Part shown: positions 1 to 64,000 of the stretch, in pieces | Position numbering within the stretch: the first letter of the stretch is position 1 | Layout of the letters: every line of letters begins with the position of its first letter | Origin: Candidatus Altimarinota bacterium | GTDB taxonomy: Bacteria; Patescibacteriota; Gracilibacteria; BD1-5; UBA6164 | Length of the DNA stretch: 64,000 bases | Reading direction: 5' to 3' | Assembly (NCBI GenBank): GCA_026988025.1 | Contig: JALSMB010000008.1 | Location: forward strand, 1,335-65,334 | Program-made: the position numbers and the translations under genes | Notes under the pieces: generated by a model | The model's input: the letters and a program-made list of their open reading frames with translations, nothing else | Told to the model about the DNA's origin: nothing | Database searches by the model: none

Positions 1-2000
1 TTATGTATAAATCAATGTGAATTAATACAGTTGATATGGTTATGGAAGATTCTGCTGTAAGATGAGTAGTTGTAGAAAAAACTAAGTCAGTTGAGTCTGT
101 ATGAAATGATTTAGAATATTCAAAAACTAATTCTCAAGTAGATTGAGTCGATGAATCTGATATTGTGAAAACAGATTGAAAGTACATTTATTATTATAAT
201 GAGTCTGATAAATATGTATATATTGTTGAAGTTGATTTACTAAATATTATTAAAAAAATTAAACTTCCTTCAAACTTTAATAGACCTGTATTATATATTT
301 GAAAAAACAGATTAACTATTATTTCAAATGGATATACAAATACAAATTATTCAAAATATAACTATTGGATTAATAGAAATGCAAAAACTTATACTATTGT
401 TTTTGATACTACAAATATAAAAAATCCTTCATTAGTTAAATTGTATGTATCTGATTGAAATTTAAAAAAATCAAGAAAAATTTGAGATTTAATATATGTA
501 ATAAGTAATAATAGTTTTAATATACCTTATAGAAATTTTAAATCAGTTGATGATATAAAAATAGATACAAATAAGCTTATTCCTAAAAAAATTGATATAA
601 GTAAAACATCTGATAAAGATAGACAAAATTTAAAATTGAGATGAATTAATCTACCTTATAATATTACTTCTTGAAATGTTGCTAAATGTAATGAGATAGA
701 ATACGTATTACCAGATACTGAAACGATGAAAAAATTTGATTTCAATCCTTCTTATAATATTATTTCAATTATTGATACTAAAAACACAGATAAAGAAGTA
801 AAAACTAAAGTTATAGCTGGGTCAAATGCTGAACTTTATATGAGTTTAGATAATATGTATTTAACTTCATATATGTACCAAAGTTATGATTTCAAATGTT
901 CTTCTAGGTTTAATTGTTTTATGCCTTGGTATTCTAGAGGGCAAAATACTCTTATTCATAAAATTAATGTTAATTGAAGTGATTTAAAATATCAAGATTC
1001 TACTATTATTCCAGGCTCTCCATTAACTCAATATAGTATGGATGAATATAAGTGAGATTTTAGAATTCTTACAAAGGTAAATAATTGGTCTAATAAATGA
1101 AATGAGAGACATACTAATTTATATATATTAGATAAAAATTTAAAATTAAAATGAAGTCTTAAAAATTTAGGTTCTGGTGAAGATTTTAAATCAAGTAGAT
1201 ATATTTGAAATAAGCTTTACCTTGTTACATTTAAACAAATTGACCCACTTTTTGTTATAGATATGTCTGATTCATCTAATCCAAAAGTTTTAGGTGAACT
1301 TAAAATTCCAGGTTACTCTACATATTTACATCCTTATGATGAAAATCATCTAATATGATTAGGATATGATACTACAATCAATAAATGGGGAGGTACTGTA
1401 AATAATGGTTTAAAGATAGACTTATATGATGTTTCAGATTTTAAAAATCCAAAACAAAAATATAGTTATACTTTATGAGAATATTGAAGTTATTCTGAAG
1501 CATTAACTAATCCTAGAATGTTTATGTGGAAAGCTTCTGATAATAAATTATTTTTACCTGCTACTTTATTTAAAAATGATGAGAATGATCAATATAGACA
1601 TGTAGATTTTTTCCAATGACTTGTTGTATTGGATATAGATAAAAATAACTGAATTAAAGAAGATTTTAGAATTACACATATAGATAAAGATGGTATTAAC
1701 GAAAAAAGAATAAAAGAATGTTCAAAATATATAGTCAAGAAAAATAAAGAACCTATATGTCATAAACTTTTAAATTGATGAGAATATTGTGAACCAGTTA
1801 GAAGTCAATATGTTCCAAAATATTGTTATGCTAATTCTACTATATGAGAATATATTGCATCAAGAAATTGGGAATATAGAAATAGTTTTGTTAAAAGAGC
1901 TCTATGGGTAGGTAATAATACTTATTCTATAAGTAATAATTTAATAAAAAGTACAGAAATAAGTACTTGAATTCAAACAGATAAAATTAAGTTAAAATAA
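1..2000 (+). CDS. Secreted beta-propeller domain protein (Beta_propel / COG4880-like); 5' end lies outside the window
   Basis: Frame 3 is open from the window edge to TAA 1998-2000 when TGA=Gly. Contains SSRYIGNKLYLVTFKQIDPLFVIDMSDSSNPKVLGELKIPGYSTYLHPYDENHLIGLGYD, the hallmark block of the Beta_propel family. Confidence 0.75.
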
Positions 2001-2011
2001 AATTTCTGAAC

Positions 2012-2048
2012 AATAAGGTTACTAATTAAGTTAGTGACCTTATTTTAT
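2012..2048 (+). terminator. Rho-independent terminator after the beta-propeller gene
   Basis: Inverted repeat aataaggttactaa / ttagtgaccttatt (one G-U pair) with a 5-nt loop and a T-rich tail, 12 nt after the stop. Confidence 0.6.
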
Positions 2049-2129
2049 GTTAAAAACTAAATCATTTAATTTGATTTTTATTTTTATATGTATATACTCT
2101 CCGCGAAAAATTAATATTTAACTTAATTT

Positions 2130-2930
2130 ATGCAAAATATAATAAATGACATGTTAGTTTGGCAAGCTAGTTTTACAGGACTTTTATTTGAAGTCTGAAT
2201 AATTGCTCTACTTTATATAGGTTATAAATTTTTTCCTAAAAGTGGTATTGTTATAATGTTTGAATTATTTTTCGAAAAAGCATATGAGTTTTTCGAAGAT
2301 ATACTTTGAAAAGATGAAAAGAAATGGATAAAAATGTATATTATAGGTATGTTTTTTATAATAGTTTTTTCAAATCTTTTATGAGTTTTTTTAGAATTTC
2401 TAACACCTGTGTTTTGACATTCTATGGAAGAATTTATAAAAATACCAACGGCTGATATTAACTTTAATATAGCTATGGCAGTTGTATGAGTTATAATTGT
2501 TATATTAGAACAATTTAAGGCTTTGTGATTTTGGAAGGCTATACATGAATATGTTCCAATTAAATGAAAAGATTTAATTCCTTTTGAAAGATGAAATCTT
2601 CCATTTGCTGTAGATTGGTTTGTATATATATTGGTAAAGTTTTTTGATATAGCTATATCAATGTTCTTATGAGTATTAGAAATAGTTGGTCACGCTGCAA
2701 AAGTTATTTCATTATCATTTAGGTTATTTTGAAATATGACATCAGGGGGAATATTATTAGCAATGTTGATATGAGGAGTGTCTGCTCTGACAACTTCATT
2801 GGTAGGTATAGAGTTTCCAATTATTTGACCTGTAATATTATATTTACAAGAATTACTTGTTGCTTTTATACAAGCATTAGTATTTCCATTATTGGTAGCA
2901 ATTTTTATTAAAGTTGCAAAAGTGCATTAG
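2130..2930 (+). CDS. atpB: F0F1 ATP synthase subunit a
   Basis: ATG 2130, TAG 2928-2930. Polytopic hydrophobic protein with AAKVISLSFRLFGNMTSGGILLAML (stator Arg in RLFGN; that Gly is a TGA codon). First gene of the atp operon. Confidence 0.9.
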
Positions 2931-2969
2931 TAAAATATTTTAAACAATTTAATTTTATAATTTATATAT

Positions 2970-4304
2970 ATGGATTTATTGAATTACGTATGACCTGGTT
3001 TAGCGGTATGACTTGCATGAGTATGAGTTGCAATTGGTCAATGAATGTTAGCTAAAAAAGCTATGGAAGTTATGGGTAAAAATAGTTCTTTAACTAGTTT
3101 TTACTTAACAATAACAATATTAGGTATAGCATTAGTAGAATCAGCAGTTATATACTGATTAGTAGTTGCTTTTCAATTAATAGGTTCACCTGATTTATCT
3201 CTTTCTTCTTCAATTTGAGCATGATTAGCTATTTGATTAGCTTGAATGTGAGCTTGAATCTGAGAATGATTTGTTATAGCTTGAGCATTGGATGCAATCG
3301 ATAGAAGACCAGAAATAAAATGAAAAATAATGAGTTTTATGGTTCTATTTGTAGCATTAGTAGAAGTAGTTGCAATATATGGTTTAATTATTGCATTTAA
3401 AATAATTGCTGATGGATGAGAATGAATTACTCATATATGAGCATGATTAGCAGTATGACTTGCGTGAGTATGAGTTGCAATTGGTCAATGAATGTTAGCT
3501 CAAAGATCTATGGAAGTTACTTCTAAGACTCCAGAACTTACTACTTTTTACTTAACAATAACTATATTAGGTATAGCATTAGTAGAATCAGCTGTTATAT
3601 ACTGATTAGTAGTTGCTTTTCAATTATTAGGAGCTGATACTGTATCATATTATGGAGCTATTTGAGCATGATTAGCTATATGATTAACTTGATTAGGTGC
3701 ATGAGTATGAGAATGACAATTAATAGCAGGTGCTTTATCTTCAATGAATAGAAATCCAGCAATTAAGGGTAAGTTAATGACATTTATGGTATTGTTTGTA
3801 GCTTTAGTTGAAGTTACTGCAATATATGGTTTAATTATTGCATTTAAAATTATAGATGGTTGAGTTACTGAACCACTATATGCAGTATGAGCATGATTGG
3901 CTATTTGATTAGCTTGATTATGAGTTGGTATTTGAAGATGATATATGTCTGAAAAATCACTTGAAGTAATGGGAAAAAATCCAAAAATGATTTCATTTTT
4001 CTTAACAGTATCTATTCTTTGAGTAGCACTTATTGAATCTGCTGCAATATATGGTTTAATCGTAGCATTTCAAATATTATCTTTTACTTGACCAGTAGCA
4101 GCTGCTGTTGCGGCATGATTAGCGATTTGATTTACAGGGTTAGGTGCTTGATTAGGTGAATGATTACTTATAAAATGAGCAATGGATGCAATGAACAATG
4201 ATCCAGAAGCTAAGGGTAAGATAATGGCATTTATGGTATTATTTGTAGCTTTAATTGAAGTAGTTGCAATATATGGTTTAATTATTTCATTCCAAGTATT
4301 GTCT
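2970..4304. repeat. Intragenic tandem triplication (about 447-450 bp unit, two c hairpins per unit)
   Basis: Units 1 and 2 are near-identical over long stretches (3003-3053 vs 3450-3500; 3099-3179 vs 3546-3626). Unit 3 (about 3879-4304) is clearly homologous but diverged. Confidence 0.85.
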
Positions 4305-4484
4305 CCTGTAAAAGATGTAGTTGAAGATATATCTGTTGTTGAAAATAATAAATGAGATATAGTTGAAGTTATTGATATTAAAGAAGAAATAAATAATAAT
4401 GAAATTGAAAAAGTTGTAGAAATTGTAACTTCTACTTGAATAACTAGTAATGAAAATACTTGAAGTATTGAACAAACTAAATAA
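2970..4484 (+). CDS. atpE: F0 subunit c, six c-type hairpins fused in one 504-aa polypeptide plus an acidic C-terminal tail
   Basis: ATG 2970, TAA 4482-4484, with no TAA or TAG in between. There are six repeats of a GxGxGxGxG helix-1 motif and an L(V/I)E(S/V)xAIYGL helix-2 motif, with carboxylates E57, E132, E206, E281, E356 and E430. Lies between atpB and atpF. Confidence 0.85.
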
Positions 4485-4505
4485 TTTAAAATTTAATTTA
4501 TATAT

Positions 4506-4979
4506 ATGGATGATTTAAATGTAGCTGTTATATTGGCTCAATTTATAAATTTCTGAATAGTCTTCTTCATTTTTTATTACTTTTTAGGTAAAACAATTGT
4601 TAAAACAATTGAAGAAAGAAGATCACAAATAGAAAACTTAGATAATTCTGAAGATGTTGTTAGAGAAAAACTTGAAGCAGCACAAGAAGAAGCTAAGGAA
4701 ATAATTAATGAGGCTAGAAAAAATGCTTCAGATATGCAAAAAAATGCTGATGAATTATCTAAAAGAGATACGGCAGCTAAATTAAAAATTGCTGAAGAAA
4801 AAGCAGAATGAATTATGAATTCAGCAAAAAGAGATATTGAAAAAGAAAGATTAAGTATGATTGAATCAATGAAGAAAAAAGTTCTTGATTTATCATTAAA
4901 AATCAATTCTAAAGTTTTTGATAATAAAGATAATAATAAAGAATTTATATCTAAAGAAGTTAATTCTATAAAACTATAA
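4506..4979 (+). CDS. atpF: F0 ATP synthase subunit b
   Basis: N-terminal TM helix (VAVILAQFINFGIVFFIFYYFLG) followed by a long charged coiled coil (EERRSQIENL...EEAKEIINEARKNA...). Operon position after atpE. Confidence 0.85.
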
Positions 4980-4982
4980 AAT

Positions 4983-5330
4983 ATGCAAAATCTAGAATGA
5001 TTAGATAAAGCTGAGTTAGAGGAACTTTTAAAAGATTTAAAAGTTTATAATGACTTAATTAAAAAAGTTTGAAAAAGATGAAAAGATATTTTCAATAATA
5101 AATTTAATTGAATTAATCAATATTCAGTTGAATATTACGGAGATATGGATGAATCTTATATTCTATCAGAAGCTAAGAAAATTTATAAAAAAATGTTTAA
5201 TATTGATGTTGCTGACGTTGATATTAAATTAATAAAGAATGAAAAAATAAAATGAGGAATGAAAATTTATCTAAATGATAATTTAGTTGATATGAGTTTC
5301 TTAAAATTTTACAATATGTTGAATAAATAA
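4983..5330 (+). CDS. atpH: F1 ATP synthase subunit delta (OSCP), unusually short at 115 aa
   Basis: Sits between atpF and atpA. C-terminal block KIKGGMKIYLNDNLVDMSF matches the conserved delta C-terminus (GG..i..gd.v.D.S). Confidence 0.65.
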
Positions 5331-5359
5331 TTTAATTTTATTATTAATAACTAATAATT

Positions 5360-6865
5360 ATGTCTAACGATTTACTTAATAATATCATAAGTGAAGTTGA
5401 AAAAAAATTAGACTCGACTTCTGTTAATCCAGAAATCGAAAATGTCTGAGAAGTTTTCTATTTATGAGATGGTGTTGCAAAAGTTTCTGGTTTAAGAAAT
5501 GTTGCTTACAATGAATTAGTTGAATTTGAAAGCGGTGCAGTTTGAGTTGCTCTTAACTTAGAAGAACATTATGTATGAGTAGTTATACTTTCAGGATTTT
5601 TATCTATTAAAGAAGGTGAAAAAGCTAAAGCTACTGCTAAAACATTAGAAGTTCCAGTTTGAAAAGGTCTTGTTGGTAGAGTAGTTGATGCACTTGGTAA
5701 TCCAATTGATGGATTAGGTGAAATGAAATCTACTGAAAAATACCCAATTGAAAGAGTAGCTACTGGTGTAATGGATAGAAAATCTGTACATGAACCAATG
5801 GAGACAGGGCTTAAAGCAATTGATGCACTTGTACCAGTTGGTAGAGGACAAAGAGAGCTTATTATCGGTGATAGGCAAACAGGTAAAACTCAAGTAGCTA
5901 TTGATGCAATTTTAAATCAAAAAGGTAACGGTGTAACTTGTGTTTATGTTGCTATTGGTCAAAAAGAAGCAAAAGTTGCTAGAGTAGTTGAAGAATTAAG
6001 AGCTAGAGGAGCAATGGATTATACTATTGTTGTTGTTGCTTGAGCTTCTGATCCAGCTTCAATGCAATATTTAGCTCCATATGCAGGTTGTGCGATGGCT
6101 GAATACTTTATGTTTAATAAAGGACATTCTTTAATTATATATGATGATTTAACTAAACAAGCAAATGCTTATAGAGAGATGTCATTGTTATTAAGAAGAC
6201 CACCAGGTAGAGAAGCTTACCCATGAGATGTTTTCTATCTTCACTCTAGATTATTAGAAAGATCTTCTAAATTAAATGATGAATTAGGTAATGGTTCAAT
6301 GACTGCACTTCCAATTATTGAAACTCAAGCTTGAGATGTATCTGCATATATTCCAACAAATGTAATTTCAATTACAGATGGTCAAATATTTTTAGAATCA
6401 GATTTATTTAATTCAGGTCAAAAACCAGCAATTAATGTATGATTATCAGTTTCAAGAGTATGAGGTGCTGCACAAATTAAAGCAATGAAAAAAGTATCAG
6501 GTACTTTGAAATTAGATCTTGCTCAATATAGAGAGTTAGCTGCATTTTCACAATTTGCTTCTGATTTAGATCCAGCTACTAGAGCTCAACTTGAAAGAGG
6601 TGAAAGAATGATGGAATTATTAAAACAAGGTGTATTTGAACCAGTTTCTGTTGCAAAACAAACTTGTGTAATGTATGCTTGAGGTAAAGGTTTCTTTGAT
6701 AAAATTGAAGTTTCTAAAATTAAAAAAGCTGAATCAGATTTATATTTAAGTCTTGATGAAGAAAAAACAATTATTGAAAGTATATCTAAAGATGGTAAAA
6801 TGTCTGAAGATGCTGAAAATAAATTAAAAGATGTTATAGCTAAAGTAGTTGAACTTAATAAATAA
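5360..6865 (+). CDS. atpA: F1 ATP synthase subunit alpha
   Basis: [14 protein letters not shown]-loop, [21 protein letters not shown] (Gly = TGA 6224-6226) and [24 protein letters not shown]. Confidence 0.97.
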
Positions 6866-6873
6866 TTTTTATC

Positions 6874-7779
6874 ATGGCAAATTGAAAAGAAATCAAAAGA
6901 AGAATCTGATCAATTAAAAATACAGCAAAGATAACTAAAGCTATGGAGCTTATTTCAACTGTAAAGATGAAAAAAGCTCAAGATTTAGCTCTTGAAAAGA
7001 AAGAATATATTACTTGAATACTTAAAGTAGTTGAAAATCTAAATGATAGTCTTTCTGAAAATGTATTTTTTGAATGAGTGGAGAATCCTTCTAAAACACT
7101 TTGAATTATTATTACTTCAAATAAATGATTATGTTGAGGTTATAATATAAATGTAATGAAAAAAGTTAATGAATATATGAAGTTAAATGATGAGCAAATA
7201 GATTTTGTTTCTCTTTGAAAAAGAGGGTCACAATTTATTGCTAGAACAGGGAATAAGATTATTGCTGATTTTTCTGAAGACTTTACTGATAATATTGATT
7301 ATTCTTTTTCGAAAAATGTATCTAGATTTATTAGTGAAAAATTTTCTACTGAAGGATATGATAAAGTTGTTATTTTTTATAATTATTATAAAAATACAAT
7401 TACTCAAATTCCTGTAGCTAGACAATTTTTACCTTTAACTGATAGAGGAATAGAAAAATATTTTGAAGCAATACTTTGAGATGAGTATAAAAAATCTGAA
7501 AATATTAAATCTTCATATAAGTATACTGTTGAGCCAACAGTTGAAGAATTAGTAGATGAAGTTTTACCAATGTTAATAGATTCAATGTTTTATGATATTT
7601 TGATTGAATCAAAAGCGTCAGAGCATAGTTCTAGAATGATTGCAATGAAGAATGCTAAAGATAATGCAAATAAATTTGCATCTAAATTACAACTTCAATA
7701 CAACAAGGCTAGGCAAGCATCTATAACAAAAGAAATTTCTGAAATTGTAGGTTGAGTTGAATCTATGAAAGATATGTAA
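6874..7779 (+). CDS. atpG: F1 ATP synthase subunit gamma
   Basis: N-terminus [36 protein letters not shown] and C-terminus [16 protein letters not shown], both canonical gamma termini. Confidence 0.93.
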
Positions 7780-7857
7780 CAATTAGAACTACAAAATATC
7801 TTTACAAATTCTAGATTTATTATAAAATAAAGAAGTTTATTTAAATAAAAATTATTT

Positions 7858-8205
7858 ATGAAAATTAAATTATATAGAATTATATTAAATATTTTATTTT
7901 ACGTATTTTACGTAATAGTAGTTTCAATTTCATTTTCTTTCATTTTTCCTACTATTCTTGTTATCTTATGACAAGATGTAATTGCTCCAAATAATCCTAT
8001 TTTTGATACTATACAAATAATAATAATAATCTTAGTTTTACTTATAAGTTTATTATTTAGAAGATTCTTTTATTTACCAATAAGAGAAAAAAATAAGATT
8101 AAAAAAGAATTAGAATTTAAAAAGTATGAAAAAAAAGATAAAAAAATAGAAGAAATAAATGATGAATTATGACTTGATATAAAAATAGGGAAAGAAATAA
8201 AATAA
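7858..8205 (+). CDS. Hypothetical small membrane protein inserted between atpG and atpD
   Basis: 115-codon ORF with two hydrophobic segments (ILNILFYVFYVIVVSISFSFIFPTILVIL; IQIIIIILVLLISLLF) and a Lys/Glu-rich tail. No family recognised. Confidence 0.5.
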
Positions 8206-8235
8206 TTAAAATTTTAAAAATTAATTTTGCAAAAA

Positions 8236-9636
<1,401 letters not shown>

Positions 9637-9650
9637 TTAATTATAAAATT

Positions 9651-10079
9651 ATGAAATTAGAAATATTATCATTTACATGAAACTTATTTAGATCTGAAAC
9701 TGTAGAAGAGGTTACTGCTATGACTAAAGTTGGTGAGATTACTATTTTAGATAATCATACTCCTTTAGTTACTGTTTTAAAACCTTCTATTATTAGTGTT
9801 ATTTATACTGATGAATCTTGAGTTAAATCTGAAAAAGATTTTGCAATAGGTTGAGGTGTTTTAGAAGTATCTGATTCTTCTATAAAGGTTTTAATTGATA
9901 TGTTAGTATCAATTGATGATGTTGATGTTGATGCTGCTGAAAAAGCTAAAAAAGATGCTTTAGCTATGATGGAAAAATTCAAAGATGCTAAGGATAAAGT
10001 TGATATGGAAAAATTCATTGAAGCTGAAGATATGCTAATGAAATCAGTTGCTAAACTTAAGTTAAGTGAGATAAAATAA
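9651..10079 (+). CDS. atpC: F1 ATP synthase subunit epsilon
   Basis: MKLEILSFTGNLFRSETVEEVTAMTKVGEITILDNHTPLVTVLKP, followed by a helical C-terminal domain. Last gene of the operon. Confidence 0.85.
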
Positions 10080-10080
10080 T

Positions 10081-10113
10081 AACTACAAAAAAGATTTGTA
10101 GTTATTTTTTTTT
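10081..10113 (+). terminator. Rho-independent terminator of the atp operon
   Basis: aactacaaa / tttgtagtt stem with a 5-nt loop, followed by a T9 run. Confidence 0.8.
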
Positions 10114-10154
10114 GAGTATAATTTTTATAGATTTATATATTAAATAATTATTAT

Positions 10155-10730
10155 ATGGAAGCATTTTTAAATGAGGTTGTAGATGGGGAAAAATTTGAAT
10201 TAACTATTGATACTAAAATTTTTAGTAAAGAAATAGTTTTAAAAACTGCTTATGTTTTTTTAGATAGATGATATTTCTTTTTTAAAATGGATAATAATTG
10301 AAATATAATTTTACAATTTACTAGAAAGGAAGAAAATAAAGAAGATCCTAAAAAAATAATTACTGATTTTGCTGACGAGTTATTATCTACATTATTAAGA
10401 GATACCCTTGAAAAGGATAATAAAGATATAAGAGAAAAAATTGTTTGAGCAGCTATAGCTAATAGCTTAGATTCAAATTGATTTACTTCTATTGATACTG
10501 ATAACATGTGAAATAATCAAGAAAATAATCAAATAGATTTTGATAAAGATATTGATGAAATATTAAAAGAAATAGAAAATGATCCTGAATTAAAAATAGA
10601 TGAGGAAGAAATAGAAAAGATACTTAGAGAGATAGAAGAAGAGACAGAGAATGAAATTGAAGAAATTAAACCCAATATTACAATAGATCCGGAGGCTGTA
10701 AAAAAAGCTAAAGAAAATTTTAAGAAATAG
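10155..10730 (+). CDS. hxsD: HxsD-like protein with an acidic C-terminal extension
   Basis: About 100-aa N-terminal domain with FADELLSTLLRDTLEKDNKDIREKI, resembling the LLNDYxLRE signature of His-Xaa-Ser system protein HxsD. Lies directly upstream of HxsB and HxsA. Confidence 0.55.
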
Positions 10731-10786
10731 AAAAAATATAATCTATTTCCTTTTTAAAAGGAATATATATAAGATAATAAAAAAAT

Positions 10787-10981
10787 ATGAAAAAAAAGTT
10801 TGAAATAAATATAGATATTTATTCTGAAGATATTATAAATCAAACAATTTGAGATTTTGAAGAAATATCTGAAATAAAATATACAGATAATAATTTAGAA
10901 ATACATTGAAGTTCTGAATCAGAAATTAATGAAATTTTTAATGAGTTTATGAATTATGTAATTTGATTAATTAACGAATAA
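10787..10981 (+). CDS. Small HxsD-like / hypothetical protein (64 aa)
   Basis: MKKKFEINIDIYSEDIINQTIGDFEEISEIKY...EINEIFNEFMNYVIGLINE. Same beta-then-helix layout as the preceding gene, and context only. Confidence 0.35.
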
Positions 10982-10987
10982 ATAAAA

Positions 10988-12469
10988 ATGTTAAATTTAG
11001 AAAAAATAAAATGATTAAATAAAAATACTGGTTTTTTTAGATTTAAACCATTTTGAAATGATTATTTAATTACTAATGATATAGCTAAACATGCTTTTTT
11101 AACTAAAAAAGAGTTTGGTGATTTTATTATGTGAAAAATAACTGAATGAGAAAAATATGAAGAATTATTAAATAGATGATTCATAAAAAATGATAAATAT
11201 AAAGCAAGCATGGCTTTGGCTTATGCTAAAAAAAATGAATTTTTATGATATGGACCTAGTCTTCATATAATTGTAACTACTTTAAGATGTAATCACAAGT
11301 GTCAATATTGTCATGCGGCTGTTGCTCCAATGTCAGCTAAAGAAATGGATATGACAGAGAAAACTGCAAAAAAAGTAGTTGATACTATTTTTTATACTTC
11401 TAATCCGAGTTTAACTATAGAATTTCAATGATGAGAAGCATTAGTTAATTGGAATGTTGTTAAATATATAGTAGAGTATGCAGAGACAAAAGCAGTTCAT
11501 TTGAAGAAAAATTTAAGTTTTGCTTTAGTTACAAATCTTACTTTGATGGATGATGAAAAACTAGATTATATTATTGATCATAATATATGATTATCGACAA
11601 GTCTTGATTGAGATGAAGAAACTCATAATTTTAATAGAACTTTTAAAGATTGAAATAGTTTCGAACAGGTGACTTATTGGATAAAAAAAATAAATAAAAG
11701 ATTTGAAGTAGAATGAATTAAGCAAAAAATATGAGCATTATTAACAGTTTCTAAAAGAACTCTATCAAAGTATAAAGAAGTTATTGATACTTATGTAGAG
11801 TTAGGACTTGATTGAATATTTTTAAGACCATTAAATCCTTATGGGTTTGCTGCTGCAGATTTAGAAAAGCTATGATATGAACCAGAAGAATTTATAGAGT
11901 TTTATAAAAAATCTATGGATTATATTATAGAACTTAATAAAAAATGAATAAAATTTAGAGAAGCTATGTCTTGAATATATTTATCTAAAATTTTAACTGA
12001 TAAAGATCCTAATTATCTTGATGAAAGAAGTCCCTGTTGAGCTTGTATTTGACAAGTAGCTTATAACTTTGATTGAAAAATATATTCATGTGATGAAGGA
12101 AGAATGCTTGGAAGAATGTGAGATGATAATTTTAAAATGTGAAAATTAGAAGAAACTTGAGAAGAAACATATAAAAAAATGATAGATTCTGAAACAACAA
12201 AAATTATGGTTCAAGCATCTACTCTTGATTGACTTCCATGATATAATGATAGTGTTTATAAACCATATATTTGAGTCTGTCCAATACATTCATATAAATC
12301 AACAGGTAATATAATTCCAAATTATTCTAAAGATGAAAAAAGAATATTAGGTCATAGTATACTTGATTATTTATTTGAAAATATTAGAATAGAAGAAAAT
12401 AAAAATATTTTTAAGGATTGGTTAGGTATGGGAGATAATTCTGTCACTAGTCAATGTGAATCAATTTAA
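10988..12469 (+). CDS. hxsB: Radical SAM/SPASM maturase, HxsB-like
   Basis: TTLRCNHKCQYCHA (CxxxCxxC), FQGGEALV, and C-terminal SPASM-type cysteines (SPCGACIGQVAYNFDGKIYSCDEGR ... IGVCPIHSY). Immediately precedes the His-Xaa-Ser repeat peptide. Confidence 0.75.
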
Positions 12470-12485
12470 TTTTTAATTTAATTAT

Positions 12486-13013
12486 ATGAGTGAAAAAAAG
12501 AAAAAACTTTTTCCAAAAATAAAGAAAAAGTTAAAGGGATTTATTGCTGATGAGAGTGGTAAGATAACAAAGAAAGATGCTCTAGGTTTGGCTGTATGAG
12601 CTATACTTTTTAGTTGAATTGAAGAAGTTAATGCTGCTGCTTGACATGCAAGTGGTAGTACTGTAACAGATTCTAGTATTTGAGCATCTTATTCTAGTGC
12701 TACACAACATTATAGTCAGACTTGATGTACAAATACTTCTCCTTGTAGTTCGGATCCAAGTATGTCAGATAGGTTGAAATGAGCTTCTGTAAATGCTTCA
12801 ACTTCATGTCAACATGCAAGTTGAATTGTTAACTGACATTATAGTTCTACACCTTCTTTAAATTCACCTACTACATATTATAAATGAGATTGAACTCATA
12901 TAAGTATGGATGCAACTCATGGTAGTCATGGTAGTCATGGTAGTCATGGTAGTCATGGTAGTCATGGTAGTCATGGTAGTCATGGTAGTCATGGTAGTGG
13001 TGGTTGGTGTTAA
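12486..13013 (+). CDS. hxsA: His-Xaa-Ser repeat protein (HxsA-like precursor), 175 aa
   Basis: Lys-rich N-terminus, one hydrophobic segment and a Ser/Thr/Cys-rich body with scattered HAS, HYS, HAS, HYS and HIS motifs. These are followed by nine HGS repeats and a terminal GGWC. Confidence 0.8.
12918..12998 (+). repeat. Perfect 9-bp tandem repeat catggtagt x9 (encodes His-Gly-Ser x9)
   Basis: Direct reading of 12918-12998. In frame with hxsA. Confidence 0.95.
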
Positions 13014-13035
13014 TTATATTTTATAAGTTGTAATT

Positions 13036-13734
13036 ATGAAGAAAAATATATTTATATTTATTATATTATTTTTTTTATGAATTAGTTTATATTTGAATTT
13101 TTTAGCTAAAAATAATATAGATACATGAAGTTTAGCTAAAAATAATATAGATACATGAAGTTTAGCTAAAAATAATATAGATACATGAAGTTTAGCTAAA
13201 AATAATATAGATACATGAAGTTTAGCTAAAAATAATATAGATACATGAAGTTTAGCTAAAAATAATATAGAAAGTATTATTGATGAATTTGATAAAATAA
13301 ATAATAAAAATAATTTTGATAAGTTTTTGAAAAAATATAATTGACAAAATTTACTATATACATTTTTAAGAGTTTGAAATAAAAAACTATTTTTAAAATT
13401 TCAAAAATATTCTTTTAAAAATAAAAACATATCATTAGAAAATTATGAAAATTATATGGGTAGAATCTTTGATAATTATAATTCTAAATGATATTTTAAT
13501 TGAAAATATATTAATAATTGAGAATATGATTATTTTTTAATATCTTTATTAAATAAAGATATTAAATTTAAGTTAAATTTATGTAATAAATGATTTAGTA
13601 ATGATATTGAAAGCTTAAATGCTTGTAAAAAATATTCACTATTTATGTCTTATGAAAATAATAATGATTGTAATAAAATGATGACATCTGTTGATAAAAA
13701 ATGGTGTATAGATACATTAAAATTAATAAACTAA
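13036..13734 (+). CDS. Secreted or membrane-anchored repeat protein (hypothetical)
   Basis: Signal-like N-terminus MKKNIFIFIILFFLGISLYLNF, then (LAKNNIDTGS) x5.7, then a Cys-containing C-terminal domain. Confidence 0.6.
13101..13270 (+). repeat. Perfect 30-bp tandem repeat, 5.7 copies (tttagctaaaaataatatagatacatgaag)
   Basis: Copies start at 13101, 13131, 13161, 13191 and 13221, with a partial copy at 13251. All are identical and in frame. Confidence 0.95.
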
Positions 13735-13740
13735 TATAAT

Positions 13741-15066
13741 ATGGATAATAATTTTGATACTAATTTTTATAATGATTTATCAGATTATATTGATAATGTT
13801 GATTATAGTTCTTATACTTTACAATATCCCCCTCCATTTATTTTAGAAAATAAATTTAATAATAAAGATTTTTTAGATTGATTTAAATTTACACAAAAAA
13901 AGGTATGAATATATATTCATATCCCTTTTTGTGATACAAAATGTACATTTTGTAGATATTATTCTATTATTGATTTTAAATTAGATACTTATTTTAAATA
14001 TGTTAATTATTTAATTAAAGAATTGGAAATTTATAAAAAAGTATTAGATACTAATAATATATTAATTGATACTATATATATATGATGAGGAACTCCTAGT
14101 ATTTTAGATGAAGTAAGTTTAGAAAAATTATTAAATTATATTTTTTTAAATATAAATTTAGATGATTCATATCAGTTTTGTTTCGAAGCAAATCCTAATA
14201 GTTTAAGTATAAAAAAGATAAAAATATTAAAAAAATATAATTGTAATAGATTAACTTTATGAATCCAGTCTTTAGATAGTAATGTATTAGAAAAGATAAA
14301 TAGAGTCCAATCTAAAAAAGATGTTATAAGATCAATTTATTATTGAAAAAAAATATGAATTGAATATATAAATGTCGATTTAATGTTATGAATTAAATGA
14401 CAAACGTATAAATCTTTTATTAATGATGTTAAAATTGTATCGTGATTAAAACCAGACATGATACATTTACATCCGTATACATCAACATGAAGAGTAATAG
14501 ATAATAAAAATTTCACATCAATTCGTGATGTTAAAATGAAAATGGAAAAAAATTGAACTTTATATTTAAAATCTAAATGATATTGAGATATAGAGTGAGA
14601 TGCATTATGATTCAATAATAATTCAAAAAATAAACAATTATTTAATGCTTTAAATTGATGAGAATATATATGAATTGGGGTATCTTCTGTATGATATAAT
14701 TCACTATTTAGAACTATAAATACTGATTCTTTAAATAATTATTATTCTTTTTTGGATAAATGAGCCCTCCCTGTTAAGTTTTGATCATTATTAACCAAAG
14801 AAGATAATATGATACAATATATTATTTATAATATAAGATATAATGAAATTTCAATAGGTAAATTTAATTCTATTTTTTGAGTTGATATACTTAAATATTT
14901 TAAAGAAGTTTTTTTATTATTAAAAGAAAAATGAATATTAGATATTATTAATAATAAAATTATTTTTTATTTTAAAACACCATATGAATACTCTGTATTT
15001 TCAAAATATTTTTATAGTAAGGAAATTTTATTAAAATCTAAAAAATTAATATATGAAAATAAATAA
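13741..15066 (+). CDS. HemN-like radical SAM protein (coproporphyrinogen-III oxidase family / class C rSAM methyltransferase-like)
   Basis: VGIYIHIPFCDTKCTFCRYY, IYIGGGTPS and NRLTLGIQSLD are the typical HemN/HemZ family blocks. Confidence 0.8.
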
Positions 15067-16723
15067 TAAATATGATTTAGTAGTTGCTTGATGATGACCT
15101 GGATGAGTAACCTCTGCTATAACTTTTAAAAAATTAAATCCAGAATCAAAAATATTAATTTTTGATATAAACTCATTTCCAAAACATAAAATATGAGAAG
15201 TTATACTTCCAGGGTCATTTATCATTTTAAGGAAATTATGATTATTAAAAGCTATAAAGGAGTACTGATTTTTGAGGAAAATGTGAGTTTATTACTATTG
15301 GTGAAAAAGTAAGGATAAATGATTTTTATTACCATCAAGTAGGCTAGAAGAAAAAAAATGAATATTTTATGATATGACTCCTGAAAATTATTCATATCAT
15401 GTAGAAAGATATCAATATGATAATATTTTAATTAAAGAAGCTATTAAGTTATGAATAGATTTCAAGCAAAATGTTAAAATTTGAGAAATTAATTATTTAG
15501 ATGATAATAATATTAATTATTTAGTTGTTAATAATGTAAAAATTAAAGCAGATTTTTATATTGATTCTACTTGAATTAATAAATGAATTATAACAAGTAA
15601 AATAAAAAAATTTAAAGAAAAAGATTTTTCATGAGATATATGTTATCATTGATATTTAGAATGAGCTAATTTTTTACATAATTTTAATTGATTAAAAAAA
15701 CGGGTTGCTACTACAGTTTGATCTTATTGAAATAAATGCTGGTTTTGGTATATACCAATTACAGAAAATATTGTTTCTGTATGAGTAGTATTTAAATCAT
15801 CTTGTAATAAGGATTTTGTTGAAATAAAAGATAAAGAAGAACTATTGATTAATGTTTTATGTAGTTTTACTAAAATTAAAAACGCAATTAAGGATGCTAA
15901 ATTTATAAATTATAAGTGATTAGAAAAAATAACTATTATTAAAAATTGGAACTGAATTTCTAATAAATTATGTTGAGATAATTGGATGTTAGTATGAGAT
16001 TCTGCTTTCTTTTCTGATCCAATTTTATCTGCATGAGTCACTATGGCTCATAAAACTTGATTTTTTGCTTGAACATTATTAAATAGTTATTTAAAGTCTG
16101 ATAGTAGTTCATATAAAAAATTATTATTAAAAACTTATGATTTGTATTGTAAAGATTTCTATTCTCAAGTATCAGATGTGATTAAATTTTGGTATGATTG
16201 AATGGACGAACAAAAAGATATTAATAGTCTATTTGATATATGAAAAGATACTATGAAAAAATTTGGTATTGTCGATAATGTATCATCTAGAAGCACATTT
16301 ATGTATGTAGTTAATTGATTATTTCAATCTATTGATACTTGATGAGATTATACTACTTTATATGAACAGGATGATTATGAAAACATAATAGAATGATTAA
16401 CATGAATTAATATTTCATTAAATGTTAATAATATTGATTGAAATGATGTATATGAATTTGTAAATGATTTTAATATAACGAAAAGGTTAAAATTAGATTG
16501 ATTTGATTTTAAATTAACTAAATTTTTACAAATTAAAAATATATATAATAGTTCATTTTTTATTAATGATTTTATATCTGATTTTGTTGATAATATTAAT
16601 TGAAATAATACTTTAAATGATATAATTACTATCTTAAAGTGAAAATATCATGATATTATTTTAGAAGATTTATACAAGATTATAAAAAAATTTATTCTTT
16701 TAAATTTAATTAAATGTATGTAA
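15053..16723 (+). CDS. Flavin-dependent halogenase (tryptophan-halogenase family)
   Basis: DLVVAGGGPGG (tga tga tga cct gga tga, 15089-15106), the WxWxIP motif as CWFWYIPI, and WMLVGDSAFFSDPILSAGV. Overlaps the upstream gene by 14 nt. Confidence 0.75.
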
Positions 16724-17217
16724 AAACTAATAAAAATGAATTATTAATTTTAAATAATTTTATTAATACTTTAAATGTTAATAAAATTTTAAATTATTTT
16801 TTTGAGAAAAAATTAGTGAATAAAAATACAGAGAAATATTCTTGTATGACTTATATTTTAAATAAAGAAGATTTATCTTTTTATTGAAATTTAATAGATA
16901 TAAGTAAAATATTGGATATTTTAAATTATAATTACTGAAAAAAATTTATTTTTTCATGAATATCTGAATATATTGAGATGAATAAATGAGATTTTTTACT
17001 TGAACATACTGATTGATTTCATGATTTTCAAGCAGTTTTATATTTATCTAATATAAATGAATTAGATTGATGAGAATTTATTATTGATAATTCATTATAC
17101 AATTTATTAGTGTGAGATATTGTAGTATTTAAATGAAAAAGGAGTCATTCAGTAAATTTAATAAAATGATGAAATAAAAGAATATCTATAAGTTTTTGAT
17201 TTAATAAAATAAACTAA
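16714..17217 (+). CDS. 2OG-Fe(II) oxygenase (prolyl-4-hydroxylase-like)
   Basis: LLEHTDGFHDFQAVLYLSN...GGEFII...GDIVVFKGKRSHSV...RISISF, giving an HxD...H...R facial-triad layout. Confidence 0.65.
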
Positions 17218-17222
17218 TTATT

Positions 17223-18374
17223 ATGAATAATATATGTTATACAATTAAATTGCATGAGTTATGTAATTATTGATGTTTATTTTGTTTCCAAAAACATGAA
17301 AATAGAGCTAATGCTGAAATAAAAGATAGGTTAGTTGTTTTTAATCTTATACTTAACGCTTATAAAAAATGATATAAATCTATAGAATTTACTTGAGGAG
17401 AACCTTTATTATCTAAAAATATATTTATATATCTAAAGTTTTCTAAAAAAATTGGTTTTAAGAATATTTTAATTAAAACTAATTGATATTTATTTTGAGA
17501 CTTAAATTTTGTTAATAATTGTATTTTATCTTGAATGACATCTTGCCATATTTCTATACATCATTATATATCAAAGAAACATGATTTTATTGTTTCTAAG
17601 GAATGAGCATTCTTTGAAACATTGAAATGAATTAGATATTTAAAAACTAAAAGATTACATTTATGATTACAAATAGTATTAAATAAAAATAATTATAAAG
17701 ATATAAAAGATATTATATTGTTTTTCTTAAATGAATGAATATTAGATTTTGTTATATTATTTCAAGAAATTGAATGAGAAGTTTATAATAATTTGAATGA
17801 TTTATTAATTTCTTATAATGAGGTTATCCCTTATTTATTAGATACTTTATCTTTATTTAATGGGATTAGCTGAAAGTATATAAAAATATTAAATTTTCCT
17901 TATTGTTTATTTCCATTAATCTATCACAAATATATAATTTCAGAAATCAATTTAACTGTCAATATCGAAGAGTGAGATATTAAATATATAAATAGAAAAA
18001 GAAATAGTAATTTAGCTTTAAATAAATGTAATAAATGTGATTTTTTTAAAAAATGTTCTTTAGTGGATATTAATTATTTAAATTTTTACTGAGAAGAAGA
18101 ATTTTGAAATAAAATATTATCTTCTAATTATAAAAATGAATTTAATATAATAGATATTTACATTAAATCTATAGTTAATTGAATATTTTATTCTAATATT
18201 AATGATTATATAGATTACGTTATATCTAAATTTTCATTTAGTGAATTTTATTTATATTTTCTTATTACTGATCAAAATAATACTTTATTTGAAGTTTTTA
18301 AGGATAACATAATTTTTGATGTTACTAGTTCAATTAATAAATTACATAACATTGGTATTATAAAATTAATATAA
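17223..18374 (+). CDS. Radical SAM protein (HxsC-like architecture)
   Basis: KLHELCNYGCLFCF, FTGGEPLL and a C-terminal CNKCDFFKKC (CxxCx5C). Frame verified open codon by codon. Confidence 0.8.
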
Positions 18375-18380
18375 GTTACA

Positions 18381-19025
18381 ATGAATACTTTTGATATTAA
18401 TAGATTTAATAATGAATTTGTTTTAAATAATAATAGTGAAAATATTGTTAAGGTCTTATATTGGTCTAAAACAAAATATAATAATGAATTTGTTATTAAT
18501 AAGATTAGACCATTTTTAAATAATACTAATCTTTTATTATTTAAAAAGATTATAAAAATAATATGATTTAAAAAAATACATATTTGATTTGATTTATCTA
18601 GAAAAGTAGTAAAATTTTATATATGAATATATGATCTTTGAATTAAAGAATCTTTTAAATTAATTAATGATATTAGGTTAGTTTTATGAATAAATGAAGT
18701 TTATGAAATTGAAAAAAATTTTTTAAAATTTGATTGTTTATGATTTGATGTATTATGTAATAATATTGAGCTTAAGGTATATGAAATAGTTAAAGATAAA
18801 TTTATGTATGATGAAATCGAATTATTAAATATAGATGAAATAGATATAAAGGAAATTTGATTTTTAAAAAGTTTTTCATGAAGAAAAAAAATTTTTTTCA
18901 GATTTAATAAATTAATAGATATATCTATTTTTAATAATATATTTTCTATTTCGGAAGATAATATTAATAAAAAAGTAAAATATTATTGTGTAGAAAATAA
19001 TAAAAAAGAAATATATTTTATTTAG
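18381..19025 (+). CDS. Hypothetical protein
   Basis: 214-codon ORF under code 25, tightly packed in the cluster. Recurrent (V/L)K(F/V)Y strands, but no confident family. Confidence 0.45.
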
Positions 19026-19037
19026 TATAATTTTTAT

Positions 19038-19690
19038 ATGAAAAAACTTTCTTACTGGATAAATCCTAAGTATTTATATCCAGGAAATATTATAAAATAT
19101 AGAAAAGAATTTTATGCAAAAGAATTAGTTAAAATAATTAAATTAGATAATTTTTTTAATGACTATATTATAAATAGAATAATAACTGAATTAAAACAAA
19201 AAAAAGCAAAATTTGAGTTTAATGATTCATACGAAAATTGAGTTGTAGATGTAGATTTTTTTCTTATAAATCAGTTTTTTTAGAAGAATTTAAAATTTTT
19301 TTATGAAGTAATACCTTTCTAAAATTTATTTCATTATTTTTTTGAAGAGATGTAAGATACGTTAATAATAGAGATTTAATTAATAAATATTCAAAATGAT
19401 GAATTCTAATTCAAACATTAAATAATAACAATCATATAAAATGGCATGATGACATAGATGATCAATGAATGTATATATTATATTTAAATGAAAATTATAA
19501 TAAAAAAATGTGAGGATTCTTAGAACTTTGATATAAAAATGGAGATGATTATATATGTTATGATAGAATCTCACCAGAATTAAATACTTTAGTTCTATTT
19601 ATGCCAAAGAAAGATTTATATCACCAGGTATCTAATATTTCTTATTGATTTGAGAGAAAAAATATTGTTGAACATTTATATTTTAAATAA
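19038..19690 (+). pseudogene. 2OG-Fe(II) oxygenase interrupted by a frameshift at a poly-T tract
   Basis: Frame 0 runs 19038 to TAG 19279-19281. The frame-2 continuation is open from 19223 to TAA 19688-19690 and carries HIKWHDDID, GGFLELG, LVLFMP..LYHQV and RKNIVEHLYF. T8 (19255-19262) and T7 (19275-19281) runs lie in the overlap. Confidence 0.6.
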
Positions 19691-19695
19691 TACTT

Positions 19696-20322
19696 ATGTT
19701 AAGTAATAATTATAAATACATATGTAATTTATATTGATGAAATTGATTTTCTAATTTACCAAATAGTATAAATACTTTTGAAAGGGTAATATATATTTTT
19801 GAAAAAATAAGTTGTTATAACGATTTTGAACATTTCCGTAGGAATTTTCCACCTGAATGGATTTTTATTCCATCAATAAGATTGAAAAGAAAAGATTTAT
19901 GGGTATCTTTTTTTAAGTATATATATATATATCATAAAAAAAATGACATAAATTTTTTAATAAGATTAAAAGAAAAAGGTATTTTTTGATCAGAAGGATT
20001 TACTGAATATATGGAAAGTTTGTATTATAATATTTTAAAATGATGATTAGATTATGATGAAGATTCTGATCTTACAATTACTTTTTCTAAATATACTACT
20101 AAATATATAATAAAGAACTATTGTACATTTAAAAAAGTAGATTTATTTAATAAAAAAATAAATATTCATCCTGTTGAGATAAGATGAGTAATAAATAAAG
20201 TATTGTTTTATAGAGCAACAATAGAGAATAATTTTGCAGATAAAATGTTTGATGATTATCCTGAATGAAAAAATTCAAAAAGGTTAGCGAAAGATTTTTT
20301 AAAATATTACTATAAAAAATAA
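19696..20322 (+). CDS. Hypothetical protein
   Basis: 208-codon ORF under code 25. No recognisable motif. Confidence 0.45.
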
Positions 20323-20323
20323 T

Positions 20324-21121
20324 ATGAATAAAGATATTTTATATAATTTAAAAAATATTGTCTCAAATGAATATCTTAATATTGATGTTTTAGGTTTTAT
20401 TTCAGATAATTTTAATAGTAGATTTCCTATACAGTATTATGTAATGGATAATTTTATTAATAAAGATTTGTATAAATCATTTGAAAATGAAATGTTAAAG
20501 AATATAGATTTTGATATTATCGATAAAAGAACAAATTCATTTATTAGTAATAAAAGTATATTATTGAATAATAAATCTTTTCTAAAAATTTATAATTTTT
20601 TTATATCTAAAGATTTTGAAATATTTCTTTCTATAATATTTAAAAGACATTTAAAAAGGTATAAAAAATTAGATTCTAAAAGAATTGAAGAATTAACTAA
20701 TATTAAGAATTCTTGAGTGGTTCAAATTTATGAGAAATGAGATTTTATGGATTGGCATACAGATATATCAAAAGATTTAAATAGGGATGAGTGTATATTA
20801 AAATGATGATATGAAGAATGGGATAAATGTATTGTAACTGAATTTGATGAAGTTGGAGCTTTTATTTACTATATATATAATTCTAATGATTTATGGAATT
20901 ATAATAATTGATGAAACTTAGAGTTATGAAAAATTTTAAATTGAGATATAAATGTATATAATAAAATTAAACCATTAAGAAATAGATTGGTTTTTATAAA
21001 ATCATCTAATGCTTCTTATCATAGAGTTAGTAAATTATTAAAAGAATGAGATTATAGAATTACTATACAAGATCTATTATTTGATAAATATTCAGAAATA
21101 TGAAATGAAATTCTACCTTAG
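20324..21121 (+). CDS. 2OG-Fe(II) oxygenase (P4H-like)
   Basis: GDFMDWHTDISK, GGNLELG, NRLVFIKSSNASYHRVS and RITIQ. Confidence 0.65.
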
Positions 21122-22827
21122 ATATTTATATAACAGAAATATGTAATTTAAATTGTGAATACTGTTATATTGATATTAAAAAGAAAGAATATAATTGATT
21201 TAATTATGTTGAATTTATTGATAGAATTAATTTACTACAATATAATACTATAAGATTTTTATGATGAGAGCCATTGTTAAAATGGAATGATCTGAAGAAT
21301 GTAATAAGAAATGTAAAGAAAATTAATGATAAAATTCAATTTATAATCATTACAAATTGAATTTTGTTGGATAATGAAAAATTAATTTTTTTAAGTAAAA
21401 ATAATGTTAGTATAGCTATATCTTTGCATTTTAATGTTATAAAGGAATTTAAAAATAAGGAGTTTTTAAAATTATTATATAAATATAATAATATTATATG
21501 ATTTATAGTTTTATTTAATTATAAAAAAGAATATTTATGAACAAATATAATGTTTTTTCTTGCAAATATATGATTTTTAAATTTTTCATTATCTCCAATT
21601 ACAACTGATAATTGGGATGATACTTTTTTATTAAGTATTGAATTAGAAAAAATATTTAATTTTTTATTATTAAACAAAAATATAAATATAGCAGAATCAG
21701 ATTGGAATTTTATAAAAAATCTTCATACTGATGATTTTTGTAGTAGGAAACAAGTAGATAAAGAATGAACATATAGACCTTGTAATAGATTTAATGATGA
21801 TTTTTTTAATAAAAATACTAATATTAAAGTAATAAAAGATTCATTTAATAAAATTAATAGTTGTAGTACTTGTAATGTAAGATGGTTTTGTGTATGTCCT
21901 TATTGATGGTATTATGATAATTTTTGAAATTCATTAGTTTATGATAAAAATAAAATAAAAAACTTCCATAATCTTAATAAAATTTTAATTGATTTTAATA
22001 AAAATGTAGCAAAACTGAGAAATAAAAAAAATTTTTTAATTGATGATATAGGTGAAATAAGATTTAATTTAACTAATCAATGTAATTTGAGATGTAATTA
22101 TTGTTATGTGCAATTTGATAATGATAAATTAGACTTAAATATATGAAAAAATATAATAAATTTCCTTTTAGAGCAAGAATGATTAAATAAAACTATTTCA
22201 TTTTTTTGATGAGAGCCTTTATTAGAATTTAAATTATTAGAAGATTTAACAAATTACGCAATTGAAAAATCAGTTTGATTAAATAAAATTGTTAACTTTA
22301 AAATTGCTACAAATTTATTACTTTTAGATAAATATATTTTAGATTTTTTTATAAAAAATAATTTTAAAATTCATATTTCGCTTAATTGAGATAAACAAAT
22401 AAATAATTCAAGTAGAGATAATAGTAGTGAACTTTTATTAAAAAAAATAGAATTATTAAATAAATGAAATATTAATTTTGATAATATAACTATATTAAAA
22501 TTAATATTTCCATATAATATTAATTTTTTAAATAAAAATTTAAAGTATATCTATGGTTTATGATTTAATAATATAAGTTTTGAATTATATTATTGAAAAA
22601 AATATACTCGGTCTAAAAAAGATATTTTATTGTTAGGTAAATCATTTTATTATCTCAAAAAATATTGAATATTAAATAAATTCAATATTTTAAACTGAAA
22701 GGATAATAATTATTTAGATATATCAGTTGATGGTAAGATAAATGATAATTCATTAGAATTTTTTAATTGAAGTATTGATTTTTCAATTAAAAAAATATTT
22801 AATAAAATTTTAACTAAAACAATGTAG
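21100..22827 (+). CDS. Didomain radical SAM protein (rSAM/SPASM fused to a second rSAM)
   Basis: Single frame checked codon by codon. Domain 1 has ITEICNLNCEYCY, FLGGEPLL and the SPASM-like CSTCNVRWFCVCPYG. Domain 2 has LTNQCNLRCNYCY and FFGGEPLL. Confidence 0.8.
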
Positions 22828-22828
22828 T

Positions 22829-24082
22829 ATGTGAAAAATTTTTTATTTTAAAGATAGGATAATTTTTAAAGATAATTTATTATGATTTGAAAAAGTACTT
22901 TTAGATTCAAAATATAATGATTATTGTATATATTTTGATTTTTATGATATTAAATTATCTTTAATAAAATTAAAATATATTATATTGAAAAATATTAATT
23001 TTATTGATTTTAATAATTTATATTTTTATAATTCTAATGATTTTATTAATCTATTACTAGATAAACCTATATATTTACCAAATAATATAAATTTATTTAT
23101 TAATGAAAAATGTTTTATTTGATGTAATTATTGTGATAATAATAATGATTGTTTCGAAAAATTATCATTATGAGACATAAAAATATTTCTTTGAAAATAT
23201 AATTTGTGAGATAATATTAATTATAATATCATATGACAATGAGATCCATTATTTCATTCAGATTTATTTAATATATTGGAATATATTAAATCTATTTGAT
23301 GACATATTACTTTTTTTACTTGATGAAAATCATTATTATATTGTAAAGATATAAATAAACTAAATAGTTTTGTAGATGAATTTAAAATAAATCTTTCTTC
23401 TTCAAGTTATCAGATATATAATAAAACTCATAGCAATAAGATAAATAAGGTTGAATTTGATAAGTTAATTAATAAAATTAAAATTATTGCTAAAAAATCT
23501 ACATTTATAACAATATTAACTAGTAAAAATATATCTGATTTATATAAATTTTATATGTTAGCAGTTAATTTAAATTGTTATTGATTAGAAATAAAAAAAA
23601 ATTTATTTTATAACAAAAATGATATTCTAAATAATTTAACAATAAAGAATAATATTATTAAATTATTAAAAATATTTTCAAAAAATAAATATATTAATTT
23701 CAGTTCAAATATAAATTGAAATTTTATACAATATAATAATATATCTAATTTTATTGATAGGTCTTCATTATTATTAGATAGATATATTAATAATAATTTT
23801 GATGATATAGATATTGATGATATAAATAAATTAGATAAATGTTTTCAATTTGGTAATTCAATTGATATTATTGAAAAATGAGTTGTATCTGTTTGTTGTC
23901 ATTATGATATTTGAAATATTTCTCAAATTGATTATGATGGTTTATATTATAATAATATATTATTTAAAGAAAAATATTTAAATTATAAAATTAAAACACC
24001 AAAATCTTGTGAAAAATGTCCAATGCCGATTGATAGGTACAAAAATTATTTAAAATATAATTTTGTGTCTTCATTAGTTTAG
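22829..24082 (+). CDS. Radical SAM protein
   Basis: INEKCFIGCNYC (CxxxCxxC), IIGQGDPLF and C-terminal Cys pairs (VCCHYD, CEKCP). Confidence 0.7.
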
Positions 24083-24098
24083 AAATTAATATTTTATA

Positions 24099-25328
24099 AT
24101 GCTTAAAAAATATATATTTGATACACATAGAATATGTTCTCCAAAAGAAACAGTTACACATGTTTTAAAAATAATAAAAAACACTTGAATTATAAATGAT
24201 ACTAATTTAAAAATATATTCAATAGGAGAATTGGATATTTTTAATGAATATGTATATTCAATATCCTCAAATATATGAAAAAGAAATAATTGGTGAAAAT
24301 GACTTACTAAGTATCAAGCATTAGCAAGTGCATTAATGGAATTTTCAGAAAGATATTCATGGTATAAAATAATTGAAAAAATTAATAATCAGAAAAAAAA
24401 TAAATTGATTAATATTAATGATAGAGAAGTATTAGATATTGATAAATTAATTTTAACAAATTCAGATAAAATAAAAAAAATAGAAAATATTAATTATTTT
24501 GATAATATATATATGAATTATATTGAGTGAATATCATTAATCACGAATAAAAAAATATTAATTCCTTGGTATGAACCTGAATTTATGACTACTAATTCTT
24601 TATGAGCCTGAAATAATAAAGAAGAAGCAACTATACATGCCATTTATGAAACAATTGAAAGACATAATCATAATGTTATGATGGCTAATCATGTTTTACC
24701 TTTATTAATAAATGATAATACCATAACTAATAGTAATATTATAAAATTGATAAATAAAATAAAATTATTAGGTTTTGAAGTTTATTTATTAGATTGTTCG
24801 TTTAATTTTAATATTAATACAATATGAGCAATAGTATATAATAAAAATTTTCAGTTCGTTGAACATTATTCGATGAATTTTCATTTATGAACACATAGTG
24901 ATAAAGATATTGCTATTATAAGAGCTTTAACAGAAGTTATTCAAAATAGGGCAACTAATTTTGATAATAATAAAAGTTCTATTTATAAAGAAGCAGATAA
25001 TATGATTTTAGATGAAAATAATATATCTAAAATAGTTAAATTTTATTTAGAAAATATTAGAAATAATAATTTAGAAATTATTAATTATAAAAATATTATA
25101 AATTATAATTTTAGTGATTTATGATTAGAGCTTGAATATATATTAAATGAATTAAAAAATAAATGACATGATGTTTTTTTAATAGATATTACTAATGATA
25201 AATTAAAAATACCTGCTGTTAGAGTTGTTATTCCATGATTACAACCAATGTTGTTTGAATTATTTGATGATTTTAATAATAAGAATATTAGACTATCAGA
25301 ATATATTGATAATGGATTTATAACATAA
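24099..25328 (+). CDS. YcaO-domain protein (ATP-dependent peptide backbone-modifying enzyme)
   Basis: WGKGLTKYQALASALMEFSERYSW and TTNSLGAGNNKEEATIHAIYETIERH are the canonical YcaO blocks. Confidence 0.85.
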
Positions 25329-25338
25329 ATAATTTATA

Positions 25339-26496
25339 ATGAGTATTTTTTTAAATGAAGTTGATAGTTATATATATATAAAATATTGTGAAAATTATTT
25401 ATATAATATATCTAGATTAAATAATATTTTTTTAACTGCTCCTTTTTTTTACTTTAGAAATGATTTTTTATTAAAGTTATACATAAATAAAAGTATAAAG
25501 ATAAGTAGTTTTATAGAAAAAAATAATAAAAAATATATGTTTTTAATTGATCAGGGTTGATTTGTTAAAAATCCAGAATTTTTAAACAATTATGAATTAT
25601 TTAAAATTAAAAAAATATTAAAATCCAATCCTTTAGATTTTTATGCATTATCTGCATATATAATATATCACTATAATAATGTTGATTTAAATTTATGAGA
25701 ATATTTTGATAGATTTTTTGAAATAGAACCTAATAATCCTCATATGTTATTAAGGTTATCTAGATATCAAGCTAGTACATTATATAAGAAGTATAATTAT
25801 GATAAAAAATATTTAATTTTATGAAAAAACAATATCTTAAAATTATTACGAGAATTTAAAAAATATAATAAGAGTGATGAAATTCCAACATTTTCATATT
25901 CGTGGTTATGATTCATAGAAGAAGAATTATGAAATTATAATGAAGCAATAAGATTATATGATTATACAATAAAATTAAATAAATGAATATCAATAGATGT
26001 TCCAGAACCATATGTTTGGAAATGATTTACTTTAAATAAATTGTTAAAATATACGGAAAGTTTAGATTTATTATTAAAATTAGAACAAGATGATAAAATA
26101 AATGAATATAATGATAAAAGAGATTTTAGATTATATAAGGTTATTTCAGATAATTATTATAATTTATGAGAATATAAATTATTTTATAAGAATTTAAAAA
26201 TAACCATAGAAAAATTTTTAGAAGTATTTAGTTTTCATTTTAATAACTGAAATTATATTTTAGATAAAAATAATTTTAAATTAATATTTAATAATAGATT
26301 AGATATTAATTCTTATAATTCTTTTTTAGATTATAATAAAATGTATATAAAAAGTAATATAGATTATATTATATTTGGAATATCTTTTTTATATAATAAA
26401 AAATTGATCTGAAAAAAAATTACATTTAATGATAGTAGAGGGATAGAAAGACTTTGTTTTAATTATTTAGAGTTAATTTATGAGTGAAAAATATAA
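25339..26496 (+). CDS. TPR-like helical repeat protein (hypothetical)
   Basis: 385 codons with a repetitive helix-pair pattern (e.g. GNYNEAIRLYDYTIKLN, GEYKLFYKNLKITIE). Overlaps the next gene by 17 nt. Confidence 0.45.
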
Positions 26497-27367
26497 TATA
26501 TTAATAGAATATATTCTTTACCTAAGAGATAGAAATCCAGATAAAGATTGGGGACATATATGGTGATGGACTACTATATATAGTTATTGTAGATGGAATA
26601 AAAATGAAGAAAGATTAATAGAAGAGTGAAAAAAATTATTGAAAGATAAAACAGAAGATATTTTTATTAAAATGATTCAAGAATGGTATGATTGAAAGTT
26701 TGAAAGAAAATATCTAAAAAAATATGAAGAAAAATTTAGTGATAATTATTTATATAATTTTATATATTGAATTTCTTTTGATAAAGCTACAGATAAAATT
26801 TATTATTTTAGGTTTTCAGAAAAATTAGATTTAATTTGACTTAAATATTTATTAAAATCTTATAAACAAAATTCAAATTATTTATTTACAAATATAGCAC
26901 TTTGAAGTTACTATCAACATAATCAGAAGTTTGACTTGGCTTATAAATTTTACTTAAATGATTTAAAATTAGATAAAGATAATCCTTGGGTTTTAGCTAA
27001 GTTAGCTATCCTATATTCTTCTATGTGATATTGAGAAAAATGATTATTAAAGGCTGAAGAAACTATGAGAAAGGTAATTACGTTACTTCCAGATATTCCT
27101 TGGGCTAATGCTTGGTATTGAGAAACACTTAATATGATTTGAAAATATGTAGAAGCTTTAAAATATTTTGAAAAATATGAAAAATTGACTCAGTGAAAAC
27201 ATAGAACTTTTGAACCTTTTATGAGAAAAACTGAATCTTATATTTGATTATGAGATTTTAAAGAAGCAAGATTTGAATTAGATAAAGAAAGTAAATATTA
27301 CTTTTGAGAATGATATAGATTTGTGTATAATGATTTAGATAAAAAATTAGAAAAATTATGATATTAA
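26480..27367 (+). CDS. TPR-like helical repeat protein (hypothetical)
   Basis: QKFDLAYKFYLNDLKLDKDNPWVLAKLAILY, GKYVEALKYFEKYEKL and GDFKEARFELDKE have a TPR-type A/Y/L periodicity. Confidence 0.5.
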
Positions 27368-27381
27368 TAAAATAAATTATT

Positions 27382-29292
27382 ATGCCTGATATAGCTCTAT
27401 GGTCAGCTTGTGATCATAAATGTACAATGTGTTCAAATTCAGTTGATTATATAGAAACAATAAGTGATTATTCATTTGAGGCTATCAAAAATAGAATTGA
27501 TGGCTTTGTTTGAGGTGATGATAGAAATTTTCATAGATTTCCAGATTTAAAAGATGATTGGACTATTACAGGTTGAGAACCAACATTAAATCCAGATTAT
27601 TACAAAATTTTAAGATATTTAAGGGAAAAATTTCCAAACTCTAAATTAGTTCAACTTACTCATTGAGATAGATTTTCTGATATTGAATTTACAAAAGATA
27701 TAGTGAGTTTATCTAATTATCATCTAGTTTTTCCTATACATTGATATAATAAAAAATCTCATGAAGCCATTGTAAGAAAGGAGTGAAGTTGGGAGGCTTT
27801 AATTAAATGAATATATAATGTTTTAAAATATAAAAGATTTGAGGATCAAACATTTGAAATAAGAATAATTATACAGTGACAGAATTATAAACATCTTGAT
27901 AAAATTTACGAATTTATATATAAATATTTTCCACAAGTTGATAGTATTGTTTCAATAATGATGGAATATGAATGACAGGCAATTGATAATAAAAACTTAA
28001 CTTCTGTTAATTATAATTATGTTTATGAGATAAATGAAAAAATATTTTTAAAGTATTGAAAAATATTTGGTGTAAATAAATTTAAATTATATCATTTTCC
28101 TTTATGTACATTAAAAAATCCAGAACTTTGGAAATATATGTGGAGAACATTACCTAGCCATGAAATTAATTTTGTATGAAAGTGTAGTACGTGTAAATTA
28201 TCTAAATATTGTATGTGAATTCATGAAACTTATTGTAAATTTAACTGAGAGGATGAAATAAAACCTTTTAAAATGAAAGATTTAGGTAATATAAAAATTA
28301 TTGAGAATTATGATAATTTTAGGTTCAACCCAATAAAAGAAGTGGAAATAAAAAATAATTGATGGAAAAGATGAAAAAAAACAGTAATTTTTACTTGATA
28401 TTGATGTAATAATATATGTAGGTTTTGTATTGATTTAAATAAAAGAGATATAGAACATACAACAAAACAAATATTAAAAGATATACTTATAGCAAAACAA
28501 AATTGAACTACTATTCTTGAAATAATATGAGGGGAAGTAACTATTAGAAAAGATTTTTTTATAATAATGCAATTTATAAAGTCTATGAATTTTAATCATG
28601 TTTATATGGTTACTAATTGAAATAAATTAGCTGATTATAATTTCGCAGAAAAATTTTATAATATGTGAGTTTTAGATTCAATAGTTTTTTCTATTCATTG
28701 AAGCTATTTAGAATTACATGATTTATTAGTTGCTACTCCTAAATCTTTTGAAAAATTATTAAAGTGAATAAAAAATTGGCAAGATTTATGATTTAATAAA
28801 AGAAAAATAGGTACTAATACTGCTATTGAAAAATGAAATTATAAAGATTTATTAAATATATGAAAATTAGTTAAAAAATTATGATGTTTAGGGAGTTCAG
28901 AGTTTATTTTTGCTGATCCAAATGTTTGATGAGTTCATGATAATTTTGAAGAATTAATGCCAAAAATTTTAGAATCAGCTCCTTATATGAGAGAATTACT
29001 TGATTGGTGAAATAGTAATGATATGATATATAGAGTAAGATATGTTCCTCTTTGTTATTTTGAAGATTATTTAGATAATAATATTTCAGAACTAAAAGAA
29101 ATTGAGATTTATTCTAATGTTACTCATAGTGCACCAGATTTTAATAATAGTGATGTGGTTGAGTGAAGAAAAAATTCATGAAGAGTTAAAACAAAAAAAT
29201 GTACAGATTGTAAGTTATTTGATAAATGTGAATGAATCTGGAAAACATATTATGAAAAACTTTGAGATGAAGAATTATTACCAATAAAATAA
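27382..29292 (+). CDS. Didomain radical SAM protein (two HxsC-like modules fused)
   Basis: Frame verified across the junction. Module 1 has WSACDHKCTMCSNS, ITGGEPTL and CSTCKLSKYCMG. Module 2 has TGYGCNNICRFCID, IIGGEVTI and CTDCKLFDKCEG. Confidence 0.8.
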
Positions 29293-29297
29293 TAATT

Positions 29298-29828
29298 ATG
29301 TTAGATGAGAAAGATTATAAATATAAAAAATTAATTCATTTTTTAAATTTATCAAAAGTAAACTTAATATGGTATATAAAAAATTCAAATAATATTATTA
29401 TATATAAAGATTATATTTATTTAAATGGTATTTATTTTTATTTGGATGACTTATACATAGAATGAAATAATGTTGATATATGGAATTACAAATGAAAAAC
29501 ATATTTTACTTATAATGCTGCTATTAGAGAAATAAATAAAATAGGAAAAAGACTTCTTTGAAAAAATGATTGGAAGAATTTAATTGATTTTTTACCAGGT
29601 AATATAGAGAATAAGATTATTTTTTTAAAGGATATTTTATGATTGTCTTTTTTTTGATTTAAATGCCGGGATAATTGATTTTATTGTAATTTTGGAAATG
29701 ATTGATGATATTGGTCTTTAGATTGTACTGAAACTCATGCTTATAATTTACATATAAGTAAAAATATTATAAATTTTAATGATTTAGAATTTAAAGATAT
29801 CTGATTTTTGGTTCGTTGTATAAAATAA
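29298..29828 (+). CDS. FISUMP-domain protein (Fibrobacter succinogenes major paralogous domain-like)
   Basis: YFTYNAAIREINKIGKRLLGKNDWKNLIDFL ... GGYWSLDCTETHAYNLHI ... GFLVRCIK, including the characteristic VRC-x-K ending. Confidence 0.55.
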
Positions 29829-29842
29829 TTATTGTTATAAGT

Positions 29843-30682
29843 ATGAAAAAATATATAGATCATCTTGTTCCTATAAATAATGTATGTAACCAAGCATGCA
29901 ATTTTTGTAGTGCTGAGTATAGAATGAAAACAAATAAATCCATTCCTTTAAAAACTATATTTAAACAAATTTTAGAAAAAGATAATTATATACAAATTTC
30001 AGGTTGAGAGCCTCTTCTTAGTAAAGATTTATATAATATTTTATATTTTATAAAAAAGCAAAAATCTAGATGTTTTATAGAATTTCAAACTAATTGAGTT
30101 TTTTTATTACAAAATTCTAATTTAGATAAATTACAAAAATTTTGAATAAATTTATATAATATCAATTATCCATGCCATATTGAAAAAATAAATGATGAGA
30201 TAGTTAGGTGAAAATGAAGTTTTCATCCTAGAGAAAAATCTATGAGGGAAATTATTAAAAGATGATTAAATTTAAGAATTAATATTATTGTAAATACTAT
30301 TAATTTTAAATATTTACCAAGTATGGTAGATTACATAAATAAAAATTTCAGTTGACTTGAAAGAATACAATTTAGTTTCACAAAAGCTATGTGAGCAGCA
30401 AATAAAAATGATGAAGTGGTGCCTAAATATGAAGATACTGAGGAATATTTTATAGATGCTCTGGCAAAATGTAAAAAATATAATATAATAGCAGATGTAG
30501 ACCATATTCCTATATGTTTCTTATGAAAATATTTTAAAAATCATGTAGATTATAGTAAATTAAAAAGATGAGAGAAGTGAGTTTTTTTAGTAGAAAAACA
30601 TTATGTAAAAAGATGTAACTTGTGTAATAAAAAGAATTTATGTACAGGTTTTAGAAAAGATTATTTAGAAATTTATAATTAA
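29843..30682 (+). CDS. Radical SAM protein (HxsC-like architecture)
   Basis: INNVCNQACNFCSAE, ISGGEPLL and a C-terminal CNLCNKKNLCTG. An alternative upstream ATG lies at 29816. Confidence 0.75.
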
Positions 30683-30684
30683 AA

Positions 30685-30852
30685 ATGATTAATATAATAA
30701 AAAAAATAGTTTTGATAATTAAACAATATTTTTTTGTACCAATATTGATTTTGATATTATACCCAATATATATATTATTATTTTTTTTATTTAGAAAATA
30801 TTTTATATCTACAATAATTAAAGTATCATGAAATATAAAAAGAATGTATTAA
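30685..30852 (+). CDS. Small hydrophobic protein (55 aa)
   Basis: MINIIKKIVLIIKQYFFVPILILILYPIYILLFFLFRKYF. Overlaps the carbamoyltransferase start. Confidence 0.35.
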
Positions 30853-32549
30853 AAAAATATTATTTATGATTATCTTGTTTTTTTCATGATTCTTCAGTTT
30901 CATTTATTGATGAATCATGAAAAATCTTATATTCATCATTAGAAGAAAGATTTTCAAAAATAAAACACGATAGTTCATTTCCATATAAATCTTTAGAATA
31001 TTGATTTATATATCTTAATATTAATTTAAATGATATTAATGAAGTTTTTTTTTATGAAAAACCATTGTTAAGATTTTTTTTAGATTTAAAATCAATTTCT
31101 ATTTTTTACCCATTTAGTTTTTATTTCTTTTTTAATTTTTTAAGAAATTTTTTTAAAAATTATAATGAATTAAATTCATATTTTTGTAAATATAAATGAG
31201 AAATTAACTATATTGATCATCATATTTCTCATGCTAGTCTAAGTTATTATTTGTCAAATTTTTCTAACTCTTGAATTTTAGTAGTTGATTGAGTTTGAGA
31301 TAATTCAACAATTTCTTTATATGAATGAAATAAAAAAGAAATAACTTTATTAAATGAAGTATATTTCCCAAATTCAATTTGATTATTATATTCACTTTTT
31401 ACTATTTTTTGTTGATTTGAAGCTAATGAATGAGAATATAAAATGATGTGATTAGCTTCTTATTGAAAACCTATATATGTTGATAAAATCTATCTTTTAA
31501 TAAAGAATAATAATATAAATGAATTTGAATTAGATATAAGTTATTTTAATTTTTCATCATTTAAAAACCCATTTAAAAAGAAATTTATAAAATTATTTTG
31601 AATATGAAGGAAAAAAGGCTCTAATATTGATATATATTATAAGGATATAGCATCTAGTATCCAAAAAGTATTAGAAGATATAATTATTAAATATTTAATA
31701 ATTATTAAATATAAATATGATTTTAATAATATGTGTTTTTGATGATGAGTTTTTTTAAATTGTAAATTAAATAAAGAGATTTATGATAAAAATATTTTTA
31801 ATAATATTTTTATTCCACCTAACCCTTGAGATTGATGAAATAGTTTAGGAGCAGTTTTATATTGATTTAACAGTATAAATAATACAAATAAAAAGATATC
31901 GTATAGAAAAATAGATTATATATTTTGATGATATAATATTGATATTGAAGTTAATATTGATAGTAAAATAAGTAATTATAAATATGATAAATTTGATATA
32001 AATGATGATGAAGAGTATTTTTCAATAATTTTTAATTATTTAAAAAATGAAAAAATTGTTTCTTTAATACAATGAAGTGCTGAATTTTGACCAAGAGCTT
32101 TATGAAATAGAAGTATAATATCTTCACCATTTAATAGTGAGATGAAAGATAAATTAAATAAGATTAAATGAAGGGAATTCTTTAGACCTTTTGCTCCTGT
32201 TGTTTTAGATGAAGATTTTAATAATAATTTTATTTGAAATATAGATTCTCCATATATGATGTATTTAGATGAGTTAAAAAATAGTAAATTATCTGCTATT
32301 ACTCATGTTGATAATACAGCTAGAACACAGGTACTTAAAAGTAATAATAATAATAATAATTTTCTATATTTATTATTAAAATATTATAAAAAATATACAT
32401 GATTTTGAGTATTGCTTAATACCTCATTTAACATGTGATGAGAGGTAATGGTAAATAATATTGATGATGCATTATTTACGTTTAAAAGAACTAATATTTC
32501 TTTATTAGTTATAAATAAAGGTAATAAAATATATATATTATATAAATAA
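30828..32549 (+). CDS. Carbamoyltransferase (NodU/CmcH family)
   Basis: LGLSCFFHDSSVSFIDESGKILYSSLEERFSKIKHD, DHHISHASLSYY, VVDGVGDNST, EYKMMGLASYG, AEFGPRALGNRSII, KGREFFRPFAPVV, THVDNTARTQV and NTSFNMGGEVMV. Confidence 0.9.
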
Positions 32550-32562
32550 TTAATTTATTATT

Positions 32563-33591
32563 ATGAAAAATAAACTTTTTAAATTATTATTAATGGTTTT
32601 ATGAATATTGTTTGCTTTATTTATCTTTGAATTTTGATTAAGAGTTTTTTTTGTTAACTGAATTTTTAATGAAAATGAAATTATAAATGATTCAAATAAA
32701 AATATGAAACATAATTTCGAAAAATGATCAGCAGAAGATAGTTGAAAATATTATGAATATTTTTGAGAAGAAATATATTTTTGGTATGAAGATAAATATA
32801 AATATCTTCATACCAAATCAGATAAAAAAAATATAGCTATTATTTGAGATTCTGTTGCTCAATGAGATACTGGATGAATGTCCAATTTTAAATTCTCAAA
32901 AATTATTAATGATGAAAATTGAAAATTGAATATTTTAAATTATTCTAGATGATGACATAATATTTCACAAGAGTATGTTCAATATGAACAATTTATTAAA
33001 GAAAATGATAATATAGATACAGTTATATATATATATTATAATAATGATTTATATTTTTCTAATATGATTAATGGATCAATATATACTTCTCCAATAATAA
33101 TTGATAATAGTTCATGAGACTTAGTTATAGAATTAATAGGTAATGAAAAAATAGATGCTTTTTTATCACATTTTTATATATATAAATATATTGCTAAAAA
33201 ATATTCATTAATTTTTAAAAAATTTGTTAATATTAAAGATTATAGGAAAATATATTATAATAATACTTATGGATATGAGGATTATTTAATAAATAGATTT
33301 TTAATGTATGTTAAGGACATAAATAATAGTTGTAAAGATAGTTGAAAAAAGTTTATTATATTAATTTCACCTACTCCAAAATTAATTAATGTAAATAATA
33401 ATTTTGATAAATATTTTATGCAAGATAATAGAGTTTATAAAAAGTTAAAAGCAGCTTGAATTAATGTATATAATTTATATGATTATGATGTACATAAAAA
33501 AGACTATTTTATTGATAATTGTTGTCATTTAAATAAGAAATGACATATTTATTATTCTAATTTCATAAAAAACATAGTATGAAACCAATAA
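32563..33591 (+). CDS. SGNH/GDSL-type hydrolase or acyltransferase, membrane-anchored
   Basis: N-terminal TM helix, block I IAIIGDSVAQGDTG and block V IDNCCHLNKKGH (DxxH). Confidence 0.6.
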
Positions 33592-33728
33592 TTAAAGAAC
33601 TACTTTTATTTATAAAAGAAAAAAAATTAACATTTTTATATCCTTTTTTATTAATATTATTAATTTTAATAAGCATAGTTATAATTTGAGAAAATATTGC
33701 TCCTTCAATAGTACTTTATAGTTTTTAG
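33579..33728 (+). CDS. DUF5989-like small membrane protein
   Basis: MKPIIKELLLFIKEKKLTFLYPFLLILLILISIVIIGENIAPSIVLYSF has the pattern typical of the about 50-aa proteins that accompany carbamoyltransferase genes. Confidence 0.55.
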
Positions 33729-33736
33729 AAAGAATA

Positions 33737-34417
33737 ATGAATAAAAATATAACTATTATAATTCCAATATATAATGAAAAAGATAATATTAGAGTATTAT
33801 TAGAAGAAATAATAAAAATGTATAAATGAATTAATATCTTAGTTGTAAATGATTGATCAATAGATAATGTAGAATTACTTTTAAAAAAAATTAATTATAA
33901 AAGATTTAATTATATTAATAATGTGCTTAATAAGTGATTAACATATTCTATTATAAAATGAATTAAAAATGTAAATACAAATTATTTTATTGTTATGGAT
34001 TGAGATTTACAACATCCTGTTAAATATATTAATAATTTTATTTTATTATTAGAAAAATGATATGATGTTGTAATTTGAAATAGAAAAAATATTTTTTTTA
34101 AAAATAATTATTATAGAAATTTATTTTCTAAATTATGAAATATTTTAGTTAATTTTAAATTATGAAATAATAAAATAAAAGACCCATTAACTTGATTTTT
34201 TTGAGGTAATACAAAGTTTTTTATAAATAATATTAGTATAAATAAAAAAAGATTTATTAATAAATGATATAAATTTTTATTTGAATTTTTGAAGTGTATT
34301 GATATAAAAAAAATAAAAATATATAATTTTTATTTTGAATTTTTAAATAGAAGATTTTGAAAATCAAAATTATGAATAAGGGAATATTTGAGTTTTATTT
34401 TATGATTAATTAAATAA
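33737..34417 (+). CDS. Family 2 glycosyltransferase (polyprenyl-phosphate sugar synthase-like)
   Basis: ITIIIPIYNEKDNI, LVVNDGSIDN and FIVMDGDLQHP (DxD). Confidence 0.8.
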
Positions 34418-34420
34418 AAA

Positions 34421-36061
34421 ATGTTAGATTTTTTATTAAAGTATATAAATAATGATTTGTTTATATGGAGTATAACCTGATATTGAATATTGATTTTATT
34501 TATATGACTTTGATTTTGATTTCTATTTATAAGAAAAGATTTATTTTTTTTTCTAAAAAAATATATATCTAAAAAAGATTTGGTATTAATATTTTTTTTA
34601 TTTGTATTTTCTTTAATTATAAGAGTCTATTTTTTGGATAATTCTCTTATAACAATGAATGATGAGTTTATGTATACTCAGCATGCAAGAGAGTTAATGG
34701 AAACTTGAAAAATATTATCACCTATTAGATCAGTTTGATGGAGTTTTTTGTTAGTATTTCCTTTTAGTATATTTTGAGTTTCAAGTTATATATGATTTTA
34801 TTTTTCAATATTTTTATGAAGTTTAACAGTAGTAATATTATATTTATTATTAAAAATAATTTTTGATAATAAAATTATTTCTTTTTATCCAGCATTATTA
34901 TTATCTATTTTGCCATTTCATGTATTTTGGTCTACTAAAATGGAAACAAATCTGTCATCACTTTTATTTATAGTAATAACAATATTATTTTTCATAATAT
35001 ATAGTCAAACTAAAAATATAAAAATATTTTATTTTACTATATTATTAACATTATTTTCTACAACTTTTAGATGAGAAAATATACCAGTATTAATATTATA
35101 TTTATTTTTATTAACAATAGTAAATTATAAACAAATATATTTAAATAAAAAGAATCTTTTTATATCTTTATTAACTTTTTTTATTTGAATAATAACTGTT
35201 TTACCTAATTATGTAAATCAATATAATTTTTCTACTTCTAAGGATTGGACATATTGAGAATGAAGTAATTTTTGATTAAATAATATTTTTTCTAATATAC
35301 ATTATTTTCTAAATTGATTTTTAAATAATAACTTATATTTTTATTATAATTATATAGTTATATTTTGAGTATTGCTTTTATTTTATAATTTATATTTTTG
35401 AGTTTTTAGAAAAATAAAGAAAGAAGTTTTTATTTTAATAACTCCTTTTGTTTTATTATTTTTTTTATATAATTTTATATGGTTAAAATATGTAGCACAA
35501 GAATCAAGATTATATATGGAAATTTATCCATTATATGGAATGTTTTTTTGATTTGCAGTATACAGTTTTATAACTTTTTTTAAAAATAATTTTATTAAAT
35601 ATTTAGTTACTTTTATTTTATTTCTACTTACTATTTGAAATTTATATAACACATATTGATATTCTAATAAATCAGATTATAAATATTTACAAACAATTGT
35701 TAGTAATACTTTTAATTATGATATTTATATAAAAAATAAAAAATGTATTTATATATTATATCAAAATACTTATTATACAGCATTTGTAGATATTCCATAT
35801 ACAAATATTTATGAGTTTTTATATAATAAAAAATTACAAAATGATATTTTAAATAAATTCAATTGTATAATATATATAAAAGATAAATTTGCTTTGGATG
35901 AATCTAGTTGAGAACATTTTTTTTGACCAGATTGAAATAAGTCAAATTTTTATTTTGATGAAGTAGAAAGTAATAATTTATTTAAATTTAGAGAAATAAA
36001 AATATATAAATATAATAATATTGAATATTGATTTTATAAATTAAGTAAAAATAATGACTAA
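34421..36061 (+). CDS. GT-C fold membrane glycosyltransferase (ArnT/PMT-like)
   Basis: More than 10 hydrophobic helices. The first loop RVYFLDNSLITMNDEFMYTQHAREL resembles GT-C acidic loop 1. Sits directly after the GT2 gene. Confidence 0.55.
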
Positions 36062-36587
36062 AAATAAAATAATAGAATTATTTGATAATGAAAAATATAA
36101 GGAGGTTTATAAATTAACTAATCCTTATAATAAAGATATTATTCTAGATTACGAGATATTATATTTTTTGAAATCAAAGTTAGTTTTAGATGATTTTAAG
36201 ATTAATAATAGTAATGAAATAAAAAAGATATTATTTTATTATTTTTATTTATTGTGAAAAATAAAATTTGAAAATAATTATAGTTTTTATTTTAAGAAGG
36301 AATTATTAAAACTTGATTTTAATAATTTAGAAAAGGATTTAAATTCATTAAAAGATTTCAAACAATATTTTGAATTGTGAAAAAATAAAGTATTTTTAAA
36401 TAAAATTATTGATAAAACTTTAAAAAATAATAATAAAATGGAATTTAGACAATGATCTAAAGAGGTTTATAATATTATTGATTTTTTTATAGAATTCACT
36501 AAAGAATGTTCTGAACTATATGCTTTTTCTTGAGAGCATTTTCCTTTATTTAAATGGCTTATTAATGAATTATCAGATGAAAAATAA
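36054..36587 (+). CDS. Hypothetical protein
   Basis: 177-codon ORF that overlaps both neighbours by 8-11 nt. Confidence 0.45.
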
Positions 36588-37845
36588 TATAGAAAGTAAA
36601 TTACAAAATAAATGAATAACAAAAGAGGATCTTGAAAAAAGAGATGAATTATTATCTTGAACTAAAGATAAAAAATCTCAAAATATTAGAAGTTGTTATG
36701 AAGTTATGGTACATAAATTATGCCAAGAAAAATGTTTTTTTTGTAGTCAGGATCATGCAAGTAGAATTACTGATGTTAAACCTGATGATTTAGATATTTA
36801 TAAAAGAATTTTGTTTTGAGTAAAAGAGTGATATTGAATGTTAGGTTTTACATGATGAGAACCTCTTATACATCAAAATATTATTAATTATATAAAATTT
36901 GCTTCTAAAGCATGATTTAAATTAGTTAGAATTCAAACTAATTGAGTTATGCTTTGAAATCCTTGATTTGCTAAAAAATGTGTTGATGCTTGAGCAACAC
37001 TTTTTAAGTTTTCTATACATCATTATAAATCAGAAATACACGATTATTTAGTATGACTACCATGAGCTTTAAAAAAAGTAGAATATTGAATAAAAGAATT
37101 AAGAAAACTTTGATGTAGAATGTGAATAAATATTGTACTTACAAAACAAAATTATAAAGATTTGCCTGAATTTTTATTACATTATTTAAATCTATGAATA
37201 TCTTCATTTGTAATTATTTTTCCACTTTACGAGAATAGTATGAAAGATGAAGCGGATGTAGTATGATTTAAATTTTCTGAATCTATTCCATATATAATAA
37301 AATCATTACATATATTTGATAAATTATGATTAAAAAGACCACTTGTTCTAAATTTACCAATGTGTTTACTACCTTGATATGAAAGTGCTATAATTCAGAC
37401 TTTTAATTGAACAGCAGTCTTAAATCTTGATTGATCAAAGACTAATATTGATGATAATAAGGCCTGATGAAAGAAGAGGGTAAAAATATGCTCTGATTGT
37501 GAGCATAATAAAATTTGTTTCGGTGTAGATGAAAAATACTTGGCTGTATTTTGAGAATGAGAATTTCAAGAAAAAAAGGAAAAATTAAATTTTAATTTTT
37601 CTTTAGAGGATTTAAAAATACAGAAGTATTTTTCTGATAATGAATTATGTTTAATTGAAATATTACAATATAAAAATAATTTAAAAATTAAAGATATAGC
37701 TGAATTAAAAGATAAATTTCAAATATGTAAAGATTGTGATAATATGGATAAAATTTGAGAAGTAGAAGAAAGTTTAGTAAAAAAATGAATTATTTTAGTG
37801 AAATGACAGTGATTAGAAAAGAAATATAGTTTAATTCCTAAATAA
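36577..37845 (+). CDS. Radical SAM protein (HxsC-like architecture) with a C-terminal extension
   Basis: VHKLCQEKCFFCSQDH, FTGGEPLI and CSDCEHNKICFG, followed by about 90 aa of helical tail containing ICKDCDN. Confidence 0.8.
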
Positions 37846-37864
37846 TATAATATTTTTTAGGAAT
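37834..37864. terminator. Hairpin between convergent genes (bidirectional terminator candidate)
   Basis: attcctaaa / tttaggaat 9-bp stem spanning both stop codons (37843-37845 on + and 37857-37859 on -). Confidence 0.45.
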
Positions 37865-39197
37865 AATTGAAAATATTTTTAATTATTTTAATTAAAAAGT
37901 TAAATATATTTTTGAAGATTTTATCTTGTAAGAAAAAAGTAATTAAAAATCATAGTAATATATAAGAAGCAAAAGAAAATGTATTTAGAATTTTTATAGT
38001 TATATTTTTTGTAAAATTAGTAGTTTTGTTGTTTATATGCCAACTATTTGTAATAGTAAATGATTTTTTAATAATCTTTAAAGTATTTTTATTAATAGGA
38101 TTTTTGATATTTTGGAAATAATTAGTTGGAGAGGGGGATAATATTTTTTTAGTATATTTTCTATTTTTATCTGGAATATGTCATAATCATATTTGATTTC
38201 AGAACATTTTTATTAAATATTCTTTATCTACCACAACACCTTCTTTTAAATCTTTTATATTAATATACTTATATTCAGCTATTCAAAATGTAATTTTATA
38301 AGAAAAAACTAAAATTTTGGTTATTAAATATATAGTTAAATAAATAGTAAAAATTTTAAATAAATAATTTTTAATTTCATTTGGATTTTGTAAATATTCA
38401 TAAATTATAAAACTAATCAAAAATATACTTAAAAATATAAGTAAAATATTTCAAATTAAATTAATATTTATTTTTAATTTTTTAGCTAAAAATTCTTTTA
38501 GTTTATTGATTCAAATTTTAAATAAATATAATCATCATATAAATATTAAAATAAATAAAATAATGATATAAATATTATATTTATCAATAATATTTTGTAA
38601 TATTTGCACTTTTCAAGTATTTGAATAAAGAATAGAATTTAATGAATATATTCTTATTAATCTTATACTTACAAAAATAAGTAAAAAAATAACTAACCAT
38701 TTTAATATTATTTTATAAGTATTTCATCATTTATTTCACTTATGAACTTTCCATTTTTCACTTAAATCTTGCTTTATATTTATCCATAAACTTTGTCTAT
38801 AATTTTTATTGAATAGAACTTTTCATAAATAAAAATATATAAAATATCAAAGTAAATATATTAAAGTAATTAATGCTATATTTCAGATAAAAGGTATTAT
38901 TCCCATATAAGGAATAAATAAAGCTAAGACAAGTAAATACTTAGCATCTCAAGCTGCCCAAATTCAAAAATAGTATAATACAAAACTAATTAAAAAAGTT
39001 AAAAATATTTGTCATACAAATAATAGATAATTAACTTCAGGAAAACTAAAAAAAATATAAATATAATAAAAAGGGATAAGTAATAGTAAATATCCTAAAT
39101 ATTTATTAGGAATTTTTTTAAATTTTAAATCTGAAACAACAATTTTATAATTTAAATATAAAAAGGGAAGAGTTAGTATGTATAAAATATATTGCAT
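37857..39197 (-). CDS. A24-family aspartic peptidase (prepilin-peptidase-like) with a long C-terminal membrane extension
   Basis: The minus-strand frame has no TAA or TAG from 39197 to 37860; I listed every tta/cta triplet. First Asp motif VVSDLKFKKIPN, second IWAAGDAKYLLVLALF, then about 290 further residues with more hydrophobic segments. Confidence 0.65.
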
Positions 39198-39248
39198 TTG
39201 TTTTTTGAAAGTATATAATTTATATAATTATATTTTAAATACTAGTTT

Positions 39249-40385
39249 ATGCAAAATTTAAAATACTATGTTTTATGAACAAGAAATTCATCACTTTTAA
39301 AAGAATATTTAGATAAATATTACAATAAGCTTATTTCTGATTTAGAAAATATAAAAAATCTCCCTTTCCCAAAGCGAGTACTCGAAGAATGAGGGGCGGG
39401 GGTTATAAAAAGTATAAATAATTTATTAAAAATAGAAAATAAAAACTTTATTTTAAATGCAGATATATCATCTTTAATTCAATCTATTATTTTAGAAAAT
39501 AATTTAGAATCTATAAGTAAATTAAAAAAAGAAATAAATATTTTTTTAGAAGAATGAATTGAATCAGAAAATCTTATTCAAAATAAATGACAAAAAATAG
39601 CTTGAACTAATATAAGATTAACATCAGATGATAATAATCCATACAATAAAATGGAAGCTCATCCAGATCATATAAACGAGTGAGCTGTATCTTGAAATTG
39701 GTGAGAAAAAACAGAAGAAGAGTGGTTAGAAGTATATGAAAAAACTTTCAATTTATTAAAAACTCTTGATGAGTGAGTTTTTGATGAATTAAATCAAATA
39801 ATTACAAAAATAATACCACTTGGAACTGCAAAGTGAATGCATAACTCAGCAAGTTATAAAGAATGTGTATGACATCTATATATGTGATATACTATAGATG
39901 CAGGAACTCCTGAAATAAATAACCTAGAAGCTATAATTCATGAATCAAGTCATAATAAATTAAATTTAATATTACAATTTGATCCAATAGTATTAAATGA
40001 TAAAAGTTTAAAATATTATTCAGCAATTAGGCCAGATGCTAGACATATTCATTGAGTATTTCTTGGTTATCACGCTTTTGCACCAACTATGTATATAGTT
40101 ATGAAAGCATATAAAGATTGACACTTATGAAATGATGAACATTGGCTTGAAAAGATAGTTTTATATCATATAAAAACTAAATTTTTACAAAAAGTTATAA
40201 AAAAATATGCAAAACTTACAGATTTATGAAAAGAGATAAGTGAAGAAATAGATTACGTTATTTCTAAAATGGATATTTTATTCAAAGAAATTAATCCAGA
40301 TAAAGAAATAATAAAAAGAGCAAAACAAAGACAAATAGAGCATTTTAATGAAGTAAATAGAAATTATCCACAATTGGAATATTAG
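39249..40385 (+). CDS. HExxH-motif peptide-modifying protein (mod_HExxH / aKG-HExxH hydroxylase-like)
   Basis: EAIIHESSHNKLN, followed by YYSAIRPDARHIHGVFLGYHAFAPT, in a 378-aa protein of the expected size. Confidence 0.6.
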
Positions 40386-40414
40386 AAATTTGCATTAAAA
40401 CAAAAAATATGAGA

Positions 40415-40453
40415 AAATAATAGAGAATTAATTTATATCTCTATTATTTTTTT
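40415..40453 (+). terminator. Rho-independent terminator
   Basis: Perfect 12-bp stem aaataatagaga / tctctattattt with an 11-nt loop and a T run. Confidence 0.7.
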
Positions 40454-42613
40454 ATGAGAAAAACTGTATTTTTAATTTTTGTATTAGTATTATTATGATC
40501 AAATAATACCTTTTCAGCTAATACCTATGATTGAAATTTAAATTATAATAATAATACTATTGAATGTTTAAATCAGTCTAGAAATGATACTTCTGGTACT
40601 AAATATATACCAAAAGTAAATAATTTTTCTGCACCTACATCTGCAAATGCAGATTTATGTGAATCGTACTGATTTTTTTGATGAGTATGGAGTTCTTGGT
40701 ATCCTATTAATAATAACTATACCTGTCCATCAAGTTGATATGCATCTATATTGGAAAGAAGAAACTCTGATACTGAATATAGGGTAAAATGTAAAACTAG
40801 ATTTGATGACACTTTAGTTGAATTGGATTCTGCCCCATTACAAGATAAATCTATTATTGCTGATTGACAAAATAAAAATGTCGAAATATCGTTTCCATTA
40901 TCTTCTGTTGAGTCAGATATAAATTATATTGATTTTATATTTATTGTAACTGATAATACTTCTATTGATTGGTTAACTAAAAATAAAAATACTATTAGTT
41001 CTAGTGTTGTTACTATAGAAGATACAACTACAGATAGTTTTACCTCTCAAATTAGAACAGTAACTTACAGATTGATAAATGGTTGAAATTTAGAAACTAT
41101 GAAAAGTTGAGATAAATTTAATTTTATATATAAATTTTATAATCCAACAGAAGTTGCAACAGATATTTTTCCAGCAATAAGTGATTGATTTATTTATAAT
41201 ACAATTAAGTATGATATTGTATTTACAGATTGAGGTTCTATTAATTGATATTATGTTGAAGATAAAGCGGATAATACAAATATAAACTCTTCTACTATTC
41301 CAGTTAAATTAAAGCCATTAATTGAATTAAATAATACTTGAATTTTAATTGGTAGTGGGTTCGTAGAATGAACAACTCAGACATGATGATTAGATATAAT
41401 TAATAATAACTGATCTGTTACATTGTGAAGTGCAGGATTGTATTTATCTATGACTTGAAGTATAACTAAGCCTGAAGCAGTAGATTATTTTACTTGAACA
41501 TGAAATATTGATTGATGAACTAAACAAACTATTGATAAGCCTACATTAACAAATATTTTTTTAAGTGATTTTACTAATTGACTTAGTTATGTTTTAGAAA
41601 CATTATTTACATTAGTTGACTCATCAGGATGATATATTGATGATATTAAAGATATTAGATTAAGAGAATTTGTTAAATATACTATTTGAGGTAAGACTAT
41701 TACATATTTAGTTTGAGTATTAAATCAAACAAATAGTAATAACTTTGAAACTTTAAAAATATACTGAAAAACAAATATTAGCGATAAAAAACAAAAAGAT
41801 TTAGTTGCTAACCAAGATTCATTAGATATTCAAAATTTAGCTTGAAATATTACGAAAGCATCACTTAAAAGAGATATTAAAAAAAGAGCCATTAATACAA
41901 TTAAGTTTATTGATACATCATCAATAACTCTTACGGCAGTTAATGATATTACAAATAATTCTTGGGATAATGGTAATTGAGGTAAAATTTTATGAAAAAT
42001 ATTATTTTATAATTATTCTTGAGTTGATGTATGAAAAAATGCTATAATATGAGATTGAACTGAATTATCTATTACATGAAGAAAAACATTAATTGTAAGA
42101 TGATGAAATATTAGAATTAAATCAAATATTATTAATACTAGTTCATCTGATATTCTTTGAATAATAGTATTAAAAGATGATAATTGAAATTGAGGTAAAG
42201 TATATATAGATAGCTCTGTTGATGAAGTTGATGCTGTTATCTATGCTGATAAATCAATTATTTGATATAATGATATTTATGATAATTGAGATAGTGATAG
42301 TATTATAAAACATGAAATTGATTGAAATATTAATAATAATATTTTAGATAATCAATTATATATTTATTGAAGTGTTTTTACTGAAAATACTATCTGAGCG
42401 TCTAGAATAGATCCACCTGTTTGTCCATTTTGGACTACTGTTCAAGGTATTACTTGTAATACTATTGAAGCTCAAAAATATGATTTTAATTATTTAAGAA
42501 CATGATTGTGAGTTAATCCTAAATTTGTTCCTATTAGTTGAAATAATTACCCAGTTGTAATTAAATATAATTCATCTATACAATCTACACCACCTCCATT
42601 ATTTGGTGAATAA
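40454..42613 (+). CDS. Large secreted protein (hypothetical, 719 aa)
   Basis: Signal peptide MRKTVFLIFVLVLLGSNNTFSA. Asn/Thr/Ser-rich beta-type sequence with C-terminal conserved-looking Cys (PPVCPFWTTVQGITCN). Confidence 0.6.
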
Positions 42614-42646
42614 AAAAATAATCGTTTATAAACGATTATTTTTTTA
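42612..42646. terminator. Bidirectional terminator between convergent genes
   Basis: Perfect palindrome aataatcgttta|taaacgattatt flanked by an A6 run and a T5 run. Touches both stop codons. Confidence 0.8.
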
Positions 42647-44086
42647 GAAAAATTTTATTTTATCAGCATTAGGATGCTCTCTTAATTTTTCTAGTGTTTT
42701 AGCTTCTATCTGTCTTATTCTTTCTCTTGTAACTCAGAATTCTTTACCTACTTCTTCAAGAGTATGTACATCTCATCAATCTAGACCAAACCTCATTATT
42801 ATTATTTTTCTTTCTCTAGGAGTAAGAAAATCAAGCATTTCATATAAATTATCTTTTAATAAATTCATATTTGTTTGAACATCTGGAGTTGGATTTTTAT
42901 CATCTTCAATAAAATCTCATAAACATGTATCTTCTTCTGATCAAACAGGAGAGTCCAGAGATAATATATCTTGAGAAATTCTCATTATTTGTCTTACTTT
43001 TCTTATGTCCATATCTAGCTCAGTTGCTAGTTCTTCCATAAGAGGTTCACGAGTAAGTTCTTGAGTAAGCCTTCTATAAGTATGAGTAAATTTATTGATT
43101 GTTTCAATCATGTGAACTGGAACTCTTATAGTTCTAGCTTGATCAGCTATTGCTCTAGTAACTCATTGTCTTATCCACCAAGTTGCATAAGTAGAAAATT
43201 TAAATCATTTTTCAGCATCAAATTTATCAACAGCCCTAAACAATCAAACATTTCATTCTTGAATAAGATCTAGTAAACCTAAACCTCTTCACATATATTT
43301 TTTAGCAATAGATACTACAAGTCTTAAATTAGCAGCAGCTAATTCTTTTCTAGCTTCCATACTACCAGCTTTAATAGCTTTTCAAAGTGAAAGTTCTTGT
43401 TCTCATGTAAGAAGTTCAACTCTTCAGATTTCATTAAGATACATCCTAATAGAATCATCACTTATTTCAGAAAGTGAAATAGACTGTTTAGAATCTTTTT
43501 TATCTTTTTTATCTTGACTAGTAAATAAGTTTTCTTTATCTAAATTATCTACTATATCAATTTTTAAAGTTAAAAATCTAGTATAAATTTCATCAAGTAA
43601 TTCTATGTCATCTTCTGCATTAGGCATAGCAGCCATTACTTCATCTTGAGTTACTTTAGAATCTTTTTTACCTTTTTTCATTAATTCTTGAATTTCTTCA
43701 GGCATTCATTCTAATAATTCTTCAGGTACTTTAACATCTATAAATTCTTTTAATCATTTACCAACTCTTCTTTTATCTTCACTTCTTTCTTTAGGTAATT
43801 TACTTAATCCTACTTCTTTTTGTAAAGCAACTGCTATTTCTTCTCAATCTTTAGTTAAATCAATTTTTTCTAATTTTGCTAATTCTTCTTCACTAGGACC
43901 ATCTTCTAATTCTAAAAAAGCTTCTTCTAAATCTTCTTTTATATCTAAAGGGTTTTTAGCTTCAGTATTTTTTCAAATATTTATATCTTTAAGTCAGTCT
44001 AAGTCTAATCATGCTTTTTTTAGATTTCATAAATCTAGTTTATCTAAATCTATTTCTTCTATATTGTTATCTTTTTTTGTAGACAT
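42644..44086 (-). CDS. rpoD: RNA polymerase sigma factor RpoD (sigma-70)
   Basis: [20 protein letters not shown] (region 2.3/2.4) read from the reverse complement of 43141-43200. C-terminus [17 protein letters not shown], and the length is exactly 481 codons. Confidence 0.93.
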
Positions 44087-44179
44087 TATTTTTTTGGTAA
44101 TGTATTAGAATTTTACTGCAAAATTATAGAGGAAATAGGTATAAAATCAAGTTTTATTTTATACTAATCTTTTTTTATT

Positions 44180-45859
44180 TTAAGAATTTTTACTAATTCA
44201 ATATATTTTTCATTTTTTTATAAGTTCAGTATATTTAATTAAAGCATTATTATCTCAGTTACTTATTCATTTTTTTAATATTTTTTCTATTTTAATATAT
44301 GTATTTTTATTTAAGTCTTTACATATTTTATATAACTCTATATTTAAATGTTCACTAGTAGTATGTTCACTATCAGTCTCAATTTTTAAAGAAATTCATC
44401 TTAATCTTTCTTTTTTATTTAATTCTAGATTATCAATATATGATAATCATTCTTCAAGTATAGATTTTAAATCATTTGATAATCATTCTTTGAATAACAT
44501 ATGTTTATTAAAAAAATCTATGTTTTCTTTATTTAAAATACAATATCAAATAGCTATTTCTTCACTTGTAATTTTTTCTACTGACGAATTATCTTCTTTA
44601 CTTGTATTTGTAGTAAATTTAATCCTATTAAAAGAATCATAAACTATATTTTGATTTATATCTAATAATTTAGATATTTCTTTTAAATAATAATCTTTTT
44701 CTATATTATCAGAATATGATTTAACAATATTTAATAATTCGATTAATAGTTTCTTTTTTTCATCAATACTTTCAGTATTGAAATCTGATTTTTTAATATA
44801 ATATCAGATAGGAGTTAATGCTCATTTAATATTTTCATTAAAATCTCAACCTGATTTAATTATGTCATCTGGATCTTTTCACTTTGGTAAAGAAATTATT
44901 TTTACTTCAAATCAATTATTTTTCATTTTTTCAAGAGCAGATTTTGTGGCTTTTTCTCATGCTGAATCTCAATCAAAACATAAAAATATTTTTTTTGTTA
45001 ATCTTTTAATTAATATTAAATGTTTATCTGTTAATGCACTTCATGAAACAGCAACTGTATTTGTAAATCATGCAGAATGTAGAGATATAGTATCCATTTG
45101 TCATTCTGTGATAATGATATGATCTTTTTTAGTTATTTCTGTTCTAGCATTAAAAAGTCAATATAATATATTTGATTTATCATATAAATCTGAGGCAGGT
45201 GAATTTAGATATTTTGGTTCTCATGATCAAAGTATTCTTGCTGTAAATGCTACAAAATCTCATCTAGCATTTTGAATAGGAAATATTAACCTATTTATAA
45301 ACTTATCTTTTTTAGTTTTTATATCTAGAAAAATATTTGATTTTTTTATTAAGTCATCATCATAACCTTTCTTTTTCAGGTAAGCAAAAAGTTCAACTCA
45401 ACTGTCTGCATAACCAAAATGGAAATCTTCCATTACTTGTTCATTTAAACCTCTGTCATATACATATTTTTTTACTTCAGGATATTTTTTGAGAGCATTT
45501 TTATAATAATTAACAGCATCTTTATATAATGAATAAATATTTTTCTTTGCTTCGTGTTTTTCTTTATCAAAGTTTGAATTAATAGCAATTCATGTATATC
45601 AACCTAATATTTCTATAGCTTCTCTAAATTCACAGTTTTCTATATCCATTATAAATTTTATAGGTCAACCTCATTTATGACAGCCAAAACAATATGCCAT
45701 TTGTTTAACAGGAGACACCATAAAACTAGGAGTTTTTTCATTATGCCCAGGGAATGGACAATTTGATTTATAATTGACTCCTGCTTTTTTTAAACTGGTA
45801 TACTTTGATACTAATTCTACTATATCAATGGCTGATTCTAACTGTTCAGAAATACTCAT
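44180..45859 (-). CDS. dnaG: DNA primase
   Basis: Zinc finger [37 protein letters not shown] motifs IITEGQMD and CFDGDSAGEKA, 560 codons. Directly upstream of rpoD. Confidence 0.9.
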
Positions 45860-45913
45860 TTATTTAAGTTATTTTTATTATTTATATTTTAGATGTTTTA
45901 TTTGTTTTGTAAA

Positions 45914-45941
45914 GAAAAAAACTGATGTTAATCAGTTTTTT
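45914..45941 (-). terminator. Rho-independent terminator (minus strand)
   Basis: aaaactgat / atcagtttt stem with loop gtta. The plus-strand A run gives a U tail on the minus transcript. Confidence 0.65.
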
Positions 45942-46629
45942 ATGCTACAAAAATTAAATCTAAATTATAATTTCCTTTTGATGTCTTTATTGTTAATTCT
46001 CATTCTGTTTGAGACTGTTCTTTTCTATACTTATTTCATTCTATGAATATAGTATTACCTTTTTCTATTTGTTCTCTTCATAAACGAATTCAGAATTGAT
46101 TATAAATACTTACATAATCACTTCAATCATAGTTTATTTGATATTTTTCAATTCTATTAGATCAATCTCTTTGTAATAGTAATTTATATCTATTTTTTCT
46201 TATTTTTTTGATATTATGCATTGTCAATTTGTGTTCTTCTCAGCTTTTTTCTTTATATTCTCATCATAATATTCAAAAATTTATATTATTTGGAAAAATA
46301 TGTATTTTTTCTTTATAATCTTGTTTTTCCAATACTGTTTTTAAATCTTTTAATTGTTTTAAATCATCTTTCGAGTGTTTATTTTCTAACTCATAATCTA
46401 TATATGTTATAACTTTTTTTTGATCCTGATTAGCATCAATTAAATCAAATAGAGGAGCATCAACTCATTTACTTTGATCTTTTTCTAAATAATGATCAAT
46501 ATATAACTTATATTCATCTTGTACTTCTTGAATTGTTTCACTTTTTGTTTTAAATTCTGATTGTTCAGCTTTAAAGTCTAGATTATTTGCTTGATTTGAT
46601 ATTTGTTCAGTATAAAATTCTTCTTTCAT
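45940..46629 (-). CDS. Hypothetical protein
   Basis: 230 codons open under code 25 (MKEEFYTEQISNQANNLDFK...). No motif recognised. Confidence 0.5.
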
Positions 46630-46761
46630 TTTTTTGTATTATATATTATATACTAAAATTTTATCATATATGTTTTTTATTATCAAAAAATGTATATATA
46701 ATATCATTAAATATGTTTTATAATATATAAATAAAAAAAATTTTGTTAATTAGTTTTCATT

Positions 46762-47568
46762 TTACTTATTAAATTGTAGCATTAAATGAACACCTATTTC
46801 TTTTAAATATACTTCTTTTTCGACTCATTTTATATAACTTTTTGTTTTTGAAAATTTATTAACTTTTTGAATTTTAGTATATTTATTTTTAAAATTTATT
46901 TTTCTATAAGAGTTTTTATTTTCCTCTATAAATTCTTCTTTGTGTGTAATATTACTATATCATAGATAATCATTTTTATTAAATGATTTTCATTCATAAA
47001 ACTCTATAATATTTCATCAATTATATTTAATTCAAATTTCTACATTTTTATTTCTTGAATATTTATATTTGAATATTCAACGGTTACTTCTTTTTATTTT
47101 TTGAAAATTAATTTTTAATATATGTTTGTTATTTCATATATATTCAATATTATTTCTTCAATCAAATTTATATGATCATATATATCAACTAGAAATATGA
47201 AAATCTCTTTTTCATATATTTTCTGTTTGTTCCTTTAGTGAATGTAATTTATCTTGTAAATCTCATATTTGATCGACATCATCATAATTTATATCAGAAT
47301 TTATTTTTCAATTATCTACTAGATATTTTAAATAATTTAAAAATTGAATTTTATTTTTATCTCTAATAACTTTTCTAAGTAATCTATCTCAAGCTTTTTG
47401 TCATGAAATATCTTCATAGTTTTTACTTAAAATTTGATTTAATCTTTTGTTATATAATCATCACATTTTATTAAAAATATTAGCTTTTTCTAAATATATA
47501 TTTTGTTTTCAATAAAAATCTTTTGCAGACTCAATATATCATGTATTCTCACTTAATTTATTATTCAT
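46762..47568 (-). CDS. Hypothetical protein
   Basis: 269 codons open under code 25 (MNNKLSENTGYIESAKDFYGKQ...). Confidence 0.5.
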
Positions 47569-47670
47569 AATTATATTTTATTATATATTTATATTATTTT
47601 ATCATAAAACTTCCATATTTTCAAAAAAGAGCTATAATTTAAAAAATTTATAAATTAAATACTTTATTTT

Positions 47671-48327
47671 ATGTTTATAGTTATTGATTGAATAGATTGA
47701 GCAGGGAAGTCTACACAGATTAAATTAATTAAAGAAAATCTTGAGAAAAACTGAAAAACTGTAAAAGTGATTAGCTATCCTAGATATAATGAGGAGTCTA
47801 GTTTTATGGTACATAAGTATTTAAATTGAGATTATGGTAGGGATGTTTGAGCTAAGCAAGCAAGTATTTTTTATGCTATTGATAGGTTTGATTCTAGTTT
47901 TGATTTAAAAGAAGATTTAGAAAATTATGATTATATTATTACAGATAGATATGTTTCTGGTAATATGATTCATCAAGCTGGTAAAATTCAAGATTATAAA
48001 GAGAGAGATGATTTTTTAGAGTGGTTAGAAGATTTAGAATTTAATATTTTTAATATCCCTAGACCAAATAAAGTGATATTTTTAAATATTTCAGCAAAAC
48101 AAAGTATGAAAAATACTCAAAGTAGATGATGAGAAGATAAAGAATATATTACTTGAGATAAAAAACAAGATATCCATGAAGATGATAAAAATCATTTAAT
48201 AAATGCTTGTTTATCTGCAAATTTTGTAGCTAAAAAATATAATTGGATTAAGATTGAATGTGAAGATAATTGAGAGATGAAGAGTATTGATAATATTAAT
48301 GAAGAAGTGATGGAAGAAATTTTGTAG
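47671..48327 (+). CDS. tmk: Thymidylate kinase
   Basis: MFIVIDGIDGAGKSTQIKLI P-loop and DRYVSGNMIHQ. Confidence 0.88.
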
Positions 48328-48352
48328 CCTCCTTCCTTTTGAAAGGAAGGAA
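48328..48352 (+). terminator. GC-rich hairpin after tmk (weak terminator candidate)
   Basis: ccttcct / aggaagg stem, with no clear T tail. Confidence 0.35.
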
Positions 48353-48395
48353 TTCAAGGATGGATTAGAAATAAAAAGATTAATTACAAAAAATT

Positions 48396-48752
48396 ATGAC
48401 TACAAAACAAAAATGAGATAAATGAGAAGTAATAGCTATTAAATATTTACAAAAAAAATGATATCAAATACTTGATACAAACTTTAAGTTTTGAAGATTT
48501 TGAGAAGTAGATATTATTGCAAAAACTGATAATTTAATAGTTTTTATAGAAGTAAAATATAGACAAAATACAAATTATTGAACTCCAGAAGAAGCTATAA
48601 CTGCAAATAAGCTTAAAAAATGTAAAAAAACTGTAGAATTTTATTTAGCTAAAAATCAGTATGATTTTGAAAATATTAGGTTTGATGTTATTACAATTTT
48701 AAAGTGAGAAAAAAGTTACAAATTAAAACATTATAAAAATATAGAAATATAA
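48396..48752 (+). CDS. YraN-family endonuclease (UPF0102)
   Basis: [37 protein letters not shown]...IVFIEVKYR. Confidence 0.85.
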
Positions 48753-48753
48753 A

Positions 48754-49407
48754 ATGAAAAGACCAGATAATCCATACAAAATAAAAGTTGAAAATCATAA
48801 TAAAATAATGGCTTTTGAAAAAGATTTTTTTAATAAATTTCAGTGAAAATGGAATGATTTTTTTTGAAATCAAAATCCAATTATTCTTGAAATATGAACA
48901 GGAATGTGAAATTTTTTTTCTAAGGAATCATCTAGAAATTTAGATAAAAATTTTATATGAATCGAACTTAAATATAAGAGACTTTATAATTCTGCAGAAA
49001 AATCTATAGAACTTTGAACTAAAAATTTTATAATGCTAAAAACTTTTGCTCAAAATATTGATAAGATTTTTTGAAAAGAAGAATTAGATAAAACTTATGT
49101 ATTTTTTCCTGATCCATGGGGGAAAAAAGATAGACAAAAAAAACATAGGCTATTTCAAGAAAAATTTATTAAGGATTTATATGAAAAAACAAAAATTTGA
49201 TGAAAACTAGTTTTTAAAACTGATCATTTAGAATATTTTGATACTACTATTTCTTTATTTAAAGAGATATGATTGTGGAAAATAAATATTTTATCAAATG
49301 ATTATGAAAATGAACTTGAACATTTTGAAACTAAAGAAATGACAGAATTTGAACATATTTTCAGAAAAGATAGAGTAAAAATAAATTATGTAGAATTTGA
49401 AAAGTAA
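48754..49407 (+). CDS. trmB: tRNA (guanine46-N7)-methyltransferase
   Basis: ILEIGTGMGNF, FFPDPWGKKDRQKKHRL and KLVFKTDH. Confidence 0.88.
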
Positions 49408-49438
49408 AAGAACTTAGAATTTTTAAAGTTCTTTTTTG
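49407..49438 (+). terminator. Rho-independent terminator
   Basis: aaaagaactt / aagttctttt stem with a 10-nt loop and a T tail. Confidence 0.7.
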
Positions 49439-49489
49439 ATTTTAAAATATTTATGTTATTATAATGATAATAATTCTTAGTAAAAATAT

Positions 49490-51589
49490 ATGACTAATTT
49501 TTTTAATATAAATTCTGTTGCAATAGTTGGTGCATCTGAAATAGAATGAAAAATAGGTAATAGCTTAGTAAAAAACTTATCTAGTTTTAAATGAAATAAA
49601 TATTGAGTAAATCCTAAATGATGAAGTTTTGAAGAAATAGTATTTTATAAATCTATTAGTGAACTACCAGAAGTTGTTGATGTTTTAGTTTTTTCTATTC
49701 CAGCAAAATTTGTTATTAATTCTTTAATTGAGGCTTGAAAAAAATGAGTAGAGAGAGTTATAGTTATTTCAGCTGGATTTAAAGAAGTATGAAATATAAA
49801 ACTTGAAAAAGAATTGATAGAAATATCAAAGAAATATGATATAGAATTACTTTGACCAAATTGTTTATGATATGTAGATACTGCTAAAAATTTAAATTTG
49901 AGTTTTTTAGCAAAATCTATAAATGCTTGTTCTACTAAAAATTGTCAAAATATAGCTATGGTTTCTCAAAGCTGAGCTATGGCAGTAGCTCTTACGGATT
50001 GGGCAAATTCTAGAAAAATGTGATTTTCAAAAATGGTTTCTATGTGAAATAAAGCATGAATAAATGAAAATGATTTATTGTTAGAATTAAAAGATGATAA
50101 AGAAACAAAAGTTATTTCTCTTTATCTAGAAAGTATAGAATTAGGAGAAGATTTTTCAAAAATAACTAAAGAACTTTCTAAACAAAAGCCTATAATATTA
50201 GTAAAATCTTGAGTTTCAGAAAAATGAAGTAGTGCTGCTAGTTCTCATACTTGAGCATTAGCTTCAAATAGAGATGTACTAGAAACAGCTTTTAAAACTT
50301 CTTGAATTCATTTTACTCAATCTCTTGAAAATTTCTTTTTATGGAGTCAAATTTTTTCAAAAGTAGAAGATATTTCTAAAGTTCCAGAAGAATTAGTTAT
50401 TATTACAAATGCATGATGACCTGCAGTAATGGCTACAGATCATACTGAAACTTATGGAGTAAGTTTAGCAGAATTTAGTGATTCAGAAAAAAATATTTTA
50501 AAAAATTGACTACCAGATTCAGCATCAGTTGCAAATCCAATAGATATTATATGAGATGCTACAAGCAAAACTTATGCACAAATACTTAACAATTTATCAA
50601 AAATTGTTAAAAAGAGAGCAATTTTAGTTATGCTTACTGCTCAATCTATTACAGATGTTGAAAATATAGCAAATACAATAATTGATTTTAAAATTTCTAA
50701 TCCAGATGAATTTATAATGGTTTCATTTATGGGTTGAGAATGAGTAGAAAGAGGAAGAGAAATATTATCAAATGCTTGAATTTTGGAATATGATTATCCT
50801 AAAAAAGCTATTAGAGCATATTCTAGATTATTAATTCAAAAAAAATGGCAAAATCAAGAAGAAAAAGAATATATTAGTTTTGCTTTACCAAAAAATTTAG
50901 ATGAATTAAAAGATGAACTAAAAAATGAAGATAAGTTTTGTTCAAATGCATTAACTGAAAAAATTCTTAAATCATTTAATATAAATACTATAACTGAAAT
51001 TTTAACTAATTCTGAAGATGAAGTAAGAAATGCTGTAAAAAAATTAAACAGAGAGGTATTAGTTGCAAGAATAAGTTCTCCAGATATTCCACATAAAACT
51101 GATGTTTGAGGAGTTATTTTAAATATAAAATGAGAAGAAGAAGCAGTAAAAGCTTATAATAAAATACTTAATAATATAAAACAAAAAGCTAATTGAGCTT
51201 TGATTAAATGAATTACTTTTTCTGAAATGGCTATTAAAAGTGATTCTTCTAAACAACTTTTTGTATGATTTAAGAGAGATATATCTTTTTGAAACATTTT
51301 GATAGTAGGTATGTGATGAATTTTTGTAAATATATTTGAAGATGTATCTAGAAGAATTTGATTAGTATCAAAAAATGAAATAATGGAAATGTTAAAAGAA
51401 TTAAAAGCTTTTCCAATATTAAATTGATACAGATGAGAAAATGGAATAAATTTTGATAAATTAATAGAGATAATTTTTAATCTACAATTTGTATTTAAAG
51501 AATTTAAAAATATAAAAGAAATAGATATAAATCCTATAATATCAGATGAAAATGATAGTATAGTTGTAGATGCAAAATTTTATTTATAA
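49490..51589 (+). CDS. ADP-forming acetyl-CoA synthetase (fused alpha/beta, NDP-forming acyl-CoA synthetase family)
   Basis: VAIVGASEIEGKIGN, ISAGFKEVG, LGPNCLGY, MVSQSGA and SSHTGALAS, plus a C-terminal ATP-grasp half (VARISSPDIPHKTDVGGV). Confidence 0.85.
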
Positions 51590-51621
51590 AAAAGTAGTTA
51601 TTTTAAAATAACTACTTTTTT
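51590..51621. terminator. Bidirectional terminator hairpin
   Basis: Perfect 15+15 palindrome aaaagtagttatttt|aaaataactactttt. Overlaps the 3' end of the minus-strand gene. Confidence 0.7.
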
Positions 51622-52251
51622 ATGCACTAATATTTTTAGAAAAATCCATAATATTATTATTAATAATTCAGAAATATCTCACTTTAATGTATATACATGT
51701 AAAACTGAAAATATAAAAAATAAATAAGTAAGCTTTTGTATATATTTCCATTTAGATTTTAGTATTTTTTGACTTATATTATTTGATGTTATAAAAGGGA
51801 AAAACATAAATATAGTTCACCATATTCACCAGAAATAAAAACTTCATAAATTAAATATTTTTTTATTTAAAAAATCAAATACATTAATATTATTTTTAAT
51901 GAAAAATCATATAATATGAGCTATTAAAAAATTTCATATAATTATTCATATTTCTCTTCTTAATAATATTATTTTGGATAAAATTTTGATTTTAGGAAAG
52001 ATTTTAAATAAAGGAGAAATTAATAATATAAAAATTAATAAATTATAAGAATATTCTCAAAAATCTTTGAATGACTTTGGATAAATAAAAATAGTAAATC
52101 ATATTAATGAAATATAAATTAAATATCTTTTAATAAACTGAAAATATGGAATATTTCAGTCTATTATTATATCTATTAATAAATATTTAGTATACTTATT
52201 TTTTTCTGATAATTTTATTAATTTATTGAAAAATTCATTTATTTGGTTCAT
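51598..52251 (-). CDS. Polytopic membrane protein, ferric-reductase / MsrQ-like (tentative)
   Basis: 218 codons with about 6 hydrophobic helices and conserved-looking His residues (LIAHIIGFF, SVLHVYT). The family call is tentative. Confidence 0.35.
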
Positions 52252-52376
52252 TTATTATTATTATTATATTTATATTAAATAAATATTAACTTATTATAAT
52301 AATTTTTCAATTATTATTTTGATAAAAATTAAAAAATTATATAATAAAAATAATTAATTTTTAATAAAAAAATATT

Positions 52377-52595
52377 ATGAGAATATTAGCTATAATACTT
52401 AGAGTATTGATAATAGTTATTTGATTTAAAATGTTGTCATTATCAAACTGGACTCCAGATACAGCACCTTTTTGTAGTTGAATTTGATTTATAGCAATTG
52501 GTATATATTTTGCTATTCAAGCAATTAAGTGACCTAAATCTACACTTTGTCCTGTAGTACATTGATTAAAATATGATACTCCTTGTAAAAAATAA
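52377..52595 (+). CDS. Small Cys-containing membrane protein (72 aa)
   Basis: Two TM segments plus Cys residues (APFCSG, TLCPVVHG, TPCKK). Confidence 0.4.
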
Positions 52596-52622
52596 TTAAT
52601 TTAATATTTAGAAAACAAAAAA

Positions 52623-53477
52623 ATGAAAAATTATCAATTTATAACTTTAATAGTTTTAATTTTAATAGGAATAGGTTCTACACACTATGTTTTATCTCAA
52701 GTTCCAGATAAAATAGTAGGGAAAATGCTTGCTATTGAATATGATAAAGTAGGTTGAATAAAAAACTATGTAAAAATAAATAAAATTCAAAAAGAACAAA
52801 TAATAGAATGATTAAAACAATATGAAGCACAAAATTGAAATATTGATACTCAAAATATTGTTCAAGAAAATCCTAAACAAGCTAATAATAATTGAAATAC
52901 AATATCTTTAGAACAAGCTAAAAAAGTTATTTGAGAAAATACATATGTTTTATGAAATCCAGATGCTGAAATATCTTTTGTAGAATATAGTGATTTAGAA
53001 TGTCCATTTTGTAAAAGATTACATGAATCTTGAACTATAGAACAAGTTTTAAAAGAATATTGAGATAAAGTAAATTTTATATTTAAACAATTTCCTTTAG
53101 GGTTTCATCCACAAGCACAAATGGAGGCAGAAGCAGCACTATGTGTATGAGATATATCTTGAAGTGATAAGTATTATGAATTTATAACTAATGTTTTTAA
53201 AAATTCTAAAGCTAATTGAAATAGTTATTCAATAGAAACTATAGTTGATTTAGCTTGAAATATTTGAGTTGATAAAGAAAAATTATCTGCTTGTATAAAA
53301 GCTTGAACAAATAAAGAATTAGCAAAACAACAAACACAAGAAGGTTCTAGTTTATTTGGAATTACATGAACTCCTTGAAATGTTTTTATAAATAATAAAA
53401 CTTGAGAATGGTCTAAACTTCCTTGAGCATATCCATTTGCTTCATTTAAACAAAAAATTGATTCTTTAATAAAATAA
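52623..53477 (+). CDS. DsbA-family thiol:disulfide oxidoreductase
   Basis: N-terminal anchor, thioredoxin motif YSDLECPFCKRLH, and GITGTPGNVFIN (cis-Pro loop). Confidence 0.8.
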
Positions 53478-53483
53478 AATTTT

Positions 53484-53512
53484 AAAAGTAGTTATTTATT
53501 TAGCTACTTTTT
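53484..53512 (+). terminator. Rho-independent terminator
   Basis: aaaagtag / ctactttt stem followed by a T run. Confidence 0.55.
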
Positions 53513-53535
53513 AGTTTATAATTTAATAAAAAAAT

Positions 53536-54081
53536 ATGAAAAAATTAATAATAACAGCTGCTCCAAATAAAAGTAGTTTTACACATGCTATAGCTGATAG
53601 AATAAAAGAAAAAAATAATAATTCTGAAATATTAAATTTATATTCTAATGATTATAAATTAGATTTTCTAGATTTTCAAAATAAAAGAGAAATGACTTTA
53701 ACTGATTGAATTAAAAAAATACAAGAAAAAATTACTGATTCAGATGAAATAATTTTTGTATTTCCAGTATGGTGGGGAGGAATGCCTGCTATTATGAAAA
53801 ATATGTTTGATTCAGTTTTTATTTCATGATTTGCATTTGAATATTGAGCAGAATGAAAAAAAGAATTATTAACTGATAAAATTTGAACTGTTATTGCTAC
53901 ATGTGATGCTCCAGCTAATATTTATTTAGAAAATAGTGACTGGACTTGAGTAAACTTAAAAACTTATTTTGAAAAATCATTATTTTGATTTTGTGGAATA
54001 AAAATGTGAGATTTTAAATTATTTTGAGAATTAAGAGCTAGTAGTGAATCAGATAGAAAAGAATTTTTAGAAAATTTATAA
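53536..54081 (+). CDS. NAD(P)H-dependent oxidoreductase (flavodoxin-like fold, quinone reductase family)
   Basis: DEIIFVFPVWWGGMPAIMKNMFD is typical of the Flavodoxin_2 family. Confidence 0.7.
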
Positions 54082-54171
54082 ATTAATTTTTAAATTTAAG
54101 TATTTTTAAATACTAAATAATTATGAAATTCATGATAGAAAAATAAATTTATTATTTAAATATAAATAAAT

Positions 54172-54612
54172 ATGAAAAAAATACTAATTTTAATATTTTT
54201 AGTTTGATTATTAAGTTCTTGTTGAAATACTAATTTAGTAAATAATATTAATAACAATAAAAATATTATTGAGAGTAAAGTTATTAATAATTTAAAAACT
54301 GTATGACCATCAGAATTTAAAAAAGAACTTGCTAAAAATGATTGAGTTTTAATTGATTTAAGAACTTTTGAAGAAGTTTCAAATTGAGTAATTCCTTGAG
54401 TTAAATTAAATTTAGATTATTATTCTACTAATTTTAAAGAAGAATTAAATTCATTAGATAAAAATAAAAAATATTTAATTTATTGTAGAAGTGGACATAG
54501 AAGTGGAAATACTTTTGAATTGATGAAAAAATTATGATTTAAAAATGTTATAAATCTAAATTGATGAATTAATAATTGGATAAAGAATTGATTAAATATA
54601 GAAAAATTATAA
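54172..54612 (+). CDS. Rhodanese-domain lipoprotein
   Basis: Lipobox LLSSC and active-site loop YCRSGHRSG. Confidence 0.8.
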
Positions 54613-54628
54613 CTATAACTAAAATCTA

Positions 54629-55378
54629 ATGACTATTTTTGATATTACATTACTTTGAATACATATTGCACCATCATATTATTGATTGATGTATGCTTTA
54701 TGATTTATTATTTGATACTATATTATAAAAAAAAGATGAATTATTTCAGTAAATAATTTAGATGATTTATTTACATATGTATTTTTAGGTGTTATTTTAG
54801 GTTGAAGATTAGGTTATACTTTGTTTTATAATTTTTCATATTATATAAATAATCCTTTAGATATTTTTAAAGTTTGGGAATGATGAATGAGTTTTCATGG
54901 TTGAGTTATATGAGTAGTTATAGCTTTAATTATTTTTTCAAAAGTAAAAAAAATAAATATTTGGAAATTAGGAGATGAAGTTGTAGCAGTTCTACCTATA
55001 TGACTTTGATTAGGTAGAATTTGAAATTATTTAAATAAAGAATTACTTTGATATTCACCATATAATTGATTTCTAGCTGTAGAAAAATGATGAATTTCAT
55101 ATTTTCCATCTCCACTTTTAGAATCATTTTTAGAATGAGGAGTATTATTTATTATTTTATACTTTGTTTATAAAAAGAGAAAATTTTACTGACAAATAGT
55201 TGCTTTATTTTTAATTTTTTATGGAATATTTAGAATATTTGTTGAAGCATTTTTTAGAACTCCTGATGTTCAAATAGGTTATATAATGTGATATTTTACT
55301 ATGTGAGAAATATTATCTTTACCTATGATTTTAATTTGAATTTATATTTATATTAAAAATAAAAAAAATATTATCTAA
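54629..55378 (+). CDS. lgt: Prolipoprotein diacylglyceryl transferase
   Basis: GGRLGY, VWEGGMSFHGG and GLGRIGNYLNKELLG. Confidence 0.88.
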
Positions 55379-55450
55379 TTATTTGGTAAAATACAAAAAA
55401 ATAGGTTACAATATATATGTAATCTATTTTTATTTTATAAATATTTAATT

Positions 55451-55996
55451 ATGGCAAAATATTTAAGTGAAGAGTGTGATTCTATTGTTAAATCTGAAAA
55501 ATGAGTTTGGTATATTATTCCTATTAAAAAACTTAGAGAAACTACAAGTGTGGAATTTGATGCTTTCCCTTTATTTAGAGAGATAAATGGTATTGATATT
55601 GTAAAACATGAACCTGGTGCTAGATCTCCTAGTTTACCAGATGGTGACTATGATGTATGGTATATGCATCCAGGTCAAGAAGATAATTTAATAACTCTTT
55701 GTGGGAATAGAACTGTAGAATTATATAATCCAAATACAAAAAAAATAGAAGTATTTGAAATTTCTCATGAGCAAATAAAATTAAATTGAGAATTAATTCA
55801 TAAATGACCAGCTATTTTAGGTTGGAATGAATGAATTTTTCATAGAAATCATTCTCCAGAAGGTTCAGTTAGTCAAAACTTTGCTGTTAGAGATGAAAAA
55901 TTTAATATTGATACTGAATTTAATATTTATAAATTAGATTTAGAAACAGGAGAATATTCAGTTGCTAGGATATGAAAACTTGATCAACCAAAATAA
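55451..55996 (+). CDS. Cupin-like hypothetical protein
   Basis: 181 codons. DVWYMHPGQEDNLITLCG and FHRNHSPEG are cupin-type His/Glu blocks. Confidence 0.4.
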
Positions 55997-56057
55997 TTGT
56001 TTGATTTTATAATGAGAATAAATATCATTATAATACTTAATTAATAAAAAATAATAA

Positions 56058-57314
56058 ATGACTGATAAATTAAATCCTTTTTTAAATGCAAGGAGACAAA
56101 TAAAACAAGCTTGTGAACTATATTGAAATTGTAAAGCTGATATAAATCAATATGAATTAATATCTAGTCCTAAAAGAATAATTGAAATAAATATTCCAGT
56201 TAGAATGGATAATTGAATTATTAAGACTTTTACATGATTTAGATCTCAACATAATAATGCTAGATGACCTTTTAAATGAGGTATTAGATTTCATCAAGAT
56301 GTATCTAGAGATGAAGTAAAAGCTTTGTCAATGTGGATGACTTTTAAATGTGCTGTTATTGATATTCCATTATGAGGAGGGAAATGATGAATTATAGTTA
56401 ATCCAAAAGAATTATCTAAATGAGAATTAGAAAGATTATCTAGATGATATGTTAGAGAATTATATAAATATATAGGACCAGAACTTGATATTCCAGCACC
56501 AGATGTTAATACTACACCACAAATTATGACATGGATGATGGATGAATATTCTGAGCTTGTTTGAAAATATTCTCCTGGTAGTTTTACTGGTAAACCATTA
56601 ACTTCGGGTTGATCAAAAGGTAGATGAAGAGCAACAGCTCAATGAGGATTTTATGTTTTAGAAGAAATTTTAAAACTTGAAAAAGATGAGATAAAATGAA
56701 AAAAGATAGTTATTCAATGAGCAGGTAATGCTTGATTAACTATGGCTGATATTGTTTGTAAAGCTTGAGCTATTTTAGTAGGTATTTCAGATTCAAAATG
56801 AGGAATCTATAATGAAAAAGGTTTATTCATAGATAAAATTCTTAGATTAAAAGAAGAAAGAAAATCAGTAATAGAATATTTAGATGCTGAAAAATTAAAT
56901 AACTGAGATATTTTAGAAAAAGAATGTGACATACTTATTCCAGCAGCACTTGAAAATCAAATTACAGAAAAAAATGCTGATAAAATAAAAGCTAAACTTA
57001 TTTTAGAATTAGCAAATTGACCAATTACTCCAGAATGAGATGAAATTTTATTTAAAAAAGATGTAATGGTTATACCAGATATATTAGCAAATTCAGGATG
57101 AGTTATGGTTTCATATTTTGAACAAGTACAAAATAATATAAATTTTTACTGGGAAGAAGAAGAAGTTGATATGAAACTTCATAAAAAGATAACTCATGCA
57201 GCAAATGCAGTTTATGAAATTGCAAAGCAAACAAATACTCATTTGAGAAATGGTGCATATATAGTAGCTATGAAAAGAGTTTTAGATGCTATGAAAGATA
57301 GATGAGAATTTTAA
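56058..57314 (+). CDS. gdh: Glutamate dehydrogenase (Glu/Leu/Phe/Val dehydrogenase family)
   Basis: [48 protein letters not shown] and the Rossmann motif IQGAGNAG. Confidence 0.9.
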
Positions 57315-57320
57315 TTTAAG

Positions 57321-57351
57321 AAAAAAGAATACATTTTTGTATTCTTTTTTG
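57321..57351 (+). terminator. Rho-independent terminator
   Basis: aaaagaataca / tgtattctttt stem with a 4-nt loop and a T tail. Confidence 0.8.
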
Positions 57352-57400
57352 ATTTATGATATTATTATATAAATAAAGTTTATTTATATAATAATATATT

Positions 57401-57964
57401 ATGACTATTATAAACAATGGTGTTAGAAAAATGTCTTTAATGGAAGAATTAGAGAAAAAAGCACTATATTGAGAAGCATTAGAAAGCGAAATAGCTACAG
57501 ATTTAAATTTGTTAAGAGATCGTATTTCAGGAGATATAAAAAATTTATTATTTGATGATTTGGAAACAAAGCTTGAATATGCTAAAAATAAATGATTAAA
57601 TATAGATAAATTAAAAGATCAATTTAATGAATTTAGAATTACATCATTTAAAAGAGATATTGAGAAAAAAATAGAAGATATTAAAGAAAAATGAAATGTT
57701 TTTAATACTGATACAACTGATATTTTTAATGAATATAGAGTCTTAAGTAGAATAGAATGAATAGATAAAGAAGAATTAAAAAGAATAATTGATAATCTAG
57801 ATGTAGAAATACAAAAATGAAGATTATTATTAAAGATAAAAGATATAGCTAGTTCATGATGAACTTCAGTTTATAATTTAGAAGATATTCAATTAGAATA
57901 TTCAAAATTAAAAGATAGAGAAATTGATGTATCAGAAATAGAAGAAATATTATTTGAAATTTAA
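57401..57964 (+). CDS. Coiled-coil hypothetical protein
   Basis: 187 codons with heptad-like Glu/Lys/Leu-rich sequence. Confidence 0.45.
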
Positions 57965-57967
57965 AAT

Positions 57968-58009
57968 AAAAGAGATTATTTATACTATAAATAATCTCTT
58001 TTATTTTTT
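57968..58009 (+). terminator. Rho-independent terminator
   Basis: Perfect 16-bp stem aaaagagattatttat / ataaataatctctttt with a 3-nt loop and a T run. Confidence 0.8.
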
Positions 58010-58071
58010 GTTAAATATTAAGTTTCTTTTTTATTTTTTTTGTGTACAATAGTCAAAATTTTAATATTAAT

Positions 58072-59538
58072 ATGTGAAAAATGGCAAAACCAAATGAGAC
58101 AGTAATAGGTTTTAAAAATGTTGATTTCAATTATGATATCAGAAAACCTATTTTAGATGAAGTAAATTTTAATGTAAGAAAATGAGCTAAAATTACTTTA
58201 ATGGGTCAAAATTGAGCTTGAAAATCTACTATTTTTAAGCTTATTAATGGTACTTTAGAAAAAACTTGATGAGTTATTAATATTGATCAAAAACTTACTA
58301 TTGCTACATGATTTCAAGTTGTAAAAGCTGAAGATAAAGAATTATCAGTATTTGATTATTTTGTTAAATATGCAACTAAAAATAACGAAACAAGTATAGA
58401 AAAACAAATAGCAGATATTTTAAATGTTGTAAATTTAAAAGTAAAAGATAATAGTAAAAAAATATCAGCTTTTTCAGGTGGACAACAAGCTAGACTTTTA
58501 TTAGCGGCAGCACTTATTTGAGAACCAGATATATTATTACTTGATGAACCAACTAATAATTTAGATACAGATGGAATTTGGCATTTAACTGAATTTTTAC
58601 AAAATTATAAAAATACAGTTATAGTTATTTCTCATGATGCTGAGTTTTTAAATAGTTTTACTACATGAGTATTATATTTAGATGTTCATAATCATAGAGT
58701 AGAACAATTTGTATGAGATTATCATGATGTAGTGGAAAAAATTGCTAAAAACATGGAAAAAGAAAATATGGCAAATGCTAGACTTGCAAAAGAAGCACAA
58801 GCAAAAAAAGATCAATCTAATGTTTTTGCACATAAATGAGGTAAATTAAGAGCTGTAGCAAAAAAGATGAAAGAAGCAGCAGCTGAAATGGAAGAAGCAA
58901 TGGTTGATACAAGAAAAGAAGATAAAACTATTAAAGATTTTACTATTCCTATGCAAGAATGAGTAGGGTGAGTTTTATTAGATATACACTCTGTGCATAT
59001 AATTCAACATGATGAAGTAACTGTTAGAGATGTAGAAATCCAAATCAGAAAAGATGATCATTTACAATTAGCATGACCAAATGGTATTTGAAAATCTACT
59101 TTACTTGAAAAAATAGTTAACTGAGATGAATCAGGTGCAACTTTATGAGAATGAGTTAAAATTGGTTATTATAGACAAGATTTTTCAAACCTAGATTTTA
59201 AACAAACAGTAATTGAATGTTTAAGAGAAGCAGCATGAGAAGAAATGACTGAACAAGATTTAAGATCCAAAGCAGCATGATTTCTTATAAATGGTGATTT
59301 AATGAAAACTGAAATTTGATTTTTATCGGAAGGGCAAAAAGGGCTTGTTGCATTTTGTAGAATAGTATTCTTAAAACCAGGTTTAATAATTCTTGATGAG
59401 CCTACTAATCATATAAATTTTAGACATATTCCTGTAATTGCTAAAGCATTAGATGAATATAAAGGTGGTATGATACTAGTTTCACATGTAAATGAGTTTG
59501 TATGGCAAATAAGAATGGATCAATATTTGGATTTATAA
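58072..59538 (+). CDS. ABC-F family ATPase (two ABC cassettes, no TMD)
   Basis: GQNGAGKST, FSGGQQARL and LLLDEPTNNLD in the first cassette. GPNGIGKST, LSEGQKG and IILDEPTNHINF in the second. An alternative start lies at 58081. Confidence 0.85.
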
Positions 59539-59607
59539 AAAATATTGACATAAATTATAATTTTATTATATTTCTGCTCCAAACAAAAATAAAAGAAGGA
59601 TATTAAT

Positions 59608-60030
59608 ATGAAAAAAGAAAAGAATAATTCTTATTTTTCAGATTTAAAAGAAGGAGATATGCTTTATGGTTTACTTTTTGGTAAAGGTAAAGTTGTAAAT
59701 GTATATGGTAAAGATGATTTTTATTATTTTGAGGTAGAATATAATAATAATTGCAATGTTCATTATACTATTGATGGTTTTCCAAATTGGGGAAATTTTG
59801 ATGAACAGACGGTTTTTTATCAAGATGATATAAATATCATAGATTATGATATTTCTCCAATTAGCAAGGTTCTTAGTATTAAACAGATAATTAAGCTTAT
59901 AAGTAAAAATAAGCTTGAAATAAGAACAAAAAGTGGTATATGGAGAGATTTCTGTAAAACTCCACATGATTATAGAGAAGAAACCCTTGAAAATAAACAT
60001 TTTCATCTTTTTAGAAAAAGACCTAGTTAA
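59608..60030 (+). CDS. Hypothetical protein (140 aa)
   Basis: Intact ORF even under the standard code. No motif recognised. Confidence 0.5.
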   Translation: MKKEKNNSYFSDLKEGDMLYGLLFGKGKVVNVYGKDDFYYFEVEYNNNCNVHYTIDGFPNWGNFDEQTVFYQDDINIIDYDISPISKVLSIKQIIKLISKNKLEIRTKSGIWRDFCKTPHDYREETLENKHFHLFRKRPS

Positions 60031-60049
60031 ATCTGGGTCTTTATTTTTA
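60017..60049 (+). terminator. Rho-independent terminator
   Basis: aaagacctag / ctgggtcttt stem (one G-U pair) with a T-rich tail. Similar in sequence to the terminator at 62709. Confidence 0.6.
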
Positions 60050-60061
60050 TAGTATTTTTTA

Positions 60062-60196
60062 ATGGTAGGCAGTAGTACAGAAGATTAGAACTGAAATAGA
60101 AGAATTTGAGTGATATGTAAATATAGCTAAATTGCATTAAAAAGGATAATATGCTAAAATTATTATACTAAATAAATAATAATTTTAGTAAATGGA
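60062..60196 (+). repeat. Copy A of the duplicated upstream leader of the toxin cassettes
   Basis: Aligns with 62833-62967. The last 85 nt (60112-60196) are identical to 62883-62967. Confidence 0.9.
60132..60160 (+). promoter_or_regulatory. Sigma-70-type promoter candidate (TTGCAT-N17-TAAAAT)
   Basis: -35 at 60132-60137 and -10 at 60155-60160, about 30 nt upstream of ATG 60192. Conserved base for base at 62903-62931. Confidence 0.55.
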
Positions 60197-61829
60197 AGGT
60201 TTTTCACATAATTATGAATCTATAAATAATAATGAAGGAATAATAAAGCAAAATATTCCTTCTTTTAATGATGCAGAAAATAATATAAAACAAAATTATG
60301 AAAATAATTTAGAGGGAGAAGGTTCAGATGATTTAGCATTAAAGCAATATAAAGAGCTACAACAATTAAAAAAACAAAAAGAAAGTCCTGTATTACAGGA
60401 AACAAAGGAATGATTAGATAAAGAAGCAATGATAAATGAAGCAAAGACAATGCTTTATGAAAAATTATGAATAGATGAAAATCAAAATAATAATAGTAGT
60501 TTTGAAAATTTTGAAAAATGAATAGTAGATGAATTAGTTTTAAATAATTATTATTTAGCTATTCATGTTTGGGAAACTAATTGAAAAATAATACTTGATT
60601 GATTAAGTCAGTTAGCAAGTTGGGAGTGATTAAAACAAATAGCAGAAGCAATATGAGAAAGTTTTATGAGTTTATTTACTTGAAATGCTTATGAAAAATG
60701 AAAAGTAGTAGCTGAATTATGATTAATATGAACTTGAATTTGAGCATGAGTATATATTTGAAAGAAAACTGTTAAGTTATGAATGAAACAAATATCAAAA
60801 TTAAGAGTAAATAAAGAAAGTTTAGTAAATAGTCCTGATGTAAAAGAAGTAGTTTGAGAAACTAATAGCAAGGTTGCTAATATAGTTCCAAAAAGAGAAT
60901 TTGATTTCGAAAATAAATTAGCTGATAATTTGTCAGAAGAACAGTTAAAGCAATTAAAAGATTTAAAACAAAAACTTGAAGATAAAGAATTTATAAAAAA
61001 TAGATTAGATTTAAAAGAATTTGAAAAATTAAATATTGACTGACAATTAGAAAAACTTTGAATACCAAAAGAATATTATGAATTATTGAATAAAAGTTGA
61101 TTTTTACCAGAAAACTTTGATATAGTAGATAGATATAAAAAATTACAATATAGAGATGAAGTTTTCACTAATAAAAAAATAATAAACTATCAATCTATGG
61201 TAGAAGAAGCAATTAATAAATACCCAGATTTGACTGAAACAGAAGCATTATTAATTTTTGCTTCAACAGATAAGTTTTTATTTGAAAATGTTAATACTAA
61301 ATTAAGAAGTTGAGATAAATTAAATATTTGAGAAAAAAGATTAGTTGATACTTTTAATGATTGATTAGATAAACTACCTGATTTAGATTGAAAAACTTTA
61401 AGATGAGATAAATGGGCTTGATGGTTAGTTAAAAATGCTGATGATTTTAAAGGAATTCAAAATTTAGATATATTTAATGATATTGATATATCTAAATTAA
61501 AAAGATGAGATGAAATTCCTTTAAATGCTCCTACTTATGTTTCAAATAATGTAAATGATATTTTCATAATACCAGAGCATAAAAAAAATAATACATTAAT
61601 TATAATTAAATGAATGGAATGACAAGTAAAAGATATATCATCATTAGCAATGTTTCCAAGATTTGCTGAAAAATTATGATTTAGAGAAATTTGATATGAA
61701 TGAGTAGTTAAACCAAATTCACTTGTAAAAGTAGAAAATATAAAACAAAGAAAAAAGGAATTACCTGATTGAAAATGATGAAAATTTATAGGAACAATTA
61801 TTGAAGTAAGAGTAAAACAAGTTAAATAA
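60192..61829 (+). CDS. Polymorphic-toxin-like protein with a C-terminal ADP-ribosyltransferase (R-S-E class) domain
   Basis: C-terminal region TETEALLIFASTDKFLFENVNTKLRSG, TLRGD (Arg motif), APTYVSNNV (STS-like) and GYEGVVKPNSLVKV (catalytic Glu region). Central Gly-zipper LGLIGTGIGAGVYIG. Confidence 0.6.
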
Positions 61830-61884
61830 TTACATTATTTTAAATAATAGTGTATAATATACTAAATAATTAATTATATATATT

Positions 61885-62697
61885 ATGAGTAATTGAAATA
61901 ATACATCATCTGAAAAATGATTTACAGATAAATTATTTGATAAAATAGAGGAAGAAAATAATTTATATTTTCAAAAATCACAAAAAGAAAAAAAACAATA
62001 TTGGGTATGAATAATAACAAGAGTTTTTCATGAGCTTGAAAATTGAGAAAAAATAGATATTTCTGAATATAGAGAAACAGAACCTAATATAGACTTATTT
62101 TTAAATGATATTATTTATAATATTGAAAGTTATCATTGGGAAGGTAGAGAAGATATTATCAATAATTATTTTATATTAGATAATCAAGCAAAAAAAGCAT
62201 TAGAAATTCAATCAAACATTTCTAATAATGCAGAACAAGTAGAAAATACTATTTCTTCAAAAACTGATAAAATAGAATGAATTAATATATCTAATGAAGA
62301 ATTAGCAGAAAAAGTATGAGATTTATTTTATGATAGTTTATCATCATTTATATCTTCTTTATGAGAACAAATAGACAATAAAGAAATATCTGAATTATTA
62401 AAAGAAGCAAGTAAAAATATAATGAATGCTTGGAATATATGCCTTCCATATGTAAGTGATGATTTTCCAGAAATGAAACATACAGCAGATGTTAAATGAT
62501 TAGATATTGGTAGGGAAGAATTAGTAAAAGGAATTTCAAATTTAGGAAATACTGAATTATCTGATTTTTTAGAAAAATTCTCATTAAAAATAGAAAAAGA
62601 TTGAGAAGCTGATAAATGAAGATGAAGAATAAAGTTAGCAAATGAGTTATTTACCTGTTCTGATAAATTAAAGAAATCAAGTGATATACTAAAATAA
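61885..62697 (+). CDS. Hypothetical protein, candidate immunity partner of the upstream ART toxin
   Basis: 270 codons immediately downstream of the toxin gene and cytoplasmic-looking. The call rests on context only. Confidence 0.35.
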
Positions 62698-62708
62698 TTT
62701 AGACAAAA

Positions 62709-62748
62709 GAAAAAGACCTATTTAATTATAGGTCTTTTTCTCTTTTTA
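62709..62748 (+). terminator. Rho-independent terminator
   Basis: aaaaagacctat / ataggtcttttt 12-bp stem with a 6-nt loop and a T-rich tail. Confidence 0.75.
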
Positions 62749-62832
62749 TTAGCATTAGACTTTTTGTGTATTTGAGGCTGATAATAGATATCAAACTCCA
62801 AATAGGTAATTAAATCTAACGTTGTTACATTC

Positions 62833-62967
62833 ATGGTCGGGTATAGTACATAAGATTAGAACTGAGGTAGAAGAATTTGATGGATATGTAAATATAGCTA
62901 AATTGCATTAAAAAGGATAATATGCTAAAATTATTATACTAAATAAATAATAATTTTAGTAAATGGA
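62833..62967 (+). repeat. Copy B of the duplicated upstream leader of the toxin cassettes
   Basis: See 60062-60196. There are 9 mismatches in the first 50 nt, followed by 85 identical nt. Confidence 0.9.
62903..62931 (+). promoter_or_regulatory. Sigma-70-type promoter candidate (TTGCAT-N17-TAAAAT), paralogous copy
   Basis: Identical to 60132-60160. Confidence 0.55.
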
Positions 62968-64000
62968 GGGACTTTCACATAATTATGAATCTATAAACAA
63001 TAATGAAGGAATAAAAGAACAAAATATTCCTTCTTTTAATGATGTGGAAAATAATATAAAACAAAATTATGAAAATAATTTATCAAAAGAAGGATCAAAT
63101 AATTTGGCATTAAAGCAGTTAAAGGAACAACAACAATTAAAAGAACAAAAAGAAAGCCCTATATTACAAGAAACAAGGGAATGATTAGATAAACAAGCTA
63201 TGATTAATGAAGCAAAAACTATGCTTTATGAAAAACTTTGAATTAATGATAATCTATGAAATAATAATTGGTGAGAAAATTTCTGAAAATGATTGGTAGA
63301 TACTTTGATTTTAGATAATTATGATTTAGCTATTCAAGTATGGGAAACAAATTGAAAAGTAATTATTGATTGAATAAAACAATTGTTTAGTTCATTGGAA
63401 AATATGAAAAAAGTAGCAGAAGCTTTGTGAGAAAGTGTTATGTGATTGTTTAGTTTAGATTGATATCAGACTTGAAAAAGTATAGCAGAGCTATGATTGA
63501 TATGAAGTTGAGTATGAGCATGAGTATATGTTTGAAAAAAGACAGTTAAATTGTGAATGAAACAAATATCAAAATTAAGAAAGTCTGCAGAGAGAGTTGT
63601 TGAGAGTTCTAAAACTAAGCAAGTAATTTGAAAAACAGTTTCAAAAGTTGATGAGATAATACCTAAAAAAGAAGTAGATATTGAGGCATTAGCTAAAAAA
63701 AGAGTTGATATAAAAGAGAAAGTTGAGTGATTGGAAAAATTATGAATTCCTGAAAGTATTTCAAGAGATATGCTAGAAAGTTGATTATTAAATGAAAAAT
63801 TTTATTGATGAGATTTATTAAAAAGATTTGATGCATTACAAAAGAAATGAATTGGTTATAATACTATGGTCGATGATGTAATAAAGCAAATTCCTGATTT
63901 AACAAGGGATGAAGCATTATTAATATTTACTTATACTGATGAACTTTTATATAGAAATTTAAATTGATATATGAGATGAATATGAGAAATTGTTAATAAA
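62963..64000 (+). CDS. Paralogous polymorphic-toxin-like protein (ART-type); 3' end lies outside the window
   Basis: The N-terminal 200 aa are roughly 80-90% identical by eye to the 60192 product. It retains LGLIGSGVGAGVYVG and DLTRDEALLIFTYTDELLYRNLNGYMRG, the start of the ART domain. Confidence 0.6.

What the first reader, a model, noticed from the sequence alone, without database searches (positions are those of the whole stretch)
2970..4484. F-type ATP synthase c subunit is a covalent hexamer of hairpins (12 predicted TM helices, 504 aa)
The ORF sits exactly where atpE belongs, between atpB and atpF. It is uninterrupted (ATG 2970, TAA 4482) and contains six consecutive c-subunit hairpins. 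Each hairpin has a GxGxGxGxG helix 1 and an L(V/I)E(S/V)xAIYGL helix 2, with carboxylates at E57, E132, E206, E281, E356 and E430. A roughly 60-aa acidic tail follows (aa 446-504).

Bacterial F-type c subunits are normally single hairpins of about 8 kDa. Multi-hairpin c or K subunits are known in V/A-type rotors (2, 3 and 13 hairpins), and Acetobacterium woodii has the two-hairpin c1. I am not aware of an F-type operon with a six-hairpin fusion. Such a fusion would constrain the c-ring to multiples of six hairpins, which fixes the ion-to-ATP ratio genetically.
Basis: partly seen in the sequence, partly recalled or inferred. Interest (0 to 1): 0.85.

Follow-up and report, generated by a model that had tools for sequence, protein, structure and literature searches.

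The report
Six-hairpin fused F-type rotor c subunit
In this Gracilibacteria genome (where TGA encodes glycine) the ATP synthase rotor protein, normally one small hairpin, is a single chain of six hairpins that all keep their ion-binding glutamate, and relatives carry 2 to 13 hairpins per gene, which I could not find described in the literature.

Summary
Under code 25, window 2970-4484 (+) is one 504-aa ORF with 50 in-frame TGA codons and no TAA or TAG. Pfam finds six ATP-synt_C domains. The gene lies between atpB and atpF in a complete F-type operon.

The hairpins form an (A-B)x3 pattern. The repeats are only 49-81% identical in DNA. Each is under purifying selection (dN/dS 0.05-0.16). A separate assembly, 99.6% identical, has the same gene. 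It is therefore not an assembly artefact.

The gene is not unique. Gracilibacteria, SR1 and Vampirococcus carry c genes with 2, 4, 6, 7, 8, 9, 10, 12 or 13 hairpins. The carboxylate is kept in 678 of 678 hairpins, unlike V-type proteolipids or A. woodii c1.

Residue 66 of each hairpin covaries with residue 32 of the next, including from the last hairpin to the first. That fits head-to-tail ring closure and ion sites built across hairpin interfaces. Three inferred site types alternate: E/E+S, Q/E+V and R/E+V.

Most likely it is the rotor of an F1Fo ATPase/synthase, built from two copies (12 hairpins). The copy number is inferred, not shown.

No paper I could search describes this. Most public entries are mistranslated (TGA as Trp) and unnamed. 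I class it as a new variant of a known kind, interest about 0.7.

The parts
2130..2930 (+). atpB, Fo subunit a (266 aa); carries the stator Arg in ...SLSFRLFGNM...
   Evidence: Pfam PF00119, E 1e-28; translation
2970..4484 (+). Fused six-hairpin c subunit gene (504 aa under code 25; TAA stop at 4482-4484)
2970..3191 (+). Hairpin 1 (aa 1-74), A type. Ion-site residues Q24 / E57 / S58 / A59 / Y62
3192..3416 (+). Hairpin 2 (aa 75-149), B type. E99 / E132 / V133 / V134 / Y137; loop DRRPE
3417..3641 (+). Hairpin 3 (aa 150-224), A type. Q173 / E206 / S207 / A208 / Y211. Closest paralogue of hairpin 1 (73% aa, 81% nt)
3642..3866 (+). Hairpin 4 (aa 225-299), B type. E248 / E281 / V282 / T283 / Y286
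3867..4088 (+). Hairpin 5 (aa 300-373), A' type with Arg at the site position. R323 (AGA, 3936-3938) / E356 / S357 / A358 / Y361
4089..4310 (+). Hairpin 6 (aa 374-447), terminal B type. E397 / E430 / V431 / V432 / Y435
4311..4481 (+). Acidic C-terminal tail (aa 448-504). Evolves almost neutrally, varies in length among close relatives, and is absent from most six-hairpin homologues
   Evidence: dN/dS 0.65-0.92; cluster members 471-504 aa; no Pfam match
4506..4979 (+). atpF, Fo subunit b (157 aa)
   Evidence: Pfam PF00430, E 1.6e-19
4983..5330 (+). 115-aa ORF in the delta position; probably a truncated delta/OSCP
   Evidence: Only a sub-threshold OSCP match to profile positions 117-162 of 172, E 0.017; conserved in related operons
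5360..6865 (+). atpA, F1 alpha
   Evidence: Pfam
6874..7779 (+). atpG, F1 gamma
   Evidence: Pfam PF00231, E 9e-83
7858..8205 (+). 115-aa hydrophobic ORF of unknown function between gamma and beta
   Evidence: No Pfam match; weakly conserved (27-46% identity) at the same position in related loci
8236..9636 (+). atpD, F1 beta
   Evidence: Pfam
9651..10079 (+). atpC, F1 epsilon
   Evidence: Pfam PF02823, E 6e-17

Best explanation
The ORF encodes the rotor (c) subunit of the F1Fo ATP synthase/ATPase of a code-25 Gracilibacteria bacterium. It is made as one 504-aa polypeptide of six covalently linked helical hairpins (12 transmembrane helices) plus a poorly conserved acidic tail.

Shown:
- Six c-subunit domains, each with the essential Glu and the Tyr.
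- An F-type operon context, with a stator Arg in subunit a.
- An (A-B)x3 architecture that arose by duplicating a two-hairpin unit.
- Purifying selection on every hairpin.

Inferred:
- Several copies, most simply two (12 hairpins), close head to tail into the c-ring. The short linkers and the tail would lie on the side of the membrane away from F1.
- Each ion site is built from residues 32 and 65 of one hairpin plus residues 63, 66 and 67 of the preceding hairpin.
- The chain therefore hard-wires an ordered set of six sites. Three are two-carboxylate sites with Ser (E/E+S, like the F. nucleatum site but without Thr67). Two are Q/E+V sites (like chloroplast or cyanobacterial H+ sites). One is an R/E+V site.
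- Rotation against subunit a then carries one ion per competent site, as in any F-type rotor.
- Because all carboxylates are kept, fusion does not lower the ion/ATP ratio the way V-type duplication does. Instead it fixes the ring to multiples of six hairpins and allows non-identical sites in a fixed order.
For: Identity: PF00137 in six stretches, E 3.5e-84. F0F1 c equivalogs score above their cutoffs while V-type K models score below theirs. The operon is a-c-b-delta-like-alpha-gamma-beta-epsilon.

Real and intact: 0 TAA/TAG in 504 codons, P about 7e-20. Repeats are 49-81% identical in nt. The identical protein occurs in a separate assembly with 5 silent changes. dN/dS is 0.05-0.16 for each hairpin against L001 and L002.

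Fold: AlphaFold on the six-hairpin homologue P0026 gives pLDDT 91.7 and pTM 0.92, with 12 long helices. The nearest solved chains are A. woodii c1 and E. hirae NtpK.

Sites: the carboxylate is kept in 678/678 hairpins and Tyr in 673/678. Residue 66(i) covaries with 32(i+1), MI 0.75 bits against 0.31 for the opposite pairing. A non-Ser/Thr residue at 66 is never followed by Glu at 32 (0 of 116). The last hairpin has V66 and the first has Q32 in 102 of 121 proteins. This pairing matches solved sites. In F. nucleatum, E32 and E65 come from one subunit and S66 and V63 from its neighbour. In E. hirae NtpK, hairpin 2 supplies Glu139 and Gln110 and hairpin 1 supplies Thr64 and Leu61.

Fusion is compatible with function: the engineered single-chain c10 of Bacillus PS3 is active.
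Against: There is no experimental evidence that the polypeptide stays uncleaved or assembles into a ring.

Ring size is not determinable here. Relatives with 7, 8, 9, 10 or 13 hairpins show that no single ring size fits the whole clade.

A second c gene elsewhere in the genome cannot be excluded, because some relatives have one upstream of atpB.

The covariation counts are not phylogenetically independent; duplicated units inherit their neighbours.

Ion specificity (H+ or Na+) cannot be read from sequence. Authors working on Vampirococcus and Strigamonas inferred H+ from a single hairpin.

Confidence: 0.8

Rival explanations
1. The ring is heteromeric. The six-hairpin protein assembles with the product of a second c gene located outside the window, as A. 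woodii c1 does with c2/c3, so the ring need not be a multiple of six.
For: Relatives carry two c genes in one locus: c[6]+c[4] in L006, c[12]+c[2] in L011, and a truncated c plus c[6] in L005. Standard-code operons pair c[4] or c[5] with a single-hairpin c.
Against: The 64-kb window holds no other c-type ORF in any of six frames under code 25. In the relatives the extra gene always lies directly upstream of atpB; here, and in L001, L004 and L010, that position holds an unrelated large protein. Vampirococcus (L018) and L019 also have a single c gene in the locus.
Confidence: 0.12
2. The protein is a polyprotein precursor. It is cleaved after translation into single or double hairpins that then assemble like ordinary c subunits.
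For: Nothing direct. The linkers (roughly 6-9 residues by the AlphaFold model of P0026) and the tail are the least conserved parts.
Against: No conserved cleavage motif is visible in the linkers. The order-specific covariation between neighbouring hairpins, including last to first, would have no reason to persist if the units were released and mixed. Solved multi-hairpin rotor subunits (E. hirae NtpK, A. woodii c1) are two-hairpin chains, and the engineered single-chain c10 is active.
Confidence: 0.05
3. It is an assembly or annotation artefact: a tandem expansion of a shorter gene, a run of separate genes, or a TGA = Trp or TGA = stop reading.
For: Public databases mostly hold this family translated with TGA = Trp (104 of 120 hits). 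Under table 11 the region has 51 stops.
Against: The repeats are too diverged to be mis-assembled (49-81% nt). Several separate assemblies agree. Every hairpin is under purifying selection. TGA sits at the Gly positions of the GxGxG motif and alternates with GGT/GGA in orthologues. UGA = Gly has proteomic support in BD1-5 (PMC4032931).
Confidence: 0.01
4. It is a V/A-type K or proteolipid-like subunit, not an F-type c subunit.
For: Multi-hairpin architecture is typical of V/A-type rotors. NCBIfam V-type K models give partial hits, and Foldseek hits include NtpK and V-ATPase c.
Against: All V-type K scores are below their cutoffs (161.6 against 188; 145.5 against 211) while F0F1 c equivalogs pass (217.7 against 124). 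The operon encodes F-type a, b, alpha, gamma, beta and epsilon and no V/A-type subunits. All carboxylates are kept.
Confidence: 0.02

Closest known systems
Acetobacterium woodii F-type c1 subunit (F/V hybrid rotor, PDB 4BEM chain J)
   Same: It is a natural multi-hairpin c subunit encoded in an F-type operon. It is the best sequence match in the PDB (E 8.9e-16, aligned across a whole A-B unit) and the best structural match.
   Different: c1 has two hairpins and only one ion site, and it is one copy among nine single-hairpin c2/c3 subunits (PMC9171764). The window protein has six hairpins, all six carboxylates, and no single-hairpin partner gene in the window.
Methanopyrus kandleri A-type c subunit (13 hairpins, 1021 aa); two- and three-hairpin archaeal c subunits
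   Same: One polypeptide holds many hairpins. In M. kandleri every hairpin keeps its full ligand set (PMC2359735).
   Different: Those are archaeal A1Ao enzymes, not a bacterial F-type operon. M. kandleri is reported with a complete Na+ ligand set in every hairpin, not with alternating site chemistries. Other archaeal cases have fewer ion-translocating residues.
V-type proteolipids: E. hirae NtpK and eukaryotic c/c'/c''
   Same: They are duplicated hairpins in which a site is built from residues of two covalently linked hairpins. Each matches two hairpins of the model at TM 0.76-0.82 (normalised to the target).
   Different: They have one carboxylate per two hairpins and belong to V-type operons. 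The NCBIfam V-type models score below cutoff here.
Fusobacterium nucleatum c11 ring, two-carboxylate Na+ site
   Same: The B-type hairpins have Glu at position 32 as well as 65, with Ser66 supplied by the neighbour and Tyr70 present.
   Different: Thr67 is replaced by Ala. F. nucleatum has identical single-hairpin subunits, whereas here the two-carboxylate sites alternate with Q/E+V and R/E+V sites.
Engineered single-chain c rings (Bacillus PS3 c10; fused E. coli c2/c3)
   Same: F-type hairpins are covalently linked and remain active in synthesis and hydrolysis (PMC8809890). The natural 10-hairpin genes of Vampirococcus (L018) and L019 resemble the engineered c10.
   Different: The engineered chains are laboratory constructs of identical units joined by artificial linkers. 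The window protein is natural, diverged and under selection.
Uncharacterised standard-code F-type operons with 4- or 5-hairpin c genes (L021, L023)
   Same: They are F-type operons with a multi-hairpin c gene between atpB and atpF.
   Different: They are always paired with a single-hairpin c gene. The carboxylate is often lost in some hairpins (patterns such as EQED, EQE, EQQQQ). Identity to the query P0003, the window's closest database homologue, is only about 25%. I found no literature on these either.

Membership tests
F-type ATP synthase subunit c (Pfam PF00137; NCBIfam F0F1 subunit C equivalogs) | Sequence match to the c-subunit hairpin profile above the curated cutoff | tested here: met
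   PF00137 scores 277.4 bits against a cutoff of 24, in six stretches. NF009999 scores 217.7 against 124.
F-type ATP synthase subunit c (Pfam PF00137; NCBIfam F0F1 subunit C equivalogs) | Essential carboxylate in the middle of helix 2 | tested here: met
   Present at E57, E132, E206, E281, E356 and E430. Invariant in 678/678 hairpins of the family.
F-type ATP synthase subunit c (Pfam PF00137; NCBIfam F0F1 subunit C equivalogs) | Gene lies in an F-type atp operon between atpB (a) and atpF (b) | tested here: met
F-type ATP synthase subunit c (Pfam PF00137; NCBIfam F0F1 subunit C equivalogs) | Single hairpin of about 8 kDa, with the ring built from identical monomers | tested here: not met
   Six hairpins in one 504-aa chain, of two or three distinct types.
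F-type ATP synthase subunit c (Pfam PF00137; NCBIfam F0F1 subunit C equivalogs) | Polar loop with an R-(Q/N)-P motif facing F1 | tested here: inconclusive
   B-type loops read RRP, RNP and NDP. A-type loops read GKNS, SKTP and GKNP.
F-type ATP synthase subunit c (Pfam PF00137; NCBIfam F0F1 subunit C equivalogs) | Assembles into a ring that rotates against subunit a and carries ions | not testable with these tools
   Needs biochemistry or cryo-EM. The stator Arg is present in subunit a.
V/A-type K or proteolipid subunit | Score above the curated cutoff of the V-type K models | tested here: not met
   NF011483 scores 161.6 against 188; NF004913 145.5 against 211; NF005124 60.9 against 127.
V/A-type K or proteolipid subunit | Encoded with V/A-type subunits (A, B, C, D, E, F, I) | tested here: not met
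   The operon is F-type throughout.
V/A-type K or proteolipid subunit | Multiple hairpins per polypeptide | tested here: met
   Six hairpins.
A. woodii-type F/V hybrid rotor (c1 plus c2/c3) | A multi-hairpin c that has lost the carboxylate in one hairpin | tested here: not met
   All six carboxylates are kept. In the c1 alignment the second hairpin has Gln at that position.
A. woodii-type F/V hybrid rotor (c1 plus c2/c3) | Single-hairpin c genes alongside it in the same operon | tested here: not met
   The c[6] gene is the only c-type ORF in the window.
Code-25 (Gracilibacteria/SR1) multi-hairpin c family, defined here | First hairpin has Q32 and S66, last hairpin has E32 and V66, Glu65 and Tyr70 are present in every hairpin, and TGA-encoded Gly fills helix 1 | tested here: met
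   The window signature is QESAY EEVVY QESAY EEVTY RESAY EEVVY.

The most novel reading that the evidence does not exclude
The covalent rotor is a genetically programmed, non-uniform gear. The chain fixes the order of three chemically different ion sites. The conserved Arg-bearing hairpin is always the penultimate one and follows a Val66 hairpin. It would pair its guanidinium with Glu65 and act as a built-in blank that carries no ion, cutting a 12-hairpin ring from 12 to 10 ions per turn (4.0 to 3.3 per ATP). Across Gracilibacteria and SR1, which lack a respiratory chain, repeated gain and loss of hairpins (2 to 13 per gene, and six-hairpin forms that arose at least twice) would tune the ion/ATP ratio. 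Some members, such as Vampirococcus with 10 hairpins, would make the whole ring from one polypeptide.
Probability: 0.2. Interest if true: 0.88.

Novelty: new variant of a known kind. Interest (0 to 1): 0.7.

Why it matters
The number of c-ring hairpins sets the ion/ATP ratio of every rotary ATPase. What fixes that number is a long-standing question.

Natural F-type rotors have been regarded as homo-oligomers of one-hairpin subunits, with A. woodii as the single hybrid exception. Multi-hairpin chains that keep every site were known only from archaeal A-type enzymes.

This gene, and the clade-wide series of 2-13 hairpins around it, gives natural F-type counterparts to the engineered single-chain c-rings. 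It shows that sites of different chemistry can be arranged in a fixed order. It also offers a comparative system: closely related operons (alpha and beta 82-94% identical to the window's) differ in hairpin number. That can be used to test how ring size, site composition and coupling ratio evolve in bacteria with no known way to generate a proton-motive force.

There is a practical point too. Most public copies are mistranslated (TGA as Trp) or unnamed. At least one published analysis aligned a single hairpin of a 10-hairpin protein without mentioning the fusion.

Tried and rejected
- I used proxies instead. P0003 went into the exhaustive search; it turned out to be a TGA = Trp translation, which biases that search. 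P0026, a correct TGA = Gly NCBI entry, went into AlphaFold.
- The predicted model's coordinates are not returned. I could not measure arc curvature, ring size or site distances.
- The A. woodii c-ring paper is not held. I used the E. hirae and I. tartaricus description in PMC2359735 instead.

Checks that found nothing:
- No tRNA genes in the window, so no tRNA-Gly(UCA).
- No Pfam match for the acidic tail or the small ORF between gamma and beta.
- Ten literature searches found no description of multi-hairpin c subunits in Gracilibacteria, SR1, CPR or Patescibacteria. The library covers open-access papers and bioRxiv only, so a subscription-journal report cannot be excluded.

Ideas considered and rejected:
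- Assembly expansion, rejected on repeat divergence, separate assemblies and selection.
- Code 4 or code 11 reading.
- V-type identity.
- A single ring size of 12 for the whole clade. The counts 2, 4, 6 and 12 divide 12, but sole c genes with 7 and 10 hairpins and 13-hairpin genes do not fit.
Full report
**1. The observation**

The window has 21.3% GC. Under table 11 the region 2970-4484 translates with 51 stops, 50 of them TGA. Under code 25 (TGA = Gly) it is one 504-codon ORF. It runs from ATG 2970 to TAA 4482-4484, with an in-frame TAA upstream at 2958. In this base composition the chance of 504 codons without TAA or TAG is about 7e-20. The other two frames of the same stretch contain 68 and 21 such stops.

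TGA supplies 50 of the 74 Gly codons. These codons occupy the Gly positions of the helix-1 GxGxG packing motif when aligned to standard-code c subunits of chloroplasts, Chloroflexus and A. woodii. In orthologues they are replaced by GGT or GGA and never by TGG. Translation of UGA as Gly has proteomic support in BD1-5 (PMC4032931). The window has no tRNA genes, so the decoding tRNA could not be checked.

**2. What the ORF encodes**

Pfam ATP-synt_C (PF00137) matches in six stretches, E 3.5e-84. The best NCBIfam families are F0F1 subunit C equivalogs, above their cutoffs and each in six stretches. V-type K models score below theirs.

The neighbours are atpB (a), atpF (b), a 115-aa delta-position ORF, atpA, atpG, a 115-aa hydrophobic ORF, atpD and atpC. 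This is a canonical F-type operon. Subunit a carries the stator Arg, in ...SLSFRLFGNM....

The helix-2 glutamates are at residues 57, 132, 206, 281, 356 and 430, spaced 74-75 residues apart. A 57-residue tail follows, with 14 D/E against 5 K/R.

AlphaFold on P0026, a correctly translated six-hairpin homologue, gives pLDDT 91.7 and pTM 0.92, with 12 long helices in six hairpins. The nearest solved chains, by sequence and by fold, are A. woodii c1 and then E. hirae NtpK and V-ATPase proteolipids. Each covers only about two of the six hairpins.

**3. Internal anatomy**

The six hairpins are of two alternating kinds, (A-B)x3.

- A hairpins (1, 3, 5) have GxGxxxG(Q/R)G in helix 1 and L(V/I)ESA(V/A)IYGL in helix 2.
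- B hairpins (2, 4, 6) have GxGxGxGEG in helix 1, an R/N-x-P loop, and L(V/I)EV(V/T)AIYGL in helix 2.

A and B are 32-46% identical to each other. Units 1 and 2 are 72-73% identical in protein and 74-81% in DNA. Unit 3 is 54-61% identical to them in protein. The DNA period is 447 nt.

**4. It is not an artefact**

- The repeats are too diverged to be expanded by an assembler.
- A separate ENA assembly (L024) is 99.58% identical over 7.1 kb. It differs in the gene by five silent substitutions.
- L001 and L002 (91-94% aa identity over the six hairpins) have the same six-hairpin signature.
- The 90% cluster has eight members of 471-504 aa.
- Each hairpin is under purifying selection: dN/dS is 0.05-0.16 against L001 and L002. 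The tail evolves almost neutrally at 0.65-0.92.

**5. A clade-wide family**

A protein search returned 280 hits at E <= 1e-10. By my hairpin HMM the top 120 are all multi-hairpin c subunits: 37 with 4 hairpins, 1 with 5, 64 with 6, 14 with 7, 1 with 8, 1 with 9 and 2 with 10. Those that carry a name are from Candidatus Gracilibacteria or Vampirococcus lugosii.

Reading reference-genome loci under code 25 gives the following:

| Hairpins in the c gene | Loci |
|---|---|
| 2 | Oral SR1 HOT-345 (L015), L012-L014, L016, L017; second gene in L011 |
| 4 | L006-L010 |
| 6 | L001-L005; upstream gene in L006 |
| 12 | L011, one 903-aa ORF upstream of atpB |

A 13-hairpin, 968-aa form also exists (P0121).

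Gene arrangements vary:
- Vampirococcus (L018) and a 971-kb Gracilibacteria contig (L019) have a-c[10]-b, the only c gene in those loci.
- Oral GN02-872 (L020) has c[7]-a-b, with no c gene between a and b.
- L006, L011 and L005 have a second c gene upstream of atpB.
- The window has only the c[6] gene in 64 kb.

The six-hairpin state arose at least twice. In the window lineage hairpins 1-2 are closest to hairpins 3-4 (72-75%). In the L003 lineage hairpins 2-3 are closest to hairpins 4-5 (86-89%). In both, the other hairpins match those of four-hairpin genes. Operons whose alpha and beta subunits are 82-94% identical to the window's differ in hairpin number.

**6. Ion sites**

Across 678 hairpins of 121 proteins, the residue equivalent to Glu65 (I. 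tartaricus numbering) is always Glu. The Tyr70 equivalent is Tyr in 673. This contrasts with V-type proteolipids, A. woodii c1 and many archaeal multi-hairpin subunits, which lose sites. It also contrasts with about 100 standard-code multi-hairpin c proteins found in passing, where patterns such as EQED, EQE and EQQQQ are common.

Residue 66 of hairpin i covaries with residue 32 of hairpin i+1. The counts are S followed by E 391 times and V followed by R 90 times. A residue other than Ser/Thr is followed by Glu 0 times in 116. Mutual information is 0.75 bits, against 0.31 for the opposite pairing. The rule also holds from the last hairpin (V66) to the first (Q32) in 102 of 121 proteins.

That is the geometry of solved sites. 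In F. nucleatum, E32 and E65 come from one subunit and S66 and V63 from the adjacent one. In the covalently linked E. hirae NtpK, hairpin 2 gives Glu139 and Gln110 and hairpin 1 gives Thr64 and Leu61.

I therefore infer head-to-tail ring closure and, for the window protein, six ordered sites:

| Site at hairpin | Residues 32 / 65 | 66 (67) from the preceding hairpin | Type |
|---|---|---|---|
| h1 | Q24 / E57 | V431 (h6 of the preceding copy) | Q/E+V |
| h2 | E99 / E132 | S58 | E/E+S |
| h3 | Q173 / E206 | V133 | Q/E+V |
| h4 | E248 / E281 | S207 | E/E+S |
| h5 | R323 / E356 | V282 (T283) | R/E+V |
| h6 | E397 / E430 | S357 | E/E+S |

The E/E+S sites resemble the two-carboxylate Na+ site of F. 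nucleatum but lack Thr67. The Q/E+V sites resemble chloroplast-type H+ sites; that comparison rests on the spinach alignment and on general knowledge.

Arg-bearing hairpins are a conserved class. One is always the penultimate hairpin, sometimes with another at n-3, and they occur in 78 of 121 proteins. Their role is unknown.

The covariation counts are not corrected for shared ancestry.

**7. How it most likely works**

It is the Fo rotor subunit. Several chains, most simply two giving 12 hairpins, close into a ring. I infer that the linkers and the tail lie on the side of the membrane away from F1. This is because the loops, which in bacterial F-type enzymes contact gamma and epsilon, are at the opposite end of each hairpin.

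Ions bind at the hairpin interfaces and are exchanged at the a-subunit Arg, as in any F-type motor. Fusion does not reduce the number of carboxylates, so 12 hairpins would give 4 ions per ATP if all sites are competent. What fusion does is fix the ring to multiples of six and allow different sites in a set order.

Covalent linkage is compatible with function. The engineered single-chain c10 of Bacillus PS3 synthesises and hydrolyses ATP.

The direction of operation is open. Gracilibacteria and Absconditabacteria lack an electron transport chain, and authors have proposed either scavenged proton-motive force or reverse operation. Ion specificity is also open. The Vampirococcus and Strigamonas papers inferred H+ from a single hairpin.

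**8. Comparison with what is known, and novelty**

Multi-hairpin rotor subunits are known from four settings:
- V-type enzymes, with two hairpins and one site.
- Archaeal A-type enzymes, with 2, 3 or 13 hairpins. M. kandleri keeps all ligands.
- The A. woodii F/V hybrid rotor, with a two-hairpin, one-site c1.
- Laboratory fusions.

The window protein passes the sequence, carboxylate and operon tests for F-type c. It fails the defining single-hairpin feature. It fails the V-type and A. woodii-type tests on model cutoffs, operon type, site loss and partner gene.

Ten full-text searches found no description of this architecture in Gracilibacteria, SR1 or CPR. That includes searches that returned the Vampirococcus, Strigamonas and BD1-5 genome papers. 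The Vampirococcus paper aligned one hairpin of what is a 10-hairpin protein. The library is open-access only, so a prior report elsewhere cannot be excluded.

The sequences are public but mostly unnamed. 104 of the 120 hits are translated with TGA as Trp. The window's own protein is present only in that form.

I class the finding as a new variant of a known kind, with interest about 0.7. The function of the fusion, the ring size and the role of the Arg site remain inferences.

Noticed in passing
window 4983-5330 (+): The ORF in the delta (OSCP) position is only 115 aa. It has just a sub-threshold match to the C-terminal part of the OSCP profile (positions 117-162 of 172, E 0.017). ORFs of 115-120 aa hold the same position in Vampirococcus, L019 and GN02-872. 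The clade may have a truncated delta that lacks the N-terminal domain.
   Followed up: partly
window 7858-8205 (+): A 115-aa hydrophobic ORF with no Pfam match sits between atpG and atpD. Weakly similar ORFs (27-46% identity) hold the same position in L003, L004, L006, L008, L009 and L012, and L019 has a 110-aa ORF there. Vampirococcus L018 has none. In GN02-872 (L020) the gap also contains an RNase H-like gene.
   Followed up: partly
window 2958-2984 and 4494-4520: The c gene and the b gene share nearly the same 27-nt start context (TAATTTATATATATGGAT..., 85% identical).
   Followed up: no
L006 3554-4927, L011 5920-8631, L005 3-173, L020 6001-7575: Some relatives carry a second, paralogous c gene directly upstream of atpB. 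It is rich in E32/E65/S66 hairpins and has 6, 12, an unknown number (cut by the contig end) or 7 hairpins. In GN02-872 it is the only c gene in the locus. The sums 6+4 and 12+2 hint at heteromeric rings.
   Followed up: partly
L021 1287-2261 and L023 5566-6870 (P0143, P0140; about 100 cluster representatives): Standard-code F-type operons (atpI-a-c[4 or 5]-c[1]-b-b'-...) carry 4- or 5-hairpin c genes next to a single-hairpin c gene. Several hairpins have often lost the carboxylate (EQED is the commonest pattern). They look like an extended version of the A. woodii hybrid rotor. The source organisms were not identified and I found no literature on them.
   Followed up: partly
P0147 / P0282 (1139-1147 aa): Asgard archaea (Promethearchaeota and Hodarchaeota MAGs) encode a 14-hairpin c/K subunit with Glu in every hairpin. 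That is one hairpin more than the M. kandleri 13-hairpin protein.
   Followed up: no
Database hits P0003-P0120; window protein held as P0311: 104 of the 120 listed public translations of this family have Trp at TGA positions (code-4 style calls). That puts about 50 Trp residues into the Gly packing motif and lowers apparent identities (78% instead of about 90%). The window's own protein is public only in that form and is unnamed.
   Followed up: yes
L002 (WFPU01000238.1): A 2.5-kb contig with a code-25 a-c[6]-b segment 84-93% identical in protein to the window is filed in a MAG labelled Sulfurimonas sp. It is probably a mis-binned Gracilibacteria contig.
   Followed up: no
window 1-64000: ARAGORN finds no tRNA or tmRNA gene anywhere in the 64-kb window.
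   Followed up: no
window 3-2000 (+): The large ORF upstream of atpB runs to the window edge (more than 665 aa). It is conserved at this position in L001, L004, L010 and L011. The gene at the same position in L019 carries Pfam Beta_propel (PF09826). It takes the place where other bacteria have atpI and where some relatives have a second c gene.
   Followed up: no

What the first reader, a model, noticed from the sequence alone, without database searches (positions are those of the whole stretch)
3036..4262. The six hairpins carry three different ion-site chemistries, including an Arg in hairpin 5
The ion-site residues differ by hairpin:
- Hairpins 1 and 3 have Gln in helix 1 (AIGQG) and Glu-Ser...Tyr in helix 2 (LVESAVIYGL). 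This is the signature of Na+-binding c rings such as that of Ilyobacter tartaricus.
- Hairpins 2, 4 and 6 have a second carboxylate in helix 1 (GIGEG, GVGEG, GLGEG) and Glu-Val in helix 2. This resembles the two-carboxylate site described for Fusobacterium nucleatum.
- Hairpin 5 keeps IESAAIY but has Arg at the helix-1 position (GIGRG, aga 3936-3938). That Arg could neutralise or inactivate the site.

A ring with a programmed alternation of site types, and possibly one dead site per six, has no counterpart I know of in F-type rotors.
Basis: partly seen in the sequence, partly recalled or inferred. Interest (0 to 1): 0.7.

Follow-up and report, generated by a model that had tools for sequence, protein, structure and literature searches.

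The report
Six-hairpin ATPase rotor with arginine site
This gene fuses six copies of the small rotor protein of an F-type ATP synthase from a bacterium that reads TGA as glycine, and one of its six ion-carrying pockets holds a conserved arginine next to the essential glutamate, which probably makes that pocket a permanent blank and changes the motor's gear ratio in a way not described before.

Summary
Under genetic code 25 (TGA = Gly), window 2970-4484 is one 504-aa atpE gene inside a complete F-type operon. It has six c-subunit hairpins, and every hairpin keeps the helix-2 Glu. The helix-1 residues Q24, E99, Q173, E248, R323 and E397 align gap-free with Gln32/Glu32 of the I. tartaricus and F. 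nucleatum rings.

The per-hairpin interpretation is mis-assembled. Ion sites lie between hairpins: residues 32 and 65 come from hairpin i, and the Ser66/Thr67/Tyr70 equivalents come from hairpin i-1. The real sites are therefore 3x E/E+Ser-Ala, 2x Q/E+Val-Val and 1x R/E+Val-Thr. None meets the published complete Na+ motif.

Across 86 genes (401 hairpins) from related genomes:
- The helix-2 Glu is invariant.
- Helix-1 Glu always pairs with Ser/Thr of the previous hairpin (272/272).
- Arg always pairs with Val/Ala (28/28).

The Arg hairpin is one conserved orthologous class, found in 4-, 6-, 8-, 10- and 12-hairpin genes of Gracilibacteria and Vampirococcus.

Best reading (inferred, not shown): Arg323 pairs with Glu356 as a tethered cation, so that site carries no ion. 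That lowers ions per turn in a probable 12-hairpin ring. I found no prior description. This is a new variant of a known kind (fused, heterogeneous rotor subunits).

The parts
2130..2930 (+). atpB, Fo subunit a (266 aa), with the stator Arg in LSFRLFGN
   Evidence: NCBIfam TIGR01131 matches at E = 1.9e-23 (83.6 bits), which is below the model's curated cut-off of 102.6. The stator Arg is invariant in 73/73 related a subunits.
2970..4484 (+). atpE, a six-hairpin fused c subunit (504 aa under code 25; 50 of its 74 Gly codons are TGA)
   Evidence: Code-25 translation. Pfam PF00137 matches six times, E = 3.5e-84. F-type c models are the top NCBIfam hits.
2985..3185 (+). Hairpin 1 (aa 6-72): Q24, E57-S58-A59...Y62. 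Loop GKNSS (type A).
3210..3410 (+). Hairpin 2 (aa 81-147): E99, E132-V133-V134...Y137. Loop RRPEIKGK (type B).
3432..3632 (+). Hairpin 3 (aa 155-221): Q173, E206-S207-A208...Y211. It is 81% aa / 85% nt identical to hairpin 1.
3657..3857 (+). Hairpin 4 (aa 230-296): E248, E281-V282-T283...Y286. It donates Val-Thr (3813-3818) to the Arg site.
   Evidence: The pairing R with previous-hairpin 'VT' holds in 88/89 database proteins. R pairs with previous-hairpin Val/Ala in 28/28 GTDB genes.
3882..4082 (+). Hairpin 5 (aa 305-371): R323 (aga 3936-3938), E356 (gaa 4035-4037)-S357-A358...Y361. This is the Arg hairpin.
   Evidence: Arg hairpins form one orthologous class: 30/30 have an Arg hairpin as nearest neighbour.
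4104..4304 (+). Hairpin 6 (aa 379-445): E397, E430-V431-V432...Y435. It donates Val-Val to the Gln site of hairpin 1 of the next copy in the ring.
   Evidence: cyclic covariation between the last and first hairpins
4305..4481 (+). Acidic C-terminal tail of 59 aa (14 D/E, 5 K/R). It is present only in the window's close relatives.
   Evidence: Close relatives are 480-497 aa, against about 447 aa for other six-hairpin forms.
4506..10079 (+). Rest of the F-type operon: b 4506-4979, short delta 4983-5330, alpha 5360-6865, gamma 6874-7779, small membrane ORF 7858-8205, beta 8227-9636, epsilon 9651-10079
   Evidence: The same order is syntenic in related loci.

Best explanation
This is the only c-subunit gene of an F-type ATPase operon in a Gracilibacteria-type genome that uses code 25. 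It encodes six fused c hairpins arranged as (type A - type B) x 3. Every hairpin keeps the essential helix-2 Glu.

Each ion site is built at the interface of two hairpins: helix-1 residue 32 and Glu65 from hairpin i, and the carbonyl, +1, +2 and Tyr residues from hairpin i-1. The assembled rotor therefore carries three site types in a fixed order per polypeptide: Q/E+VV, E/E+SA, Q/E+VV, E/E+SA, R/E+VT, E/E+SA. The first site is completed by the last hairpin of the neighbouring copy.

Shown:
- the positions of the residues;
- their conservation in relatives;
- the strict pairing rules.

Inferred:
(a) Two copies form a 12-hairpin ring.
(b) The guanidinium of Arg323 sits where the coupling cation would sit and forms a permanent ion pair with Glu356. 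That site then crosses the lipid phase already neutral and carries no ion. Its Glu remains available for the handshake with the stator Arg.
(c) This lowers the ions moved per turn (10 instead of 12, or 3.3 instead of 4 per ATP). That suits an ATP-driven pump in a non-respiring episymbiont.
(d) By the published motif rule the active sites look H+-type rather than Na+-type, but the ion cannot be settled from sequence.
For: - Code 25 and the intact ORF.
- Six ATP-synt_C domains in an F-type operon.
- Site columns align to 1yce, 3zk1 and 4bem.
- Sites are inter-subunit. Ser66 and Val63 O come 'from the adjacent c-subunit'. The Glu32 and Glu65 side chains are 2.66 A apart, and Na+ lies 2.35 A from Glu32 Oe1. 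An Arg side chain, two atoms longer, would therefore reach the cation position.
- The previous hairpin donates the Ser/Tyr half. In E. hirae NtpK, Gln110 and Glu139 (hairpin 2) pair with Leu61, Thr64 and Tyr68 (hairpin 1). The ProAD multi-hairpin rule says the same.
- Covariation, database proteins: E->S/T 389/389 and R->V/A 89/89, mutual information 0.57-0.74 bit against 0.07-0.28 for the other pairings.
- Covariation, independent code-25-translated GTDB loci: E->S/T 272/272, R->V/A 28/28, 0 violations against about 60 expected and a minimum of 41 in 2000 shuffles.
- R pairs specifically with 'VT' in 88/89 cases.
- Glu is kept in 401/401 hairpins.
- The Arg hairpin is a conserved orthologous class.
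- c6R is the only c gene at the locus in the window's clade. Sole 12-hairpin genes (c12, c12R, c12RR) exist in relatives.
- A fused single-chain c10 ring works, but one E56Q hairpin abolishes ATP synthesis. This gives a rationale for keeping every Glu.
- The host group lacks a respiratory chain, and reverse ATPase operation has been proposed for it.
- The AF2 model of relative P0015 is confident (pLDDT 92) with 12 helices. The best fold match is A. woodii c1.
Against: - No coordinates were available, so the Arg323-Glu356 contact is inferred from homology, not measured.
- All Arg hairpins descend from one ancestor. The 28/28 and 89/89 Arg-Val counts are therefore not independent events and could partly reflect co-inheritance of an 'EVT-R' module.
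- No compensating change was found in subunit a.
- Ring stoichiometry is unknown. Relatives have 7-, 10- and 13-hairpin genes that do not fit 12.
- Nothing shows the enzyme is expressed, nor in which direction it runs.
- A buried Arg-Glu pair might still open at the a/c interface and behave in ways I cannot predict.
Confidence: 0.55

Rival explanations
1. Each hairpin is its own site, so hairpins 1 and 3 are complete I. tartaricus-type Na+ sites (Q...ES...Y), hairpins 2, 4 and 6 are Ser-less two-carboxylate sites, and hairpin 5 is an Arg-blocked Na+ site.
For: The motifs do occur within single hairpins as described.
Against: - Structures show that the Ser, backbone C=O and Tyr come from the neighbouring hairpin.
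- The ProAD rule for fused subunits uses the previous hairpin.
- Same-hairpin pairing has almost no mutual information (0.05-0.21 bit), whereas previous-hairpin pairing is exception-free.
- The +2 residue is Ala, so even within a hairpin the full Na+ motif is incomplete.
Confidence: 0.04
2. The Arg site is still a working transport site, or it tunes its neighbours. For example, Arg323 could swing out at the a/c interface, lower the pKa of Glu356, or shape selectivity or kinetics, so that all six sites per polypeptide carry ions.
For: - Glu is strictly retained in Arg hairpins (28/28), as expected if the site still works.
- In orthologous hairpins the position can also be I, Q, H or M. Those residues would give ordinary H+-type sites, so the hairpin as such is not dispensable.
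Against: - A protonated Glu beside a charged Arg would put a net positive charge into the lipid phase (established electrostatics of c-ring sites; inference).
- Retention of Glu is equally required just to bury the Arg.
- The specific Ser-to-Val and Thr changes in the partner hairpin point to a remodelled site, not a merely tuned one.
Confidence: 0.2
3. The Arg-Glu pair is mainly structural. It would act as a staple or register mark that fixes how the fused polypeptides pack or how many assemble, with no intended effect on coupling ratio.
For: - The Arg always lies in the penultimate hairpin of a conserved C-terminal module E-EVT | R-ESA | E-EV[VIL].
- First and last hairpins also have fixed identities (Q... 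and ...EV), which suggests assembly constraints.
Against: - Arg-free paralogs and relatives with the same hairpin numbers exist (c4, c6, c12), so the Arg is not needed for assembly.
- Position 32 faces the ion pocket, not a packing interface.
Confidence: 0.12
4. Artefact: a mis-assembled tandem repeat, a pseudogene, or a product of the wrong genetic code.
For: - Under table 11 the gene is shattered by 50 in-frame TGA codons.
- The hairpins are repeats, which can confuse assemblers.
Against: - Code 25 is proven by invariant-Gly positions in beta.
- The hairpins are only 52-85% identical at the DNA level, so they can be resolved.
- The identical architecture is found in independent assemblies, and the family has more than 280 members.
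Confidence: 0.02

Closest known systems
Acetobacterium woodii F-type c1 subunit (F/V-hybrid c ring, PDB 4bem chain J)
   Same: It is an F-type operon product with fused hairpins and a site that carries no ion. It is the best sequence match (E = 9e-16 for hairpins 1+2; 4e-17 for hairpin 5) and the best fold match. Even the loops resemble each other: GKNP in the first hairpin and RPE.K in the second.
   Different: c1 has two hairpins. Its dead site arises by losing the carboxylate (Glu to Gln). From my own knowledge, it is a minor component mixed with single-hairpin c2/c3. Here there are six hairpins, every Glu is kept, the blank site is made by adding an Arg, and the fused protein is the only c gene at the locus.
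Fusobacterium nucleatum c11 ring, two-carboxylate Na+ site (PDB 3zk1)
   Same: The three E/E sites have Glu32, Glu65, Ser66 from the neighbouring hairpin, and Tyr70. The family-wide rule 'helix-1 Glu always pairs with Ser/Thr' fits the hydrogen-bond network of that structure.
   Different: Thr67, the water ligand, is Ala here, so the published complete Na+ motif is not met. In F. nucleatum all 11 sites are identical. Here the E/E sites alternate with Q/E+Val and R/E+Val sites.
V/A-type proteolipids with several hairpins (E. hirae NtpK; archaeal K subunits with 2, 3 or 13 hairpins) and the engineered single-chain Bacillus PS3 c10
   Same: Several hairpins sit in one polypeptide. The previous hairpin supplies half of each site. 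Whole-ring or half-ring polypeptides are feasible. Relatives of the window have 12- and 13-hairpin genes.
   Different: Those natural fusions lower the ion count by dropping the carboxylate from some hairpins. This family is F-type by operon and by best models, and it never drops the Glu (401/401).
[quoted passage not shown]
   Same: Mixed site types within one fused F-type c subunit are already catalogued, with the same previous-hairpin assembly rule.
   Different: Only 1- and 2-hairpin c subunits are shown there. There is no Arg at the site and no 4- to 13-hairpin F-type genes.

Membership tests
F-type ATP synthase subunit c (Pfam PF00137; NCBIfam F0F1 subunit C equivalogs) | Helix-loop-helix hairpin with a Gly-rich helix 1 and a conserved carboxylate in the middle of helix 2 | tested here: met
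   Six PF00137 domains, E = 3.5e-84. F0F1 subunit C models are the top hits. Glu is present in all six hairpins.
F-type ATP synthase subunit c (Pfam PF00137; NCBIfam F0F1 subunit C equivalogs) | Encoded between subunits a and b of an F1Fo operon | tested here: met
   Order a-c-b-delta-alpha-gamma-(orf)-beta-epsilon in the window and in more than 40 related loci.
F-type ATP synthase subunit c (Pfam PF00137; NCBIfam F0F1 subunit C equivalogs) | A single hairpin of about 70-90 aa per polypeptide (the usual form) | tested here: not met
   504 aa with six hairpins.
Na+-binding c ring (I. tartaricus type; ProAD motif [Q/E]-Xn-E plus previous hairpin [S/T]-[S/T/Q]-x-x-Y) | All ligands present in one assembled site | tested here: not met
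   0 of 6 sites are complete. E/E sites receive S-A, Q sites receive V-V, and the R site receives V-T (rule).
Na+-binding c ring (I. tartaricus type) | Actual Na+ dependence of ATPase activity or Na+ protection from DCCD | not testable with these tools
   Needs biochemistry.
Two-carboxylate ion-coupling motif (F. nucleatum) | Glu at helix-1 position 32 together with Glu65, with Ser66 and Tyr70 from the adjacent hairpin | tested here: met
   Sites H1->H2, H3->H4 and H5->H6: E99/E132+S58/Y62, E248/E281+S207/Y211, E397/E430+S357/Y361. Pairing direction.
Two-carboxylate ion-coupling motif (F. nucleatum) | Thr67 holding the fifth ligand (water) | tested here: not met
   Ala59, Ala208 and Ala358 occupy that column.
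F/V-hybrid rotor (A. woodii c1-type) | A fused double hairpin in which one hairpin has lost the carboxylate | tested here: not met
   All six hairpins keep Glu. In c1, hairpin 2 has Gln in that column.
F/V-hybrid rotor (A. woodii c1-type) | Co-encoded single-hairpin c subunits that make up most of the ring | tested here: not met
   There is no other ATP-synt_C ORF in the 64-kb window, and none at the locus in L003 or L017. The rest of the genome was not seen.
V/A-type proteolipid (subunit K/c) | Belongs to a V/A-type operon (subunits A, B, D, I and others) | tested here: not met
   The operon is F-type. V-type K models score below their cut-offs.

The most novel reading that the evidence does not exclude
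Gracilibacteria and Absconditabacteria have turned the F-type rotor into a programmable polymer. Hairpins are fused in genes of 2 to 13 units, so each ion pocket can evolve separately. One pocket type is filled by a tethered Arg cation that keeps the Glu-stator handshake but carries no ion. This would be a third natural way to set the gear ratio, alongside changing ring size and deleting carboxylates. Genomes with two different c genes, or two a-c-b modules, may switch between rotors with different ratios.
Probability: 0.35. Interest if true: 0.85.

Novelty: new variant of a known kind. Interest (0 to 1): 0.72.

Why it matters
The ion/ATP ratio of rotary ATPases is thought to be set by ring size, or in V-type and A. 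woodii rotors by deleting the carboxylate from some hairpins. A conserved Arg inside an otherwise intact site, in an F-type rotor that never loses a Glu, would be a different solution. It bears directly on why engineered rings die when one Glu is removed.

It also matters for the physiology of the code-25 candidate phyla. These organisms lack respiration, and the role of their ATP synthase is openly debated. The only published reading of their c subunit used one mistranslated hairpin.

Practically, this family is mis-annotated almost everywhere because TGA is read as stop or Trp.

The exception-free pairing rule (helix-1 Glu with Ser/Thr of the previous hairpin; Arg with Val-Thr) is a natural covariation experiment on c-ring site chemistry. 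It can be tested by structure, MD and mutagenesis.

Tried and rejected
- Table-11 ORF calling gives only fragments, so I used my own code-25 translation. Code 4 was rejected because TGA falls on invariant Gly.
I used the correctly translated relative P0015 instead for that search and for structure prediction.
- The AF2 model is confident, but the tool returns no coordinates.
- I looked for co-adaptation in subunit a between Arg-bearing and Arg-free genomes. No discriminating column was found, and the stator Arg is invariant.
- I looked for a TGA-reading tRNA in the window and found no tRNA genes.
- Literature searches for a prior description found nothing on multi-hairpin or Arg-containing c subunits in these phyla. 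The terms covered Gracilibacteria, Absconditabacteria, CPR, c-ring, c subunit and hairpins. The A. woodii c-ring paper was not held.
- My first regex for site residues picked up a spurious 'GEG' in the H2-H3 linker (residue 151). I corrected this by hand.
- I considered mixed Na+/H+ coupling, with E/E+Ser sites for Na+ and Q/E+Val sites for H+. It is not excluded, but it is unsupported: no site has the full Na+ motif.
- I considered assembly artefact and pseudogene and rejected both.
Full report
**What is there**

The window is 21% G+C. With the standard bacterial table the region is a scatter of short ORFs. In-frame TGA codons fall exactly on invariant glycines. The F1 beta P-loop reads GLFG-TGA-A-TGA-VGKT, and the next motif reads VA-TGA-VGERTRE-TGA-ND. 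With code 25 (TGA = Gly) the whole 64 kb becomes densely coding. Code 4 (TGA = Trp) is excluded by those glycine positions.

Under code 25, 2970-4484 is one ORF of 504 aa. It lies between subunit a (2130-2930) and subunit b (4506-4979) of a complete F-type operon: a, c, b, a short delta, alpha, gamma, a small membrane ORF, beta, epsilon. Pfam finds six ATP-synt_C domains (E = 3.5e-84). The best NCBIfam models are F0F1 subunit C; V-type K models stay below their cut-offs.

**Check of the observation**

The six hairpins align with one another without gaps. The site residues are as follows:

| Hairpin | Helix 1 | Helix 2 |
|---|---|---|
| H1 | Q24 | E57-S-A...Y |
| H2 | E99 | E132-V-V...Y |
| H3 | Q173 | E206-S-A...Y |
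| H4 | E248 | E281-V-T...Y |
| H5 | R323 (aga 3936-3938) | E356-S-A...Y |
| H6 | E397 | E430-V-V...Y |

HMMER alignments to solved rings and a MAFFT alignment put Q/E/R in the column of I. tartaricus Gln32 (1yce), F. nucleatum Glu32 (3zk1) and the A. woodii Gln (4bem). They put the Glu in the Glu65 column.

Odd hairpins share 58-81% identity with one another, and even hairpins 66-76%. Odd against even is only 36-51%. The gene is therefore (A-B) x 3. Hairpins 1 and 3 are 85% identical in DNA, which is different enough to exclude a collapsed or expanded repeat.

**Why the per-hairpin reading is wrong**

[quoted passage not shown] Thr67 holds a water and Tyr70 hydrogen-bonds Glu65 (PMC3692424). 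In I. tartaricus the ligands are Gln32A and Glu65A with Ser66B, Val63B and Tyr70B. In the naturally duplicated E. hirae NtpK they are Gln110 and Glu139 (second hairpin) with Leu61, Thr64 and Tyr68 (first hairpin) (PMC2359735). In a fused subunit, then, the previous hairpin donates the Ser/Thr/Tyr half. The ProAD database uses exactly this rule for multi-hairpin subunits (PMC11738941 supplement).

I tested the rule on this family.

*Database homologs (121 proteins, 54 distinct architectures).* I paired the helix-1 residue of hairpin i with the +1 residue of hairpin i-1, closing the circle from the last hairpin to the first. This gives Glu with Ser/Thr in 389/389 cases and Arg with Val/Ala in 89/89. 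Mutual information is 0.57-0.74 bit. For the same hairpin it is 0.07-0.21 bit, and for the next hairpin 0.14-0.28 bit.

*Independent set.* This comprises 86 complete c genes (401 hairpins) that I translated with code 25 from species-representative genomes. The result is Glu with Ser/Thr in 272/272 and Arg with Val/Ala in 28/28. There are no violations, against about 60 expected (minimum 41) in 2000 within-protein shuffles.

*Circular closure.* The rare proteins whose first hairpin has Glu end with a Ser hairpin. Those starting with Gln mostly end with Val. This indicates head-to-tail packing of the polypeptides in the ring.

**The real sites**

For the window the assembled sites are:
- Q24/E57 + V431-V432 (from hairpin 6 of the neighbouring copy)
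- E99/E132 + S58-A59
- Q173/E206 + V133-V134
- E248/E281 + S207-A208
- R323/E356 + V282-T283
- E397/E430 + S357-A358

That still gives three chemistries, but not the ones proposed.
- There is no I. tartaricus-type Q/E/S/T site.
- The three E/E sites do have the Ser and are F. nucleatum-like, except that the Thr67 position is Ala.
- The Gln sites and the Arg site face Val.

By the published complete Na+ motif ([Q/E]...E plus previous hairpin [S/T]-[S/T/Q]-x-x-Y), 0 of 6 sites qualify. No Arg-bearing gene in the family has a complete site. Strict motif logic therefore predicts H+ coupling. I regard the ion as unresolved.

**The Arg is a conserved, co-evolved feature**

The homolog search returned 280 proteins with E <= 1e-10. 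All are multi-hairpin, and where they are named they come from Gracilibacteria or Vampirococcus lugosii. Most 4- and 6-hairpin forms end with the module E-EVT | R-ESA | E-EV[VIL]. Some carry it twice. The Arg pairs with 'VT' of the previous hairpin in 88 of 89 cases, and 'VT' is otherwise rare.

With the site columns masked, all 30 Arg hairpins have another Arg hairpin from a different genome as nearest neighbour. They are one orthologous class with one origin, spread by module duplication. This means the Arg-Val counts are not independent events, a caveat I keep.

The window's exact architecture (Q, E, Q, E, R, E) recurs in L003, L017, L019, P0005 and P0006. It looks like a four-hairpin Q|E-EVT|R|E-EVV gene with its first two hairpins duplicated. 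In the new copy that precedes a Gln, EVT has changed to EVV. That change is itself consistent with the pairing rule.

**Context in relatives**

The gene order is beta-propeller gene, [optional c_n], a, c_m, b, delta, alpha, gamma, small ORF, beta, epsilon.
- In the window and its clade, the Arg-bearing c6 is the only c gene at the locus. No other ATP-synt_C ORF exists in the 64 kb. The Arg-bearing protein therefore cannot be a minor additive like A. woodii c1.
- Other genomes carry an Arg-free c4, c6, c12 or c13 upstream of a, plus an Arg-bearing c4 or c6 after it.
- Several genomes have a sole 12-hairpin gene (c12, c12R, c12RR).

Known F-type rings have 8-17 subunits (PMC7594442). A 12-hairpin ring made of two copies is therefore the simplest inference for the window. 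The 7-, 10- and 13-hairpin genes in relatives show that ring size is not uniform.

**Mechanism (inferred)**

In F. nucleatum the side chains at positions 32 and 65 touch (2.66 A), and Na+ lies 2.35 A from Glu32 Oe1. An Arg at position 32 is two atoms longer than Glu or Gln, so its guanidinium should occupy roughly the cation position next to Glu356. The partner hairpin offers Val where the Na+-ligating Ser would be, and a Thr that could hydrogen-bond the guanidinium.

I therefore read the site as permanently self-neutralised. It can cross the lipid phase without picking up an ion, so it moves no ion, while its Glu stays available for the transient contact with the invariant stator Arg (73/73).

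This would explain why the family never drops a Glu (401/401). V/A-type fusions and A. woodii c1 do drop it. In an engineered single-chain Bacillus PS3 c10 ring, one E56Q hairpin abolishes ATP synthesis (PMC8809890).

With two Arg sites in 12, the ratio falls from 4.0 to 3.3 ions per ATP. That favours building a larger gradient per ATP. It fits organisms that lack a respiratory chain and may run the enzyme backwards (PMC8080830).

I put this mechanism at roughly even odds. The descriptive part (composite sites, conservation, pairing rules) I consider secure.

**Structure**

AlphaFold2 on the correctly translated relative P0015 (six hairpins, Arg in hairpin 5) gives pLDDT 91.9 and pTM 0.91, with twelve long helices in six hairpins. 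Its best PDB match is A. woodii c1, followed by V-type proteolipids and NtpK. The tool returns no coordinates, so the Arg-Glu geometry remains untested.

**Prior knowledge**

Fused, heterogeneous rotor subunits are known: V/A-type K subunits, A. woodii c1, and ProAD's 2-hairpin c subunits with one H+ and one Na+ site. I found no description of 4- to 13-hairpin F-type c genes, or of an Arg at the ion site, in any searchable paper.

The Vampirococcus genome paper aligned a single hairpin of its 10-hairpin protein, with Trp printed where TGA encodes Gly. From that one hairpin it concluded H+ dependence. Most database entries of this family are likewise code-4 mistranslations carrying 40-90 spurious Trp.

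**Verdict**

It is mis-assembled as to which residues make each site, and wrong about a Na+ signature.
- The feature is a new variant of a known kind, and of clear interest to rotary-ATPase specialists.

Noticed in passing
whole window; e.g. 8227-9636 (beta), 2970-4484: The genome uses code 25 (TGA = Gly). In the c gene 50 of 74 Gly codons are TGA, against 11 of 45 in alpha and 10 of 43 in beta. Most database homologs are mistranslated with code 4 and carry 40-90 spurious Trp. So does the hairpin printed in Supplementary Fig. 6 of the Vampirococcus paper.
   Followed up: partly
L004/L005 3106-6009; L032 5984-8977; L006, L018, L020, L021, L027, L028, L029: Relatives carry single c genes with 12 or 13 hairpins (up to about 968 aa). 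Each could encode a whole rotor ring as one polypeptide. Hairpin numbers seen across the group are 1, 2, 4, 6, 7, 8, 10, 12 and 13.
   Followed up: partly
L001, L024, L022, L004, L006, L013, L015, L031 (two c genes flanking atpB); L042, L043, L046, L048, L054, L070, L077 (a-c-b duplicated): Many relatives have a second, Arg-free c gene just upstream of subunit a. Others have two complete a-c-b modules in front of a single set of F1 genes. This suggests alternative or mixed Fo rotors.
   Followed up: partly
window 4305-4481: The c6 protein ends in a 59-aa acidic tail (14 D/E, 5 K/R) after the last helix. The tail is shared only with its closest relatives (480-497 aa, against about 447 aa elsewhere). 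By c-subunit topology it should lie on the outer face of the membrane.
   Followed up: no
window 4983-5330 and 7858-8205: The delta subunit is only 115 aa and has no Pfam hit. A 115-aa membrane ORF, also with no Pfam hit, lies between gamma and beta and is syntenic in most related operons.
   Followed up: partly
window 10155-30700: Directly downstream of the operon is a long run of radical-SAM-type genes; only the ORF at 10988-12469 was scanned, and it matches Radical_SAM + Fer4_12. The small ORF at 12486-13013 ends in (HGS)x8-GGWC. Together these look like a His-Xaa-Ser peptide-maturation cluster, and the relative L001 has an HxsD-annotated gene at the same place.
   Followed up: partly
window 13036-13734: This ORF has a tandem peptide repeat, LAKNNIDTGS, repeated several times after a signal-like N-terminus.
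   Followed up: no
window 60192-61829 and 62963-64000: Two neighbouring ORFs begin with nearly the same sequence (MEGFSHNYESINNNEGI...). They are probably a paralog pair.
   Followed up: no
L019 (WFPU01000238.1): A 2.5-kb contig carrying the same six-hairpin Arg-bearing gene is filed under a 'Sulfurimonas sp.' MAG. It is very likely mis-binned from a Gracilibacteria genome.
   Followed up: no
proteins P0126, P0129, P0132, P0152 and about 100 proteins of ~318 aa: The exhaustive search also found other, unrelated-looking multi-hairpin rotor proteins. Some have 8-13 identical-type hairpins (IEAL or QETQ sites). There is also a large four-hairpin family in which some hairpins have Gln in place of Glu. 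Their origins are unknown.
   Followed up: no

What the first reader, a model, noticed from the sequence alone, without database searches (positions are those of the whole stretch)
10155..13013. A His-Xaa-Ser (Hxs) peptide-maturation system in a code-25 genome
The region holds two small HxsD-like proteins; the first contains ELLSTLLRDTLE, compare the HxsD LLNDYxLRE signature. Next come an rSAM/SPASM enzyme with the HxsB-like layout and a 175-aa protein with 14 His-Xaa-Ser motifs (HAS, HYS, HAS, HYS, HIS and nine HGS). The Hxs system is a computationally defined family (TIGRFAMs HxsA-D) whose chemistry and product remain uncharacterised. This copy lacks an adjacent canonical HxsC and is instead followed by many HxsC-like paralogues.
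Basis: partly seen in the sequence, partly recalled or inferred. Interest (0 to 1): 0.65.

Follow-up and report, generated by a model that had tools for sequence, protein, structure and literature searches.

The report
HxsC-less His-Xaa-Ser maturation cassette, Gracilibacteria
This is a real four-gene His-Xaa-Ser (Hxs) protein-maturation cassette in a Gracilibacteria genome that reads TGA as glycine. It is a stripped-down, conserved variant of a system recently shown to block phage DNA entry in E. coli, so it is a new variant of a known system rather than a new one.

Summary
With TGA read as Gly, 10155-13013 encodes four proteins:
- HxsD (TIGR03976, 59 bits, cutoff 50).
- A 64-aa HxsD-like protein (NF038315, 41.5 bits, cutoff 41).
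- HxsB (TIGR03978, 501 bits, cutoff 370).
- A 175-aa exported protein in which all 14 His lie in H-x-S.

Li et al. 2026 showed that canonical HxsD-B-C-A is an anti-phage DNA-entry barrier.

This copy is a distinct variant:
- **No HxsC.** None is adjacent, and none reaches cutoff anywhere in the 64 kb.
- **Reduced HxsB.** All four Aux-II SPASM cysteines are replaced in 119 of 119 clade orthologues.
- **Different HxsA.** It fails every HxsA model. It has an invariant Lys-rich leader, an invariant HxSGIVNGHYS motif and an (HGS)9 tail, is not basic, and has no Pfam peptidoglycan-binding domain hit.
- **Longer HxsD.** It carries a conserved acidic extension.
- **Chromosomal and conserved.** All nine Gracilibacteria loci examined have the cassette, five directly after the atp operon, and it is conserved about as well as ATP synthase subunits.

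NCBI already labels HxsB and HxsD in such genomes, but calls HxsA "hypothetical". Verdict: new variant of a known kind, moderate interest.

The parts
10155..10730 (+). HxsD, long form (191 aa). HxsD domain at residues 18-105, followed by a conserved acidic helical C-terminal extension (IDFDKDIDEILKEIENDPELKIDEEEIEKILREIEEE).
   Evidence: TIGR03976 59 bits (cutoff 50), E 4.5e-16. 513 homologues; the best 120 are all about 185-205 aa, and NCBI names them HxsD in Gracilibacteria. The extension is invariant or near-invariant across 49 sequences. Canonical Aeromonas HxsD is only 96 aa. The AF2 model of an orthologue gives beta-alpha-beta-beta-long alpha with pLDDT 79-93.
10787..10981 (+). HxsD' (64 aa), an HxsD-like small protein with a conserved C-terminal IFNEFMNYVxGLxNE.
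   Evidence: NF038315 HxsD_rel 41.5 bits (cutoff 41). Present at the same position in all 9 Gracilibacteria loci and in L010, L015 and L016. Only weak profile similarity to the HxsD N-terminus (hhalign probability 9%, 23 columns).
10988..12469 (+). HxsB (493 aa), a radical SAM maturase. N-terminal RRE-like domain (~18-82), CX3CX2C at C101/C105/C108, and a SPASM-derived C-terminal domain that keeps C350/C368/C431 (Aux-I type) but lacks all four Aux-II ligands (Y419, S422, I428, R452). Clade-specific C353 and C490.
   Evidence: TIGR03978 501 bits (cutoff 370). Cys inventory. AF2 model of an orthologue has pTM 0.81 with beta3-alpha3 at the N-terminus. Best structural match is CteB (E 1e-18, 462-487 aligned columns). 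Best PDB sequence hit is CteB 5WGG.
12486..13013 (+). HxsA-like precursor (175 aa), a Gracilibacteria-specific subtype of the His-Xaa-Ser repeat protein.
   Evidence: 14 H-x-S motifs covering all 14 His. Best models are HxsA4 at 39.2 bits (cutoff 55) and HxsA3 at 38.1 (cutoff 65), both missed. 169 homologues, named only 'hypothetical protein'.
12486..12635 (+). HxsA leader and signal region (aa 1-50). Lys-rich n-region of 32 aa containing the invariant FxxDESGKIxKKDAL motif, a hydrophobic stretch at aa 33-45, then VNA followed by an AxA-type site.
   Evidence: Invariant columns in alignment A1. Hydropathy and charge analysis. Leader motif in 105 of 120 homologues. Related motifs occur in Spirochaete, gamma-MAG and Clostridia HxsA but not in canonical Aeromonas HxsA.
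12807..12845 (+). Invariant core motif C-Q-H-A-S-G-I-V-N-G-H-Y-S (aa 108-120). Proposed site of HxsB modification.
   Evidence: H110, S112, V115, N116, G117, H118 and S120 are invariant in an otherwise hypervariable core. The motif is found in 81-87 of 120 homologues, and a Cys lies exactly 2 residues upstream in 34 of 87.
12917..12998 (+). (HGS)9 tail, encoded by a perfect 9-bp tandem repeat.
   Evidence: TRF reports period 9, 9.1 copies, 100% match. Tail length ranges from 0 to 19 units among homologues. The L005 and L010 sequences have runs of N (unknown bases) inside the H-x-S repeat region of HxsA.
13036..13734 (+). 232-aa N-terminally anchored protein with five LAKNNIDTGS repeats. Possible accessory gene with a conserved position.
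   Evidence: Weak homologues (27-33% identity) directly follow HxsA in L002, L005 and L007, with another in L008. Perfect 30-bp x 5.7 repeat. No Pfam or NCBIfam family above cutoff. Membership in the cassette is uncertain.
17223..18374 (+). HxsC/HxsC4-like radical SAM paralogue (383 aa). Context only; link to the cassette unproven.
   Evidence: TIGR03977 95.8 bits (cutoff 267.9). 26-30% identity to the L010 and L015 HxsC4-like enzymes. C-terminal CxxCx5C motif.
27382..29292 (+). Double radical SAM protein (636 aa). N-terminal half is HxsC-like and C-terminal half is HxsC4-like.
   Evidence: TIGR03977 196 bits (cutoff 268). NF038332 161.6 bits over model positions 10-335 of 335 (cutoff 500). 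31-32% identity to the HxsC4-like enzymes that accompany HxsB in L010 and L015 (adjacent in L015, two genes downstream of HxsA in L010).
29843..30682 (+). HxsC-like radical SAM paralogue (279 aa).
   Evidence: TIGR03977 103 bits (cutoff 268).
36520..37845 (+). HxsC/HxsC4-like radical SAM paralogue (441 aa).
   Evidence: TIGR03977 78.9 bits and NF038332 78.8 bits, both below cutoff. 29-32% identity to the L010 and L015 HxsC4-like enzymes.

Best explanation
This is a chromosomal, vertically conserved, HxsC-less variant of the His-Xaa-Ser protein-maturation system, specific to Gracilibacteria. Proposed mechanism, step by step:
1. HxsA is made as a 175-aa precursor. Its 32-residue Lys-rich n-region carries an invariant FxxDESGKIxKKDAL recognition motif, followed by a hydrophobic helix and an AxA-type cleavage site.
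2. In the cytoplasm the leader is bound by the RRE-like N-domain of HxsB. HxsD and HxsD' act as small chaperone or adaptor proteins, and the acidic tail of HxsD may pair with the basic leader.
3. HxsB is a radical SAM enzyme with the SAM cluster and only one auxiliary cluster. It installs a site-specific modification in or next to the invariant C-x-H-x-S-G-I-V-N-G-H-Y-S motif, without any HxsC.
4. The product is exported by the Sec pathway and cleaved after about A50. It then displays a neutral His/Ser/Gly-rich domain ending in a slippage-variable (HGS)n tail at the cell surface.
5. There it serves a constitutive envelope function. An HXS-type block of phage DNA entry is the specific candidate from homology, and a metal-binding or attachment role is about equally likely.

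Shown: gene identities, architecture, conservation, the cysteine losses and the motifs. Inferred: binding partners, modification site, export and biological role.
For: Identity: HMM scores above curated cutoffs for HxsB, HxsD and HxsD', and NCBI gives the same names to Gracilibacteria orthologues.

Conserved D-D'-B-A order: seen in 9 of 9 Gracilibacteria loci, 5 of them directly after the atp operon.

Housekeeping-grade conservation: HxsB 59-77% and HxsD 61-68% identity, against AtpG 56-70%, AtpC 51-63% and AtpD 83-89% in the same genome pairs.

Leader: invariant across Gracilibacteria. A related motif is kept in Clostridia, Spirochaete and gamma-MAG systems that share only B and D with this one, so B or D is the likely reader.

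RRE-like domain in HxsB: AF2 secondary structure beta3-alpha3 with pLDDT 83-93 and near-full-length superposition on CteB.

Single auxiliary cluster: Aux-II positions are Cys in 10 of 10 non-Gracilibacteria HxsB and in Aeromonas HxsB, but never Cys (Y/F, mostly S, I/M, mostly K/R) in 119 of 119 clade orthologues. C350, C368 and C431 stay invariant.

Modification site: it is the only invariant element in a hypervariable core, and E. coli HxsA is also modified inside an HxS repeat.

Export: K-rich n-region, hydrophobic stretch (mean Kyte-Doolittle hydropathy 2.2) and AxA-type site. Canonical HxsA is likewise signal-peptide dependent.
Against: There is no experimental data for any member of this variant. 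HxsA fails all curated HxsA models. HxsD' passes its cutoff by only 0.5 bit, and its homology to HxsD is weak. The HxsD fold has no significant PDB match, so the chaperone role is a guess. A trans-acting HxsC-like enzyme cannot be excluded: four paralogues lie 4-24 kb downstream in the window and similar ones occur in L001, L005 and L007. Genome-wide absence of HxsC was not testable. The most divergent orthologue (L009) also lacks the Aux-I cysteines, so even one auxiliary cluster may be dispensable. Against a defence role by the E. coli mechanism: the mature region has only 1-3 Lys+Arg, the protein has no Pfam peptidoglycan-binding domain hit, and it sits in housekeeping context rather than a mobile one. 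'Lineage-wide' rests on 9 loci and more than 120 database clusters, not a complete census.
Confidence: 0.6

Rival explanations
1. It is a functional equivalent of the E. coli HXS anti-phage system. Matured HxsA sits in the envelope and blocks entry of phage DNA, and the cassette is simply the Gracilibacteria version of that defence.
For: HxsB and HxsD are homologous to the characterised system (paper). HxsA is an exported H-x-S repeat protein. The perfect, copy-number-variable tandem repeats in HxsA and in the next gene and the hypervariable core fit an arms-race surface protein. E. coli HXS is a constitutive, non-abortive barrier, which a reduced genome could afford to keep as a core gene.
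Against: Canonical HXS is accessory and mobile: 409 plasmid records, 325 of them conjugative, and the Aeromonas copy lies beside restriction and Tn7-like genes. 99.7% of systems are in Pseudomonadota. This cassette is chromosomal, often syntenic with atp genes, and conserved like a housekeeping operon. HxsC, which forms the core complex with HxsD in E. coli, is missing. Mature HxsA is not basic (K+R 1-3) and has no Pfam peptidoglycan-binding domain hit, which undercuts the electrostatic DNA-trap model. There is no PADLOC hit, though that database predates HXS.
Confidence: 0.3
2. HxsA is the precursor of a heavily tailored secreted RiPP natural product. The downstream array acts on it together with HxsB. 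That array holds radical SAM enzymes, a YcaO, a halogenase-like flavoprotein, 2OG oxygenases, a carbamoyltransferase and glycosyltransferases.
For: Radical-SAM-rich arrays lie downstream of the cassette in all nine Gracilibacteria loci examined, on the same strand and with short gaps. The window has 7 further radical SAM genes plus tailoring enzymes within 25 kb. Several of them are HxsC/HxsC4-like.
Against: The array is not conserved with the cassette. Only L007 shares a syntenic block, at 33-63% identity against 77% for HxsB, and the other loci carry different gene sets. The array has distinctly lower GC (0.14-0.21 against 0.23-0.29), which suggests a separate history. HxsA has a Sec-type signal rather than a cleavable RiPP leader, and the cassette contains no protease or ABC exporter. 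At 125 residues of mature sequence it is a protein, not a peptide.
Confidence: 0.12
3. The H-x-S protein is a low-complexity artefact of reading TGA as Gly, or a chance ORF, and only HxsB and HxsD are real.
For: HxsA fails all curated HxsA cutoffs. The region is AT-rich and repetitive.
Against: 169 homologues share an invariant 50-residue N-terminus and an invariant internal motif, always directly downstream of HxsB. H-x-S enrichment is far beyond composition. None of the 9 HGS glycines is a TGA codon. Code 25 is independently proven by AtpD and AtpA.
Confidence: 0.01

Closest known systems
Canonical HXS anti-phage system (HxsD-HxsB-HxsC-HxsA; E. coli, Klebsiella, Aeromonas; Li et al. Nat Commun 2026, PMC13128918; TIGR03976-03979)
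   Same: Orthologous HxsB (501 bits) and HxsD domain. The substrate is a signal-bearing protein with clustered H-x-S motifs encoded next to the enzymes. Maturation by radical SAM chemistry inside or near an HxS element is expected.
   Different: No HxsC. An extra HxsD'. HxsD is 191 aa rather than 96 aa. HxsB has lost the Aux-II cysteines. HxsA has a long conserved leader instead of a short signal peptide, is neutral rather than basic, has no Pfam peptidoglycan-binding domain hit, and ends in (HGS)n. The cassette is chromosomal and clade-conserved rather than plasmid-borne and accessory.
HxsA4 / HxsC4-type variant systems (NCBIfam NF038313, NF038332, NF038315), seen here in L010 (gamma-MAG) and L015 (Spirochaete)
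   Same: This is the closest architecture: D-D'-B-A order, an HxsD' present, the leader motif FLTSEEGKI[TN][RK]K, an (H[GA]S)n core and a GG(W)C-type C-terminus.
   Different: Those loci have an HxsC4-like 300-aa radical SAM gene next to B or two genes downstream of A (160-169 bits) and a full 7-Cys SPASM HxsB. Gracilibacteria HxsA scores below the A4 cutoff (29-50 bits against 55) and has the extra HxSGIVNGHYS motif and a long variable core.
HxsA3-type systems of Clostridia (L016-L021)
   Same: Homologous HxsB (36-40% identity), HxsD, a leader motif (FLYEEEGNI[ST]R) and H-x-S-rich exported substrates.
   Different: They carry a true HxsC (280 bits, cutoff 268), an extra 343-aa polytopic membrane protein, a full SPASM set in HxsB, and basic HRS/HSS repeats.
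CteB / SCIFF, PapB and related thioether-forming radical SAM-SPASM RiPP maturases
   Same: These are the best structural and sequence relatives of HxsB outside its own family: CteB at E 1e-18 with near-full-length superposition, PapB at 138 bits. They share the RRE-like N-domain, radical SAM core and C-terminal cluster domain. A Cys lies 2 residues before the HxsA core motif in 39% of homologues.
   Different: HxsB scores far below their cutoffs. The Gracilibacteria enzyme lacks Aux II. 23% of motif-bearing HxsA have no Cys within 12 residues upstream of the motif, so a Cys thioether cannot be the universal product.
Twitch-domain radical SAM enzymes (BtrN, MoaA, SkfB), from general knowledge of the SPASM/twitch classification
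   Same: One auxiliary cluster-binding site next to the radical SAM core. SkfB appears among the structural matches.
   Different: Here the state arose by point replacement of four Cys inside a full-length SPASM fold, not by truncation. Cluster content has not been measured.

Membership tests
His-Xaa-Ser (Hxs) system, canonical | HxsB radical SAM maturase scoring at or above the TIGR03978 cutoff (370 bits) | tested here: met
   501.1 bits, E 3e-150, model positions 3-466 of 466.
His-Xaa-Ser (Hxs) system, canonical | HxsD small protein at or above the TIGR03976 cutoff (50 bits), with the LLNDYxLRE-type signature | tested here: met
   59 bits over model positions 1-88 of 90. The signature is degenerate (ELLSTLLRD), keeping the L..LR[DE] part.
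His-Xaa-Ser (Hxs) system, canonical | HxsC second radical SAM enzyme at or above the TIGR03977 cutoff (267.9 bits), adjacent to HxsB | tested here: not met
   No radical SAM gene is adjacent to hxsB. The best score in the window is 196 bits, for a two-domain protein 15 kb away; the others score 79-103 bits. The same holds in all 9 Gracilibacteria loci within the flanks held. Genome-wide absence was not testable.
His-Xaa-Ser (Hxs) system, canonical | [quoted passage not shown] | tested here: not met
   No TIGR03979 hit at E <= 0.1, and no Pfam peptidoglycan-binding domain. The mature region has 3 K+R. Aeromonas HxsA has HRS repeats and a peptidoglycan-binding-type C-terminus.
His-Xaa-Ser (Hxs) system, canonical | A small signal-bearing protein with clustered H-x-S motifs encoded beside the maturases | tested here: met
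   14 of 14 His lie in H-x-S, P = 1e-4 after collapsing the repeat. The gene starts 16 bp after the end of hxsB.
His-Xaa-Ser (Hxs) system, canonical | Gene order D-B-C-A (99.6% of systems, per the paper) | tested here: not met
   The order here is D-D'-B-A. Paper statement.
His-Xaa-Ser (Hxs) system, canonical | Anti-phage activity through a block of DNA entry | not testable with these tools
   Needs phage challenge of a host carrying the recoded cassette.
HxsA3 / HxsA4 variant Hxs systems (NCBIfam) | Substrate at or above the NF038309 (65 bits) or NF038313 (55 bits) cutoff | tested here: not met
   38.1 and 39.2 bits. The other Gracilibacteria HxsA tested score 29-50 bits, all below cutoff. 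Clostridia score 98-113 on A3, and L010 scores 57.4 on A4.
HxsA3 / HxsA4 variant Hxs systems (NCBIfam) | HxsD-like second small protein (NF038315, cutoff 41 bits) | tested here: met
   41.5 bits, a marginal pass. Its position is conserved.
HxsA3 / HxsA4 variant Hxs systems (NCBIfam) | HxsC4 radical SAM protein (NF038332, cutoff 500 bits) | tested here: not met
   The best score is 161.6 bits, for the C-terminal half of 27382-29292. The L010 and L015 enzymes themselves score only 160-169 bits.
Radical SAM / SPASM peptide maturases | CX3CX2C radical SAM motif | tested here: met
   C101, C105 and C108 are invariant in 19 of 19 loci and 119 of 119 orthologues.
Radical SAM / SPASM peptide maturases | Seven-Cys SPASM motif binding two auxiliary [4Fe-4S] clusters | tested here: not met
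   Three Aux-I-type Cys are kept (C350, C368, C431). All four Aux-II-type positions are non-Cys clade-wide. Actual cluster content is not measurable here.
Radical SAM / SPASM peptide maturases | N-terminal RiPP recognition element (PqqD-like beta3-alpha3) | tested here: inconclusive
   The AF2 secondary-structure order matches (E18-22, E25-29, E35-39, H40-47, H55-62, H71-82; pLDDT 83-93), and alignment to CteB spans nearly the full length. The domain was not searched on its own.

The most novel reading that the evidence does not exclude
In Gracilibacteria the Hxs machinery is not an accessory phage-defence module. It is a vertically inherited, essential-like envelope-protein maturation pathway. 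A minimal set of HxsB (one auxiliary cluster) with HxsD and HxsD', and no HxsC, installs a new His/Ser-centred (or Cys-to-motif) modification in the invariant C-x-H-x-S-G-I-V-N-G-H-Y-S element of a surface protein. The variable (HGS)n tail of that protein mediates metal capture or host attachment in these episymbiotic, genome-reduced bacteria. The proteobacterial anti-phage HXS would then be a mobilised derivative of an older envelope function.
Probability: 0.3. Interest if true: 0.72.

Novelty: new variant of a known kind. Interest (0 to 1): 0.5.

Why it matters
1. The only functional study of Hxs reports that 99.7% of systems are in Pseudomonadota, because it searched with HxsA. Searching with HxsB and HxsD reveals a large, previously undiscussed branch in candidate-phyla-radiation bacteria whose substrate current models miss.
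2. That study could not reconstitute the chemistry and could not separate the roles of HxsB and HxsC. A natural HxsC-less system with a single invariant target motif is a simpler route to what HxsB itself does.
3. Clade-wide replacement of all four Aux-II ligands inside an intact SPASM fold is a clean natural experiment on what the second auxiliary cluster is for.
4. A homologue of a mobile defence system that is conserved like ATP synthase subunits in roughly 1-Mb genomes raises the question of which role came first.

None of this overturns current understanding. It extends a known system.

Tried and rejected
- **Promoter and terminator scan, 9600-13800:** 45 promoter-like sites against 39 expected and no terminators, so it is uninformative in 22% GC DNA. 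The operon structure rests only on same-strand spacing of 6-56 bp.
- **PADLOC:** only generic viperin-type radical SAM hits. The 2023 database predates HXS, so this says nothing either way.
- **HxsD against PDB by sequence:** nothing. By fold, the best E is 0.03 (Rpb11-like and type III secretion chaperone-like small alpha/beta modules). This is not significant and I treat it only as a hint against a PqqD-type RRE.
- **hhalign of HxsD against HxsD':** 23 columns, probability 9%. Too weak to claim more than NCBIfam already does.
- **Structure prediction with my code-25 translation:** I modelled correctly translated NCBI orthologues instead (66% and 77% identical), so the models are proxies, not the window's own proteins.
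- **The 2.1-kb HxsB match in L012:** it looked like an insertion but is just HxsB followed by a second radical SAM gene.
- **Cys thioether as the universal modification:** rejected as universal, because 20 of 87 motif-bearing homologues have no Cys within 12 residues upstream of the motif and L003 has no Cys at all. It remains possible for the majority.
- **Minus-strand ORFs overlapping the cassette** (10250-10507, 12582-12839, and 12864-12992 'MTTMTT...'): these are reverse-complement shadows of the coding strand.
- **Database translations:** many entries read TGA as Trp, so motif counts had to allow W in place of G.

Full report
**Genetic code and ORFs.** The window is about 20% GC and looks fragmented under table 11. 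Reading TGA as a sense codon gives long, tightly packed ORFs. TGA falls on invariant glycines of AtpD (GLFGxAxVGKT) and AtpA, so the code is 25 (TGA = Gly). The nearest relatives are Candidatus Gracilibacteria MAGs. The finding's coordinates match four + strand ORFs directly after the atp operon, which ends with atpC at 10079:

| Coordinates | Length |
|---|---|
| 10155-10730 | 191 aa |
| 10787-10981 | 64 aa |
| 10988-12469 | 493 aa |
| 12486-13013 | 175 aa |

Scanning the code-25 translations against NCBIfam, which includes the TIGRFAMs, gives the following:

| Protein | Model | Bits | Cutoff |
|---|---|---|---|
| 493 aa | HxsB TIGR03978 | 501.1 | 370 |
| 191 aa | HxsD TIGR03976 | 59 | 50 |
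| 64 aa | HxsD-like NF038315 | 41.5 | 41 |
| 175 aa | HxsA4 / HxsA3 | 39.2 / 38.1 | 55 / 65 (both missed) |

For the 493-aa protein the next-best families are PapB at 138 bits and sulfatase maturase at 78. The 175-aa protein has no TIGR03979 hit. With the tandem (HGS)9 array collapsed to one unit, 6 of 6 His are still in H-x-S against 1.36 expected (P = 1e-4), and six orthologues show the same enrichment.

**What is known now.** Li et al. (Nat Commun 2026, PMC13128918) showed the following for canonical HxsD-B-C-A:
- It is a broad anti-phage system that blocks DNA entry.
[quoted passage not shown] - HxsC and HxsD form a complex.
- 99.7% of systems are in Pseudomonadota, and 99.6% have the order D-B-C-A.

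The chemistry is still unsolved, and in vitro reconstitution failed. In the plasmid collection, HxsB homologues occur in 409 records (316 Klebsiella, 325 conjugative). The Aeromonas example is D (96 aa)-B-C-A beside restriction and Tn7-like genes.

**Comparative anatomy.** HxsB has more than 120 database clusters at 64-95% identity, many from Gracilibacteria. I examined nine Gracilibacteria loci: the window, L001-L003 and L005-L009. All have D (~190 aa)-D' (~64)-B (~493)-A (125-175), and none has a radical SAM gene adjacent to B. Five of the nine lie directly downstream of the atp operon. More distant HxsB relatives (36-46% identity) fall into subtypes that NCBIfam already recognises:
- **Clostridia:** D-(D')-membrane protein-C-B-A3, with a true HxsC (280 bits) and HxsA3 (98-113 bits).
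- **A gamma-MAG and a Spirochaete:** D, D', B, an A4-type substrate and a roughly 300-aa HxsC4-like enzyme (160-169 bits).

The radical SAM genes immediately downstream in Gracilibacteria are not HxsC (32-47 bits). The window contains eight radical SAM genes (ten domains), all between 10988 and 37845, and none reaches the HxsC cutoff. Four of them (17223, 27382 with two domains, 29843, 36520) are HxsC/HxsC4-like at 25-32% identity and share a C-terminal CxxCx5C motif. That array is variable. Only L007 shares a syntenic block, at 33-63% identity against 77% for HxsB, and the array's GC is lower (0.14-0.21). The constant unit is therefore the four-gene cassette.

**Conservation.** The table gives identity between the window and the other Gracilibacteria loci.

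| Protein | Identity |
|---|---|
| HxsB | 59-77% |
| HxsD | 61-68% |
| HxsD' | 46-57% |
| HxsA | 41-51% |
| AtpD | 83-89% |
| AtpA | 80-83% |
| AtpG | 56-70% |
| AtpC | 51-63% |

The maturases are conserved about as well as ATP synthase subunits. Together with the chromosomal housekeeping context, this contrasts with the mobile, accessory canonical system.

**The substrate.** 169 homologues were found, and wherever a source names them they are 'hypothetical protein'. Many database copies read TGA as Trp. HxsA has these features:
- **N-terminal ~50 residues, nearly invariant.** A 32-residue Lys-rich n-region contains FxxDESGKIxKKDAL, followed by a hydrophobic stretch (aa 33-45) and VNA/AxA.
- **Leader motif.** It occurs in 105 of 120 homologues. 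Related forms occur in the Spirochaete, gamma-MAG and Clostridia substrates, but not in canonical Aeromonas HxsA, which has a short ordinary signal peptide. The only components common to all leader-bearing systems are HxsB and HxsD, so I infer that one of them reads the leader.
- **Mature part.** It is hypervariable, rich in Ser, Gly, His and Thr, and almost uncharged (K+R 1-3). The one exception is an invariant H-x-S-G-I-V-N-G-H-Y-S motif, found in 81-87 of 120 homologues. A Cys lies 2 residues upstream in 34 of 87, as in the window, but no Cys lies within 12 residues upstream in 20 of 87.
- **(HGS)n tail.** It varies from 0 to 19 units. In the window it is encoded by a perfect 9-bp repeat.

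**The enzymes.**
- **HxsB cysteines.** HxsB keeps CX3CX2C (C101, C105, C108). Aligning it against non-Gracilibacteria HxsB shows the usual seven-Cys SPASM set in those enzymes. In the Gracilibacteria clade the four positions corresponding to Aux-II ligands are non-Cys (Y/F, mostly S, I/M, mostly K/R) in 119 of 119 database orthologues and in all nine loci. The Aux-I-type C350, C368 and C431 are invariant in those 119 (only the divergent L009 lacks them). Two clade-specific Cys appear: C353 (112 of 119) and C490 (116 of 119). The assignment of positions to Aux I and Aux II follows the anSME/CteB SPASM pattern from general knowledge. Cluster content was not measured.
- **HxsB fold.** An AF2 model of a 77%-identical orthologue (pTM 0.81) has an N-terminal beta3-alpha3 domain with pLDDT 83-93. 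It superposes best on CteB (E 1e-18, 462-487 columns), then on anSME, TigE, ChlB and SuiB (sequence search). This is consistent with an RRE-like leader-binding domain.
- **HxsD fold.** The HxsD domain of a 66%-identical orthologue models as beta-alpha-beta-beta-long alpha (pLDDT 79-93), followed by a conserved acidic helical extension that canonical HxsD lacks. It has no significant PDB match. The weak top hits are Rpb11-like modules and type III secretion chaperones.

**Interpretation.** I conclude that this is a genuine Hxs-family maturation cassette of a distinct, Gracilibacteria-wide subtype. The most likely mechanism runs as follows:
1. The HxsB RRE-like domain recognises the HxsA leader, assisted by HxsD and HxsD'.
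2. HxsB modifies a single site at or near the invariant motif, using one auxiliary cluster and no HxsC.
3. HxsA is exported by the Sec pathway and cleaved near A50.
4. A neutral His-rich domain is displayed on the surface.

The biological role is open. An HXS-like phage-entry barrier is the lead from homology (about 0.3). However, the lack of basic residues, the lack of a Pfam peptidoglycan-binding domain hit, the missing HxsC and the core-like conservation point at least as strongly to a constitutive envelope role such as metal binding or attachment. A heavily tailored RiPP product made with the downstream array is less likely (about 0.1), because that array is not conserved with the cassette.

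**Novelty and score.** The family is known, and NCBI's pipeline already labels HxsB and HxsD in Gracilibacteria. No paper in the searchable library discusses this branch, its substrate is unrecognised, and its architecture differs in several defining features. I rate it a new variant of a known kind, interest 0.5. It is useful as a minimal model for HxsB chemistry and as a natural experiment on loss of the second auxiliary cluster, but it is not a surprise at the level of a new system.

Noticed in passing
window 13741-37845 (+ strand): A ~24-kb same-strand array with unusually low GC (0.14-0.21, against 0.23-0.29 in the flanks). It holds 7 radical SAM genes (9 domains), including a HemN-like one (13741-15066), two double-domain ones (21100-22827, 27382-29292) and the HxsC/HxsC4-like set. 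It also holds a Trp-halogenase-like flavoprotein (15053-16723), two 2OG-Fe(II) oxygenases (16714-17217, 20324-21121), a YcaO (24099-25328), TPR proteins, a NodU-like carbamoyltransferase (30828-32549), a GT2 (33737-34417) and a PMT_2-type membrane glycosyltransferase (34421-36061). This is a large investment for a genome of roughly 1 Mb. Candidate precursor peptides were not sought.
   Followed up: partly
L001 12773-21494 (GCA_013350265.1, 1.08-Mb contig): Eight or more consecutive radical SAM genes lie directly downstream of the Hxs cassette in another Gracilibacteria genome. Radical-SAM-rich arrays flank the cassette in the nine loci examined, but their gene content differs between genomes.
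   Followed up: partly
window 13036-13734: A 232-aa N-terminally anchored protein directly after hxsA contains a perfect 30-bp x 5.7 tandem repeat (13101-13271; LAKNNIDTGS x5). Weak homologues (27-33% identity) follow hxsA in L002, L005 and L007, with another in L008. It may be a fifth cassette member.
   Followed up: partly
L005 5839-6321 and L010 11536-12048: Both sequences have runs of N (assembly gaps or database masking) inside the H-x-S repeat region of HxsA.
   Followed up: no
L009 1543-2994: The most divergent Gracilibacteria HxsB (59% identity) lacks the Aux-I-type cysteines as well as the Aux-II ones (C350S, C353A, C368S, C431D). It may have no auxiliary cluster at all, yet it keeps the full D-D'-B-A cassette and the HxsA core motif.
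   Followed up: no
window 7858-8205, between atpG and atpD: A 115-aa hydrophobic ORF is inserted inside the atp operon. Similar small membrane ORFs occupy the same position in L003, L006 and L007. L001 also has an RNase H-like gene there.
   Followed up: no
L016-L021 (Clostridia Hxs loci): A conserved ~345-aa polytopic membrane protein with no NCBIfam hit sits between hxsD/D' and hxsC in every Clostridia HxsA3-type locus. It may be a dedicated processing or export component, and it is absent from the Gracilibacteria cassette.
   Followed up: no
database proteins P0001, P0121-P0240, P0241-P0263: Many public translations of Gracilibacteria genes in the protein collection read TGA as Trp. The window's own HxsB appears at 95% identity with 26 Gly-to-Trp changes. 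This distorts motif searches and probably lowers family-model scores for this clade.
   Followed up: yes

What the first reader, a model, noticed from the sequence alone, without database searches (positions are those of the whole stretch)
10155..40385. A roughly 30-kb radical-SAM mega-cluster anchored on HxsA, with 10 rSAM domains plus YcaO, halogenase, 2OG and HExxH oxygenases and a carbamoyltransferase
From 10155 to 37845, about 29 genes run on one strand. Gaps are 0-20 nt and overlaps are frequent (for example 15053/15066, 16714/16723, 21100/21121, 26480/26496, 36577/36587). I found no internal terminator hairpin.

Content of the block:
- HxsD x2, HxsB and HxsA;
- a HemN-like rSAM (class C methyltransferase-like) and a flavin-dependent halogenase;
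- three P4H-like 2OG oxygenases;
- six further rSAM genes, two of them didomain;
- a YcaO, two TPR proteins and a FISUMP protein;
- a carbamoyltransferase/SGNH/GT2/GT-C module.

The flanks hold an A24 peptidase and an HExxH hydroxylase-like protein.

The only obvious substrate is the Ser/Thr/Cys/His-rich HxsA, which ends in GGWC. Such a density of peptide-tailoring chemistry in a reduced CPR-type genome is remarkable. It points to a heavily modified, possibly surface-anchored or glycosylated and carbamoylated peptide that has not been described.
Basis: partly seen in the sequence, partly recalled or inferred. Interest (0 to 1): 0.9.

Follow-up and report, generated by a model that had tools for sequence, protein, structure and literature searches.

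The report
Expanded His-Xaa-Ser maturation locus in Gracilibacteria
A 30-kb single-strand block in a tiny recoded (TGA = glycine) Gracilibacteria genome is a greatly enlarged version of the four-gene HXS system recently shown to block phage DNA entry in E. coli, built to modify one exported His-Gly-Ser-repeat protein, and similar loci are present across this uncultured lineage.

Summary
With TGA read as glycine, 10155-37845 carries about 30 co-directional genes, with a median gap of 5 nt and no terminator-like hairpin on that strand. They include HxsD, an HxsD-like protein, HxsB, an HxsA-type protein, 8 radical-SAM genes (10 domains), a halogenase, three 2OG oxygenases (one frameshifted), YcaO, TPR proteins and a carbamoyltransferase/GT2/GT-C module. 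An A24 peptidase and an aKG-HExxH hydroxylase flank it.

It is not an oddity of one genome. HxsD, HxsD-like, HxsB and HxsA, followed by a changing set of radical-SAM enzymes, recur in about 80 Gracilibacteria species (median 5 rSAM genes within 10 kb), often directly after the ATP synthase operon. One relative keeps the whole locus between atpC and rpoD. Only the halogenase and the carbamoyl/glycosyl module are absent from the close relatives examined.

The core is the HXS system, shown in 2026 to be an antiphage system in E. coli. Here it differs strongly: HxsC is replaced by five distant paralogous domains, HxsA is unrelated in sequence and lacks a peptidoglycan-binding domain, and about 20 tailoring genes are added.

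Best reading: a conserved machinery that matures a fast-evolving exported His/Ser/Thr-rich envelope protein. Its chemistry and function are inferred, not shown. It is a new variant of a known kind.

The parts
10155..10730 (+). hxsD (191 aa): HxsD domain plus a conserved acidic C-terminal tail
   Evidence: TIGR03976 59 bits, above the cut-off of 50. 29% identical to a canonical HxsD. The tail NQIDFDKDIDEILKEIENDPELKIDEEEIE is conserved across loci.
10787..10981 (+). hxsD-like small protein (64 aa)
   Evidence: NF038315 HxsD_rel 41.5 bits, cut-off 41. Found by BLAST between HxsD and HxsB in 55 loci. hhalign against HxsD gives E = 1.6e-4.
10988..12469 (+). hxsB, SPASM-type radical SAM maturase
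   Evidence: TIGR03978 501 bits, cut-off 370. 36% identical over 471 aa to Aeromonas HxsB. 65-82% identical across Gracilibacteria.
12486..13013 (+). hxsA-type precursor protein (175 aa): basic leader, hydrophobic segment, S/T/G/H-rich core, HASGIVNGHYSSTP motif, (HGS)9, C-terminal GGWC
   Evidence: Sequence. 14 H-x-S motifs. HxsA3 and HxsA4 models score 38-39 bits, below their cut-offs. Family alignment of 59 members.
12917..12998 (+). Perfect 9-bp tandem repeat (CAT GGT AGT, 9.1 copies) encoding the HGS repeats
   Evidence: TRF: 100% matches. Gly is GGT here, so the repeat does not depend on the recoding. A near-identical contig has 3 repeats.
13036..13734 (+). g04: membrane-anchored protein with 5 AKNNIDTGSL repeats and a 4-Cys C-terminal domain; partner of GGWC-type HxsA
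   Evidence: Perfect 30-bp repeat at 13101-13271. Paralogue of g12 (hhalign 95%). This family co-occurs 8/8 with HxsA proteins ending in GGWC.
13741..15066 (+). g05: HemN-like radical SAM
   Evidence: Radical_SAM 83 bits. Best NCBIfam hits are STM4012, HemN, HemW and ChuW, all below their cut-offs. A 54% homologue lies in L094.
15053..16723 (+). g06: flavin-dependent halogenase-like protein
   Evidence: Trp_halogenase 78 bits. CmlS 137 bits, LodB 74 bits, QhpG 54 bits. Motifs GGGPGG, FPKHKIGE and WFWYIP are present. Among the relatives examined it was found only in L070.
16714..17217 (+). g07: 2OG-Fe(II) oxygenase
   Evidence: 2OG-FeII_Oxy_3 26.5 bits, just below the cut-off of 27. HTD motif present.
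17223..18374 (+). g08: HxsC-like radical SAM
   Evidence: Best family is TIGR03977 HxsC, 96 bits against a cut-off of 268. CxxxCxxC plus a C-terminal CxxCx5C.
18381..19025 (+). g09: accessory protein of g08
   Evidence: No family hit. Fused to the g08 homologue as one 611-614 aa protein in L094 and L095.
19038..19690 (+). g10/g11: 2OG oxygenase split by a frameshift at a T7 run near 19270
   Evidence: Frame reading. The joined product scores 36 bits on 2OG-FeII_Oxy_4. Intact in L094. The same frameshift is in the independent contig L001.
19696..20322 (+). g12: cytoplasmic paralogue of the g04 C-terminal domain
   Evidence: hhalign 95%. 49-52% homologues in L009, L094 and L095.
20324..21121 (+). 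g13: 2OG-Fe(II) oxygenase
   Evidence: 2OG-FeII_Oxy_3 34 bits. 60% homologue in L009.
21100..22827 (+). g14: two-domain radical SAM (PapB/HxsB-like)
   Evidence: Two Radical_SAM stretches. PapB 156 bits, HxsB 128 bits. Two CxxxCxxC motifs.
22829..24082 (+). g15: divergent radical SAM
   Evidence: Radical_SAM 35 bits. CxxxCxxC at residue 95. 63% homologue in L009.
24099..25328 (+). g16: YcaO
   Evidence: PF02624 170 bits. McrA-thioamidation YcaO model 146 bits, below its cut-off. 53-57% homologues lie inside related Hxs loci, and more distant homologues are YcaO-TPR fusions.
25339..27367 (+). g17 and g18: two TPR proteins (25339-26496 and 26480-27367)
   Evidence: TPR hits are weak for g17 and reach TPR_17 28.7 bits for g18. 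Homologues of 49-76% in L009, L093 and L090.
27382..29292 (+). g19: two-domain HxsC-like radical SAM, the best HxsC candidate
   Evidence: TIGR03977 196 bits (cut-off 268) and HxsC4 162 bits. Canonical HxsC aligns at 25% over 286 aa with the N-terminal half. Orthologues are 72-80% identical.
29298..29828 (+). g20: FISUMP-like protein, partner of YcaO
   Evidence: TIGR02145 only 16 bits, cut-off 41.65. Its homologue lies directly upstream of YcaO in L093, L094 and L095.
29843..30682 (+). g21: HxsC-like radical SAM
   Evidence: TIGR03977 103 bits. Orthologues are 65-75% identical.
30685..33728 (+). Carbamoyltransferase module: small membrane ORF 30685-30852, carbamoyltransferase 30828-32549, SGNH-like protein 32563-33591, DUF5989-like ORF 33579-33728
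   Evidence: Carbam_trans_N 189 bits and Carbam_trans_C 177 bits. DUF5989 24.6 bits, cut-off 27. GDS and NND motifs. The module is absent from L088, where the g21 and g26 homologues are adjacent. Carbamoyltransferase homologues occur in 6 other Hxs loci.
33737..36061 (+). GT2 (33737-34417) and GT-C/PMT_2 (34421-36061) glycosyltransferase pair
   Evidence: Glycos_transf_2 96 bits and PMT_2 41 bits. Closest NCBIfam names are polyprenyl-phosphate sugar transferases such as PgfS and ArnC. Not found in any related locus fetched.
36054..36587 (+). g26: unknown 177-aa protein that travels with HxsC-like genes
   Evidence: No family hit. Homologues of 43-75% lie next to g19 or g27 orthologues in L085, L088, L089, L091 and L093. 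Not related to HxsD by hhalign.
36577..37845 (+). g27: HxsC-like radical SAM (422 aa from the start at 36577)
   Evidence: TIGR03977 79 bits. Orthologues of 55-82% are about 420 aa long.
37857..39197 (-). g28: atypical long A24-family aspartic peptidase (446 aa)
   Evidence: Peptidase_A24 34.6 bits, cut-off 26.5. Motifs DLKFKKIP and AAGDAK. Homologues in 14 Hxs-linked loci.
39249..40385 (+). g29: aKG-HExxH-type peptide beta-hydroxylase
   Evidence: TIGR04267 60 bits, cut-off 40. HESSH motif. Homologues in 11 Hxs-linked loci, including one lying divergently next to HxsD in L085.
40454..42613 (+). g30: large secreted protein, possibly associated with the system
   Evidence: No family hit. Homologues near Hxs genes in 15 loci. 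Membership of the system is uncertain.

Best explanation
This is a lineage-specific, greatly expanded form of the His-Xaa-Ser (HXS) system.

Shown:
- The locus encodes HxsD, an HxsD-like protein and HxsB.
- It encodes an HxsA-type pre-protein with 14 H-x-S motifs.
- It encodes five HxsC-like rSAM domains and about 20 further tailoring genes, as one tightly packed co-directional block.
- The block is inherited between the same flanking genes in a related species.
- The machinery is conserved: HxsB, g19, g21 and g27 are 73-77% identical to their counterparts in that species, about as conserved as rpoD.
- HxsA (46%) and its membrane partner g04 (34%) evolve fast and carry perfect tandem repeats.

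Inferred mechanism:
1. HxsA is made with a conserved basic leader (FPKIKKKLKGFIADESGKITKKDALG). The acidic HxsD and HxsD-like proteins hold this leader and present the protein to HxsB and the HxsC-like enzymes.
2. These enzymes install radical cross-links or carbon insertions at the conserved Cys-x-HASGIVNGHYS motif and the HGS repeats.
3. Further enzymes decorate the Ser/Thr/His/Cys-rich core: a HemN-like rSAM, 2OG and HExxH hydroxylases, a halogenase, and YcaO with its FISUMP-like and TPR partners.
4. The protein is exported through its Sec-like hydrophobic segment. It may be trimmed by the linked A24 peptidase, possibly glycosylated outside the membrane by the GT2/GT-C pair, and possibly O-carbamoylated.
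5. It stays at the envelope, perhaps held through its C-terminal Trp-Cys by the Cys-rich g04 protein.
6. By analogy with E. coli HXS, its role may be an envelope barrier against phage. The strain-variable repeats and the changing enzyme sets fit an exposed, diversifying product.
For: - Family membership of HxsD, the HxsD-like protein and HxsB is above curated cut-offs. HxsC is the best-scoring family for g08, g19, g21 and g27.
- Direct comparison with a canonical HxsD-B-C-A locus.
- Operon-like packing with no + strand terminator-like hairpin.
- HxsD, HxsD-like, HxsB and HxsA followed by 1-10 rSAM genes (median 5) in the Gracilibacteria loci surveyed.
- Whole-locus synteny between atpC and rpoD in GCA_028691535.1.
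- The accessory families (HemN-like, 2OG, g08/g09, g12, g14, g15, g20-YcaO, g21, g26, g27, TPR, A24, HExxH) recur in shuffled order in relatives.
- The HxsA family has a conserved leader, core motif and HGS repeats.
- HxsA proteins ending in GGWC co-occur 8/8 with a g04-type gene directly downstream.
- Perfect tandem repeats lie in hxsA and g04.
- Published function and maturation of E. coli HXS (PMC13128918).
- aKG-HExxH enzymes hydroxylate His and Asp of rSAM-modified peptides (PMC12636437).
Against: - No chemistry, export or function was observed; every step after gene identification is inferred.
- HxsA here has no detectable sequence similarity to canonical HxsA (E = 3). It lacks the peptidoglycan-binding domain, and its repeats lack the Arg residues invoked for DNA binding in E. 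coli. The antiphage analogy may therefore not carry over.
- None of the HxsC-like proteins reaches the HxsC cut-off, and all lack the canonical N-terminal ~110 residues.
- The locus sits at a fixed chromosomal site and its enzymes are as conserved as housekeeping genes, which is unlike a typical mobile defence island.
- In one genome the g21/g27/A24 part lies about 28 kb from the HxsB part.
- The carbamoyl/glycosyl module is absent from the close relatives examined.
- The repeat-number differences come from short-read assemblies and could in part be artefacts.
Confidence: 0.6

Rival explanations
1. The block is a composite. A compact Hxs core (HxsD, HxsD-like, HxsB, HxsA, g26, g19) lies next to functionally separate modules that share only an insertion-tolerant site. 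These modules would be YcaO/FISUMP-like/TPR, the g21-g27-A24 group, and a carbamoyltransferase/GT2/GT-C envelope-glycan cassette, each acting on other targets such as glycans, lipids or other proteins.
For: - L085 has a compact core, with its g21/g27/A24 homologues about 28 kb away in L084.
- L088 has g19-g21-g26-g27 contiguous, without the carbamoyl/glycosyl genes.
- Gene order is shuffled between relatives.
- Carbamoyltransferase plus DUF5989 looks like a self-contained module (its occurrence outside this lineage is from my own knowledge).
- GT2/GT-C pairs usually serve glycan or lipid targets (established knowledge).
- L064 tolerates toxin-antitoxin insertions inside the locus.
Against: - The same accessory families keep returning next to HxsB/HxsA in many divergent genomes.
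- Carbamoyltransferase homologues occur in 6 other Hxs loci.
- No second precursor-like ORF was found in the window.
- Packing is uninterrupted, with 0-20 nt gaps and overlaps.
Confidence: 0.22
2. The locus is a classical RiPP natural-product cluster. HxsA would be cleaved to release a small, heavily cross-linked secreted peptide, such as an antimicrobial or a signal used in the epibiotic or predatory lifestyle.
For: - The enzyme set (SPASM rSAMs, YcaO, halogenase, HExxH, HemN-like) is typical of RiPP clusters.
- HxsA has a conserved leader-like N-terminus and a variable core.
- Peptidases are linked: A24 is present, and some HExxH enzymes cleave peptide backbones (PMC12636437).
Against: - There is no ABC exporter, C39 peptidase or immunity gene in the block.
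- HxsA has a Sec-like hydrophobic segment and is 120-300 aa long in all relatives.
- A membrane-anchored partner is encoded next to it in about half the loci.
- Lineage-wide conservation at a fixed chromosomal site is unusual for antibiotics.
- The characterised E. coli homologue acts as a cell-bound protein.
Confidence: 0.1
3. The locus has a housekeeping role. Matured HxsA would be a metal-binding or redox protein of the envelope, for example a His-rich metal store or chaperone, or a carrier of a peptide-derived quinone-type cofactor made from the C-terminal Trp-Cys. The locus would not be a defence system.
For: - Fixed position after the ATP synthase operon in many genomes.
- The enzymes are about as conserved as rpoD.
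- (HGS)n is a His-rich array without basic residues.
- g06 also resembles LodB, GoxB and QhpG, and HxsB resembles QhpD; these are the maturases of Cys-Trp quinone cofactors.
- A C-terminal aromatic residue is conserved in HxsA.
Against: - The HGS copy number ranges from 0 to 32, and the core region is highly variable, which is odd for a cofactor or a defined metal site.
- g06 carries the halogenase-type WxWxIP motif and is missing from nearly all relatives, including GGWC-type ones.
- The accessory enzyme sets change between species.
Confidence: 0.08

Closest known systems
HXS antiphage system (HxsD-HxsB-HxsC-HxsA) of E. coli, Klebsiella and other Pseudomonadota (Haft's TIGR03976-03979; Li et al., Nat Commun 2026, PMC13128918)
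   Same: HxsB and HxsD are true family members, above the curated cut-offs. The target protein carries His-Xaa-Ser repeats and an N-terminal export-type segment. HxsC-type rSAM enzymes with a second C-terminal Cys cluster motif are present. All genes are co-directional.
   Different: - About 30 genes instead of 4.
- An extra HxsD-like protein.
- HxsC is replaced by five divergent domains (21-26% identity; no canonical N-terminal domain).
- HxsA is unrelated in sequence: HGS rather than Arg-rich repeats, no peptidoglycan-binding domain, and a long conserved basic leader.
- Gene order is D-D'-B-A...C rather than D-B-C-A.
- The locus sits at a fixed chromosomal site rather than on plasmids or islands.
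- The host is a code-25 CPR bacterium that probably has no periplasm.
NCBIfam variant models HxsD_rel (NF038315), HxsA3 (NF038309), HxsA4 (NF038313) and HxsC4 (NF038332)
   Same: The 64-aa ORF meets the HxsD_rel cut-off. The HxsA N-terminus resembles HxsA3 and its C-terminus resembles HxsA4. The C-terminal half of g19 aligns over the whole HxsC4 model.
   Different: HxsA scores 38-39 bits against cut-offs of 55-65, and g19 scores 162 bits against 500, so these are relatives and not members. I found no publication describing these variants or their accessory genes.
rSAM/SPASM peptide-maturation clusters with thioether or cyclophane cross-links (PapB ranthipeptides, SCIFF, QhpD of quinohemoprotein amine dehydrogenase, and triceptide clusters with fused aKG-HExxH hydroxylase)
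   Same: HxsB and g14 score next-best on the PapB, SCIFF and QhpD models. An aKG-HExxH hydroxylase is linked, as in the cyclophane systems where it hydroxylates His and Asp (PMC12636437).
   Different: All scores are far below those families' cut-offs. The substrate is a 175-aa exported protein, and many rSAM paralogues are present together.
YcaO-TPR fusion proteins and McrA-glycine thioamidation YcaO
   Same: The nearest homologues of g16 outside the lineage are about 580-aa YcaO-TPR fusions and the methanogen thioamidation YcaO. In the window, two TPR proteins follow YcaO.
   Different: There is no TfuA, no E1-like partner and no dehydrogenase. Instead, a FISUMP-like protein is the conserved neighbour in relatives. 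The reaction type (azoline, thioamide or amidine) is unknown.

Membership tests
HXS (His-Xaa-Ser) system | HxsB radical SAM/SPASM maturase (TIGR03978) | tested here: met
   501 bits against a cut-off of 370. 36% identity over 471 aa to Aeromonas HxsB.
HXS (His-Xaa-Ser) system | HxsD small protein (TIGR03976) | tested here: met
   59 bits against a cut-off of 50. A second HxsD_rel protein scores 41.5 bits against a cut-off of 41.
HXS (His-Xaa-Ser) system | HxsC radical SAM maturase (TIGR03977) adjacent to HxsB | tested here: not met
   The best score is g19 at 196 bits, summed over its two domains, against a cut-off of 267.9. g08, g21 and g27 score 79-103 bits. Identity to canonical HxsC is 21-26%, and the N-terminal domain is missing. 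None of them is adjacent to HxsB.
HXS (His-Xaa-Ser) system | HxsA: protein with His-Xaa-Ser repeats and an N-terminal signal sequence | tested here: inconclusive
   14 H-x-S motifs, including (HGS)9, and an N-terminal hydrophobic segment. There is no hit to TIGR03979, the HxsA3 and HxsA4 hits are below their cut-offs, and there is no similarity to canonical HxsA.
HXS (His-Xaa-Ser) system | Peptidoglycan-binding domain in HxsA (PMC13128918) | tested here: not met
   Pfam reports only a spurious sub-threshold collagen hit on HxsA.
HXS (His-Xaa-Ser) system | Four-gene organisation HxsD-HxsB-HxsC-HxsA (99.6% of described systems) | tested here: not met
   The order here is D, D-like, B, A, then about 14 kb of other genes before the best HxsC candidate.
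HXS (His-Xaa-Ser) system | Blocks phage DNA entry; +8 Da modification on an HxS motif | not testable with these tools
   Needs genetics and mass spectrometry.
Flavin-dependent halogenase | Pfam Trp_halogenase plus the GxGxxG, WxWxIP and Lys-containing FPxxxIGE motifs | tested here: met
   78 bits against a cut-off of 21. GGGPGG, WFWYIP and FPKHKIGE are present. The motif meanings come from established knowledge. The substrate is unknown.
YcaO peptide-backbone modifying enzymes | YcaO ATP-binding domain | tested here: met
   PF02624 170 bits, and TIGR00702 145 bits against a cut-off of 76.
YcaO peptide-backbone modifying enzymes | A known partner (E1-like/Ocin-ThiF, dehydrogenase, or TfuA) | tested here: not met
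   No such family appears in the block. The conserved neighbours are instead a FISUMP-like protein and TPR proteins.
aKG-HExxH peptide beta-hydroxylase (TIGR04267) | Family model above its cut-off and the HExxH motif | tested here: met
   60 bits against a cut-off of 40. HESSH lies at residue 231.
Peptidase A24 (prepilin-type aspartic peptidase) | A24 domain with both catalytic Asp motifs | tested here: met
   34.6 bits against a cut-off of 26.5. DLKFKKIP and AAGDAK are present. The architecture is atypical: 446 aa with no methyltransferase domain.
Peptidase A24 (prepilin-type aspartic peptidase) | Substrate with a class III signal (Gly/Ala/Ser at -1, Glu at +5, hydrophobic helix directly after) | tested here: inconclusive
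   HxsA has KG|FIADE with an invariant Glu at +5. However, position -1 is Gly in only 39 of 59 family members (Asn 12, Lys 2), and the hydrophobic stretch starts about 17 residues later.
FISUMP domain (TIGR02145) | Family model above its cut-off | tested here: not met
   16 bits against a cut-off of 41.65, E = 0.014.
SGNH/GDSL hydrolase | GDSL-family model and the catalytic blocks | tested here: inconclusive
   Lipase_GDSL_2 gives E = 0.12. GDS, NND and DxxxH motifs are present.
NodU/CmcH-type carbamoyltransferase | Both Carbam_trans_N and Carbam_trans_C domains | tested here: met
   189 and 177 bits.

The most novel reading that the evidence does not exclude
Gracilibacteria as a lineage may carry a conserved 'super-HXS' locus. 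A set of radical-SAM enzymes under housekeeping-level constraint, including five HxsC paralogue domains, would build an as yet unseen type of cross-linked, hydroxylated and possibly thioamidated, halogenated, carbamoylated and glycosylated His-Gly-Ser-repeat envelope protein. The variable core, repeat number and enzyme complement of this protein would diversify between strains as a surface-level answer to phage or to host contact. That would make it a new class of enzyme-sculpted surface protein rather than a defence add-on or an antibiotic. It would also mean that HXS is far more widespread outside Pseudomonadota than the published HxsA-based survey, which found 99.7% of systems in Pseudomonadota, suggests.
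Probability: 0.35. Interest if true: 0.85.

Novelty: new variant of a known kind. Interest (0 to 1): 0.66.

Why it matters
- The HXS chemistry is still unsolved; in E. coli only a +8 Da change has been mapped. A lineage with dozens of natural variants would give comparative leverage to assign reactions to enzymes. Those variants include split, fused and duplicated HxsC-type enzymes and HxsA proteins with 0 to 32 H-x-S motifs.
- The locus takes up about 2-3% of a roughly 1-Mb genome (genome size from the 1.08- and 1.18-Mb records seen). Its enzymes are as conserved as rpoD. It is therefore probably important to these uncultured, host-dependent bacteria.
- The published survey that placed HXS almost only in Pseudomonadota searched with HxsA, and so missed a large reservoir in the candidate phyla radiation.
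- The covariation between the HxsA C-terminus (GGWC) and a specific membrane protein gives a concrete, testable protein-protein or protein-modification pairing.

Tried and rejected
No structure evidence was therefore obtained for the unknowns g09, g12, g20, g23 and g26.
- The promoter scan is uninformative at 21% GC: 261 sites found against 256 expected.
- PADLOC (2023) has no HXS models. It gave only generic rSAM similarity to prokaryotic viperins, which I discount.
- The idea that g26 is another HxsD-type chaperone was rejected (hhalign probability 0.1-0.2%).
- The idea that the A24 peptidase cleaves HxsA at KG|F like a prepilin remains a weak lead only, because position -1 is Asn or Lys in 24% of family members.
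- The idea that g06 is a LodB/QhpG-type Trp hydroxylase making a Cys-Trp quinone at GGWC is disfavoured. g06 has the halogenase WxWxIP motif, and it does not co-occur with GGWC in relatives.
- The idea that the small ORFs inserted between HxsB and HxsA in L064 are extra precursors was rejected. They look like toxin-antitoxin pairs.
- The lower GC of some segments was considered as a sign of foreign origin. It tracks conservation level instead, since the most conserved genes have the highest GC.
- Rfam and tRNA scans of the window found nothing.
- Literature searches for Gracilibacteria with radical SAM or RiPP terms found nothing relevant.

Full report
**Code and organism.** The window is 21.3% GC. 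Long ORFs appear only when TGA is read as a sense codon. The 26 TGA codons of the HxsB gene align with glycine in homologues, including both Gly of the radical-SAM GGE motif, so the code is table 25. The closest homologues of HxsB all come from Candidatus Gracilibacteria metagenome-assembled genomes. Database copies of the window's own proteins differ from my translations only at TGA positions, which those copies read as Trp. They lie on a 67-kb contig.

**Checking the observation.** Translated with table 25, the block from 10155 to 37845 lies entirely on the + strand. It has 28 junctions, with a median gap of 5 nt and a largest gap of 56 nt. No terminator-like hairpin lies on the + strand between 9.5 and 48 kb. 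The promoter scan gives no more sites than shuffled sequence and says nothing either way.

Pfam and NCBIfam confirm nearly the whole inventory:
- HxsD scores 59 bits (cut-off 50).
- A 64-aa HxsD-like ORF at 10787-10981 scores 41.5 bits on NF038315 (cut-off 41).
- HxsB scores 501 bits (cut-off 370).
- Eight radical-SAM genes carry ten domains, each with an intact CxxxCxxC.
- A flavin-dependent halogenase carries the GxGxxG, FPxxxIGE and WxWxIP motifs.
- There are three 2OG oxygenases, a YcaO (170 bits), two TPR proteins, a two-domain carbamoyltransferase, a GT2 and a PMT_2-type GT-C.
- On the flank lie an A24 peptidase and an aKG-HExxH peptide hydroxylase (60 bits, cut-off 40).

Corrections to the inventory:
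- 'FISUMP' (16 bits, cut-off 41.65) and 'SGNH' (motifs plus E = 0.12) are below threshold.
- The 2OG gene at 19038-19690 is split by a frameshift at a T7 run. The same frameshift is present in an independent contig, and the gene is intact in a relative.
- Two small membrane ORFs flank the carbamoyltransferase and the SGNH-like gene. One of them is DUF5989-like.
- The true starts of g27 and g20 are 36577 and about 29298.

**The substrate.** HxsA (12486-13013, 175 aa) has four parts:
- a basic N-terminus (KKKKLFPKIKKKLKGFIADESGKITKKD);
- a 13-14 residue hydrophobic stretch ending in VNA-AAG, which looks like a Sec-type signal or anchor;
- a core made up of 25% Ser, 16% Gly, 11% His and 10% Thr, with four Cys;
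- nine tandem HGS units and a C-terminal GGWC.

It has 14 H-x-S motifs in all. The HGS array is a perfect 9-bp DNA repeat that uses GGT for Gly, so it does not depend on the recoding.

Across 59 family members from other loci the following hold:
- The leader is nearly invariant.
- A Cys-x-HASGIVNGHYS-x-TP motif is present in 41.
- The number of H-[GAS]-S motifs runs from 0 to 32.
- The last residue is usually aromatic (RW, QW or SY) or the protein ends in GGWC.

**Relatives.** A pattern search built from HxsB found 245 loci in species-representative genomes. The best 80 are almost all from Gracilibacteria or unclassified Patescibacteria. I called ORFs with code 25 and compared them with the window proteins.
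- HxsD lies just upstream of HxsB in 70 of 79 loci.
- The HxsD-like ORF and an HxsA follow the same pattern.
- In 16 loci the ATP synthase genes atpD or atpC lie within four ORFs upstream, as in the window.
- Downstream content changes from genome to genome, but it is dominated by HxsC-like, SPASM-type and HemN-like radical-SAM genes. In the 53 loci with at least 9 kb of downstream sequence there are 1-10 rSAM ORFs within 10 kb, with a median of 5.
- A24 homologues occur in 14 loci, HExxH homologues in 11 and carbamoyltransferase homologues in 6.

**Whole-locus synteny.** In GCA_028691535.1 (HxsB 77% identical) the locus lies between the same flanking genes. Its order is: atp operon, HxsD, HxsD-like, HxsB, HxsA, g04, a SPASM rSAM, g08, g09, g12, g13, g14, g15, g17, g18, g26, g19, g20, YcaO, g21, g27, a class-V aminotransferase, A24 (reverse strand), HExxH, a g30-like gene, rpoD (reverse strand). 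It spans about 23 kb, against 30 kb in the window.

Other relatives carry homologues of the HemN-like gene, g07 and an intact g10/11 (L094). In them g08 and g09 are fused into one protein, and g20 always lies directly upstream of YcaO.

Only two elements lack counterparts in the close relatives examined: the halogenase, and the carbamoyltransferase/SGNH-like/DUF5989/GT2/GT-C module. In L088 the genes g19, g21, g26, g27 and A24 are contiguous, so that module is an insertion relative to the backbone.

In one genome the locus is split. A compact unit (HExxH, HxsD, HxsD-like, HxsB ... g26, g19) lies about 28 kb from a g21-rSAM-g27 group that has A24 nearby.

Identity to GCA_028691535.1 falls into two classes. 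HxsB, g19, g21 and g27 are 73-77% identical, comparable with rpoD at 75%. HxsA (46%), g04 (34%), A24 (45%) and g30 (33%) are much less conserved.

**A covariation.** g04 is a membrane-anchored protein with a perfect 30-bp repeat and a four-Cys ectodomain. g12 is its cytoplasmic paralogue (hhalign 95%). This family occurs in eight surveyed loci. These are exactly the eight loci whose HxsA ends in GGWC, and the g04-type gene always lies directly after that HxsA. Fisher's exact test gives 4e-11, not corrected for phylogeny. By HxsB identity, however, these loci fall into at least two separate groups. This points to a specific interaction between the HxsA C-terminus and g04.

**Comparison with what is known.** The His-Xaa-Ser system was defined in silico by Haft; I know this from my own knowledge and from the TIGR models. 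In 2026 it was shown to be an antiphage system in E. coli.
- HxsB, HxsC and HxsD mature HxsA. Maturation involves N-terminal processing and a +8 Da change on an SHRSS motif.
- HxsA carries a signal peptide and a peptidoglycan-binding domain, and it blocks phage DNA entry from the periplasm.
- 99.7% of the systems found were in Pseudomonadota, and 99.6% were ordered D-B-C-A (PMC13128918).

I compared the window with a canonical locus from an Aeromonas plasmid:
- HxsB is 36% identical over 471 aa.
- HxsD is 29% identical over 83 aa.
- Canonical HxsC aligns at 21-26% with g19 (N-terminal half), g08, g27 and g21. All of these lack its first ~110 residues.
- HxsA shows no similarity (E = 3).

The window therefore shares the B and D components and the logic of the system. 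It fails the membership tests for HxsC, for HxsA homology, for the peptidoglycan-binding domain and for gene order. NCBIfam's 'variant' models (HxsD_rel, HxsA3, HxsA4, HxsC4) show that curators have seen related variants, but I found no paper describing them or the Gracilibacteria loci. aKG-HExxH enzymes are known to hydroxylate His and Asp in rSAM-cross-linked peptides, and in some cases to cleave backbones (PMC12636437). The nearest YcaO homologues outside the lineage are YcaO-TPR fusions and the methanogen thioamidation enzyme. This fits the two TPR genes that follow YcaO in the window.

**How it most likely works (inferred).**
1. The acidic HxsD (with its conserved DFDKDIDEILKEIENDPELKIDEEE tail) and the HxsD-like protein bind the basic HxsA leader. 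They present it to HxsB and to the HxsC-like enzymes, as the HxsC-HxsD complex is proposed to do in E. coli.
2. These radical enzymes act on the conserved Cys-HAS...HYS motif and on the HGS array.
3. The HemN-like rSAM, the 2OG and HExxH hydroxylases, the halogenase and the YcaO module add further changes to the Ser/Thr/His/Cys-rich core.
4. The protein is exported through its hydrophobic segment. Outside the membrane, the polyprenyl-phosphate-type GT2 and the GT-C could glycosylate it, and the carbamoyltransferase could carbamoylate a hydroxyl group.
5. g04 may hold it at the membrane through the Trp-Cys end.
6. Conserved enzymes combined with a fast-evolving, repeat-bearing product and changing enzyme sets suggest a surface-exposed, diversifying molecule. 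Protection against phage, as in E. coli, is the most economical guess. However, the repeats here lack the Arg residues invoked for DNA binding, and the fixed chromosomal position is unlike a mobile defence island.

**Rival explanations.**
- The block is a composite of separate modules sharing one site (about 0.22).
- It is a classical secreted RiPP cluster (about 0.10).
- It encodes a housekeeping metal-binding or cofactor-carrying protein (about 0.08).
The evidence for and against each is given in the Rival explanations section.

**Verdict.** The locus is a new variant of a known kind: a lineage-wide, strongly expanded HXS-type protein-maturation system. Interest is moderately high, because it opens the unsolved HXS chemistry to comparative analysis and concerns a large, conserved investment in very small genomes. 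Chemistry and function remain untested.

Noticed in passing
window 2970-4484 (+): Inside the atp operon, a 504-aa ORF consists of about six tandem copies of the ATP synthase c-subunit hairpin. The orthologue is 901 aa in JAQUZB010000004.1 (L009) and 146 aa in JAAXTY010000001.1 (L003). Fused multi-hairpin c subunits are known from a few archaea (my own knowledge) and would be unusual in bacteria.
   Followed up: partly
window 19264-19283 (T7 runs) within 19038-19690: The 2OG oxygenase gene is frameshifted at a homopolymer. The identical frameshift is in an independent assembly (L001), and the gene is intact in relative L094. It could be a pseudogene, phase variation or a shared sequencing error.
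   Followed up: partly
L001 1-4423 compared with window 10153-12953: A contig from another sample is 100% identical to the window from 13221 onward. It has a 76%-identical HxsD, fewer HGS and g04 repeats, and a different upstream gene (g30-like instead of ATP synthase). This is either a strain-level recombination hot spot at the 5' end of the locus or a chimeric assembly.
   Followed up: partly
L064 (OZ245768.1) 9485-14294: About ten small ORFs that look like toxin-antitoxin pairs (by eye: HepT/MNT-like nucleotidyltransferase pairs, HicA/HicB-like, DUF4160-like) are inserted around HxsB, mostly between HxsB and HxsA.
   Followed up: no
L059 11466, L061 11466, L070 6556: A second HxsA paralogue is fused to a C-terminal Hint/intein-like domain (CFT...VHN), which suggests autoproteolytic processing of some HxsA proteins.
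   Followed up: no
L093 13341-14558 and L094 12787-14004: Relatives carry a class-V aminotransferase (cysteine desulfurase-like) between the g21 and g27 homologues, close to YcaO. It could supply sulfur for Fe-S clusters or for thioamide formation. No counterpart lies within the block in the window.
   Followed up: no
CAYFPB010000001.1 (L010, L067, L072) and BAAFHK01 (L031, L062, L079): Some Gracilibacteria genomes carry three separate HxsB loci. The system is therefore multi-copy in part of the lineage.
   Followed up: no
window 40454-42613 (+): g30-type large secreted proteins with no known domains recur next to Hxs genes in 15 loci, sometimes between A24 and HExxH. They could be a second target or a surface partner.
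   Followed up: partly
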